Positions 1 through 64,000 of a stretch of 64,000 nt of DNA are shown in pieces. Under the pieces are notes generated by a model. It was given only the letters and a program-made list of their open reading frames with translations. It had not been told where the DNA came from and ran no database searches. Each line of letters opens with the position of its first letter. Positions within the stretch are counted from its first letter, which is position 1. The DNA lies in the NCBI RefSeq assembly GCF_026210795.1, contig NC_089436.1, positions 2,294,001 to 2,358,000 of the forward strand, written 5' to 3'. A program made the position numbers and the translations under genes. This DNA comes from Rhizophagus irregularis (lineage: Eukaryota).

Positions 1-406
1 TGAAGATAAATGATACTTGGATCAAGCACTCCATAGCAATTATCTTTTTTCGTACACTGTATTACATTTTTACAAAGTACAAAGCGTACAAAGCCAATAC
101 CAAATAGACAGAAATCAGTAGCTGTTTTCTATACTACGATAATATTAAATAAACACACAAATTTTTTTAAAGATCGTACAAATATCGGTGACCGATATAT
201 ATTAGATAACGGATCGGTGACTAATAGTTTGGATATCGGACACTTGGTAATTTACATTTTTTTAACCATATTTGAAATTTGCGCATTATGTGACAAATCG
301 GGTACCCGATATGTTGTTAATATGTAAAAATGCCCGATATGTACCTAATTAGTCACCGATATATAGGTACCCGATATGTGTGAGATAGATCGTTTTTTGA
401 CCTGTG
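1..406. mobile_element. End of a CACTA/CMC-like DNA transposon (terminus ...TTTTGACCTGTG)
   Basis: Subterminal (C)CGATAT/ATATCGG repeats at 180-380; terminus and subterminal block resemble 12820-13013. Confidence 0.65.
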
Positions 407-541
407 TATGTTTGTCTATAGTAAAATATCATCAGACTCTCTCCTGAATTTTTCAAAAATGAAAATTTCCGACAAAAATATTTTTTTTATTATTTTTAAA
501 CTACTAATAAAATTTATATTCCCAACCCAAAGTCCTCTAAT

Positions 542-2486
542 ATGTCTGGTAACTATGCCAAGAGAGGCCGTGGAAGTTATAACCCTAACAGTAGAAAAGT
601 TTTCTGTCAAGAATGAAAAAATAATAATAACTCTGATAACTCAAGCTCCGATGGTGAAAACACTGTCCAGCAAAAACATAATCGTACGATTACCAAAAAT
701 TCTATGGATGAAGATTACATTGCCAACGTCCAGGCGGCTGATGTTGGAACCTCCTCCCCAAAAAAATCTGCTGTGCCAACTGCGTCCAGTCATGTCACGT
801 CTTCTGGAAATGTGGACGCGTCTATGCAGATCTAGTGGTGACTCTCGCCATAACCAGAGATGATTTTTAGGCTGCGGCTATGCCAAATGCTGCCAAATAA
901 TTTACTACTAATAAGGCTCTTATCGAGGCTGTTAATAATCTTTTTTAGAAACCTATGAGTCATACACTGGCAAAGCGCGTATGACTGGTTCTGGCCTTGT
1001 TATTCATTTCCATACAGCTGAAGCACGTGATATATGCGTTAGTTCCACCCATTCTGAGTTCCCTGATCTAATATTCCATGCACATGATCCTCGCCAACTC
1101 CAATCTAATGAAGATCTCTGAGCTATCCAAGTTACCGATATTCCGTTCTTTATTAAAAAAGACAACCTGATGGCTTATTTCAAGAAATTTGGAAATATTA
1201 CCTCCTGCTGCCTTTTTCTAGACCCAATGCAAAAGTACAGCAAACCCACATTGTATATGACAATGCTGATTCAATTGCCCGTTTTACTGATCAATAGGCC
1301 ATTTACTGTTTCTCCACCTGTCTCTGTATCACTCTGTGCTATTATTCCGTGAACCAAAGGCTGCGCGCCATCAATTTGTTGCCACCCTCACTCTAACGTT
1401 GAAGATATTAACCTTGCTCCCCTTACCCGTGAACTTGGCGCTAAAGCTGTCAACGTTTCGCTTTTCCTGAATTTCTACAAACCCAAACGATGGGCATATG
1501 TCACCTTCAATTCTTAGGAAACCATGGATGCTGCTATGAAACAAACTGTCAGCTTCCAAGGCAAGGTGCTTTTCTGGTCTTCCCCAGATAATTCTAACAA
1601 ACTTTGTCACAGATGTGGTAAACTAGGCTGTGCTCTGAATTTTTGTCCACTCAAGCTAACCAGAGGACGTACTTGTACTCGAGATCCAGTGGAAAAACTC
1701 AAAGAACGCTTTAATGTCAATCAACCTCATCACTCTAACTCCAATGTCAACACACGTCCTCGCTCCTGATCTCACTCAAAATCTAGAGATCATTCATCCT
1801 CTACTTCAAGACGTGATAATAACACTACAAATAGACATAATAATAATAATAATAATCATACCAATTCCAATCCCGCTTCTTCCCAACATGCTCGTCACAA
1901 CAGTAAAGAATGTTCGGTCTCTTTTTCCTCCTCTTCTCGTTCTACAGCACGTCCTTTGCCTCACCAAACCCTTAATTCTGCGTTATCTCTTGAAGATGCT
2001 AATAATATCCTAAACCTTCTACGCGAATTACAATGTGAAGTTGCTAACTTTCACAAACGCATCTCTGCTCTCAAACTTGCAGACCAGCAGATGACTCAGA
2101 TTGAATCACACCTTGGCCTCGATCCAATTCCTACACCCAATGAACCTGACTTGGATCTCATGCAAGAAGACGCTCCTATATCCCATGTTCCACTCAACAT
2201 TCAGCCTTCAGCTAAATCTTCCTCACCTCCAAAAAGTATTTTAACGCAGCCTTGACCACCCTCAACTACCATTGCTCCTACCACACCACACTCCCCTTTT
2301 CTGCTTTTCCCCAATGCTCCTCTTTCCACTCCTACATCCTCCATGCAAGAAGAAATTAATGATCTCAAGAATAGTAGAGTTGTTATTGAAAGCAAATTGG
2401 ACTTGCTCACTGGAAGTATTCATAAGTTCATTAGCTCCATTGGTGGCGCTCCCCCGGATCAAGCTGGTTCAGCTTCTTCCGTTTAA
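542..2486 (+). pseudogene. LINE A ORF1 (gag-like, zinc knuckle)
   Basis: Starts MSGNYAKRGRG; knuckle-like CHRCGKLGCALNFC at ~1605-1650; frameshifts and stops. Confidence 0.75.
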
Positions 2487-5152
2487 TTTTCTTCTTTCCA
2501 TTTTATCTCCCTGACTATTTTTATCATTGTGTTCTAATGTCGGACAATAATTTTAATTATGACACTTTTGTACGAAACCCTCCTAATTTTGATAATGTTA
2601 CTGAAATTTTTTCATATGAATCTTTATTTTCTTCTCCCAGTAACACTTCCTCTATCCCCAATTCATTTAATATTTCTTCTTTTAATGTTAATGGCCTTAA
2701 ATGCATGGTCAAACTAAAATAGAACAAACTTCTTCTTTCTTTTCTCTTAAACATATTTCTTTTGGTGGTATAGTTGATACCCATCTTCACCCTAAACAAA
2801 TGAAGTTTTTATCCAAACGTATTGTTAATTATACTATATTTTCTTCGGAATTGGATACTTCTAAACAAATTCTTTCCTCTGGTGGTGTTTCTCTTTTTAT
2901 TGAAAATTCCCTTGCTTCTCATGTTCAAGATTTTAAATCTCATTCCTCGCGTTTGCTCTCTGTTGATTTATATTTTAAAGGCAACGTGAAATTGCGCATA
3001 TTTGTTGTTTATATTCCCCTCCTGCTGAAAGTGCTTTGTGCTCTGACACTATTGATTTGCTTATTCAACAACTTGTTCTTACTAATAAGCAAGCTGGCTT
3101 TTATCATGCTATTTGATGTGATTTTAATATGCATTTAGATAAATATTATCCTATTTATTTTAATCTACCTCAACTTGCTTCTAAGCATATTCACCGATTA
3201 TTTTATCATCTCCTTTCTCATGGATATGAAGACTATACTCCTATTAATCTTTCTGATTCCTTAGGTACCTTTCATCGCAATGACCAAATTACACATGTTG
3301 ATTATGTATGGTCTTGCCTTCTTCTCAAAGGATTCGCTTTCACTGCCTGCATCTTTGATGCCCAAGACATTTGTACATTTGATCATAATCCTGTTATTAC
3401 ATATTATGATATGTCTTTATTATTTGCTTCTACCAAATTGGCTCGCGCTTGACAACTTAAACGCCAAACCCGCTGCGTCTTCAAATTCGATTCTGTTACT
3501 GAATCCCAATGGACAGAATTCACTGATAAAGCCGTTTTATGTGACGTCTTACCTTCAACCTTTTCCTCCTGGCATATCAATCAAATGTGCGAATATCTCC
3601 AATCATGTATCCTTAAAGCTGCCAAAGCTACTTTACCTTCTTCTCCAGTTGGCAATAATTATACTCCCAAGATCCCTAAGGAACTGGAAATATTAACTCA
3701 ACATTATCAGGTTTTAAATCGCCTAATGCACTCAATACGTCTGCTGCGCAAATATCCTTTAACTTATTCTGCCGCTTACGAACATAAGTGGTCTATTCAT
3801 TTGATTAGACTTCAAAAAATTCTTCACTTGTATAAGAAAGTTTTCGCTTTCATTCCTACTTTACCCGTTTCTATTTCATCATGTCGACAAGATGATTTTA
3901 AATCACTTCTTGAAATTTTATCCAACATCTCAAAATCCTTACGGGGATTTCATTTGCTTCAAGAAAAAGAATTTCAAGACTCTTCCATCCGTGCTCGTTT
4001 GGATGACAGAAATAATAATTTTGAAACTGATCTTTCTTCCTTTATCAATTCAGCACTTTCTTGCACTCATCGTTGTATTACTTTGGACTGTGTCTTTTTG
4101 GACCATCCCACTCATCCTCAACTCCTCACTGATCCCAAGGACATTGAGTTGACTATTTCCAAAACTTTATGCTGATTAAGTCCAACCCTCCTACCTCTAT
4201 CAATGCATTACCAGATAGATGGTCCTCTGCATATCAACCTATGGATGATGTGTCCTCCTCCATCTATGATTCTTTGATGAATCCCTACTCTTGACGAATG
4301 GTTATCCACAGTGTCCTCATTTTGATCCAAGCCTGCCTCTCCAAAGCTGATATTCCCGACTTATGGTGACAAGCAATGGTTTTTCCCATCCCCAAACCTC
4401 ACGAATGGAAGTGTCAATTAAAAAACACTTGTCCTATCACCTTACTTGAAGTGATTAAAAAATCTCTTGTCAAACTTTTCTACAATCGCCTTTCTGCTAT
4501 TTTGGCCTCACATGATGTTCTTAAAGGTGGAAACTTCGCTGGTCTACCTGGTCGTTCTTGCCGTGACCCTATCATTACCTTAACCATGATGCTGATGTTA
4601 ACAAAAACCCACTTTGGATACTTTCTCACAATGTTACGGTTTGCTCTTGAACATATACACCTTCCTGCTTCTGCAGTCAAATTTATCCTTTCACTTTTCA
4701 TGAAACGCACCAACAGCGTTTTCACTGCTCATGGATCTACTCCTGCTTATAGGGTTCGCATTGGTATTGACCAAGGCGAAGTTATTTCCCATCTTTTATG
4801 GGTTATTTATATTGATCCTTTACTTACTGTTTTGAAGAACGAAAAGATGGACCCTTATGTTCTTTCTACACCCTCTTTAATTGCCTCTCAAGATTCTTTT
4901 CCTGATTTGCTGATCAATAATTTAGTATTTATGGATGACTCGACCTGCAAAGCTCTCTGCCAAACAAGTCGTGTATTCACATAATGCCGTTCTTATTCCA
5001 AAACTTGAATATCGGATGCAAATTACTCAGTATACATTCTGTTGTCAAGCTTTGGGTTTGATTAATTTGTTTGCTCATCAACGACAATGTCATATTACTA
5101 ATTTATTTTTAATGGCTAATTCTTATTCTTTTATTCAATCTCTTTTTATATA

Positions 5153-7166
5153 CACTGGCCTACAAAAAGTATTCAGATTTTTTTTTTATTTATAAAATTT
5201 ATATGTAAAATTTATAATTTTATGTACATATAAAAAATTTTTTCGTACTTATTAATTGACAAATAAATTTTATTATATTAAAATATAAAATATAAAGTTA
5301 TTATACGAAAAATATTATAGCTAAAAAATTAATATTTAGTATGGCCACCTTTGGCTTTAATTACTGCTTTAACCCGATTAGGCATACTTAAAATTAGGCT
5401 ATATCATGTTTCAATAGTGATTTTCCGCCATTCCTCTTGTACTGCCCAATTAACTCCTGTTTAGACTTAGGCAAAGCTTTTTTTTAAGAACCTGATAATC
5501 CAAATAGTTCTACAGGTTTTCGATCGGGTTTAGATCAGGGCTCTGTGCCACCCAGTCTAAAATCGGAATACTATGCGTTCTCATCCACCAAACACTGTAA
5601 GTTGAAGTATGACAAGATGCTCCATCTTGTTGAAAAATGGAGTTAGGGTAATTGTCAACCCATGGGATAAAATGGTTAGCCAGAATATTAACGTATTCAT
5701 CAGAATCCATATTTACCTCCACTACAACCAAAAAACCAACTCCATGCCAACCAAAACACCCCAAAACATTACTGATCCTCCCCCAAACTTAACTGTAGGT
5801 TGAATACAATCTTTATTGTATGTTTCTCCAGGACTTCTCCATACTCTTGCTTGACCATCTGATTGAAAAAGAGCAAATCTTGACTCATCTGACCATACCA
5901 CTTGTTTCCACTCCTCTATCCAATTTTTTTTTTCTTTACACTATTTCAAACGGTCAGTTCGATGTTTTGCAGTCAAATGAGGTTTTTTTCGGACAGTATA
6001 ACTTCCAAGACCTTCACTATGAAGGCAACTTCTGATTGTATTATGGTGTAAAGTTGCGTCAAGACTGGTATTTAGCCTGTTTGTCACATCACCTAAAGGA
6101 GAAAACCGGTCAGTTCGGATTAGGGATAGAAATCAATTCTAATTTTGAGAATCGATTATAGAATCGACTAATCGCGATTAACCGAATCTTAAAATTCGAT
6201 TTAAAAATTCGATTTTCGGTTTCGATTAATCGATTCTAATCGATATTATGTACATAAAAATCATGACATTTGGGATGTCACAATTTGGATGATCATGGTT
6301 TTTACGTAAAATCGAAATTTTTTTTATTCTTTTAATATTTACATTATGATTGTCACTCTTGAAAATGGTCAATTTGGCTAATAATCATGAATTTTCATTC
6401 AATAGGCCAAATCGACCACTTTCTAAGTCAAATTGACCAATTTTAACCATTAAAAATAGTTTCACTTAAGCAAAAGCCTTTGTGCAGTAATAAACGCGTG
6501 TATTCCCTATTGATTGTTAGTTTTGTACCGCCTTGTAACCAAAAAATTCTAAGTTACACGAAGTTAATTCCGGCCGAGCTTTAATGCCAGCCGGAATTAA
6601 AATTTTATTTAATCGTTAAAACACAAATTTTTTATATTATTTTAAGCCAAACAAACAATTGACTAAGACCATAAAAGGTCATAAGAATGAAAAAATTGTT
6701 TAGGCGTCAGATTCGATTTTTTTATGCGATTTTCGATTAATCGATTCAGAAACGATTTTCGATTAATTCGACTATTGCAGAATCGATTCCAATCCCTAGT
6801 TCGGATGATACGTTTTAAAGCTCGGGTATCACGTTCAGTGAGAACTTTTGGTCTTCTAGAACGTTTCTTAGGTTCTGTAGAACCTGTTTCTTTATACTTT
6901 TTTATAATATCATTTACAGTACTGGTCGGAATACCAAACTGAGTAGAAATAACTCTTTGCCTGATACCACTAAGATATGCGCCAATAATTCGTTTCCGGT
7001 GGGTCTTTGAAACTTCTTTTCCACGCATTTAAAACTAGAAGAGGAGTGAAAAATAAATATTTTGTTATCTCCTTTATTTATATGTGTGATAGGGAGAAAT
7101 CGCCGATTGTAACACAGAGGCGCAAAATCACGTGATGAAAATCTGAATACTTTTTGTAGGCCAGTG
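5153..7166 (-). mobile_element. Tc1/mariner element nested in LINE A
   Basis: TIR CACTGGCCTACAAAAAGTATTCAGATTT at both ends, TA TSD; transposase HTH (7028-6800) and FQQDGASCH...SPDLNPIENL (5764-5510). Confidence 0.95.
6121..6798. mobile_element. hAT-type MITE interrupting the Tc1 transposase
   Basis: TAGGGAT...ATCCCTA ends, 8-bp TSD GTTCGGAT, AATCGATT subterminal repeats. Confidence 0.9.
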
Positions 7167-7526
7167 TATAGATTGTGTTTACTTCAATATAATTTTTTGA
7201 TTCCTATTTCTCCCCTTTTAATTAAGGACTGGTCTATCTGGTCTTCTCTTCTTTCTTTCAAGAAGGATTATATTGTATGCATTATTGCTCTCTTGAATTC
7301 TACTCTCTTTCGCTTGTCTCAAGCTCAACTGTCAAAGCTGCCAAATTTATCTTCATTTGATGGTTACATCCCTTTATTTGAATGCATGACACCCAAAGCT
7401 TTCAAAGCTTATTATCATATCTTACGTAAATGACAGCTGTTTTATTTATCTCACCTTGTAACTCCTCAAGGCACCCATTTAATCTCTTGGAAGGCTTATT
7501 ATGATAATTTGGTTGGAGGTCATATT

Positions 7527-7770
7527 TAAGGTTGCTTGCCGAAACCTAGGGGTTTAGGCAAGATGGCGTTTCACCAAAAAGTGAAATTCTGCTGAAACTA
7601 TATTAAAGTTATATTAAAAAACTGGCGAAACTTTGGAGAAAGGCGAAACTGCCGAAACTTATTATAAATGTCAAAACTGCTGAAACTCTGCCGAAACTAT
7701 AATAAATCTATAGTAAAATTTTGATGAAACTAATCGTAGGATTTTGAAGAGGTTTAGACAAGCAACCTTA
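7527..7770. mobile_element. hAT-type MITE, TAAGGTTGC family copy 1
   Basis: TAAGGTTGCTTG...CAAGCAACCTTA, 8-bp TSD GTCATATT. Confidence 0.95.
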
Positions 7771-9969
7771 GTCATATTCCTTATTGGTATAAAGATATCC
7801 AACGACAAACCACTACTCCTGATACTAATAATCGTTTAATTGATGAATACATCATCCCTCTACCTGCGAACGACTCCTCATTCTATGAATTTGAATCCTG
7901 ACTTTCTTCTCCTCCTACTACCATGAACTGGATTGTCATGTTGAATGAATTTGGTTCTCCTTTCTTTGGTAAAAGACTTTTGGTTCAAGGATTTCTCCTG
8001 ATTGCGAATCCTTGCCTGGTGACCTCATTAAACCTTTTCCCTGCCCTAGTTGTGCTGCTCATACTCCTTTACTTCCTTCTAAAAGACGGAATGCTGATTT
8101 AACTCTTTGCACACCAAAGGTCTCTTTACAACATTTGCTTTTACGTGGGCTGATATAGAAGATGGTGTTTGTCTCCATTATAATAGATGGGATATTGTTC
8201 CTGATTTTTCTGCTGTAGACGCCATTGAGGTTCCTGTTATCCCTACCACTATTGAATCCTCAGCTGCCACTGTCTTTGTTAACTCTCCTTTAATCCCTTC
8301 TATGGATTCACGATACATCTTTTTCACTAATGGGTCACTTATTAGCTTAGGAACTCCTGATGTCTCTATAGGCTGGTCTTGGATGCAAATTGTACCAGAT
8401 GCTGCTTTCCCAACTCTATTGCTACTTATGCACATGGCATTATTTGGGATAATCCCTCTTATCTATGCAGTTTTAACTATCACTCCTCGCGACTCAGAAG
8501 TTACTATTTATACTGACTCGCAAACTGCCATTGATGGCCTCTGAAGTTGTTTTTCTTCTACCTACTCTAATAGCCGGCTTTATTATAAAACTACGAACTT
8601 TTAAGGCCCATTCTGGCAATTATTTGAATGATTTTGCTGTGGCCAACACTGCTTATACTTCTCCATCCAGTATTTTGATCTCTGGCTTGGATCTTGCTTC
8701 TGCCCACGATTTTGTCTTAACCTATGATAACAATGTCATCTGCGAATCCAATCCGAGACATCTTCTTAAGAAACGCAGTTGATGCGTAATTTATTACAAT
8801 TAACACGTTTTCACTTTACTTCTTTATCATCATCCAATATAGATTATATTGTTGATTGGGATCTCACTTGGTTTACTTTGAAATTTGAACCTTCTCATGA
8901 CGCATCTTTCACTTATGAACATGCTTCGCGGCACCACACCTTCAAATTTAAACTTTTCTTGGATGAATTACCCATGTTGGAAAAGCTTAAAAGAGCACGT
9001 CCAGACTTATACATGGACGAATTAACTTGTCGTTCCTGTATCGACCACATGGAAGATTTAATGCACCTGTTTATGTGCAAAAGACGTCACTTACCTATGC
9101 ATCAAATCCTCCAATCTTATCAAAATCATTTGATCTCCAAAATTCAAGAAGCTGGAAAATTGGCTAACATTGATCCTGCTCCGTTTATTATTAAACTCAC
9201 CTCTCTCTTATGCTGGTCCTTTTCCTATACAAATTAGTCCTCCTATGCCCTTGTCCGTGGTTGTCTACCCAAGCTCTTTGTTGACTTATTTGTCGACTTG
9301 TCTATTCCTTGAAATTCTGCAATAAAGGTTATCGCTGCTATCCATAACAATTTTGTTCAAAAATTCAGAAAACGAATTTGGAATTCGTGTTCTTATGAGA
9401 CCTATCAATGGGAAAACGCGATGAATATTACTTATAAGTTGAAATCTACTCCAAGGCTGTCTAATTTGCCACTGTCAACCTACATGATTCACGTGACTCT
9501 AGTACCGATTGGTTGAAAAACTCGATGAAATATGGTTTGCCTTGGTTTAATCACTTTTCAGGTTTTATGGGTCGTCTAACGGTGCTACTTAATAACAGCT
9601 TTTGCAGGATGGAGTGTCAATTTTTATAGTGGGCGCGCTATTCGTTATTTTGTTAGCATAGTTGCTTCTACTTTGGTTGGAATATATCAAGGGGGAAGAT
9701 CTGGGGAAATTTAGTGTAATGCGATTTTTCTTTTTTAGATTAATTTTTTTTTACTTTATTTTTTCTTAGGAGACTATATAGCTTTGTTTTTAGTTAGTTT
9801 TATTTTTTATTTTTCTTTTTATTTTTGTAAATTGTAAAGTTCGAATAAATTTAATAAAGATAAAGGCTACTATGCCATATTTGCCTATAGTAAAATATCA
9901 TCCAAAGTGACTTACGGCATTAATTAATAAAATTCAAGCTCAAGCTATGTTTGTCTATAGTAAAATATC

Positions 9970-12900
9970 GGATAGATATTATACATTTATCAGATAGTGC
10001 CGATATACAGTACATGTCTAAAGTATACCTAATAGGCTTAATAGGCTAATAGCTATAATTTACTGATTTTATTATTGAACGCATATCAAAAATGATATTT
10101 ATTTAATGCAATAATATGAATGCTAATAAATTTATAATTTAAATTCAATTATAATATTAATTTATTTATTTAATTGTTAATTAATTACAAATAAATAAAA
10201 TTACAAAAAATCATATAAAAATTATTCTAGCTATATAAAAAATTAGAATTATGTGTATCAAATATATTTTTATCTGTTTAATATTTAAAAGAAAGAAATA
10301 GAAATAGTAAAGTATTTTAGTAATAAAGATATTAGTATGAATAATATTAAACAAAATTGTTAAAGAAAAGGAATAGTATTAGAAAATGTTAGTAAAAAAA
10401 AAGAAAAATAAAATGGATAGAAAATGTTAGTATGTTTAGTAGTATTAGTAGAAACAAACGTTAGATTAGAAAAAAGAAAGAGTATTAAAAAAAATATTAA
10501 TAATATAAATAAAATTAGTAAAAAATATACCTTTATATTTATTCCAGTTTTATTACACCTCTTTTTTTGAAGTTTGCTATTTAAAGAGAAAATAGATCTT
10601 GTTATTATATTTTTTTTAATAAAATAAAAAAATAAATATTTAAGATTTGGGATTAGATCCGGATGACCATTTAGAAATAGGATCAGATCACTAGATACAA
10701 ATACCTTTTTCTGAGTTTTATTAAATTGGCCATTTTTGGTTTTTTTGATTTTATTGAATTGGCCGTTTTAGATTTTATTAAATCAGATACAGAGGTAGAG
10801 ATTTCAATTTTAGTTTTTTTGGATTTTATTAAATCAGACACGGAGGCAGAAGTTTCAATTTTACTTTTCTTGGGTTTTACTAAATTAGAAACAGAGGTAG
10901 AGGTTTAAAGGTTTCAATTTTACTTTTTTTATTATTCATTTTGTATTTTATGAAATAGCTAAGAAAGTTAAGGTTACAATTACTCAAATGAAAAGTACGC
11001 TTATTAAAAAATTTTCAAAAAAATCATCAATTCAATTTTCCGAAATCAGGTTCTTCAACACTTTTTTAGGATCAGGAACAAGTTTGCGTTCAATTCTTCA
11101 ATTTTGTGTTCAACCTTTCTTTTAGGATCAGATACACATTCAATTCTTTCTTAAGATTAAGATTAGTTTTGCATTTAATTCCTATTTCAAAATCAGTTTT
11201 GCGTTTTTGGTAAGATAAAATAAACGTTTAATTATTCTTTTAGATCAGATTCACGTGCAGTTCTTCAAAATCAAGTTCACGTATCTCGTATTACTCATTC
11301 GCGTAGTCAAATCTCAACAACTTCAAAATCTATAAATTTGCTTACAAATCTTTTTTCACAAATTCCTTTTCTCATTCAAAGCAATCAAAGTAGGCAATGA
11401 TGGATAGTGATCAAGAATTTACCTCCTCATCTTCCTCGTCCTTGTCAGACAATGCTATTCATTTGAATCAAAATATGTATCGAACAATTAAAGTAAGTAT
11501 TTTTTTATTATCTGTCATTGAATTTTTCCAAATATTTACGTTTATTTATTATTTATAGAAAGAAGTCTTTATCTGAGTAGATTCTGAATTAAAGAATATA
11601 TATGAGATCGATAGTGAACGTACGTGGCTTGAGCAGAAAGAAACTATCATTACAAAATTACTTCCACTGCTTTATAAGTTAGTCAACAAAAAGTATAATG
11701 TTTCAAATAGTGATATCTTAAAGATGTTACATGGACGTTGGCATTCATGCCATCATGTAAACAATATAAAGAAGCAAGGTGAAAATGGATAGGAGGAGAT
11801 TAAAGAAGAATTTAAGAACTATGGACATTAGTAACCATTTTATTAATATGAAGTGGGAATTTAGTTAATTTTATTTAATTTTATAATTATTTATTATTAT
11901 TAGAAAAAAAAAAAAGAGCTCAAGCAGCAAACTATTTAATAGAAAATAATGATAAATACATTCGTAGATATCCAGAAAAGGAGCTTGTACAAATTCTTAA
12001 GGAATTTGGTTATCATTCAGAGGAGTAGGAGGAAACCGATTCTGATGAAGAAAATGATATAATTGGTGAAGAATCTGCTGTTAAAGAAAAGACAATGTCA
12101 ATTCATATATATGAAACATGGTGGCGTTCTTCTGCAGTATGTACCATATATTTACGATTATTTTATTTATTTTATTTATTAATAGTAATTATTTATTAAA
12201 GCTTCAGCATTTATTACATGATCGGATTGATCCAACCGTTGAAAAACTGAGGAAAAAACCTCAAATTCTAAAAATTAAAAGAGTTTAAAGATGTAAAACA
12301 ACAACAAGTATGCTTCCAGTGGATGCACCAAATTGGTGTCTGACTGACGAGGCTTTTAAAAGATTTAATCGCTCAACAAATGAAATTTCAACATATGATT
12401 ATAATACTGATCAAGATGAAGAAAGTGACAAATATCATAATAATGAATATGAAAATAAAAAAATAAAAAATAAAAAAACAAAAAAAACAAAAAAAAGGGT
12501 AAAAAAACATAAAAATAATTAAATATTATGATTAAATACTTTTATTAGGTTTTTCTTATCAATTGGCATTTATACGAATTGATTAAAATAAAGTTGTATG
12601 TAAGATTAATTTGAACATTCAATCCAATTAATTTTAAAATACAATATGTATATTTTTAATATTTTCGTCAGTTATTCGTGATAAGTTATTTCTTAGAAAA
12701 AATAAAAAAAAATTGAAAATAAGGGATTTTATATGAATAAACGATTATCTTTAATATTAAAATACTTTTTTTAGTAATAATTTTAATATAACTCTTTGGA
12801 TTATAAAATAAATATTTTGCATATCGGTACCCGATATGTGTAAGATTGATTCAGTGTTACATATCAGTGACTAATCGTTTAGATATCGGGAATCTGATTT

Positions 12901-13013
12901 TTAGGCATATTTGATATGTTACATATCAGGTAATAAATGTCCGATATGTATCTAATTAGTCACTAATATATAGGTACCCAATATGTACCTGATAGCATCA
13001 ATTTTGACCAGTG
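9970..13013 (+). mobile_element. Body and right end of a CACTA/CMC-like element
   Basis: Ends TTTTGACCAGTG followed by ATT; matching other end at ~32000-32043 carries the same 3-bp TSD. Confidence 0.75.
11400..12522 (+). pseudogene. Intron-containing accessory ORF of the CACTA-like element
   Basis: MDSDQEFTSSSS... exons with GT-AG introns; GYHSEE, WWRSS, PVDAPNWCL motifs; internal stops. Confidence 0.5.
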
Positions 13014-13620
13014 ATTACTTGAAGTACTTTTTGAAAAAAATGATTTAAGACTCACATTAGGAATTTTTTGAATGTCGCCAGCTCAACAGGACTTATATCA
13101 ACGATTTTATGATGTAGTTTTAAATAATAACACCTGTAAAACTAACAAATACAAAGAATTTAATGATCTTAAAACTCAATGTTCTATGGAAAGTTTCGAA
13201 ATGTAGCAAATGCTTTAGTAAAGAATGAACTTTTTCAACATATGTTTGGATTTTGCAATGTTTAAAAAAGGCGACAGATGAATCATTCCAAAATCATTTT
13301 GGATAGACTCCAAACCTGGTCTAATTAATGCTACAGCATTTTTATTGTTTATTTTATATATGCCAAAATATTATTAAACATCTCAAATCAACATTAGGTG
13401 AAGATTTTCTTTCATTTAGTAAAGCATTTTATTCTTGTAGAAATATGTTAAATGTTGAATTATTATAAAAATGGAAAGATATGGTAGTGACATTTTTGGC
13501 ATGTTATAATTATATGACTAAAACACTATATTCTAATAGGATTAGTTAGGCTAAATGCTATACACCATTTCAGTATAATGCCAGTATCAAAGTGTTGAAT
13601 GATTCAATGGCATTAAATCT
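13014..13620 (+). pseudogene. MULE/FAR1-like transposase fragment (downstream part)
   Basis: Remnants LLEVLFEK, FYSCRN, AKCYTPFQYNA; continues the reading of the minus-strand fragment at 32044-32890. Confidence 0.65.
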
Positions 13621-13784
13621 TCAAATGTGAGTTGTGAGGATCTACACAACTCTTTCCCCCATATGGGCTAATCGGACGCATTAGCCAAATGTCACATTTA
13701 AAACAATGTGATATGATTATATGGTTTTGTGAACGCCAATGATTTGATAAACTAGTAATACACAAACTTTTGTTTAACCAAAAA

Positions 13785-14470
13785 ATGAACACGACGCAGC
13801 CTTCACATACGCCTACTAGTAAATTTCCTTGTCCATTATGTCAATTTTTAAATAATAAAAGTACTTTATATACAAAGAATAGGCTTTCTTTACATCAGCG
13901 AAAATTTCTGGAATTCACTCTTGTTACGAATAGAAAAAAAACTTTCATACCATAGATCGGGAGGTGGTAATAGAAAAATAATATTTGAACCCTTTAATGA
14001 AGAATTATTTGTTAGGATATTCTCTCAGGAAGAAAACTTTACATTTATTTCTTACTTGAATATTATATAAATGTGTTTTTACTGGAGAACTAGGATATAA
14101 ACGCTTGGGTTCTTTATTTGATTGTGAAGATTGGGGAGAAAAAAAGCATACAAGTGGCACTAAAGCATATGTATTTATGGAAGATAAAGAGAGGCAAAAA
14201 GAAGTTTCTTTTGTTTGGTCTGACTATGTAGTTATTAGAAACCGAGTGGGTAAAGAACCTTTAACTTTACATAGTTTAAAATTAGTAGTTTTTTTTAATG
14301 TTTTAACTGGTTATTTTGTGCAAAATCAAGATAATATGTTGAATTTTTTGGAGGAGTGTGAAGATTGTATAGTTGAAAAATTGGAAGGTAAATTTTTTTT
14401 TGAAAAGTTCATTATAAATTTACTTATAACTTCAATTCACACTCATTAATTTATTATTTTATATAGGAAA
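13785..14470 (+). pseudogene. Partner gene of CATATG element (N-terminal C2H2-like finger plus unknown domain)
   Basis: FPCPLC...LSLHQR; GYKRLGSLFDCEDWGEKKHTSGTKAYVFM homologous to 61119-61677. Confidence 0.75.
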
Positions 14471-14599
14471 TTCTAATTTAGAAATATTCATTTAAAAAAT
14501 TATTATGTACATAGATTTTTTAGAAAATTGGTGTTTGTAAAAATTTAGAGAAAAATTGTTTAAGAAATATTAAAACTTTTAAAAAAATTCATTCTTTTA

Positions 14600-17144
14600 G
14601 AACAATTGTTTTCTGTACAATAGATTTTGGTATATTGTTCATCAAAAAGTAAAGTTGCCGGTTTTCATATGTTAATATATTGTGAACAACAGAATTTGCT
14701 TTATTTCCACCTCCCATTGTTGTTGCACCAAAAAATACCCAAACCTATAAACCCATATTAAATTGTAAACGTATATAGTAAGTTGTAATAATTAACAATT
14801 AATTACTTACATGCATATGGTTTTTTTTCTCAAGACTGGAAGTAGAAAAATGTTTGAATTGTAAATTTTTACTCTTCAAAATACGAAAAAATTGAGGAAT
14901 ATAATGTGCAAATATATGCATGTAAGGAGTAATATCAGTTGGATTGAACATTCCTTTTTTTTTTTATTAGCACTATTTGATTTTCCAATAGTTGGCTCAC
15001 AAAATTTTAAGATCCAACTTTTAGCTGCTTGTTCAAATGAATCGATCTCTTCTTCAGTAATATGATCTTGACGTAAAAATAAATATAAACGTAAAAATTC
15101 ATGCCATAAAAATTCCATTTTCCTACCATGATCACCAGAAACAGATCTAGTTACTTCAAAATTCTTTAGTACATTTAATTTTTCAACGCCATTTAAAGTA
15201 GTCCAGTCGTATTTACCTTTTGTTTTTGATTCATAAAATTGAAAATGAGTTATTCCAATACGATGCATTTCTTGTTCAATTAAAGTTGATGTACTTTTTT
15301 TAAATTGGTTTATGTCCTCCATAAGTTGATAGAAAAAGCATCCAAGTAAAACATCAGTAATTCGTAACATCACATGCAACTCATCAGGAATCCAATTTCC
15401 AGTTTTAATCATAGGAAATAAGCATGGATTTGCATGTCCTAATAATAAAATTTAACCAAATAATATAATATACATTTTTGAAATGATATTATTATTTACC
15501 TTTATTATTTCCAGTAATACTCCAAGAATGATTCATATCAGCACGCAATTCTTTTGAACACTCACAATATAAACAAAAAAAATTGGAATTTGCAGCTTTA
15601 ATTCCATAATTAACGCCATAAATTTCCAATCTCCAGAAAAAAATAACTCAACCGGCCAAATAATATTCTCACAATCCATATACCCATCTTTTATTTCATC
15701 TAACTCATTAATAAATTGAGATACAATGTATAACAGGATACTTAAAGAAATTTAAACGTAAATATTTAATTAATATAATTAATCATGAACTCACCAATAT
15801 TGCTTACTTGGTTTTAAAACTTCATCTTTTTCATTTAATAAACATACCGTAAACATTACATGTGAGTATTGATGAGTTACAATATGTCCATCTGTATCCC
15901 CAGGAGTCAAAATAGATGAAGAACCTTTTTTCCATATAGGAACTAAGATATCTAGAAGGGCTTTAATAGATCAAAAAGAACACAATCCATCTTGATTATT
16001 ATTACCACTATTACTAGAAGAACCAAGATCTTCTATATTATCATTTTCTCTTTCTTTACGTTTTTTTGATTGATTTGAAGGTGATGAAGGGATTTTAATA
16101 ATATAATCATATATAGGGATTAGAGAATTCATAACTTCATTAATATAATGTTTTCGCCCTTCAATACGATATTCTCTTTCAATTCTTGGATCAACCATTG
16201 CAAGACGTCGATATCCATCACGTGAAATCAAGCACTCATCAATTGCTCTTAGTATAGCATCACAATGAACCATAAAATCCAAATTATTATGAGATCGAAA
16301 ATCAATAACTACTACTTCTCCACCAATTTCAAGTTCAATTAACCTTAATTGACTATTATTAATGTTATTATTTTTCAAAATAATGCTTGATTGAGTTTTA
16401 AAATCCTTAGCTAGTAAATTTAAACGTCTATTCTGCTGTGATGTAGAAATTTCGGTATATGGACGTTTCCTATTTATAATAGGAGTATTTGTAATATTTT
16501 CTCTTGCTTCATAAGCAAGGTATGTTAAAGCCAAACAATAAAACTCCTGAAACTTTTGAGTTTGCTTTCATTCCAATAATCTGATTTTATCAATAAAAAT
16601 AACAATAGTTAAAATTTTTTTTATTAAATATTGGACAAATTACAAAAATACAAAATCTAAAAAATCAAAGCTTCTAATTTCAGTTTAAAATAACAATCAC
16701 CTTATAAAAATCATTTGCCACACCTGAAGATGATCGAGTATTTGAAATAATTTTAGATACGTTGTTATTATCTTTCCATTCAATTGAATATTTGATTTTT
16801 CCATTAGGCAAATAATTAGATTCACAGATAATTTGAAATCCTCCCAAAATTGTCTCTACTTTATATGCATTTGGAATTTTATAGACAACAGAATTCTTTT
16901 TACCACGCTGTGTATACTTAACGTTTGAAGGATATTCCCCCAATGATAAAATGTTGTAACTTCTTTCATGTCGTTTTCCATTAACCTCATAATAAATTAT
17001 TGTAATAAAAGAACTAGTTGGATAGTTACAAATAAAAATAGGTTCGTTATAATTTGGTGATTCAAATTCCTGATCGCTAATCCCTAAAAATAAATAAATT
17101 GCATATAAATTCACATAATCGCAAATAATTACTAAATTAATCAA
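14600..17144 (-). pseudogene. RAG1/Transib-like DDE transposase, multi-exon, decayed
   Basis: DGHIV..HVMFT, FFSGDWKF, FCLYC, DELHVMLRI, TPYMHIFAH, FSTSSLEKKNH in RAG1 core order. Confidence 0.75.
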
Positions 17145-18358
17145 AATAATTAATAATATAATCTTTTGTCTAATATTTATTATTTAAGTTATCTTCTTCA
17201 TTATAACTTCATAACTTATTAAAATAAAATGCGTACAACTTTAATTCTTATATAATAAAATACTAATAGACTTATTATTTCGTTATCTAATATTATACAT
17301 AAATAATATAATAATAATATAATAGAAATACTACCTGTTCAAGCCGTTTTTGATTTTCTTCCATATTCAAACTTAAGTGCTCATATTAAAGGTCGGAAAT
17401 TTTGCAATTTTGCTTTTACTACACATTAAAATAACTTTTATTTAGTATAAAGTTTGCTGTCACGTGTACCTAAAACCAATTCCCAACCAATTCCCGCCTC
17501 AATAATTGATATTAGAGAGAGTCTAAATCTTCACGTTCTAATTTGCCAATCATAATTTATTTGTTATTTTGTTACACAAAATTACATATATACTTCTATA
17601 ATATCACATGTTTATTACTTAATGAAATACGTCAAATCTGCCCATATGCAATTTTTGAAAATACTAATAAATTTTCTTGAAATTTTTGCTTGAAAATTTC
17701 TAAGTGCTCGTTAAATAAATTAATATTTCCCTAGTTGCTTTCCTCTTTACTGAGCTTTATACTATATATTTTACCGCCACCACATCCTGAAGTTTTGGCT
17801 TCTTCTGGAGATCGCCCGTTATCTCCTAATAACGCTTCTGACATGCCAAATAAACTAACACGTAATGTCTCTGCTGATGATATGAACGTTGACATAACTT
17901 CTCCCTCTGTTCCTGCCTCTGACCCTAAACCCAACGTTCCTTCTGATCTTCCTGTTAATAGAGTTCCTGTTATAACTTAACCTCTTCCTACTGACACGTC
18001 TTTAGAGTCTTCAATTCATGCCCATCCCCTTCCTGGTTCTACAAACCCTCCAAATAATGATAAGGGTAAATCTGTGGCCTTTGACGTATCTGTATGCCAA
18101 GCAACCTTTCCCTGATGGTGATGCTGCTGCTATCAAATCCTCTCCTTCCAGATTTTATGCTGCAGCATATCTTCATGACGCGCCTGTCACGTTCAAAGAA
18201 AAATTTACCACTAACTGCGCCATGTGTGATGAAGTGGACAGAGCTCTCTCCCGATATTCTTCTTATAGTTCGCGTGCTCATTGTAAAAAATCAGGAGACA
18301 ATAAAAGAATCCTTGTTTTCTTCTTTATTTAAGACGATCATTCCGCATGCGTCCAATC

Positions 18359-18761
18359 TATACATGTTGCCAAAATATTTCGGCTATTTCGCCCACATGA
18401 CAAACTCTTCAAAGCAAAATCATCTGATTTCATAGATCTGGCTGAAATTAGGTTTCAAATAGGTTAATCTGGGTCTGAAGAACCTATGAAAGAACTTTTG
18501 AGGAATTTCGACCAACTTACATAATTTCGGCAGGGCTCTGGAATTTCGGACAACCTATATTTAATATATGGCCAAAACTTTAAAGTCTGATTCGAAATTA
18601 TTACAGATTATGCCGAATTTTTCTGAAGTCTGCTAAAAGTTGCTGCAGATCTGGCCCAAATTATCTGAGGTTTAAAAAAATTTATTGATATATCTACAAG
18701 TAGCTATATTTTGGAGCCGAAATGCGGCCGAAATTGAAAAAAAGTTTCAGCAACATGTATA
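18359..18761. mobile_element. hAT-type MITE in LINE B ORF1
   Basis: TATACATGTTGC...GCAACATGTATA, 8-bp TSD GTCCAATC. Confidence 0.9.
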
Positions 18762-19857
18762 GTCCAATCCTCATGTGCCGATCTTCTCAATTTGGTCTTT
18801 ACCCCCTATTCACCTGCAGATGCGCGTCATAGTGATGAAGAAAAGTCTTTATTTGTCACTGATATCCCCCTTTTCCTTAATGAACTTCAAATCAGACAGG
18901 CTTTCTACCACTAGAAACCATTACTACAACGCCCATGTCCAATTCTCCAGTGCGGACCCTGTTGCACAATTTACTGATACTTGGGCGATTATTTGTCTTG
19001 GTAATTCCCTACACGTCTGTCCGGCATCTTATTCGAACCCCTAATACGATATCTGCAGGGAACATGTGACTTAGAAATCGCCTCACATGTCAATGCTAAA
19101 GCTATCAATATCCCTCTCTCATACAATTCCTACAAGCCCAAGCCTTATGCTTATTTGAATTTTTCATCGTTCGAAAGTTTTGAGGCCGCAAAGGAATTGA
19201 CAATTGCTTTTCGTAATAAAGGTTTGACCTGGCACTCTCCTGATGAAGCCAAAAATCTCTGTCATATTTGTGGAAGACATGGATACTCTCCTTCCAGATG
19301 TAGCCCTCGGCCCACTTGCAAAACAAATGACCGTTTGAATAAACTTTACACACAGTTCAATGCTGGGCCCAAACGTGGCTACCCTGACTCTTGGCAATCA
19401 CAATCTTCCTCTAGATCACGTTCACGGTTATGATTTAACTCACGCTCTTGTGGCCATACTTCCACTGAACATTCAAATAATTCCCACTTGCCTGCTTTTC
19501 TCGCATTGATACTGCGAACTCTCAAAATAATGCCCAAATTAATGCTCAAAATGGAGCCAATTCAGGTCACCCCTCTTCAACTTCCCTTAGCCCAAGCCCT
19601 CTTTACCTCCTAATGTCATAGAAGAATTAAAGATACAACTCAACGATATTGCTCAACAGCTCAAGAAAGTCAGTTGGATGGAATATTTTATCACGGATCA
19701 TGAATATTGTATTAGGAAACTTAAGTCAATGTTGAACTATGATGGCCCTCCTGATAATACTTCCCGACTTTTATCCAAACAATGCTGGTTGGGACAACTG
19801 TCATCAAAACATTAATAATAATAATAATTCTTTCTGTTTACCTGTACAGTCACGTCG

Positions 19858-21643
19858 AAACTCTTTCCTGAATACATTTTTTACAAATATTTCTGCGTAA
19901 TAATTTTTTTTAAAAAATAATCTCTTTATTAAATTTTATTACATAAATATAAAAATGTCTATGGATAAGAGCCAAACACCAAACGAAGCAGCTTTAGACT
20001 TCGTTTCCAAGTTTAACGAAATTTATTTTCAATCCTTTACACACCACTTAAGTTCTTTTGTACAGGACGTTTCCTCAAGGACTTATTTGAAAAAAACCCC
20101 TCAGTACCTAAGGATAAAGCCCAGTTACTGATACAGAAATTTGGCGAGACAGCCAACCCTGCGAACTTCACTTCACAAGCCCAAGCTACGAATATACAAC
20201 CCACCACCCTTTCGCTAATATTTTCTATAGCGCTATATGCTGCGTCCAGGTCTTGGGATAATTTTTCCGCCCAATTATTTTGCGAATTTGGCGATATGGG
20301 TGATGATGATGATGACGACGAAGATGAATCTCAGAATACTGATGATTATCTGATAAATATGTCACCTTTGCTACTTGATGAAGATGATTTAGTAATGACT
20401 CTGTTGATCAAACTGTAATACCTGAAAACTCCCGGAAGAAAGATAAACAAAAGGCGCGTGTTACAGCTGATAAACAAATTACGAACCAATCAACGAAGGC
20501 AAAACCTGATGTGAAAACATCAGCCAAAAATTCCCATAAGGGAAAGAAATCATCCGAACCAGAAGCTACACAGATACTGACAGGATACGAAACTGTTGGA
20601 GAGGAGCATGAGCGAATCTGAGACATAATAGTTTACGATATCCCGTATACCTGGGACCTGCAGAAAATTATAGCAGAGTTAAAACTATGATCAAGTGTTC
20701 AGTTAAACGCCAGCACAAGTATCAGACTCTTAGAGTCAAGATAGCACTTTCCTCCTTTAGCCTTCCCCAGTTTAATAAATATTGGACGACAGACCTGGGA
20801 GGTATACCTGTTAGATGGTTCCCTGCGAGTTGGACTTTACGAGAAAGAAAACAACGTGAAAAGCTCCAAGCCATTATTCATGACATTCCGGAGGATATGA
20901 CAATGGCTACCTTGTGGATGGACCATAAACCATGTGAATTTTTAATGAAGTGTGGTGCTAGCTCATTTAAAATAATTCAAACAAGTAAAGGAATATGCCA
21001 CAGTTTTTCGTACCTAATGGTAAGGAGTTGAAATGGTGTCGGCACTCCATTCCTACCTTGAAGAAAGCACAATGTAAACCGAAGGCTAAAAATACACTAA
21101 ATACGAAAAATTCAGGTAAGTCTGACAAGAATTTAGACAGTAATCAGCCTAAGAAGAAGGATAAACCTGCATCCTCAAACAAAGTCTAAAAATAATAACC
21201 AGGAGGAGAAATACCCGAATACTCAGAAGAAGGCAAAGAAATCCTCAAAGAAAAAGGGTAATAATAAAGATAACAAGGCGGTTTTAGCAGAAATTTTAAC
21301 TTTATTACAGAAACTAGTTTAGCCTATGCTTTAATTAGCGGTTTTACGAATTTCAGAATTGTATTATTTTTAGGATAGAACATGTTTATGTGTTGTACCA
21401 CAATTTCTTGGATAGAGGACTTGTCCTCTCCACTTTTTTTCCCTCTCCTTTTTTTTACCCAGTGTGTTCGCCTGGACTGTTATTGGACGTGGTAGTAGTG
21501 CAGGTCCTTTTTTTTTCAAGAAGTTCGGGTTGGCTTCCAGCTTCTCTGGTTGTCGATAGTAGATCTTAGTTAGGTTGTACTATATAGTCATGCCTTTGTA
21601 TATTTCTCTGCCGACTTCACATAAAATAAATAAAAATAAATAA
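19858..21643 (+). mobile_element. ORF1-only non-autonomous retroelement, copy 1
   Basis: 18-bp TSD ACCTGTACAGTC(AC/GT)GTCG at 19840-19857 and 21644-21661; TAAA-type tail; single decayed ORF 19955-21322; highly similar to 26960-28882. Confidence 0.85.
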
Positions 21644-21650
21644 ACCTGTA

Positions 21651-22853
21651 CAGTCGTGTCGGAAAGTATTGCCCGATTTAAAAATAATGTTAAAGTCGGC
21701 AAAACTTTATTAATTCTCATTAAAATTTACATAAAAAAATAACTTTTAAAATGGCTAATAATGTGCAACAACATCTTCAAAAACGGAGCAGTCCAAATTT
21801 TCCCATTCTTCACTTAGTGTGGCTTTAAGTTCACCTACAGTTCTAGGAAAGACCTCCTGACTCTGGATATTGTCTTTTAACTGCTTTCAAATGTTCTCTA
21901 TCGGATTTAAATCAGGGAATTGGCCGGCCAATCAATAATCGTAATTTTATTTTTCTTTAACCAATCTTTAGTTATTTTTGCGGTATGAATGGGTGCATTA
22001 TGTTGTTGAAAAGTTGCAGCCCTTCCTGTTAATTCGCAAACTGTATGATTAAATGGATGGAGATGTTTTTTTAAGATTCTAACATATGTATTTGAATTAA
22101 TTTTTTCATTTCCTTCCTTATTTTCATCACAAAAAATCAATGGTCCTTTTATCCCTCTCGCAAAACATCTCTAAACCATAACTGATTTTTGACCACTTTT
22201 AAAGATAGGTGTCAAACATTCAGTGCCCCTGTATGCCTCCAAACTCTTATTTGTCGTGACTGCTTTCCAATCTCAATACTTAATTCATCAGAGAAAATAA
22301 CTTGTGCCCAATCACGAGCTGTTTTTTCACACCAACTAATACGAGCTGATGCATGCCTTTTTGATATAAAAGGCTTTTTTGTGGCAACATGGGAATGAAT
22401 TCCAACATCATATAATGTCTGTTTAGCAGTTGTTAGACTACAACTCAACTTCAATTTATTAATAACTTCATGTAAAGTATACGTCAATTTTTAGTAACTT
22501 CATTAATGAGTGCATTTTTTTCATTATCATTGAGAGCAGATTGCTGTCCTGAACACGGTAAATTTTCAGTTTTTCCAGTCTTCTTGTATTTGTCAATAAA
22601 CCTGCGTATTGTGATAGGGTCATGTCCCATTTTTCTTGCTATTTGTGCAGAATTGAAATTTTCCATATACACTAGTATTTTTCCCTTCTCTTGAAGAGAT
22701 AACTCAGTGTAATGTGACATTATTTTTTTAACTGTGAAACGGGTTCAACAAGTTGTAAATTTATGGGAAAACAAAAAAAAAATAATAAAAAAGGGTATAA
22801 TTAATGTAAACTAGGTGTATCATTACACAATACAAAATCGGGCAATACTTTCC
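21651..22853 (-). mobile_element. Tc1 element, decayed, right TIR truncated
   Basis: TA+CAGTCGTGTCGGAAAGTATTGCCCGATTT; partial inverted copy at 22835-22853; transposase VIFSDE, FQQHNAPIH, WPANS. Confidence 0.9.
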
Positions 22854-22889
22854 CTTTCCAGTCGACACGCTCCTTTACCTAATCATGTC

Positions 22890-23661
22890 AGCATAGCGAA
22901 CATGCTTTTATCACTTTGCTGATCATTCATCGATATCATGTCACATTAATTTTGAAGCTATGGTTAAAGCCATAAAATTCTTAGCCAAACTATACTAATG
23001 TCTTTTTAGTAGTATAATTTATGAAAAATAAAAAAAATTATATTGTTAAAGTTAACCTTAAACTGAAATTTTCAATAATTTAATATTTGCCTATATTTGC
23101 TGATCATCTGCTAATTTGACTTTGGAGCTTCGGGCGAAGCCACAGATTTACAGGCGAAATTTGAAATTTTCAAAATATATTATTTAGGTATTCAAGAATC
23201 AATAGCCAAAATAATCATGTAGAATTTTAGGTAATCAAAAGTTATCATTGAGCAAATGTTTATGAATATTATTAAAATACACATATGGGGATAAGCACAG
23301 CAAAACAAGGGGATAGCCTCAAAAAAAAATTTCTTAAGTTTATATGATAATTATGTTCCAATTTATCCAAAAATTACAGTTGTAATGAAGTCTCAAAAAA
23401 AAATTTTTAAATCCTATCCCCTTGTTTTGCTGTGCGTGTCCCCACCCCATATAGACAAAATTTGTAAAACTTTATTAACTGTTTAAAGAATTTTTTTGAT
23501 AAATTTAATATGCAGTAAATTTAAATGAATGTTAAATTGTCTGTAAAATTATTATTATGTAGGATTTTCAACCAAAGTAATTATAACGAAGTGATAAAAT
23601 TGAATAAATGATCGACAAATGATTGATAAAATTGTGATAAAGTAAAGATGTCCGCTATGCT
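22890..23661. mobile_element. Non-autonomous DNA transposon with 9-bp TSD (ends resemble the 43623 element)
   Basis: AGCATAGCG(A/G)ACAT TIRs; TSD AATCATGTC at 22881-22889 and 23662-23670. Confidence 0.9.
23282..23454. mobile_element. CATATG-family MITE (fold-back)
   Basis: CATATGGGG..GCACAGCAAAACAAGGGGATAG inverted at the right end (...CCCCATATAG); flanked by A on both sides. Confidence 0.75.
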
Positions 23662-26600
23662 AATCATGTCAACCTTGGCGGCTTTCCTAATGATTCAATA
23701 AGATTGCGTCAAGAAATCTCCTTGGTCTCCAATACTCAACAAAATCTTTCCAATCAATTAGGATCCATTCTTGAAAAATTAGTCTTTTTCTTTTCCGAAT
23801 CCACCTTCCCTTTTAAATGATTGACACACCCTCCTAACTGTGTGCGTGATATAAATTCTTCACTTTCCTTTTCCTCTACTCAAATTTTTGATACTTCCCC
23901 TGAGCAGTTTAGTCGTGAACTTAATTCCTCTAATATTTTACGTATCGGTACCTTAATGTTCGGTCTATAGTTAACTCTACCAAACAATTGAATTTATTTT
24001 CTTTACTTTTTTCTCATTAACTTCACGGATTAATTTTTACTGATACCAATTTACGGTTACCCGCTCACAAATACGTGTGTGAACCTTATCTTTCTCAATA
24101 TAATTACCATAAATGGTTTTTTCATTTTCACCTTCCGTCAACCATCATGCAGGCATTGGCATAATTCTTCATTCTAGTTTAGCCATGTATGTAATTAGAA
24201 AACAGTTTTATAAAGACTGGTTGTTATCCTTTTTTCTTCAGCTACCTGGTCGACAAGATATTTTCATTATTGGCAATAATAAATCAATCTCTGAATGTCA
24301 CTCCACTCTTGTCTCCTGTATTACTGCAGCGTGCTCTGCTGGTGCTCACGTTTTACTAGGCGGTGACCTGAATGCTGAATTTGACTGTTACCTTAAAAAC
24401 CTTTCTAATCCGACTATTTCATCTTCTACTCATCCTTTGTTTCGCTATTTACATTTGCACCAATTTGAAGATTTGTGTGCTTTTGATTCCTTATCCCCCT
24501 ACTTACATTTAGATCTTCGAGTTCTAAACATCTATCTCGTCTGAATTATCTTTGGACTTCCCCTGCTTTTCCTGCTGCTTATTTATGGTCTCACGTCCTA
24601 GATTCTTCAGATACCTTTAGTACTAATCACTTTTTATTGATCGCTTTCTTTGATTTTCTTACTATTCAAGATCTACATGCTTAAAGCAGCGTTCATGCTA
24701 CCGAATTAAATATAATGTCCATGCTACCCTTCTTGATCAAAAAATTCTTTTCACTGCTAAAGTGGATTCTGGTCTTAAGAAACTAGCATACTCTAATGGT
24801 GATGGACATCTTAATAAAGACTGGCACCGATTGAAATCTGCCTTACTCAATACCGCTCATTGTGCTTTTCCGAAATGAGTAATTTCTTTAAACAAACCCA
24901 AACAGTTCCATTTGAACTTAGACCTTTTATTCATCTTAGTCACAAATTGGATCATTATATTAGTTCACTTTTAAAGTTTTTTCAATTTCCAATCTTTATA
25001 ATTCTTGGAATCAATTTTTCCCTTCTTTTTGTAGAGAATTTATTGATTTGTTTCCTGATCAAACTGCTCTTATTGATGCCTTTCCTTTGCCCACAACGCT
25101 TTATTCGGTTTATCTATCTTCCTAATGAAATTTTGTATAACTTTACGAACCGTTAAAAGGTTTATTTCTGGAAAAGTCACCTTAAAATTTGACAATCATA
25201 AGCAAGCCGCTATGAAAGCTGCTATTGCTGAACGGAATTCTAACTTTATGAAGACAAAGAAAATTTATTCAAAGCTCTTTGAATCGTGAAAAATGAAGTA
25301 TTGAGTACTTATTACTGATATTCCTGGTAATCCTCAATTGTTGATTGCACCGGATGATATTCATAAGGCTGCCATTAGGCACTTTCAAGATGTGGTTGGT
25401 CCTAGTAGATCTCCATTCAAAACTCTTGAAAATCTTCCTGATCGATGGAAAAGTCATTATATTCTTCTCACTTCAATTGACTCAGATATATACCTAATGG
25501 TTATGGCACCTATTACTGAAGATGAACTTCGGGCTGTTATTAATATTTCTCTGCACCACAAGGCTCCTGGTCCATCTTGTATACCTTATGAATGGTTCAG
25601 ATTATTATCTCCTGAGGGACTCCTTTACTTGTGCAAACTGATGAATTCCTGTTTGGCGTCTTCAGATATTCCCAAGGATTGGTGCCTGGCTTCTATTGTA
25701 CCCATTCCTAAACCTCATGAGTTCGAATGTTTATTGAATAATACCTGCCCAATCACCTTATTGGAAACTGCTCAAAAACTTTTAGTTAAAATCGTCACTG
25801 ATCGCCTTTCTCAAGTAATGGCTAAATACCAAGTGCTTACTGGCGATAATTTTGCTGGACTTCCTGGTTCATCTGTTAACACTCCTATTAATATACTTAA
25901 TGGCATTATGAAAAGTCATCGTGTTTCCCAACTCCCTCAAGAATTGTGGATTTTAAGTCAAGATATTTCCAAAGTGTTCGATTCTATAGATCGATTAAAA
26001 TTTCCTCTAATCTTTCTGACTTTATAGTAAGCCTGTTTACCTCTAGAAAGAATAGAATCTTAACCCCCTTTGGAAAAACTGAACTATACAACCTCTTGAT
26101 TGGTATTGATCAAGGCAAGGTTATTTCCCCACTCCTTTGGACCATTTATTTTGATCTTCTTTTAACTGAATTATCATCATCAGCAATTTCCTCTTATATA
26201 TGGAGTTCCGGTATTCCTGCAGATATTCTTGACATTAACAATAATGAAGATGTTGCCGTACCCATTACTCAACTTACTTATATGGATGATTTCACTTTGA
26301 TTGCCTCTTCTTTATCGGGCTTAAAACAGTTACTCCCCATAGCCCGTGATTTCTATTTTTTAAATAATATTACAGCAAATTTCTCAAAATATAAGTTGGT
26401 TTCCTCCTCAGCTGGCAATAATCTGATTACATTTCAATTGGATTTCGAAATTCTGGATTATCTTTCTTCAATGAGCTTTTCATTACAGACTCTGAAATTA
26501 TCTTCATCTTTTCGATTTTTGGGTGTTTGGTTTAACTTGCAAGGATCCCCTAACTTTGTTCTTTCACAACTCAAAGACATTTATTCTTCTTTTGTCACAT

Positions 26601-26959
26601 CTGTACGGTTCAAGAAATTATCACCTGCTCAATTGGCATATCTTCACTCTTTGGTTATTTTACCGAAAGTTCAATTCCATTTTCAAGTATTATACTTGTC
26701 AGAAATACAGATTATGCGAATTACCAATGGATATTATGGTCTTCAATGCAAAGCTCTTTCTGTGGCTCATACTTTTCCATTGATAGCCTTAATTAGTAGA
26801 TTTTTCAGTAAAGATGTTAATCCTTATGACTCCCTGTGTAAACGACTTATATGTCATTTTCTATCTTGGATTTCATTGTTATCCACTACTCCAAACAGGC
26901 AAATTAGGTCCTTATTATGCTACGAACTTTGCAGCTTACCTTAAAGTGGCCTACTTCTC

Positions 26960-28882
26960 TTTTTTTTTATTTATTTTATGTGAAGCAGGCGGGGAATACA
27001 GCGAGGGATTGATTACAAGTAATACGACCCAAAAAAAGCCCACCATCGACAACCAGAGAAGCTGGAAACCGACCCTAACTTCCTAAAAAAAAAGACTGTA
27101 CCACTATCACGTCCGATAGAGGTCCAGGCAAGCACACTGGGTAAAAGAAAAAAAAAGTGGAGAGGACAAGTCCCCTTTTCAAGAAATCGTGGCACTACAC
27201 ATAAACATATTCTATCCTAAAAATAATACAATTCTGAAATTCGTAAAACTGCTAATAAAAGCATAGGCTAAACTAGCTTCTGTAATAAAGTTAAAATTTC
27301 TGCTAAAACCGCCTTGTTATCTTTATTATTACTCTTTTTCTTCAAGGAATTCTTTGTCTTCTTCTGAGTATTCGGGTGTTTCTCCTCCTGGTTATTACTT
27401 TTAGAGACTTTCTTTGAGGATATAGAATTATCCTTCTTCTTAGGCTGATTACGATCCAAATTATTGTCAGACTTACCTGACTTTTTCATATTTGGAGTAT
27501 TTTTAGCCTTCGGTTTACTTTGTGCTTTCTTCAAGGTAGGAATGGAGTGTCAACACCATTTCAACTCCTTACCATCAGGTACGAAAAACTGTGGCGTATC
27601 TAAGGCCCTTAGTGTGGTCTCCCAATTCTCGAAATAGGCCACAAGTTTCCTCCTTCCTTTACTTGTTTGAATAATTTTAAATGAGCTAGCACCGCACTTC
27701 ATTAGAAATTCACATGGTTTACGGTCCATCCACAAGGTAGCCATTGTCATATCCTCCAGAATGTCATGAATAATGGCTTGGAACTTTCACGTTGCTTTCT
27801 TTCTCGTAAAGTCCAACTTGCAGAGACCATCTAACGGGTATACCTCCCAGGTCTATCGTCCAATATTTGTTAAACTGGGAAAGGGAAAATGAGGAAAGTG
27901 CTATCTTGACTCGAAGAGTCTGATACTTATGTTGCCGTTTAACAGAACATTTAATAGCGTTCCCCTAAAGTTTTAATTCTGCTAATATTTTCTGCAGGTC
28001 CCAGGTATACGGGATATCGTAAACTATTATGTCTCGGATTCGCTCAAGCTCCTCTCCGATAGCTTCGTATCCTGTCAGTATCTGTGTAGCCTCCGGTTCA
28101 GATGATTTCTTTCCCTTATGGGAATTTTGGGCTGATGTTTTCACATCAGGTTTTGCCTTCGTTGATTGGTTCTTGATTTGTTTATCATTTGTAACACGCG
28201 CCTTTTGTTTATCTTTCTTCTGGGAGTTTTCGGGTATTACAGTTTGATCAACAAGGGTCATTACTACATTAGGCATTGATGGAAGCTTGATAGGTACTGG
28301 ATTTGGTGGTTTTTGGAATTTTTGGCGTATAAGATCATCTTCTTCAAGCGGCAGATGTGATGCATCCATCAGATAATCTTCAGTATTCTGAGAATCATCA
28401 TCGTCATCATCATCGTCAACACCCATATCGCCAAATTCGCAAAGGAATCGGGTAGAAAAATTATCCCAAGACCTGGATGCAGCATATAGCACTATAGAAA
28501 ATATTAGTGAAAGGGTAGTAGGTTGTATATTCGTAACTTGGGCTTGTAAAGTGAAGTTCACAGGGTTGGCTGAGTCGCCAAACCTCTCTATCAGTATCTG
28601 GGCTTTATCCTTAGGTACTGAGGGGTTCTTTTCAAATAAGTCCTTAAGGAAACCGTCTTGTACAAAAGAACTTAAATGGTGTGTAAAAGTTTGAAAATAA
28701 ATTTCGTTAAATTTGGAAACGAAGTCTAAAGCTTCTTCGTTTGATGTTCAGCTCTTATCCATAAACATTTTTATATTTATGTAATAAAATTTAATAAAGA
28801 GGATTATTTTTTAAAAAAAATTATTACGCAGAAATTTTCGTAAAAAATGTATTCGGGAAAGAGTTTTTTTTTTTTTTTTTTC
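26960..28882 (-). mobile_element. ORF1-only non-autonomous retroelement, copy 2
   Basis: 13-bp TSD TGGCCTACTTCTC at 26947-26959 and 28883-28895; A-rich tail at 26960; ORF 28768-27268 with DIIVYDIPYTW, SFKII, LKWC. Confidence 0.9.
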
Positions 28883-29019
28883 TGGCCTACTTCTCCTGAT
28901 TCTCTTGTAGATTTCTCTTTATGGACTTCTAAACGTCATTCCATCAGTTACAATTGGCTTTTTCAAGCCATTAAACTACTTCGAGAAATTAAACTTCAAT
29001 TTGATTTTTCTGACCATAC

Positions 29020-29673
29020 CAACTCGAAAAAAAAAATTCTGGCCTGAGCCAGAATAAGCTAAACAATAAAAATTTTGGCTCAAGCTAAAGTGAGCTGAGC
29101 CGAGCCATGAAAATCATAGCTCGAGCCAAGCTAAGCTCGAGCTTTATCTTCACAAAAACGTTTCGCAATATTTTTTATTGAAGCATTGAAATAAACGTTG
29201 CGAAACATTTTTTTTAATATAATATAGTGAAAAAAATGTTTTCACAACGTTTCTTTACTAAAGAATTTAAAAAACGTTTCTTTCTAATATACCATAGTGA
29301 AAAAGACGTTTTCGCAACATTTCTTTACTAAAGAATTAAAAAAAACGTTGTGAAATGTTTTTTTCTAATATAATATTGTGAAAAAAACGTTTTCGCAATA
29401 TTTTTTATTAAAGAATTAAAAAAATGTTGCGAAATATTTTTTTCTAATATAACATAGTGGAAAAAACATTTTCGCAACGTTTCTTTACTAAAGAATTAAA
29501 AAAAATATGATAACTCAAGCCAGCTCAAGCTTTTTGAGCCGAGCCTATTACCGGCTCAAGCTCTTTTCAAGCTAGCTCGCGAGCCACTAAGCCAATTTAA
29601 TCGTGGCTCAGTTCGGCTCAGATTGAAAAGCTCGAGTCAGCTCATGAGCCGGCTCGGCTCATGTGAAGCTTTA
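29020..29673. mobile_element. Non-autonomous hAT-type element (GAGCC repeats plus ~75-bp array), one end truncated
   Basis: Reverse-complement homologue of 45614-55930; end ...CATGTGAAGCTTTA. Confidence 0.8.
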
Positions 29674-32043
29674 CCTTTAGTCTCATTATCTTCTGACTTG
29701 GCCAATTTCAAAACGCGCTCTTGGCTAAAATCTGCCCTCTGGTGTTTATCACAAGTCATGGATCCATTTTATAACTTCCAATTTACATGGACTAACCTAA
29801 AAAAAATGGGCCTTGTTGCCAATACTGGAAAAACTCTCTTTTGGTTTCGGCTTATTGGTTGGAAAATTTGTAGATATAATTGACACTTCTTCTCATATTC
29901 GACTCTGAATGAATATTATTGGATTGTTGGAGTAGACTCTTCAAATTCTCTTATTTTCAGGCGGGTTTTTTATACTATTGATGATAACTCTGAAATTCAT
30001 GTAGTTTATTTTTCTCATTGGATTCCTACTACATATAACCAAATGCAAATTACTCCTTGTCCTAGATGTTTCCTTCACTGTCTCGTTAATGATGAAAGCC
30101 CTTTGGCTCTGAAATCTGTTGGAGAAAAACTACTTCATCGTTCTTGTTTATCTGTTTTACCTTCTTATCATTGTCTACAACTTTTTTAAATGACCGCACA
30201 CGTAGATATTTTACAACAATTTATTAATTTAAAACTTTCTCCTTTTATTTTATGTTCTTATTTTAGATTCTTACTTGAGTTTTCAGAATTGTATATCCCA
30301 GAAAGATATTTAGCATTAGAGCAATCACCTTTAATGCATTGTGACAGTTCTCCTATCTTATCATCAGATCTTACTCCTGTATCGAATTCTGCCTTTGCTT
30401 TATGTTCTGATACCAATTTCCATATATCTGGAACTATACATGCCATTGATTCATTAACCTCATATCTGGTCTGTGCTTGGGTACAAACCCTTGATGATTT
30501 TATACTTAACTCTGGAATTTTTTCCTGTCCTATGATTTCTCCATATAATGAAGTTGCGGAATTAACCTTTGTATTATATGTGTTGAATTCCCTTCCTTTG
30601 GGTTCCTCCGTTTCCTTTGTATCCTTGTTCAAATTTGACATTTTGTTTTCACGATGGTGTGAAGCTTCCCCTATAAGACGAGCCCGATTGAAGAATAATC
30701 CTTTATGGTCTTGTATTTCAGAATTGTTGAAATCCAGACGAATTTCTTGCAGATTTATTAGTTTCCTCAAAGATTCTGCTCCTCCATATTCCATTCACGC
30801 ACATGAACTTATCAAAGGACAAAATTGGCCTAACTCGCTACAACCTATACCATTAATGGACGCTATTTTTCCTTCTTCTCTGAACACCATGGGTCTCTTT
30901 ACTGGGTATGATGAACTTTTAACTCAAGATCCGGTTAAATATTGGCAGTCTTTTTCAGATATTCAACAATTTTTCTCGTTAATAGGACTCTCCCGTTTTC
31001 TGTTCATGCAAACTTTCTTTCACGCTGTGGACTGGTCACTCTCCTTTGATACTTTCAAACAAACTTTATATCTGAACCTTGCAGTGTCCAAATCTTCCAT
31101 TTTTGCACAATTTTGCCTTAAGCTTTAGTTCAATGAACTTCCTGTCATGTATAAGCTTTCTCAAAGATTTCCTGGTCTATATGCTGATGACTCCTTATGT
31201 CCGATTTGTGGCATTTTTATGGAAACATTGGAACACCTTTTTATCTGCTCACCTAGCTATCTAGATACTGAGGATGATAACTCTGTGCTTCTGAACTAAA
31301 AAGATGTAACCACGTCAAACTTGCTACTAAGGTGTTTTCTTCACCATGATGCAAACAATCATACGATGAACTTCTTATGGCCCTTCGTAATTTACCAGTG
31401 CTTGGCCTTCCAGATTTACTTTCCAATAATAATTATTCCTCCTTTTCAGCTTCTTGGTTTCTCCAAGGCTTCATTCCATGTGATCTTTCAAAATGCCTTA
31501 TACGATGTTTCAGTTTAAATTATAAATGTATATCTTCCATATTTCTCATACATTTTTGAAACTTCAACGTGAAATTTATCATAAACTTTGGCAACCGAGG
31601 TGTAAAATTAAAATTACAAAAGATGCAGCAAAAGGAATTTTGCCAAGCACTCTTCAATCATACAAAGAACCTTCTGTTCAACCTTTCTGTTTTTCCGCTC
31701 CTTAAGTAGCTTTATCTTAGGCCAATGGGCTTCTTTCCCCGCTTCAGACTTCTGAATAGTCTTCTCTTAGTATGGGTAGTTGATCTGAAACTTTGCTTTT
31801 TAGGTTTAAAGTTGGGATATACAAGTTTGGGATTTATAGTTTAGGTTACTTCTCTATATGTACAAATTTGTGCAACTATTTTCTTTTTATTTTAGTTTTA
31901 TTTATTTACTTTTTCTTTTCATTGTATTTTGAGTAAACGAAGTTATAAATGATTAATAAAAATAACTGTTAGCCTATCAAATGTGAGTTGTATTAGTATT
32001 ATTCGGAGTTCTATGTACCCGATAACATTGATTTTGACCAGTG

Positions 32044-32890
32044 AATGTACTAGAATCAAGGCTTTCATCTTTATCTTTTTGTAAATAATAAATTGCATTA
32101 CAAACATCTTGTTTATAAAAAACGTGTTCTGGATATTTTTTTCTAAGAATTTCTAGTTGTACAACAGGAGTAACTTTACAATCGGTAAAAAATTTCAAAT
32201 CTTGGATCATATTATCACTATTAAAACACCTATATCTGGTATTAATATAAACTATTTAATTTGGGTTTAATTCATGATTATGTTCATCTTTTAAAGTTGT
32301 ACATTTTATTTGATGTGTAGTTTTTAGAAACGTAAAATTACAATGCCATTCACAATTGCATATATTAGTATTATGTTGATGATGCAAATTCTGATCAATT
32401 CCTTTCTAGATATATAGATATCACCTAATAAACACTGAAATGATTTATGCCAAATGATCAAAGAATTAGTTGAATCTTTATCATTTTGAAAATTTTGGTA
32501 TCCAAATCTTCTTTCTAAACAGTATTGATGCATAAATGCATCAACGGATTGCCAGTTATCAAAAATATCTCCTACATAAAGATTATATTGGTAAATAAGA
32601 GAAGAATTCAACGTTTCAGAATTATCATCAGAAAAATCTAAAATATTCTCATTAATTGGACTATCAACATTAAGTAAAGTAAAATTTGGATCTACAGTTC
32701 TATTTGAATTATAGTTTTCAAAAATATCTTCTGTATTGTAAAATCCTTCAGATCCATTATCAAAAACTGGTAAAGAATTTCAAAATACATTATTATTAAG
32801 TTCTATAACTTCATTATTGTTTTGTTCAAATTTACAACCTTTAATAACTAAAGAATAGCTATTAGTAAGATATTCATCTTCCATATATTC
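32044..32890 (-). pseudogene. MULE/FAR1-like transposase, N-terminal part
   Basis: VGDIFDNWQSVDAFMHQYCLERRFGY, HNHELNP; interrupted by CACTGGTCAAAA terminus. Confidence 0.7.
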
Positions 32891-33289
32891 CATGTATGGT
32901 TTGTTTATTATTTTAAAAAGTTGTGAGAAAGAAAATCAAACCGATGAAATTCACCTCCTAAATAATGATTTTATGTAAAAATTTAGTAATAAAATTAAAG
33001 TGAAAATCATTATATAAAATTTTAAGGTGAAAATCACCCCGATAAAAATCACCTGAGGTGAAAAATAAATTAATTCTAATTTTATATTCACCAGTGGTTA
33101 ATTTAAAATTAATTCACCAGTAATATGATAATTTTAGTTTTATATTAATTTTGTTTGTATTACGTTTTACAAATTCATATACATAAATAAAAATTTTTTT
33201 ATGAATTTTTTAAACTGTAACTTTTTTTCCAAACATACTATTAAACCCATATAACTCAATTTCATAAATTAAAAATGAAATTTATAGAG

Positions 33290-34215
33290 AAATTAGTATT
33301 TTTTATAATACTACTAACTGTTTAATTCCTAAAGTTTTATATTTTTTATTTAATAACTTTAGAGTGTAATTTCACTACTTTAGTCAAGTGAAATCAATTT
33401 CTTTTATTAATTAAAAGTTGTTCAACAGAGCCAAAACTACTTGTATATTATTTTTTATAAGTGTAGATATAATACATATAAAGAATCCCATATTTTTCAT
33501 AATGGTACTAACTTTTAAAATTATTTTTTTATTTACTGTATTACTTCAAAGTGTAATTTTACTACTTTAGTCAAATAAAATTGACTTTCTAAATTAATTG
33601 AAAATTATTCAGTAAAGTCAAAACTACATGTATATTAATATTCATGAGTGTAAATATAATATATATGGAGAAACCAACATTTTTCATAATGGTACTAACT
33701 TTCAAATTTTTTTTTTCTTTAGAGAGTAATTTCATCACTTTAGTCAAATGAAATTGATTTTCTAAATTAATTGAAAATTATTCAGAAAGGTCAAAACTAC
33801 TTGTATATTAATTTTTATGGATGTATGTATAATATATATAGAGAAATCTATATTTTTCATAATAGTACTAACTTTTGAATTTTTTTTTCTGTTTATTAAC
33901 TTCAGCACATAATTTCACCACTTTAGTCAAATGAAATTGACTTTCTAAATTAATTGAAAATTGTTCAGCAAGGTCAAAAAAACTACTTGTATATTAATTT
34001 TTATGGGTATAGGTATAATATATATGAAGAAATCTATGTTTTTCATCATGATACTAACTTTCAAATTTTTTTTTCTATTTATTAACTTTAATGCGTAATT
34101 TCACCACTTTAGTCAAATAAAATTTACTTCCTTTATTAATTGAAAGTTGTTGTGCAGTATAAAATCTACTTAATATTTGTAAGATTTATCCTATTTTTTA
34201 TAATAATACTAACTT
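33290..34215. repeat. Tandem array of about five ~178-bp units
   Basis: Recurring TTTAGTCAA at ~33379, 33566, 33739, 33922, 34108 and AAAACTACTTGTATATT. Confidence 0.9.
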
Positions 34216-34558
34216 ATAAATTATTGTATAATATATTATTAGATTTAAACTATATATTTTATATAAATATTTTTATTAATAAAATTATTAGTTTTTTCAA
34301 AATAAAACAATTTAAATTTTAATAAATTATGTAATAAATAAACTTTATCTTGGGTGAATTTCACCACTGGCAAGCGTTAAAATCACTCTTTTTAAAAATA
34401 TAAAATTACTACCATTTGATACATCTTAATAAGAAGAATCTAATAAAAATAAAATTGTCTTTCTACAAATATTATGTGACAGGATAACTTACAAAATCTA
34501 AAAATTTATAAATTAATATAACTTTTTATTTATCAATTTTATTATTATCATTAAATAC

Positions 34559-35312
34559 CACAAGTTGAAAAGTTAGCTGATTGGTGACCGATTGGTGACT
34601 GATTAGCATTTTTGCCAAATATCATTACCAATCAGGCAGTTTGCTAATTTTTGATCCAGAAATCAGAAAAGGATAAATATAGCTCATTGGAATCATCTCA
34701 ATAAGATGAATTTAATGGTAGTAAAATTGCATTTCTAGGATTAATAATTAATAAAAAATTAAATAAAATATAAATAATATATTTTTATTTTATATTTTAC
34801 TTAATTTCTCATCAAGTATTAATTTTAAAAATGTGATTTTACTACCATTAGATTCGTCTTGTTGAGATGATTCCAATGAACTATATTTCATCCTTTTCTA
34901 ATCACTGGATTAAAAGTTAGTAAATGCCTGATTGGTGATAGTATTTGGCGAAAATGCCAATCAATCACTAATAAGGTTGTCTGCCTAAACTTCTCCAAAA
35001 TTCTATGATTAGTTTTTCCAAAATTTTACTATAGTTTTATTATAGTTTTGGCAAGATTTTGGCAGTTTCAGCATTTATAATAAGTTTCGTCAGGTTTCGC
35101 TTTTCTCCAGAGTTTTACTAACTTTTTAATAAGACTTGTATATAGTTTCAGCAAAGTTTTGCCATTTCGGCATTTTGCCAACTTGCCAAAATCCCCTAGT
35201 TTCTCCAGCAACCTTAATTACCAATCAGTTACCAATCAGTTACCAATCAGCTACCTGATTGGTGACTGATTGGTGATTGGTTGATACCTGATTTTTTACT
35301 TTTTAACCTGTA
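34559..35312. mobile_element. CACTA-like MITE with GATTGGTGA repeats, copy 1
   Basis: CACAAGTTGAAAAGT...ACTTTTTAACCTGTA; homologous to 52538-53037. Confidence 0.8.
34972..35216. mobile_element. hAT-type MITE, TAAGGTTGC family copy 2 (reverse orientation)
   Basis: Reverse complement of 7527-7770; degenerate 8-bp TSD. Confidence 0.85.
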
Positions 35313-35737
35313 TTACGCTTAATAAAAGAAATCTAATAAATATAAAAATTCAAAAATTTTTAAAATTAATTTTAGCCCTTACAGTTTAAGGGATATAATA
35401 TTAATTTAATATTAAAGTAATATAAAAATTTTATAAGTAAACTATATAAAATTTTTTTATAAAGGGTGCATTTATTTACAAAATATATATATATAAAAAC
35501 TGTGCATTTAGCATTAAGACCCATTTATAAAAGTTGATTGTATATATATTATAATACAATTATTTTACTATCCAATAATTTAATTTACATAAACTTTTTT
35601 TTGTTTTGTAATCCTCTTTATACTTTATTAAATTCATTGAAATTGGACCTTTAGATGGTGTAAAAAAAGCTTTTTAATAAATAAATTATAAAATTATATA
35701 TTATTTACTACTATAAAAGATATATTATTACCATAAA

Positions 35738-35970
35738 TAAGGTTGCTTGCTGAAACCTAGGGGTTTAGGCAAGATGGCGTTTTGCCGAAAAGCAAAATTC
35801 TGCTAAAACTATATTAAAGTTATATTAAAAAACTGGCAAAACTTTGGAGAAAGGTGAAACTGCTGAAACTTATTATAAATGCTGAAACTGCTAAAACTAT
35901 AATAAATCTATAGTAAAATTTTAACGAAACTAATTGTAGGATTTTGAAGAGGTTTAGACAAGCAACCTTA
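35738..35970. mobile_element. hAT-type MITE, TAAGGTTGC family copy 3
   Basis: Same TIRs, TSD ACCATAAA. Confidence 0.95.
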
Positions 35971-38825
35971 ACCATAAAAAGTATATTGTGATATCTAATT
36001 GACCTTTCACTCATGTAATTTCTAGCATGCCTTTTATAATAATTTTATTAATAAATAATGATAATAATAAGATGATGATATTAATAATAAAATAAGAAAA
36101 TATTAGAAATAGAGGTAGTGTAGGAAGTAGAGGTAGGAGTAGATATAATGATAGTGGTAGTGGTAAAGAAAAAAAAAGAAGTTATGGCTATATTAATAAT
36201 GAATATACTGTACAATTCCTATTTTCACTTTTATTTAATAAATTTTAACATTTTAAACCTTTATATGAATTTACAGTAACTTTACCTAAAGAACTCTTTT
36301 TACTATCATCCTATTCAATATTGTATTTTTTTTCCTATTAAACAAATTGTTAAAAATACAAATATTATGAATATTAGTTTTATTTTTATTTTTATTATGT
36401 AAAAAATGCAAAAGACAAAATGCAATGTAGTTTTATGCTATAATAAGAATAGGAGTTATTTTAAAGATTATCATACTCAAAAAGATGATAATAATTAGAA
36501 TAAATATAAAATTTTCATAATTTGAATTATTTTACTTCATAAAAATTTATTTTGCACTTTTATTATAAATTAATTTTATACCTAAAATTAAAAAACTTAA
36601 TTAAAAGTTATTTCTTATAATAAATTCTAAATATTACATTAAGATTATAAATAACTACAATTAAATTCCAATATAAGATTGCTAAATTTAAAGAGATTTT
36701 TTTAATTTTGTGGTTATTTTTAAAAATGAAGTTATTTGATTAATGGGTAATTTTTGATTTCTAATATATGATCAGTAAATTAATAATTGTTATCACATAA
36801 TATATACATTGATTTAATCAGAAAAAAATTTTATTAAAATAGCTTAAGTATTTCTAAAAATAGATAAGAGCTAAATTTGTAGTAAAATTGTGAGCAAATT
36901 TGCTTGCAATTACTTACAGTATAAAAAATAACAAAAACTGAAAATAACTGAAAATAACTGAAATTTCTATATAAATTATATTCAAAAAGTTATTCCAAAT
37001 AATTAATGGTTAATTATTTTGTATTTTAGTTACTTTTTATTATAGTAATCATTAATGTAATTATGAAAAAAGTTGGAAATCAATTATAGTAATTATAAGA
37101 ATTAAAATTACTAAATTGCATACTATATATTACTAGTAAAAATATAAACCAAATAGCAAAAAATATCTTGAACATGATACAGTAATGGCTTAACATTTTT
37201 TAGATAATTTGTATAATCATCATGTCATTTGACTATAATAAATTTATTATAGAAATGAAAAAACCCAGTTCTCTAATTAATTTGTTATATATATATACTA
37301 TATAGTTTATATATTTGTTAAAAAAATTTACCAATCATACTAATTTGAAAATTGCAATAATAGTTTATTGGAATAGTAGTAAATATGCTTAGTTTATATT
37401 TCTAAAAGTTTTCAAAAGTATAAAGTATAGAAATTTGTTAAAACAAAAATTATAAATTATTATATTATATTAACTGAATATGTAATAATTTGCATAATAT
37501 TAGTAAAATAAAAACAGATTAAAATATAATTATAAATTTAAGAATAAATTTTTTAAATATTTAATTATAATACTAAGTATATTCCTTTCTAATAAAAAAA
37601 AAATATAAGAAATCAATAATTATAAAGTAATTACTAATAACAAAAATCATAATATATAAAATAAATTACAAGAATTTTTTTTAAAAAAAAATGTTTAAAT
37701 AAAGTAAAATAAAAATTTTAACATAATAATAAATAAATATAGATAATTTAATTAAAATACCAATATAGTTACAATTAATAATATTAAACAAAGCTAAGCC
37801 AAATTAAATTTAGATTATATTATAAAATAAAAATTTAAAATTAAAGAAATGAACCTGCCAAAAAGGTTATAAAAAAATGTTGAGAACCTATTTAACAAGA
37901 CATTGAGCATTATTTAAATTCAATTTTTTAAAAATTTTATTATTTTAGAAATTAGAAAGAGTTATATAAATGAAAATACTTTTTATAATGTATTTAAAAT
38001 TGTAAAAATAAAATATGAAAAAAATGTTAAGCGTATAAAAAAATTTTTTAATAAAATAGCACAAAATTAGAAATCGTGATCACAAAATTTAATGCAATTT
38101 ACAATAAATTCTATCCGCAGAAATTTTGCAGCTCATTTTAACCTAACCGAGAACATAAAAGTTTGCCCAATTTTTTCAGACTAATTTATATAAGAAAATG
38201 ATGCGTAGATGATATAAAACATTTATGGTGGATATATCCGAAATTTAATGAACTGTGTTAGGTTTGACCAGCTGCATTGTTGTAATACTGCTGTAACTTC
38301 TTGCGGCCGGGTACTGCGCTTTTTACTCAATCAAAGTAGGATGGGCGGGTGGCGGCTGGCGAAAAAAAAAATAAATAATGGAATACAAGTTCTCCATTCT
38401 TTTATTTCATATTATTCTGCAGTAAATCACTAGAACTGCGGTAGATTGGAAATGTCCCCCCCTTTTTTTTTTACTAAATAACGGAAATAGACAATAAATA
38501 TAAATAAAATAAATTTATTGGATTACATAATATCTGAATTTGTGTATAAATATACCAGATAAAGTATTTTGATATCAGAGAAAACTGCGGCAATTTTAAA
38601 CACCTATAATATAAGTTCTATAGTTTTCTTTAAGAATTGTATTCTTTTGTTTCAGCCTTTAAATTAACTGCGTACACATTATTAGCCAACCTTTTTTCCG
38701 CTTATAGCTATAAAACCCTTATACAAAAGCCTCTACAGAAAAGAAATGATATATTTATTGTTTTAACTTGTTTTAACTTACCTAGCTAAATTTCTTGATG
38801 ATCTTTCGACAAGGTGCTTCACAGA

Positions 38826-40518
38826 ATGAAAAAACGACGAATGGTGGTAATTTTGCCAAACGAGAAGTGCGACCACATGGGTGGTTCTCCGCAGCAGCTG
38901 CCACTAAAACATTATTTAGAAGACAACAGCTACCATCTCGAACAACAACAGCTGCAACAAGTTATTCAAAAACGTAGAAGGTTGAATGAGAGTAGTATTC
39001 ATTTACAGCAACTTGCATTACAAGCCACTCAACCTCTTGAAGAAAATTCCTCCATTGAAAGTTCTAAACTTGGAAAGCCATGGCCTACAAATGTGGTTCG
39101 TTCTCGTTGTCCGCTGTTTTTTGGGAGTCGGTTTCGAGGAAGTGCATATATATCTTCAAAACCTAACACCATACAGAATTATTCACAACAATCTAATGAA
39201 ACTATCAAGGAATTTAAAACTTATTCAAAATCCTGTCAGTTTAAATCCTTAGAGGAAAAAGTATCTATAGTTAATAATAATAATTCTTTGGGGTCCTCAT
39301 TTCAACAAAGTATGACTTCTTCTGATAATGATGGGTCACAAAAAACGATTGATAATAATTTTAATAATCAATTGGGTAGGATCACGCATCAACAAAAAGA
39401 AGTTTCTACTGGTACTACTAACAAATGCATAATTCCCGCAGACGCGTCAGACTCCATTCGTAATCATTCTATAGCAATCACAGATCATCATGATCCAGGA
39501 AATGAGAATCAGGAATTTTCGATTCTCAATATAATTCCGTCTTTAATAAGTGAAAAGCATCGAAAAGCTGCTTTTGTTGAAAACCTTGTCGGTGAGTGAT
39601 GGGTATAGGAAAAAGAGATCCAAGAGGAGGTATACGATTTATTCTAGCGTATTAACAAACTCCTCCCACCTGCTTGAATCAAAATTGACGCTTAATTTAT
39701 AAATACATCGATCCGGCAAATTTATTACTGGACAATTTATAGATACAGCTGGCCTCATTATTGAGGTAATTTGGGCCAATTTTTCCGTAAATCCTAGTGC
39801 AAAAATTATTCCACTACGTTTATTCCTTCAAGAAACTTTGCGTCGTTCGAGGACTTCCTATTCAACTCTTCAAACTGCCTTATTCTATCTCTTTCGTATC
39901 AAACCCCAAATCTCATCCACGTCTCGACGTACCGAGCTTCCCCTAACCCCGTCTTCCGAGTATCCCCCAGATTCTAATCAAAGTCAGAATAACGACCCAG
40001 CAACCTGCGGCAGGCGTATGTTTTTAGCGGCACTAATCGTCGCATCAAAGTATCTTCAAGATCGTAATTATTCTAATCGAGCCTGGTCAAAAATATCTGG
40101 TCTACCTGTTCATGAGATAAATGCAAATGAAATTTGTTTTCTTAAACTTATTGATTACAATCTTTTCATAGCCGAGGATATATTCAAACGTTGGAGTAGT
40201 CTATTGTTAACGCATATCCAAGCTATTTCAGGTTCAGATATGAGTAATCCTGATGCGTTCAGGCGAGCAGAGAATCAGCGAGAAGTAGCATTATTTCGTG
40301 AAACTTTGAGATCTATGGATCCAAAGACGATGGATTATAAATGTTCCGGAGTTGGAATTTATCCTGTTACACCAGCTGATAGTGCTCCAAGTTCACCAAA
40401 AGAATATAATTCAGATAATATGCAAGTCTCAAATTCTTATTCATTACCCCCTGTAACTGTAACACAACAACCCACACCGCCCATATCATATGGAAATTTT
40501 GTTGATAATTATATGTGA
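38826..40518 (+). CDS. Pho85-type cyclin (Pcl5/Clg1/Pas1-like), two exons 38826-39591 and 39743-40518, about 513 aa
   Basis: GTGAGT...TTATAG intron joins in frame (FVENLV-DTAGLIIE); cyclin box ETLRRSRTSYSTLQTALFYL...CGRRMFLAALIVASKYLQDRNYSNRAWSKISGL; start codon uncertain. Confidence 0.9.
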
Positions 40519-42100
40519 TTGAGGTTTAAAAGTACATACTTTGGTATTTTGCTATAGGGATTAGGTTATAAAACAGTAAATTACTATGTTTTATAACATG
40601 ATTTTGATAGCAAATCACCAATTCAATATTTTCACCTCATTTATCATGCAATATTCCTATATTTCTAATGCCTTAATTTTTTTATTATTTACAAAGTAAA
40701 TTTCATATAGGTATTAGAAGTTCAGTTTTTTTACCTCAATGCAATAACTCACATTAAGTTATTTTAATTTTAACTGTGGGGTGATTTTAAGCTTTTTTAT
40801 ATATATATATAAGCATTTTTTCATGAACCATTTTATTGAATCATTGCATTAGATATCATAACTTTATATGATTCAGATAATATTATTAAAGGTATAATAA
40901 CATAAAATTTTTTTATTAATTTGAATAAAATTTATTTTACCTTTTATTAGAAATAATATCAAACAATTTTAAATATGTAGTTTATTAAATTCAATTAAAT
41001 ATTTATGTATATCTTTCTTTATATTTTATGAAAATAAAAATCATATTTAAGTTTACTAAATTCTCTTCTGCTTTATATTTGAAATAATATAAATAAATCT
41101 AGTCATATGTATTTTTTTATTATATTACTATTATATAATTACATATATATTTTTTTGAAATTTTGATATATTGATTAATACTAAAATAGATAATTTTGCA
41201 AAAATTCTTTAAGTTTAGGTTAGTTTATATGTAAAGTAAACTACTATTTTCTTTACTGATATAAAGAATATTTTTCTTATATATATATTATTACAATTAG
41301 TATTTGTAAACTAAAATATCTGAAATGAAAAAATAGTTAGTAACTGTTTGATACATTTAGATTTTTTCCCCTATATTTAATATTTGTTTGAAATAAATTT
41401 TACCAATACTAATTAGAAGTAATATAAATAATAGTAATATTAGAAATCAAAGAAAATATGCTATTTTTTTAAGAAAATAATAATTTCATATAACTTTATA
41501 GAAAAAATAATAAATTCATTAGACTTTTAACCAATACCTATAATTATATGAAATATAAAATCATTTTTGGATCTATACATTTATATTTAGTAATTTAGAT
41601 TATATTTCAAATTTCAAAATATAAGGAATAAAGAAAAAATTGCATATTTTTTAGAAAGGCTGAAATAGTTAGAAAAATGATAATAATAATAAAATATACT
41701 AAAATTGATAATAGAAAACAAGTATAATATATAGTAAAATAATATAATAAGAATATGTAGCAAAGTAAATAATTAATAAGAATAATTATAAAATCTATAT
41801 GATTAATTATGAATTATTATAAATTATCAAATTGAAAAGTACAATTACATTAAAAAAATTTATTATTATTAATTATTAGTAAAAAATTTATAAAAAGTTT
41901 TAAAAGATTTATATAGTTTTTACAAAATTTAGAATTAATAATTATAAATGTTTTTCTTTATTTTTTATTATAAAATAAAATGGTAAAGTTGTAAAGATTT
42001 AAATCTGACTTTATTTTTTTTATTTACAATTACCACTGGATAAAATAAACTTTTATTTCAGAAGATTTAGTTTAATATATAATGAATTTATTATATAATA

Positions 42101-42281
42101 CAGTCTACCCTTGATATAGCAAAGAAACTGTTCTGCATCTCAAATTCGTTATAGCAAGTTAATGAAGAATTTGAAGAATTTGATTGGTTACTTCATTATA
42201 GCGAGGGAAAATTGACATATTTTATTGGTTAAGTGTCACGTGATTCGTTATATAAAAATTCGCTATAGGAAGGGTAAACTG
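42101..42281. mobile_element. Tc1/pogo-type MITE
   Basis: TA-CAGTCTACCCTT...AAGGGTAAACTG-TA. Confidence 0.85.
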
Positions 42282-43144
42282 TATACTGAATTTTTTAGAA
42301 ATTTTAGGTCAAATTTGTAGTATTAACTAGAATTATAATTTTGTTTAATAAAATTTTTAAATAATTCTATCTGATATTATAAATTTGTATAAGACTAATT
42401 TTAACTTGAGATGATTTAACTTAGATAATTTAACCTACTAATAAATTTTATATAATTATATTCACCTTTATCATGTGATAAATTTGATTAGGCTGATTAA
42501 TATTTATAGTTACACTATATGTTTATATCATTTTTTTCATTTTTTTTTCCTTTTTATTTTTTTTCTTTTCTCTCTCGTTTCATTATATTTTCCTTTCTTT
42601 TTCCATTTCATTTCCTTTTTTTGTTTATTATTTTTATTTGCTTTCTTTTTTTTTCTTTTTAAAATACATTTTTTTTAGGTTTTTAGCTCTTCTGGATTTT
42701 ACAATTTCTAATACAATATTATATCTTAATACATTAAAAAGGTACATTCTCTTTTTTTTGTTAGTTTTATTTTTTAATTTTGTTCCTTTAATACTAACTA
42801 TATTTTCTTTTCTTTATGCCATTTTTTAACTCCTTTTTCTTCAACGTTTTGCTCTTAATTTGCTTTTATTTAGTCATTAACTTTTTTTATGGGTTCACTT
42901 TTAAACTTAATTATGGAGGTTTTTTTTTTTCTTTATAGTAGGTATTTTTTTTTATTCTTTAATCTTTAGATTCTTACTTATTTTCTAATTTTTATTCTTT
43001 ACTGACTATCTTTTCTTTACTCTATACTGCTCATTGATTTAATATGTTTTACTTTTCTGTCATGAATTTTACTTTTTAACTTCATAGGTTTCATCATCAT
43101 TTTATTCTTTAACTTTTTATATGAGTTTTATTCTTTATTTTTAT

Positions 43145-43537
43145 TAGTGATACCTGGCTAAACTCTTTTTACCAAAAATTTCGGTTTTGTCACCAACTAG
43201 TTTCAGTTTCGTCATTGACTAAACTATATAGTAATAATTTTTAAGTTTAAATATTAATTATATAAAATTATAGTTTTATTATAAAAATATATGAAATTAT
43301 ATTATACATATAATAGTTTTATAAATTCCTTTAAAAAATATTATATTTTAATATGAATTTATTATTATTTTTTTTTATAAGTAATTATTATAATTAAAAA
43401 TCCATGGAAATCTATAAAAAATTCATGGAAATACTATGGAATATTAAATTTCGGCATTTCGTCTTTTAATTTTAAATGTCTAAACTATTTCAGTTTAGTC
43501 AAATGACTAAATATTTCGGTTTCGCCCAGAATCTCTA
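43145..43537. mobile_element. hAT-type MITE
   Basis: TAGTGATACCTGG...CCAGAATCTCTA, 8-bp TSD ATTTTTAT. Confidence 0.8.
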
Positions 43538-46500
43538 ATTTTTATAGCTTTGTTTTTTTATTTGCTTTATTATTATCATGTATTTTTTTTATGTATATGT
43601 ATCATAATTACTATGTGGCTGTAACAGGGTGGACATTCTCATATTATCACATTATATTATTACCGATCATTTTGCCGATCATTTGTTAATTATCTATTCG
43701 ATATTATCACATAATAAAACTACCATTATGGATTATTTTTTGCAAATTCGGCTATACATAAAACTAAAATAATTTGAATTGACCATCTTAAAGGTCAAAA
43801 TGGTCAAAATTAGCCGAAATTATATTGTAGTATGTGATTATTATAATTAATAAATAATATGAAAATTCAAAATTTACAATCTCAATATATAGTGATCAGA
43901 TTTAAATGAAACATATACTATTAGATTCATCTCATTGAGAGAATTTGAATGGTTGTAAAATTATTGCAATCAGATTGATAATAACAAAGCTATTACATTT
44001 CAAAATTTTATATTATTTAGTCATTAATCATTATGTGATATAATGTAATTTTAGTGAACTTTTAATTTGACTTTTGACCTTTAAAGCCATAATATTTTAG
44101 CTTTTGGAGTTTAATTTTAGTTTCATGTATGAATTTTACATTAAATAATTTTTATTAATGGCAGCTTTTTATTTATAATGCATTTATTAAAAATAATTTA
44201 AATAAATAAAAGAAAGTTTCTATCTATATTTATATTACATATATTTACATATTGTTGTAGCTTAGCCATATATTGTACTGAATTTCATATTGATTATCTA
44301 TATTTTGTTCTGTTTACTTTAAAAGAGTTTCAATATTTTCATCTTCATAATCTTTATTTAAATCATCATCCTTTGTAATTTCAGGTATTTCATTATCCTT
44401 TAATGGCTTAAACAATCTTTTATTTAAACTAGTAATATTTGTTTTAATATTTTTTGACAAATAATTAAAGCAATACTTACATTTTTCATTAAGTATACTT
44501 AAACATTTTTTATGGTAGCTATGCCCACATATTAAAACAATATTTGATAATGAATCTGTAATATTACAATTTTCTGCATCATAAAATTTATCTTCAGTTG
44601 GTGGATTTGAAGTACTCCAAGCTAGTGGAAGAACTTTTATATTCACAATTCTATTATTAAAACTTGGAAATTCAAATGTTTCATTACCGTGATAGTAAAA
44701 ATAATGAAACCTTTTTCTCTAAAAATATTAACTTAACTTTTGAAATATTTGTATTTCTTGTATTAATAAATGCTTTTTTAAACCCTTTATCATTTCTTTC
44801 AATATCAATAATTTTTGCCTTTTGAATAATTTGGTTATCTGAATTTAACTCAACTGTTTGATATTTAAGAGAACTATAAAAATTTTCAATAAAATAGTCA
44901 TTAAATATTGGTAAATAATTTTTTAAAATATCAATAATTGGATGCTCATTTAATGTTCAATAAAACACATCACTTAAAAATATAAGTGGTGCTTTATTAT
45001 AATTATGTCTTTGTAATTTTTGAAATAAACCCCAAATTTTTACAATACTTTCTAGATATCCTTTATAAAATCTATATCTAAAAAGTTTTGCATATATTTC
45101 TAAAGTAAGTGGTAAAGAATTATCTAATAAATCTATTATTATTAAATATTTTATATCTTTTATATTTTTAAAATGATTTATAATTTTTATAATTAAATTA
45201 CGAATATTTTTTCATCCATAAAAAGTAAGATTTAATATAAAGTCAATAAGTCTTGGCTTTGGTTTTTGTACTAAAATTTTTTTTTCTCTGAAAAGATTAT
45301 GATATACCATTATTTGAAATAATATTTCTCTGCTATTTAAAAAAACATGAAGTGGCCCAATCATAGAAATTAAACTTAATATTTGAGAAGAAATTCCAGA
45401 ATTATCTTTTTTATTAAGTCTTAGTGTAATAGCTTTTCTTAAATTTATTTGACCAGGCCAATCACAAATTGTAGGAATTACATAATTGTTTAAATAATCT
45501 TCTTGTTTTATTTTTTTAAATGTAGTAAATAAAATATTTGCAGATTCAATATAATCTTTTGTATTATGTAATGTGTAATGGATGCAAAATAAAATCTACT
45601 AATTTGCTATTTTTAAAGTTTCACATGAGTCAAGCCATCTCACGAGCTGGCTCGAGTTTTTCAATCTAAGCTAAGCTGAGCCACAATTAAATTGACTCAG
45701 TGGCTCGTGAGCCAGTTTGAAAAGAGCTTGAGCCAGTAATAGGTAGAGGTTTCTGAATGTCAATCATGATGGGTCAAGTAACCCATCAAGGGTTGACTTT
45801 CATGAATTTTCAGGTCAGGAATTAATTTGAATTTGAATTTAAGCTTGGAGTCAAACCTTGCGGAGGTCACTATATAAAATTTTATTTTATGGAAACTAAA
45901 ATATCTGATATATACTTCTCAACGTAATTGATTCATTAATTACGGTATTATATCCCTGTCATATTAATTACGGACTTACGGTGACACAATTGAAATTATG
46001 GCTGATCATATGATTTTTAAAAAACTGAATATGGAGATCAATAAATTTTATCAATCTCATTTTATTTTTCTTCGGTAAAATAATTTCTTTTTAATTTTTT
46101 TATGAAGAGCGTTTACTAACGTTTCTTTAATAACTTTTTTTTTGTAGATTTCGGATTGCAACTCAGTAGGTATGGCTTTAAAGGCGGGATATATTTCTTT
46201 TTTATATATAAGAATGTTTATTAACGTTCTTTAACTTTCTTTTATAAGTTTTAGACTAGAATTTGGAATTAAAGATGAGATATTAGGTAAGATTTTAAAG
46301 AGAGTGGAAGAGGTGGGAGCGGGATTATTATTTTTAATAATATATAAGAACGTTTAAGTTATTAATGTTCTTTAACTTTTTCTTGTAGTTTTTGGACTGC
46401 AATTTGTGGGTGTAGTAAAGGGAAAGGAAGCAGAATATTATTCCTTTTATATATAAGAACGTTTACCAATATTCTTTATCTTTTCATTTGTAGATTTCAG

Positions 46501-47739
46501 ATAGAGTTTGTGGTACTGGAAATTTGAATAAATATAGATCTTTAACATTAAATATTTGAATATATTGTAATATAATACATTAATTAAAGTTGTAAAATTT
46601 AACTTAAATTTTAAATAAAGAATTACGTTAGTATAAATAATTACACCAATATAAATCAATTACGTTAGTAAAATTCAATTAGTATAATCTGATAAATCAT
46701 TTCAGTTAGCCAATTGAAAAGTTTTCTTAAAAAATAAAATTTCAGGTCCATTAGAAAATATATAAAAAAAAAATTGGTTTTACTGCCTTTACATCTTTGA
46801 TAATTTATATTAAAATTAAAAATTGTTTTTCGTTATTTAATTATTATTTAAATTATAAAAAAAAGGAGTTTTTACTGTGATCTGCTATATTTTACCAAAT
46901 ATATATAATAAGATGGATTATCAGATTCAAAATCTCTTTTTTATTTTAATATCATACAAAAATAAAATGTCTCAAAAAAACAATAATGAAGAATTTGAAT
47001 TTAATTATCATTTAAAACGAACTCGTTATATTAATATTACAGATGAAGAGGAAGAGCCTGAAGAAATACTTGATAATGAGGAAATCAGATTAGAAAACTA
47101 TCAAGAAGGAGGGTCTTACTTGAAAATAAAGATGATACTTCAAGTACCTTAAGTACATTAGACGAAAAGGATGAAAAAGGAAGCGTAGTATGAAAACATT
47201 TTGACAAATTTGTAGATAATAAAGGTACTTCATAGGCAAAATGTCGATATTGTGAGTAAGAAATGAATAAAGTTTTTAAAATATGAGATATACAAAATAA
47301 AGTCAAAATCACTGAAAAAAATATTTTTAAATTTGATAATTTGATAGAAATGGTAAATGTAATATAGACAGTGGTTCAACAGGAAACTTATTCCGTCATC
47401 TTAATAAATTACATCTGAATAAAGTTAATCCTTCTATTGCGCAACAAGCAGAAATTATAAAGAATTTTAAAAATTGTGAGTATAAATTTTTTATGATTTT
47501 TTAAGAGTTATGTTAGAAAAAAAATTTTTCAATTTTACTAAAAACAAAATATTAATTTAATAAATTATAAATTTATTTATAGAAATTTTCTAATGAACTT
47601 TTTTGTGCAAAGCTTGTCGAATGGATTGTTACAGATGATCAGCCATTTACAGTTGTTGAATTACCTGAATTTTGCTATGTAATACAAATTTGTAATGCAG
47701 AAGTACAAATTTTAACGGCGGATACTATCAAAAGTGATA

Positions 47740-49217
47740 CATATGGGCCGATTCTTGGAATCTAATTTTTTACACAAAAATAATTTTATTAAAGCAAATA
47801 TAAATTATCATTTATATAAGAATAATAAATTTATACTAGATAATGCAAAAAAAACTAATTAATTATATAATTTTTAATTTTTTTTTAATATAAGATATCA
47901 TTAAAATTTAAAAGATCAAATATAACTCTCATGACAAAATTATTGATAATTCTTCGTAGAAATAAGCTATACAAATAAATTTACATTCATTTGAAAGAGA
48001 AAATCGAGATCTATCTAATGAATTTAAAATCAAGTGAATTGAATCACTAGTTGTTCAGTAATCACGTTCAGTATATTTATTGAATTTTATCTAAATTTGA
48101 TCGTTAATTACTTCACATGTAGTGATTCAATTTGAATGATCTTTGCTCCCTAAGGTGATGCCAACTTTTATCTTTAAAATAAATTTAAAATAATTCGTTT
48201 AATATATGTAGATGTTTAGGAATCATCAATTATATTATTAATATAAAATTTTATAAGTTTGATAAAATCTGATATAAAAAAATTTATTAAATACCTGTAG
48301 ATGCAAGCTACACGAATGAAATTATATTCATTTGAAAGAGAAAATTGAGGTCTATCTAATAAGCCTAAAATCGAATGAATTGAATCACTGGATTGTGAAT
48401 AATTACGTCTAATATATTTATTTTTAATTTTTAAATTTGATTTGACTTTGATCGTTAATTACGCCTCATCCAGTGATCCAATTTTCCTGATCTTTGATTC
48501 TTACGATAGAGCAAATTCTCAGCTTTCAAATGAATGTAAAATGATGACGTTAGCATATCTCCAGGAATAATAATGCACGATTTTGTCACCTGCATAAAGT
48601 CCGATCTGAAAATTTTATTTCTTACCAAAAAATGCTTTCATAAGAGAATCCCAAATTCTTTTACTTTATTTAAAAGATTTTATTTGCCATTTAAGGATTT
48701 TAATAGAATAAATCTAATAAAATAATTTTAAAAGATAAAAAACAAATATATAATTAGTTATTTTGAAAAAAAAGAATATCTTATTATTCATTTTACAACT
48801 ATTTTACATCATAATTATTTTTTATTTGCATGTATTTTTTACAAAGAAAAACAATAAATTAAAGCTAAAAATTAAGAAAAAATATGTCTTATCTATGTAT
48901 ATAAAATATTAAGTTTTTTCTTTTACTTACCACTTAAAAATAACTGCTATATTTGCTTATAAACTTTTTTGTCATATTTAATAAAAGTGAATAGAAAAAT
49001 GATGGAAAAGTGATGGGCAGTGATGGGGAAAAAGAAGTGGTTATTACCGTTATTTTTGAATATTGATTAAAAAAATTTTTTTTATTTTTTATTAAATCTG
49101 AGTTACGTAAATATGTAACACATATTTAATTTAGATTTGTGTAATGTTAATCTTACTAAAATATTAAATTTTTATAAAAATCTTAATTTAGACTAATTCC
49201 AAAAATCGGCACATATG
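47740..49217. mobile_element. CATATG-family non-autonomous element inserted in a hAT exon
   Basis: CATATGGGCCGATTCTTGGAAT / CATATGTGCCGATTTTTGGAAT; removing it plus one A restores IKSDILKLYK. Confidence 0.9.
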
Positions 49218-50255
49218 ATCTTAAAACTGTATAAAAGTTACCATAGTATTAATATACAAAATATATTACAGGTTAGTAAATAATTTATGTTTAAAGTTAA
49301 AATTAATATTTTTTAAATAAAATTAACCTATTTTTAATTAAAGAATACTCCAGGAAAGATAAGCTTCGCTTTGGACGTATGGACTTCACCAAATGTTATT
49401 GGATTTTTTGACATAACGTGTCATTATATTGACGCTGATTAGAATATTAAAGATATTCTTGTCGATTTTGTAAATCTTTCAGGTTCTCATTTGGGCAAAA
49501 ATATGGCAAATATGTTCGTAATATGCCTTAAGGAAAAAAAAATATTAACTAAGGTTTGTACTTTGTAAACAAATTAATTTTTAATTTTTTATATATTAAT
49601 AAAAGTCAGTAAACATAATAAATCTATTTATCATTAGATTCTTGCAATTGCAACAGATAATGCGGCCAATAATAATACTTTTTTAAAATCACTTGAACAA
49701 ACTTGTGTTGAAAATTATATTGCTTTTCATCATAAAGAAAATCATGTTAGGTGTATTGCGCATATCATGAATCTTACAGTTCAGGAGATATTAAAACACA
49801 TTAGAGCTGAAGAAGCATAAGATAAGAATATAATTTTAGAAGAACTTTTAGAAAAAAATAACAAAACAAATGACATAATCCCTAAGGTAAATTAAATTAT
49901 GATTAAAAATAATTTATATAAAAAATTTAAAATAATTATTAGTTGAGAAAACTTATAGTTAAAATTCGGGCTTCACTACAGCGTCGAGACAGATTTTCAT
50001 GCCAATGTGATTTTTATCCAACTGTTAAAGATTTAAATCTTATATTGGACGTCAAGACTCACTGGAATTCTACATATTTAATGATAGAACGTGCTTTTCA
50101 ACTTCAAAAAATAAGTAAAATTTTTAATCATTAATAAATACTAATAAAATAGTAATAAATTATTGAATTTTATTTAATTTTATAACCTCTTGATGAAACA
50201 ATTAGAATTGAACCTGAATTGGAAGGATTTTCAATTTCCTCAAATGAATGGCAAA

Positions 50256-50499
50256 TAAGGTTGCTTGCCGAAACCTAAGGGTTTAGGCAAGATGGCGTTT
50301 TACCGAAAAGCGAAATTCTGCCGAAACTATATTAAAGTTATATTAAAAAACTGGCGAAACTTTGGAGAAAGGCGAAACTGCCGAAACTTATTATAAATGC
50401 CGAAACTGCTGAAACTCTACCGAAACTATAATAAATCTATAGTAAAATTTTGATGAAATTAATCGTAGGATTTTGAGGAGGTTTAGACAAGCAACCTTA
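50256..50499. mobile_element. hAT-type MITE, TAAGGTTGC family copy 4
   Basis: Same TIRs, TSD ATGGCAAA. Confidence 0.95.
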
Positions 50500-50890
50500 A
50501 TGGCAAACATTAAAAGAATTATGTTGTGTATTTGCGGTAATGGTTTTTTATTAAATTTTATTGCAATTTGTTCTTTTTATTTATTTTTAATTTAAAATTT
50601 AGGTTTTTTATAAAGCAACTGAAGAAATGTTAAAGTCAAAATTTATTACACTTTCATCTTTCATTCCAATATATAATGTTTTACTTGATCATTTAGAAAA
50701 TCTTCTTGATAAAAATAATAAAGACCATTATTGTCCAATTTCAGAATTAAGATCTGCTATAAAAAAAGGATACGAAAAACTTCAAATATACTATTCTAAG
50801 ACAGATAAATCAATTGTATACCAATTGCAACAAGTAAAAATTAATTTTTAAATCTTATATTTATATTTTTGATGATAATTCAGATTATTA

Positions 50891-51412
50891 CATCAGGAAA
50901 TTTGTTTAGGCATAATTTAGTGTAATATTTCGGAGGTGGTGTAAAATTTCGAAATATTACACTAAAAACGTAATATTACAAAAGTTTACGCTCTTAAATT
51001 TGAATAATAATAGTAATTTAAGAATATCTCGCTATCTACTGATCCAATCAAGACGATCTATAGCTCATTGGAATCAGCTCATCAAGTCGAATCGAATGGT
51101 AGTAAAATCATATCTCTACGTTCGATAGATGACTTTCTATTAATTTAAAACTTTATTGCATACTATAGAGTGTTCTATCAACTGTAGAAATGCGATTTTA
51201 CTACCATTCGATTCGTCTTGATAAGCTGATTCCAATGAGCTATAGATCGTCTTGATTGGATCAGTAGATAGCGAGATATTCTTAAATTACTATAATTATT
51301 CAAATTTAAAAGTGTAAACTTTTGTAATATTACGTTTTTAGTGTAATATTTCAAAATTTTACACCACCTTCGAAATATTACACTAAATTACGCCTAAACA
51401 AATTTCCTGATG
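50891..51412. mobile_element. Fold-back MITE with ~220-bp near-perfect arms
   Basis: TA-CATCAGGAAATTTGTTTAGGC...GCCTAAACAAATTTCCTGATG-TA. Confidence 0.9.
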
Positions 51413-52537
51413 TACTTATTTATATGCATTTTATCATTTTTTAGTTCTGGATTCAAGAATAAAACTAAAATATTATAAATAACAAGAATGGGAAGAAAAG
51501 TATATTAATGAAGCAATAAAAATTATTAAGAAGCAGTATAATGAAAATTATCAAGATGATTCATTTAATAATGATCTTAGAGCTCAGAAAATTGATTTGA
51601 ATAATTTTTTTAGTCTTTTTGAAATGGGTGATGATAATGATTCTTCTAATAAAGATGAATTAGAAGAGTATCTTTGTAAACCTGCAGTTAATTTTAAGAC
51701 AGATCCACTATAATGGTGGAAAGTAAGTAAATTTTTTATAATTAATTTATTAGCATCTAATACTTTAAATTAATCTAAATGTAACTATATTATTATAGGC
51801 ACACAAAGCTACCTATCCGCATCTGGCAAAGATGGCACGAGACTATTTAACGATCCTAGGTAAGTATTTATTTGAATTTTTTATTTAACTTTTTCTAAGT
51901 TCTAACTTTTATAATTTTTAATAATAGGGACTAGTGTACCAGTTGAACGAATATTTTCTGGTGGATCTGATTTAATAACAAAAAGATGCTCTAGCTTGAA
52001 ACCAGAAACTATTCAGATGTGCATGTGCTTAAAAAATTGGATAAAATATCTTCAATAAATTAATAAATGGAGATAACTGAGCTGATCACTTTTTAAGATT
52101 TTATTAATTATTATAATGATAATTTTTCAGAAAATTTTCTATTCATATTTTTTCTTTCATAACATTAATTTAGATTAGTAATTTCTTTCTATTTTTTTAA
52201 ATTTATTAATTATTATGTAATAGCCAATACAAGACAAATAAAATCAAACTGTGAATTTTAATTCTTAAATTTATTATAAATTTATATATGTTATTTAATG
52301 TGTAAATTATAAAATCAATTAAAAAAATATAAATATGTTATAATTTTTAACTTACAGATCGGCTGTAGTGTACCTGATCTAATCTGAAATATTAACCCAT
52401 GGGTTAGGTCAGGTTAAAACTTTTTATAATCAGGTTGACATTTAACCTGATCAAAAAAAATGAAATGTGTCGAGGTCAAGCAATTACCTGACCTAACCTG
52501 ACCCATTTGGAGGCTCGTAATAGGGGTACCCAGCTCA

Positions 52538-53037
52538 CACGAGTTGAAAAGTAAATCGATCGCAATCAGGTAGCTGATTGGTGACCGATTGGTAACTAAT
52601 TGGCATTTTCATTTATAAATACTGCTATTAATCAGGCAATTTGTATTAACTTTTGATCCAAATGTATTAAAAGGATTTAAATATATTGGAATCGTCTCAA
52701 CAAGACAAATCTAATGGTAGTAAAATCACATTTCTAGGATTAATATTTGATGAGAAATTAAGTAAAATATAAAAATAAAAATGTATTATTTATATTTTAT
52801 TTAATTTTTTATTAACTATTAATCCTAAAAATGCGATTTTACTACCATTAGATTCATTTTGTTGAGACGATTCCAATGAGCTATATTTCATTTTTTCTGA
52901 TCACTGGATCAAAAGTTAGCAAACTGCGAAAATACCAATCGGTCACCAATTAGTCATCAATTAGTCACCAATCAGTTACCTAATTGGTGACCGATCGGTG
53001 ACTGATTAATGCCTAATTTTTCACTTTTTGACCTGTA
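52538..53037. mobile_element. CACTA-like MITE with GATTGGTGA repeats, copy 2
   Basis: CACGAGTTGAAAAGT...ACTTTTTGACCTGTA, 3-bp TSD TCA. Confidence 0.85.
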
Positions 53038-53099
53038 TCAAAAAACTCAAGCCAGTAATAGGTTTGGCTCAAAAAGCTCAAGCTGGCTTGAGTTATCAT

Positions 53100-53810
53100 A
53101 TAAAAAACATTGTGAAAACATTTTTTGTATAATATTATATTAAAAAAAAATGTTTTGCAACGTTTTTTTTAATTCTTTAATAAAAAATGTTGCAAAAACA
53201 TTTTTTTCACAATATTATATTAGAAAAAAACATTTTGCAACGTTTTTTTGATTCTTTAGTAAAAAATATTGCAAAACCATTTTTTTCATAATATTATATT
53301 AGAAAAAAACATTTTACAACATTTTTTTTAATTCTTTAGTAAAAAACATTGCAAAAACATTTTTTTCACTATATTATATTAGTTTGCACCATTTTTTTTA
53401 ATTCTTTAATAAAAAAATGTTGCAAAAACGTTTTTTGTATAATATTATATTAAAAAAAATGTTTTGCAACATTTTTTTAATTCTTTAATAAAAAATGTTG
53501 CGAAAACGTTTTTTGTATAATATTATATTAAAAAAATGTTTCACACCATTTTTTTAATTCTTCAATAAAAAATGTTGCAAAAACGTTTTTTTAATTCTTC
53601 AATAAAAAATGTTGCAAAAATGTTTTTTTAATTCTTCAATAAAAAATGTTGCAAAAACGTTTTTTTCACAAGAAAAAATGTTTTGCAACATTTTTTTTAA
53701 TTTTTTAATAAAAAATGTTGCAAAAACGTTTTGTTCATAATATTATATTAGAAAACGTTTTGCAACATTTTTTTAATTTTTTAGTAAAAAATGTTGCAGA
53801 ACATTTTTCT
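53100..53810. repeat. ~75-bp minisatellite (GTTGCAAAAACGTTTT core)
   Basis: About nine degenerate units; shorter array of the same unit at 29150-29505. Confidence 0.9.
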
Positions 53811-53862
53811 GAAGATAAAGCTCGAGTCTGGCTTAGCTCAAGCTATGATTTTCATGGCTTGG

Positions 53863-55794
53863 CAGGACTCTAAAGAATACATATACAACTCAGATCCAGA
53901 CCCAAAATTTTAATATAATTTTATACACCTAATTTTATTAGAAGCTTTATATAAAATCATCACATAAGCTCAAATTTTATTATAAATTATACAATTATAA
54001 TCTGAGTTTATATAAAAAAAAATTTTTTAAAGAAAAATTTCAAATAAATTTTATTAAAAATTTTAATAAATATTATTAAAAATTATTTAAAAATTCTAAC
54101 AAATACTTAAAAATTTTTTTTAAAAAAAATTATTAAAAAATAACTTAAATAAAATTTTTAAATAAAATTATATGTTAAAAATTTTAAATACCTTATAGAT
54201 ATTGATGCCCAATATGTATAATATAATAAGTTTTATGCAAAAATTTGGATGTAAACCCACCTACCAAAAGTATCTGGGCACTTTTAAAAAATGACTATTA
54301 AATCACATTATTTCGATATCCAGTGATCAGAATTTAATGATTTATGATTCATTGAATTCATCTAATCGAGACGCATCTAACTGCAGTATTTTCAAGTCTG
54401 TAAATTCAATAGATCAGAAGTTATTATTAAATATCTAAAAATAGTAAAATGCAAATAACCTTTGATCCATTAATCCTAAAGACATGAAAATAATAGATAC
54501 AATGTACCTTAAACAGACAAATCTAATGAGTCATATTTCATCTTACTAGGTTTAATATGGAAGAAAACGTTATGAAATTTGTATTTGCTAAATTTTTAAA
54601 GATGAAAAATGAATTACTTCATAAAGTTAAATCATATTATTTCAATAATCAGTGATCAGAATTTAATTATTTATGATTCAATGAATTCATATTATCAAAA
54701 TGCATCTAATTGCATTATTTTTATGTTTTTAAATTGGATGGATCAGATGTTATTCTCAACAGTAAAATGCAAATAATTCATTTTTTATCTTTAAAAATTT
54801 AGCAAATACAAATTTTATAATGTTTTTTTCCATATTAAACCTAGTAAGATGAAATATGACTCATTAGATTTGTCTTGTTAAAGTACATTGTATCTATTAT
54901 TTTCATGTCTCTAGAATTGATCAAAAGTTATTTGCATTTTACTGTTTTTAGACATTCAACGATAACTTCTGATCTATTGAACTTACAGATTTGAAAATAC
55001 TGCCATTTTTTAGAAGTGCCTGAATACTTTTGGCAGGTGGGTCATGGGTGTATACTACAAAATAAAAGAAAATACATTTTGTTATATATCTCACCACTCA
55101 GTGATCGTAAAAAGATAAAATACAGCTCATTGGATTTGTCTTGACAAGACGAATTGAATGGTAGTAGTTTCGTATTTCTAGGTGTGATAGTTGTTAAGCT
55201 ATACCACACATCGGCACTTTATATTTTCGTCTACTGTACATTTTTACATTTTATCACATAACTCGGCATCTATCATGCCTAGAAATATGAAACTACCACC
55301 ATTCGACTCAATATATTGAGACGAATCTAATAAGCTGTGTTTTATTTCTCTACGATCACTAGATGCTAAGATATGTAATAAAATGTATTTTTTTAATTTT
55401 ATAAATGAATTTTAAAAAAATTTCTTCATTTTTATTAAAAAAATGTCTTTAAACAAACTCTTAAAAACTTCTTAAACAAAAAACAATTTCTATTAAAAAA
55501 TATTTCAAGTGTTTTTTAAAACAAATAAAAAAAAATATTTTAAAAATTTTTTAAACAAAAAATAAAAAAAACTTTAAAAAATTTTAAACGTATATAAAAA
55601 AAATTTTAATATCTGTTATATAAAATGAAAATTTTACTTATTGTAAAAATCATTATTGTTATACAAATAAAATCTGACTTTTTGCGTAACTGTTATTTGA
55701 TTATATAATTTCGAATATATAACTTATTAAGAAATTACATAATAAGTTTATATAAAATTGGATTCCAGTATTATATGTATTCTTTGAGGTCCTG
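53863..55794. mobile_element. Non-autonomous TIR element (CAGGAC ends)
   Basis: CAGGACTCTAAAGAATACATATA / TATATGTATTCTTTGAGGTCCTG; apparent 6-bp TSD GCT(T/C)GG judged against the uninterrupted host copy near 29095. Confidence 0.8.
54254..55044. mobile_element. Nested TIR element
   Basis: ACCCACCTACCAAAAGTAT...ATACTTTTGGCAGGTGGGT; approximate TSD TGG(A/G)TGTA. Confidence 0.8.
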
Positions 55795-56007
55795 GCTCGG
55801 TTCAGTTCACTTTAGCTTGAGCCAAAATTTTTATGGTTTGGCTTATTCTGGCTCAGGCCAGAATTTTTTTTTTTTAAGCTGAATTGAATTAGACTGTGGC
55901 TCAGCTTAAACCAGCTCATGCGGAGTTTTAACTATTTTTTATTGACCTTAATTCTTGTTGATTTTAAATACATTTATCATAATCATGAACAGTAAGAAAT
56001 TCCATAT

Positions 56008-56304
56008 TAGTATTTGGAATCGAATATATTCGAATATACTCGAATATTCATTTAAATTTATAAAGTGTATTCGAAATTTCGAATAATATTCGAATAAGTT
56101 AAATTTTTTTTTATAGTAATGATTTACATAATTTTTGGCCTGAATTATGATTTTAACTCAGTTAAATTTAAGGATTTAATGTCCAATTAGAATTTTAACT
56201 ATACTATATATGGCTAAATGAATACTTAAATAACCACTATGCTTATTCGAATACTTGAATATACTCGAGTTATTTGAATAACTGTTACATGAGTCCAAAC
56301 ACTA
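56008..56304. mobile_element. hAT-type MITE (TTCGAATA repeats)
   Basis: TAGTATTTGGA...TCCAAACACTA, TSD TTCCATAT. Confidence 0.9.
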
Positions 56305-56431
56305 TTCCATATTATTTTCATATAAATCATCAAATCTCCACATTTCAGTTTGCTAATAATAACTTTTTCCTAATTTATTCATAAAATTTCTATCAATATA
56401 ATTTATAATTAATTTAAAATCAATACCTTTA

Positions 56432-59098
56432 AAATTACATAAATAGGTTAACATAGACCATTGGTGGTGAAAACATGCCCATTAGAGAAATATTTATAAC
56501 ACATAGATGTTTCAATTTATTACGAAAAATTAGAACTTCAAATTCATACTCACTTATATATGCTAGCCAATTAATATTACCTTCTGGACACACTATGAGT
56601 TGGGCATGTTATCGTTTCATTGCAGGGCTATCAGCAAAAGGATACATAGCCAAATAGTTTCAATTATTAACCTGATAGATTAAGGGATAAAGGGAATATC
56701 AGCACCAGAAATGCCTAGATATTCCTTATTTAACTTTTTGAGTAATATACTGTATTACAACCGGTATCAGAGAACAAGCGAAAACACCTATATGTTATAA
56801 TAAAAGATAAAAACAATGAAGTCTCAATAGGATTTGTTAAGAAAAGAACACAGATAAAGAAAAATGGAGAAAAAATTAAATGTTTAATTATAAAAGTTTG
56901 TAATATTGAAATATGTTCAGATAATTCTCAAAAAGCAATTATTCAAAAACAAAAATATTCCAAGATGATTACAATAACTCAACATAATGCATTAGTATTA
57001 CCAATTTTTATTTGTTTATCAACAGGTGCAATTATACATATTGACTGGTATAGTGGAATCGTTAAATAGAACTAAAAATATTTCAGCAAATATTGATATA
57101 CAACAATTGGAAAAAACACCTACAATTAATTTGAATGAAAATAATTTAGGTCTATGGATCAATCGATGGATTGAGCAAGATACACTTAAACAAGAACTTA
57201 CAAATATAAGACATCAATTAAAGTCACTGAAAAATATTGAATATTATACAGATGAATCACTGGCTAATCGAACTATAGATAATAATGATCTTTTACATAG
57301 AGCAGATAATACTACTGTGAACTTAGAGGCAGCATTCTATACAAATAATGAATTAGGAGAATTTTCAGTATATTTATGTTTATCTTTATGGCCATCATCA
57401 ATTAGGGCAGAAATAGTAGTTATTTTTTTGGCATTGTTGACAGCACCAGAAAATTCTAATATAACTATTTATACAGACAGCTTAGGTGCTATTAATTCAA
57501 TTAATTCAGCTTTTAATTCAACAACTAGAGCATGACTTAAAAAGACCAATAATCTAATCATTATTAAAATAATCATGCTGATTAGAGAAACATCTATAAA
57601 CTTAAAGTTGGTTAAAATAAAAGGTCATAGTGGCATAACAGGCAATGATATAGCTGATAAATTAGCAAAGAAAGGACAATGTGAAAACAATTTATTTAGG
57701 AATAATGTAGATTTTATTAATAATATATTATCTTACTTTTCTGTTTTTATAGATAAACCTATTGAAGTCAATATTAGAAGATTTATTTTGAAAATATTAG
57801 CTACAGGTGAAGCTACTGAATAGTCATTGTTAAAAAATAATCAGGAATTATGTTATGGAGATGTTAATCAGATAGACTGGAAAATTACTTGGCTTATTTT
57901 CCATTATTGCAAGAGGTTTCACTGCATTAGCATGAGAATTAACTATTTATGGACTTTTATAGCAAAATTATTTCATAAAATCCTTCCTTTAGAATTCATT
58001 CTAGCAACAAGAAAACTAAAACTCTACAAGGAAATGAAATGTATTATAAAATGTAATAAGAAGGAAAATTGGAATCATTTATTTAAATGTCAGGCATATG
58101 TGGTAGTTTGACAAAAAATATTAGAAATTACAATAAAAAAATCTATAATTATATGTTTAAAACAAAAACAAATTAGATGTAAAGGTGAAGATTTTATTAG
58201 AAAAGTATTACAAAACATATTAGAAGTTACAGCAAAATAAGAAAAATTTCAAAAGTTTTAACATTTTTGGTATTAGAAATGAAAGTTGAAATTTATCTAA
58301 CAATAAGATTACAAAAAGACTTCAAGATATCTCTTGCTAAGGTACAGACACTTATGGCCAATATTTTAATTCAATTCATTCTAGCATTTAAAGAATTAAT
58401 GTGGAAATCAAGATGTGAACAAGTTATTTTATAGGAAAAAAGAGAAGGTATTTCTCGAACAGATAAAATTACTTCAAAATCAAAAGCAAAGGATAATTCA
58501 AATCAACCTTCAGAATTCAAAGTAAAAAACAATTCAAATCAACTTTCAAATAAAGTTAAAATTTTACAAATAGGAAAAGTAGATCAATTACAAAAATCAG
58601 TCTCTTTGGTAAAAAAATCAATGGATACCTTTGTAAGAAAATATATATGTGAAGATTGGATTCTGATAAAAAAGAAAGTTAATAAAATTACGTTATATAT
58701 GAGCAAAAAATTATTGGATTGATAGTTACAAAAATAATATTTTTATTCTTTTCTCAATTATATTTATTTTTATTTATAATTTTAGATATATAATCTATTA
58801 ATTATTGTTATTTTTATTTTTATTTTTATTTTTATTTTTATTTTTATTTTTGTTTTTGTTTTTATTTTTGATTTTCTTTTAATGGTTTATATATTTTATA
58901 TTTTTAGATTATAGTATATTATTTTGCTATACTTTTTGTTTACTTTTATTCTTAATTTTATTGGTAATATAATATCTAATGTTTGATCGGATTAGCCTGG
59001 AGCTGGAAGTATCATTCATAGAATATTTGTGATTATTATATAGTCCAAATATATTCTAATAAAATGATACATGATTCAACATTTAAAAAAAAAAAAAA
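56432..59098 (+). mobile_element. 5'-truncated LINE C (RNase H and C-terminal region, poly-A tail)
   Basis: YYTDES, RAEIV, IYTDSLGAI, KGHSGITGNDIADKLAK; A-tail 59085-59098; TSD AATCAA(T/C)ACCTTTA. Confidence 0.9.
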
Positions 59099-59563
59099 TC
59101 AACACCTTTAGGATTATGAATTGAAATATTATTTAATGAATAAAAAGGTATTTTAGGTATATTAGAATTTGAATTTAATAATATTGTTACAAAATGATTA
59201 ATATCATGTGTTTTCAATAAAATTGGTTGATTTCTTCAGTGAATATTATGATAATTATCAATATTAAGTATAAACATATTTTCAATATTTTGTAAACAGT
59301 AATTATTTATAGTATCTTGATGACTTTCAGAAATAAGAGCTTTTTGACGATTTACTGTTTTTCTTGTTATTGAAAATCCTATATTTGCTAATATATCAAT
59401 AGAAGATGAAGATGTACCAGAAGTTTGTAAATATGATCCAATATGCTTTAAAACTATTAATATATTTATTATTAATACTAGCCAAAAAATAACATAAAGA
59501 AACTAATTTTTTCTTATTATTTTCATTTGTTTTATCAGATTTAGTATAAGGATTAGTTCCAAT

Positions 59564-59713
59564 TAGAGCTCCAAAAATGACTCGCATAAACTCGCATTTT
59601 TGACTCACATAATTGTAAATTTCATTTAATTATATTCTAACTTAATAAAAAGTACTTTAAAATTAAGGTTTTTGACTCGTGACTCGACTCAACTCGACTC
59701 ATTAGGAGCTCTA
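59564..59713. mobile_element. hAT-type MITE
   Basis: TAGAGCTCC...GGAGCTCTA, TSD GTTCCAAT. Confidence 0.92.
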
Positions 59714-61118
59714 GTTCCAATATATAATTCATCAAAAAAGCCAATTAAATTTTCATCAGCTGTTTCAAGCATTTTCTTAAAAGCTGTTGGATCATAAATA
59801 GGCTTTTGGTTTAATTTATGCTGATTATTGTAAAGAATATTGGACATTTTTATTATCTTATCACTTAAACTAACTTCATTTGGAATTGTTATATGCTCTA
59901 AAATTTCTTAAAAATCCAATTTAAGTTGTTTCAATTCTTCTTCACTATAAAAAACATCATTTCTTAATATATAAGAATAATTACCAACTTGTAAAATATT
60001 ATTGTCAATTTGCTTTTTTCTTTGGAATTGGTGCTTTATATTCTTCAGTTTGTAAATACTCGGGATTTTTATTAGTTTTTTTTTTACATATACTACAAAT
60101 TTCTGCAAATTCATCTAATTCTAATACTTCAATTAATCTCTTTAGAACTTTTTTAAGATTAAGTTTTTTTGACTTTATATTTGCATTTTTTGATTGTGTT
60201 TTGTAAATATCATGTTTTAAATGAGAACAAGATTTATTATATTCAAGATTACGAGTTTTATTCACAATAAATTTGTTAGAATGAGTTTGGCATAGCTTCA
60301 TGCCAACTAAAATAATTTCTTTTTTTGTTACTGGAACATTTGTATTCTTGGTAATTGTTCTAATTATTCCCTTGCAATCAGTAGAAAAAAAATTACAGAT
60401 ATTTAATGTGGTTTCTATTTCCATTTTTAATTTAAATTTTAAATAATTTATTTTTCAAAAATAAAGAATTTTTTATAAAAAAAATTAGAAACAACTAATG
60501 ACAAATTTAGTTATGTAAATTTTATTTGCTATTAAAATTCATACAAAGTCTGAAAATTAATGTTTTCAAAAATCTAAAAATTAACTAAAACCCGAAAATG
60601 AGCTGAATTTTAATAATAATTAGAAAATTAAATTGTTTTAATGATATCATGACAACCAGTGATTAGAATTTAATGTTTTGTAGCTTGTTAGATCCATCTC
60701 ATCAAGACGATCATTTTGATAGTAATTTCATAAATTTTTACATCAAATTGATTGAGAAATTGCATTTTGAAAATTTCTATTTATTATATAGATTATAACC
60801 ATATAATTGCAAGTATAAATTTAGCCATAACTTCTTAATTACCTAAAATTATGAATGATTACTTCAGCCATTAATTTTAAATCAGTTAAACCATATGGAC
60901 GGATTCGACTCAACAGCATCACCCCCGTAACAAATAAAATGCGATCACACCCCATCAGAATCATATCACATTATATGTAAGATTTGATTGGTTTTGAAAA
61001 CAATTATATATTACTTGAATTAGAAATTGCGTTTTGTGCGTCAGTTTTGTTAAAAATTAAAAATGCGAAAATGAATTTTTTTACTTTATACGTACGTTTT
61101 ATATAATTTTGTTTTACG

Positions 61119-61677
61119 ATGCCATATACTTGTTTTCTTTGTTCTGAAAATACTCCTAAAACTTTCTCATCTAAAAACTCACTTTTTATTCATGAAAGAA
61201 CTGTTCACCCAAATAATAAAATAATACCTCACTCGCGCAGGTTAACTTCTCCATCTTTATACGATATTCACCACTTTAAACATTCTTTTATAATGCAGTT
61301 AAAGGCACGCTTACAATTTCATAGAAGTGAACCTCGAGTAAAAACTTTAAAAATGGGGCCCTTTTCTGAAGGACTTTTTATTATTTTATTCTACAATGAA
61401 CCAACTTTTCAATATTCTCCAGCAAAAAGAATGTATACTTGTAAGTTTGAAGGTGGTCAAGGATATGAACAATTAGGAATTCTTTTTGATAATAAAAACT
61501 GGGGTAGTAAAAAGCGGCGAACAGGGGACATGTGCATATGTTTTAATGCAGAACGCGCAAGAAACTTATGATGTTACTTTCTGTCGTGTGTACAAAGATT
61601 CAAATATGCAGTTACGTTGTGGTTCTATGCGTTTTGAATTTAATGTTGATGTAAGAGATTTTGTAGAAGGTAATTGA
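61119..61677 (+). pseudogene. C2H2-finger partner gene (one frameshift near 61525)
   Basis: YTCFLC...SLFIHERTVH; GYEQLGILFDNKNWGSKKRRTG then TCAYVLM in the next frame. Confidence 0.8.
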
Positions 61678-61799
61678 AAATTTTATATATGTATAATAAC
61701 TTAGAAGATTTTGGAATGTAGAAAAAAAAATTTAGAAATATAGTTTATAAATTTAAAATTATAGAAATAAAGTATGAAAAGATTATTTTTTATTTACAT

Positions 61800-64000
61800 T
61801 ATTTTCCATTTAATGAAAAACTGAAGTATTTACATAGGTTCACAACGCTATTATATTGTTCATATATATTAAATGTATGATTACACCATTAGGTTTTAAT
61901 GTCCATTGTTTTTCGTGTATATTTAATTGGAGTATTATGTATCTGATAGAACAATTATCGGTTTTCATAATATAGAATATCATGAATTACAGGTTTTTTT
62001 GATTTTCCTCCACCCATTGTTGTTCCTCCAAAAAATAGCCGTACCTAAAACAAGAATATGTTAATAAATTATTTAATCAAAAAATGCTAAATAAAATATT
62101 ACAAATTGTGAATTTAATTAGTTTAAATGTATTTACCTGTTGATGATTTTTCTTTTCTATACTTGATGTTGAAAAATGCCGCAATACCATTCCTTTTTGT
62201 TTTAGATATCGCATAAATTGAGGTACATGTTGAGCAAGCACATGCATATAAGGTGTAACGTCTGTGCGCAAATACATTCCTTCTTGTTGATTAATACTAT
62301 TCAGATCACCAATAGTAGGACGACAAAAATCACGAATCCATTGTTTTGCATCAACTTCAAATTGATTGATTTTCTCATCTGTTATAGACTTTTGACGCAT
62401 AATTTTATAAAGATTATAAAATTTACGCCAAAGGTATTCAATATCTTGCCCTCTTGCAGCTTTTCGTCCTTCAAAAAGATGTTTAATCTGAAATTCTTTC
62501 AATATTTTTTCCTTATCGTGCACCCTATGCGTTATGTCCATTCCCATTTTCCATTTTTCGTAGTAGGAGAATAAAACTCAAAATGAATATGTAATCTTTT
62601 CATTTCTGCAATTATCAATGGTTGTGTGTTATTTGCAAAATCTTTTTGTTTAACAAGTTCATAAAATAGACATTGAAAAAGCACATCAGAAATTCGCAAC
62701 ATAAGATGCAATTCATCTGTGATCCAATTATTTTGATCAATTTCTTGAAAAAGCATTGTATTTTTACATCCTATAACAAATATTAATTTTTTTAATTTTT
62801 AATTTAATATTTTAAATAAAAAATACAATAAAATCAAATATATACCACGTGTATTTTTTGAGTTTAACCATACTTTATCCATATCATATCTCTCATCTTT
62901 ATGATAATTACAATATAAACAGAAGTAATTGGATGTTGCCGCATTAATTCCTAAAACTAATGCTACGAATTTCCAATCACCTGAAAAAAAAAGTTCAATC
63001 GGCCAAATTGTATTATTTGAATCTTTATATCCATTTATCTTTAATTGTTCAAGTTCTTGTGAAAATTTGGCCGATACAATTGATAAAGAATTATAAGATT
63101 CCTTTCCTATATATAAACAAATACTATGTACAACAATATTATAAATAAATCATGTATAATAATTAAAATTGACAATATATACATAATACCTGTATTGATG
63201 AGCAGGATTCAGAACGCCCTCTTTTTCATTAAGAATACACATAGTAAGCATCACATGCTTTTGCTTTCGCCCTACATTTCTCCCATCTCCACTCAATTTT
63301 ATATTAATCTTATCTCCAACTTTTAAAATAGGAGGTGTTGAAGTTGTTAAAATAGGAACTATAATATCTAATAGAGATATAATAGATCGGTATGCACCAT
63401 TGCCCACATCATCATCATTAAGTTCTATTCCACTAATATCTTGTTGATTTTCATTATCATTATCATCATCAAGATTAACACTTTGCAAATTAAATGGTTT
63501 AATTGGAATAAGGGAATTCATTATTTTTGTGATTTCATTTCGGCGTTTTTCAATTACATGTTCTCTTATTAAATTTGGAACAGCTTTAGCTAATCTGCGA
63601 TAACTATTACGCGAAATTAATATTTCATCACAAGCACGGATAATTGAATCTATGTGTTGTGTAAAATCAGTTACATTGTCAGGATGGAAATGTAACTCTA
63701 CAATTTCACCATTAATTTTAAGAACTATAGCTTCAATAGTTGCAATAATTTCTTCAGATGGTGAAGTAAATTTATTTTTTTTGAGAATTGACATAGTTTG
63801 TGTTGCAATTTCCTTTCCAACCATTGAAATGCGTTTATTTTTTTGTGATTGTGATGTAAGTTCAGTAAAATATCATTTGCGATTAGCAGGTGTAATAGAT
63901 TGTTGTGGCTGACAAGCAATAATTTTGCGAATTTGATGTAAAAAACCTATATCTAAACCAAAAAGGGTTGTACCAGAAACTCGTGAATTGGGTTTATTAC
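61800..64000 (-). pseudogene. RAG1/Transib-like DDE transposase, multi-exon, 5' part outside the window
   Basis: KLSGDGRNVG, FFSGDWKF, SNYFCLYC, DELHLMLRI, TPYMHVLAQHVP, FSTSSIEKKNH. Confidence 0.8.

Follow-up and report, generated by a model that had tools for sequence, protein, structure and literature searches.

Two related elements in the window

The window, a 64,000-nucleotide stretch of Rhizophagus irregularis DNA (contig NC_089436.1, positions 2,294,001 to 2,358,000), carries two copies of an element of about 4 kb, in which a small plus-strand gene and a spliced minus-strand transposase gene face each other tail to tail between terminal inverted repeats (TIRs) (Table 1). This layout, already described in the initial annotation, was seen in both window copies, the right end of copy 2 falling beyond the window, and in two complete relatives on metagenome contigs. 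The 43 kb separating the copies is unrelated sequence, and a single 50-kb element covering both was rejected. The two copies are diverged, as had been proposed, and their small genes, hereafter the partner, show homology: the match of P0017 is 84-90% to copy 2 and 32-45% to copy 1 (E 3e-18).

Table 1. Features of the two element copies (positions in the window)
Feature	Position	Strand	Evidence or remark
Copy 1 left TIR, about 23 bp, imperfect	13660..13682	+	18/23 vs right end
Copy 1 partner gene (intron 14388-14466), encoding a C2H2 finger and an unknown domain	13785..14495	+	homologous to P0017
Copy 1 transposase gene, broken	14589..17361	-	tblastn to P0001, P0011, P0014; putative start at 17361, start codon uncertain
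Copy 1 transposase, predicted introns	14745-14810, 15439-15499	-	intron scoring
Copy 1 transposase, two further, less defined introns	from ~15794; near 16581-16700	-	
Copy 1 transposase, putative FYR-like N-terminal exon	~16701-17060	-	
Copy 1 subterminal GTGAT	17603..17607	-	position 42-46 from right end
Copy 1 right TIR	17626..17648	-	18/23 vs left end
Copy 2 left TIR	60892..60914	+	homology to loci L001, L002, L003, L006 begins at 60892
Copy 2 partner gene, ~185 aa	61119..61677	+	frameshift near 61526
Copy 2 transposase gene, 5' part outside the window	61889..64000	-	70-93% to P0001
Copy 2 transposase, predicted introns	62045-62136, 62771-62845, 63124-63189	-	

Frameshifts or stops were found in both copies. 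The copy 1 partner gene is frameshifted and lacks an internal segment that intact relatives have, and a short deletion, seen against P0137, disrupts the first-Asp motif of the copy 1 transposase; the copy 2 transposase has premature stops at 63873-63875 and 61955-61957 and a frameshift near 62517-62535. Both copies are dead, with movement possible only in trans. Near-identical partners exist in R. irregularis for copy 1 (100/101 identical to P0245) and copy 2 (99% to P0016), and the copy 2 splice donor, at 61670, lies at the same place as that of copy 1. A Pfam scan of 14 window segments gave nothing significant. The series of transposase motifs listed in the initial annotation in RAG1 order was recovered complete and in the correct order, but turned out to be a mosaic of the two copies, the motifs likened to the nonamer-binding domain (NBD) and DDBD coming from copy 1 (16471-16421 and 16228-16202) and SGDG, H-x4-H and the final E from copy 2 (63293, 62256 and 62166).

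Predicted fold of the transposase

The fold was modelled by AlphaFold for P0014, a full-length relative 28-40% identical to, and distinct from, the window's own protein (pLDDT 88.3, pTM 0.79). Foldseek returned 49 chains at E <= 0.001, those listed being RAG1, BbRAG1L and HzTransib. Structural alignment gave Z 24-27 to RAG1 (VIA top 27.1, rmsd 3.8-4.4, ~452 residues aligned), VIA Z 22.9 to HzTransib (rmsd 3.6, 404 aligned) and 22.6 to BbRAG1L (rmsd 4.8, 451 aligned), as against 12.3 to the P element and 9.2 to Hermes, and the ranking was unchanged in a search of 48,161 representatives. PDB searches with a single sequence or a shallow profile did not find RAG1; the best PDB match of a profile of 106 homologues was BbRAG1L (E 0.017), in which CxxC, H-x4-H and the final E line up. 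The RAG1/Transib-type fold claimed initially thus agrees well with the model (Z 22.6-27.1, ~450 residues aligned), and the transposase is predicted to contain the core fold of DDBD, pre-RNase H, RNase H with a zinc-binding insertion, and CTD.

Ahead of this core, an NBD-like basic helix is predicted, and, more weakly, an FYR-like N-terminal domain, FYR being the only structural match listed for the N-terminus (Z 4.6); at the sequence level, FYR was found neither with a profile of 17 N-terminal sequences nor among the Pfam families listed for the homologues. From the second Asp to the Glu, intact rows span 239-299 aa, with 248 for both P0001 and P0014; this is near the 254 of RAG1 in the residue numbering of the initial annotation, and therefore the insertion has roughly the length of its RAG1 counterpart. 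The insertion of HzTransib is shorter.

The likeness to RAGL/ProtoRAG extends from DDBD to CTD, three PDB chains aligning in part with the NBD as well, and includes the DDE triad and the CxxC and H-x4-H zinc ligands, whereas identity in the structural alignments is only 12-15%, the first and second Asp are ~80 aa apart here as against 108, and the N-terminus is putatively FYR-like here but of the zinc-finger/RING type there. With Transib (HzTransib, Subgroups I and II), the element shares the fold (Z 22.9 to a hairpin-forming complex), an NBD-like basic segment and the size of ~4 kb, but differs in having two genes, several introns, CATATGG termini and a target-site duplication (TSD) of at most 2 bp; the second conserved gene departs from the single-gene organization of Transib. 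As the predicted fold would suggest, a transposase dimer may bind the CATATGG ends, cut by nick and hairpin in the manner of RAG1 and Transib, and insert with a very short stagger of 1-2 bp.

Termini and target sites

CATATG is located at 13660, 17643-17648 and 60892 in the window, and CATATGG opens all 10 ends seen. The copy 1 ends agree at 18/23 bases as inverted repeats, a value reached by none of 20,000 random end pairs drawn from the window. All 10 ends have the CA..TG termini of the CMCT (CACTA-Mirage-Chapaev-Transib) clade. The third base is T in 10/10, so that the heptamer-like CAC start of RAGL/ProtoRAG and Transib is absent; CAC..GTG termini, as in Chapaev/Chapaev3, were likewise absent among the 10, and the ends do not match the TGT..ACA or CATCA..TGATG termini given for PlavakaA/PlavakaB in PMC12730594.

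Three full copies allowed comparison of both flanks (CC/CA, AA/AT and CT/CT). The 5-bp TSD of RAGL/ProtoRAG and Transib was absent (0/5, 1/5 and 1/5 bases matching) and this reading was rejected; the 3-4 bp TSD of Chapaev/Chapaev3 was likewise absent (1/3, 0/3 and 1/3 for 3 bp; 1/4, 2/4 and 2/4 for 4 bp), and TA outside the CA..TG ends, as in ESTA, was found in 0/3. With respect to the 2-5 bp TSD of the CMCT clade, a 2-bp match was present in one full copy and a 1-bp match in the other two, and the flanks are compatible with a duplication of 1-2 bp, not 5 bp. An empty site for copy 1 was not found in the 3 readable sequencing runs of 4.

Since CATATG is palindromic, target and TIR are indistinguishable from single insertions, and CATATG might itself be a duplicated target (TA, ATAT or CATATG) around true ends GGC..GCC, for which the lack of a clean TSD outside CATATG could be cited. 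We consider this highly improbable and rejected it: the insertions of L001 and L003 each occupy a single unit of a local repeat, whose empty unit lacks CATATG at the corresponding place, the L001 site is consistent with a 1-bp duplication, and CMCT elements normally end in CA..TG (PMC12730594).

GTGAT is present at position 42-46 from the right end in 4/4 right ends of both subfamilies, the motif having been picked after inspection of the data. The subterminal motif occurs 6 times in L001 and 9 times in L002, as against ~1 in shuffles (0/1000 shuffles each reached these counts), and its enrichment is not significant in copy 1 (71/1000 shuffles). Because both element ends double as promoters, the GTGAT sites could be host promoter elements.

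Linkage, mobility and selection

The transposase lies tail to tail with the partner in 8/9 loci fetched through the partner, the ninth contig ending too early. These loci are not independent because all are members of a single subfamily, two of them being near-identical; the identical pairing is also found in copy 1, which belongs to a second subfamily ~35% identical in the partner and 36-47% in the transposase. The claim of a linked, convergent partner that is not RAG2 therefore stands, with no kelch or PHD in 47 members.

Near-identical elements occupy different insertion sites: from the opening C of the TIR onwards L002 and L003 share 99.87% identity while their left flanks are unrelated, and L001 and L007 are 95.6% identical as far as the last G. 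The finding also gives a name to some of the extensive unclassified repeats in arbuscular mycorrhizal genomes, recently mobile copies included. The dN/dS ratio is 0.09-0.20 in 19/21 pairs for the transposase and 0.18-0.25 for the partner in 7/10 pairs of sufficient divergence (0.18-0.19 for the copy 2 partner versus 4 loci); judged from these ratios and from the linkage, both genes are co-inherited and under purifying selection.

The partner gene

Full-length partners have ~185-255 aa and one C2H2 finger. Among 22 families and 47 members neither kelch nor PHD was found, C2H2 being matched instead; the partner profile had no PDB match, RAG2 included, and no enzyme-like family was matched. RAG2 homology of this small, one-finger protein was thus rejected. 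The partner model (pLDDT 44) is poor outside the zinc finger and unusable past residue 32, and Foldseek gave no match with it at E <= 0.001; complex prediction of P0001 with P0017, run without alignments and with the partner fold uncertain, scored 0.00. In the Atlas, the partner matched the Mucoromycota cluster to which it belongs and generic clusters of C2H2 proteins. Named homologues were confined to Glomeraceae in a word-limited search, and one identical 239-aa sequence is present on 11 contigs. The partner is spliced in one RNA-like contig, in which the GT..AG joint of the copy 1 intron is found with 0 differences (run X19); none of the carrier records is annotated as RNA.

RAG1 is the cutter that assembles antibody genes, and in the origin of V(D)J recombination the main step still to be explained is the acquisition of RAG2 by a one-gene Transib-type transposase. 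A testable comparison is offered by a separate lineage of RAG1 fold whose tail-to-tail partner is a different one and under selection; this partner may be a subunit, help by binding the ends, or act against silencing. We favour, as the probable reading, a two-gene CMCT transposon with a predicted RAG1/Transib-core transposase and a convergent C2H2 gene likely to encode a DNA-binding helper or transposition regulator. Such a partner would bind the GTGAT-type sites that recur subterminally at either end and promote synapsis or counter silencing, a proposal to which we give about even odds. Its role would resemble that of TnpA for En/Spm or the Myb protein for Harbinger rather than that of a RAG2-like structural subunit. 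The single finger of the partner is a point against a helper role.

The partner could instead be a true RAG2 analogue, an obligatory subunit docking on the zinc-binding insertion and licensing cleavage, in an independent repeat of RAG1-RAG2. The convergent linkage is tight across two distant subfamilies, and the insertion, which in RAG1 contains the RAG2-binding helices (PMC9435367), has about the RAG1 length; we nevertheless regard this as unlikely, since the partner is small, has a finger of the DNA-binding type and shows no propeller or PHD match in 47 members, the spacing is equal in animal transposases, for which a word-limited search found no partner homologue, and Subgroup I Transibs retain the region without RAG2 (PMC9435367).

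Somewhat less doubtful, but still not expected, is passenger or anti-silencing cargo captured once in Glomeraceae and kept against methylation or RNAi or for host benefit, with no role in cutting. The restriction of named homologues to Glomeraceae, expression of the partner even where the transposase is broken (the spliced copy 1 contig) and the frequency of TET/JBP cargo in fungal CMCT-clade transposons (PMC12730594) agree with it, while the lack of an enzyme-like family match and the position and orientation fixed in every locus long enough to judge argue against it. If the partner is ordinary cargo, the value of the finding lies mainly in transposon classification.

A second gene is common among DNA transposons beyond ProtoRAG and is not peculiar to it, a point on which the initial annotation needs correction. 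PIF/Harbinger (Myb), En/Spm (TnpA), MuDR (mudrB) and Kolobok (KolX) likewise carry a transposase and a small accessory gene within TIRs, convergent in MuDR and Kolobok; the partner sequence here is unrelated to theirs, and compared with Harbinger, MuDR and Kolobok only the present element has a RAG1-fold transposase. RAGL/ProtoRAG also has two convergent genes between TIRs, but its partner is of the kelch plus PHD type, its TIRs start with CAC and its TSD is 5 bp; 'ProtoRAG-like' is apt for the layout only.

Relatives and classification

Relatives of the transposase were found in Clytia (E 5.5e-63) and, at E ~1e-46 to 1e-55, in Nematostella, a scallop and Lithocolla; the wider family comprises 3,029 representatives at E <= 0.001. 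Weak searches with two short patterns gave none in viral contigs (0/41 candidate stretches) or prokaryote genomes (0/57 candidates). The fungal setting first proposed holds, in Glomeromycota, but the transposase lineage itself is not confined to fungi. Because its distribution is far wider than that of the partner in Glomeraceae, most of the lineage may work without the partner. The Pfam RAG1 profile misses this wider family, and the RAG1 family tree thereby gains a branch that has been under-sampled.

A closer affinity to Transib/RAG1 than to Chapaev, suggested initially, was not borne out, as 7/106 homologues match DUF1280 (best E 2.7e-5) and 4/106 RAG1, all weakly. DUF1280 is matched by 16% of the top Atlas cluster, and three Glomeromycota proteins scanned singly matched neither of the two profiles. 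C(2)C, LH and H(4)H, which are also common to RAG1L, are present, in agreement with the motif definition of the CMCT clade in PMC12730594. Since its sequence resembles Chapaev (DUF1280) and RAG1 alike only weakly, the family is probably an undescribed lineage of this clade.

These motifs, the weak DUF1280 similarity and the presence in cnidarians are shared with Chapaev/Chapaev3, from which the element differs in lacking CAC..GTG termini and a 3-4 bp TSD and in the added second gene; a Chapa zinc finger is not evident (1-7 Cys ahead of the first Asp in named Glomeromycota rows). The fungal PlavakaB and ESTA also have CMCT motifs and short TSDs; PlavakaB ends start with CAT and ESTA was recognised through RAG1 similarity (Kojima 2025). 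PlavakaB ends are however CATCA, ESTA TSDs are TA, and the cargo here is not TET/JBP; no Plavaka or CACTA family was among the Pfam matches listed for the 106 homologues.

It is possible, though we lean against it, that the element is a divergent Chapaev/Transib family already catalogued in Repbase, Dfam or a curated R. irregularis library, only its partner having gone unremarked. 'Transib' and 'CMC-Chapaev' labels exist for R. irregularis repeats (PMC11075540), and the family may therefore sit, undescribed, within that library; besides, the matched DUF1280 corresponds to Chapaev (PMC3985635), the three motifs are called characteristic of Chapaev, and Transib TIRs and TSDs are reportedly labile (bioRxiv 10.64898/2026.08.26.747230). 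In contrast, the absence of CAC termini (0/10) and of 3-4 or 5 bp TSDs (0/3), the three singly scanned proteins, the N-terminus resembling FYR rather than Chapa, and the reported failure of the RAG1 profile to detect any Transib in fungi (Muszewska 2017, PMC5751038) speak against it.

The boldest extension, which we judge unlikely, is a superfamily-level branch beside Transib/RAG1L and Chapaev, present in mycorrhizal fungi as well as in cnidarians, molluscs and nucleariid-like protists and cutting with a 1-2 bp stagger, in which Glomeraceae would independently have recruited an obligatory partner and an FYR-like module. If true, nature would have run the experiment of making a RAG1-type enzyme dependent on a co-encoded subunit a second time, in an element that was mobile until recently. 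In a quick, unfinished tree of 35 rows of this family only, without outgroups, the named Glomeromycota and the cnidarian rows each fell on one side of a branch.

Organization and mobility of the two-gene element

Two diverged copies, each carrying a plus-strand small gene (the partner) and a spliced minus-strand transposase gene between inverted repeats, were confirmed as the initial annotation had described them. The match between the two ends of copy 1 was equalled in none of 20,000 random end-pair draws from the window, and the stop codons of the convergent genes are located about 90 (copy 1) and 210 (copy 2) bases apart. Both copies are disrupted by frameshifts or stops, and the DNA between them consists of unrelated repeats and genes.

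Features of the window (window positions)
Feature	Position	Strand	Remarks
Tc1/mariner-type transposase N-terminus	6663-7028	-	HTH_SB, E 6e-12
Transposon copy 1	13660-17648		3,989 bp; imperfect inverted repeats, 18/23 bases matching
Transposon copy 2	60892 to beyond window end		
Long inverted repeat pair	19904-21440 and 27150-28819		blocks 88-96% complementary, amid fragmented non-LTR-retrotransposon-like ORFs
Tandem arrays, units ~70-80 bp	53101-53811 and 29027-29504		inverted copy 24 kb apart
Separate tandem array, units ~187 bp	33275-34222		
Fold-back palindromic family, MITE-like, at least 5 copies	34675-34888, 50884-51419, 52685-52877, 54383-55003, 55066-55394		near-perfect arms, short loops
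Host gene with cyclin domain, two long ORFs	38802-40518	+	PF08613, E 3e-11
Two fragmentary ORFs	44314-45595	-	one with weak RING-finger match, E 3e-4

A metagenome scan with the partner gave 9 loci out of 209 candidate stretches, and the transposase was found downstream on the opposite strand in 8, the ninth contig stopping within the partner. The two genes are thus inherited together, on a linkage test that is one-directional and uses loci that are not independent; all nine belong to the copy 2 subfamily because the search patterns were derived from it, and the second subfamily is represented by copy 1 alone. Complete elements were 4,137 bp (locus L001) and 4,149 bp (L002) long. L002:218-2454 and L003:139-2454 are 99.87% identical from the exact TIR start and have different left flanks, the identity between L001 and L007 (95.6%) ends at the last TIR base, and 11 contigs carry one identical partner protein. 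Near-identical elements at different flanks, together with this shared protein, indicate that the two-gene unit has moved as a whole, recently so in some lineages. The element of L002 and L003, present at two insertion sites, is a candidate recently active family.

The partner gene

Full-length partners of about 185-255 residues combine a single C2H2 finger at the N-terminus with a conserved domain whose fold was not recognised. The small gene of copy 2 matches an R. irregularis protein at 99% identity and that of copy 1 another at 100 of 101 residues, which makes R. irregularis the probable host. A wider search gave 96 homologues in at least three subfamilies (35-48% identity), all named matches being from Rhizophagus or Funneliformis. 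The partner is under purifying selection, with dN/dS of 0.18-0.25 in 7 of 10 pairs (one of the others was identical and two, at 0.51, had too few changes); for 19 of the 21 transposase pairs the value was 0.09-0.20. A single contig (depth 7.7) from run X19, presumed to be RNA, equals the copy 1 partner with no differences, minus a 79-base GT..AG intron. A rival reading makes the partner a putative RAG2-like subunit. The tail-to-tail arrangement was found in both copies and in 8 of the 9 loci. Neither kelch nor PHD families were among the matches for 47 partner members, in agreement with the non-RAG2 partner proposed at the outset.

Predicted fold of the transposase

Since the transposase genes of the window are broken, we modelled a relative, P0014 of Entrophospora candida, with 28-40% identity to copies 1 and 2 over their length. 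The model (106 sequences; pLDDT 88.3, pTM 0.79) gave RAG1 as the top Foldseek match (E 3e-14), followed by BbRAG1L and HzTransib. By VIA-align, Z was up to 27.1 for RAG1 (rmsd 3.8-4.4, about 452 aligned), 22.9 for HzTransib (3.6, 404) and 22.6 for BbRAG1L (4.8, 451), against 12.3 for the P element and 9.2 for Hermes, and a search of 48,161 representative structures reproduced this ranking. The match begins at the RAG1 DDBD and reaches into the NBD in three chains, with a sequence identity of only 12-15%. With the family profile against PDB, BbRAG1L was best (E 0.017), the zinc ligands and final glutamate being aligned in register. The transposase core is therefore predicted to be of RAG1/Transib type, as had been anticipated from motifs in RAG1 order; every one of these is present, but the list mixed those of copy 1 with those of copy 2. 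The fold is uninformative as to the nearest branch of the CMCT (CACTA-Mirage-Chapaev-Transib) clade, because the listed structural matches included no Chapaev, CACTA or Plavaka structure, and none is known to have been solved.

The pattern of the N-terminal sequence suggested an FYR domain, and the sole structural match covering residues 7-106 was an FYR domain (Z 4.6, rmsd 4.0, 94 aligned). An FYR-like domain is a lead only, given this Z and the lack of support from the N-terminal profile search.

Element ends and possible mechanism

CATATGG starts all 10 ends, followed by GC in 9. L001 and L003 are inserted in local repeats, and CATATG is absent from the empty repeat unit; the hexamer is therefore part of the element, and CATATG as a duplicated target is very unlikely. 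Target duplications of 5, 4 or 3 bases did not fit the three complete copies, and the L001 site is compatible with a 1-base duplication. Judging from the fold, the transposon may operate like a Transib/RAG transposon: a transposase dimer would bind the ends, cleave by nick-and-hairpin and insert by cut-and-paste with a very short stagger.

A GTGAT-type motif is repeated within 90 bases of both ends, at position 42-46 in all four right ends. This motif, chosen post hoc, is enriched in L001 and L002 (0 of 1000 shuffles each) and not clearly so in copy 1 (71/1000); it could instead be promoter sequence. The favoured reading, at roughly even odds, is that the partner is a putative end-binding helper or regulator acting via such subterminal sites; its rivals are a putative anti-silencing cargo and the RAG2-like subunit.

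Relationship to known transposons

Two of three CMCT features tested are present; for the third, TSD length, the flanks of the three complete copies are CC/CA, AA/AT and CT/CT. The element differs from RAG-like transposons by having no RAG2L, CAC terminus or 5-bp TSD, from Transib in terminus, TSD and possession of two genes instead of one, and from Chapaev in terminus and TSD. TIR and TSD are described as variable within Transib in a 2026 preprint (bioRxiv 10.64898/2026.08.26.747230), and such mismatches therefore lower the odds of membership without excluding it. A second gene is common among DNA transposons, such as the Myb protein gene of Harbinger, En/Spm TnpA, MuDR mudrB and Kolobok KolX. 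PMC11075540 records Transib and CMC-Chapaev in R. irregularis without giving a structure, and a term search of the supplement of PMC9435367 gave no mention of Rhizophagus, Glomus, Gigaspora or Nematostella. No description of the two-gene element was found in the literature searched, although one may exist outside it, in Repbase Reports, in subscription journals or among bioRxiv supplements. The element is a real two-gene transposon with a novel partner and a predicted RAG1 fold, and probably represents an undescribed CMCT lineage.

Searching with 240 residues encoded by the large gene gave 15 matches, all Glomeromycota hypothetical proteins, and a profile of 12 homologues recovered 3,029 representatives at E <= 0.001. 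Names were checked for 20 of 150 listed representatives (9 clusters named, 7 with organism), giving Nematostella (2), Argopecten, Clytia, Lithocolla, Cetraspora and Scutellospora. Judged by sequence similarity, the transposase lineage is not confined to fungi, because Nematostella, Argopecten, Clytia and Lithocolla are among its named relatives, and the separate fungal lineage initially proposed needs widening in this respect. In a quick, unfinished 35-row tree without outgroups, the named Glomeromycota rows and the cnidarian rows each fell on one side of a branch (support 94 and 99). DUF1280, equated with Chapaev and grouped with RAG1 in PMC3985635, was matched by 7 of 106 homologues (best E 2.7e-5) and the RAG1 family by 4 (1.3e-3). 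In the Atlas ranking, the family's own clusters came first, 16% of the members of one of them carrying DUF1280, and were followed by RAG1 at 0.95. Proteins P0148, P0168, P0181 and P0192, a subgroup of the wider family, have a CCHC zinc knuckle at their C-terminal end. It is absent from the fungal members, a difference that recalls the varying C-terminal tails of RAG1L and Transib.

Other features of the window

A Pfam scan of ten proteins gave no match for two ORFs tried from the long inverted repeat pair, which is probably two opposed LINE copies. The two fragmentary minus-strand ORFs are possibly another decayed transposon.
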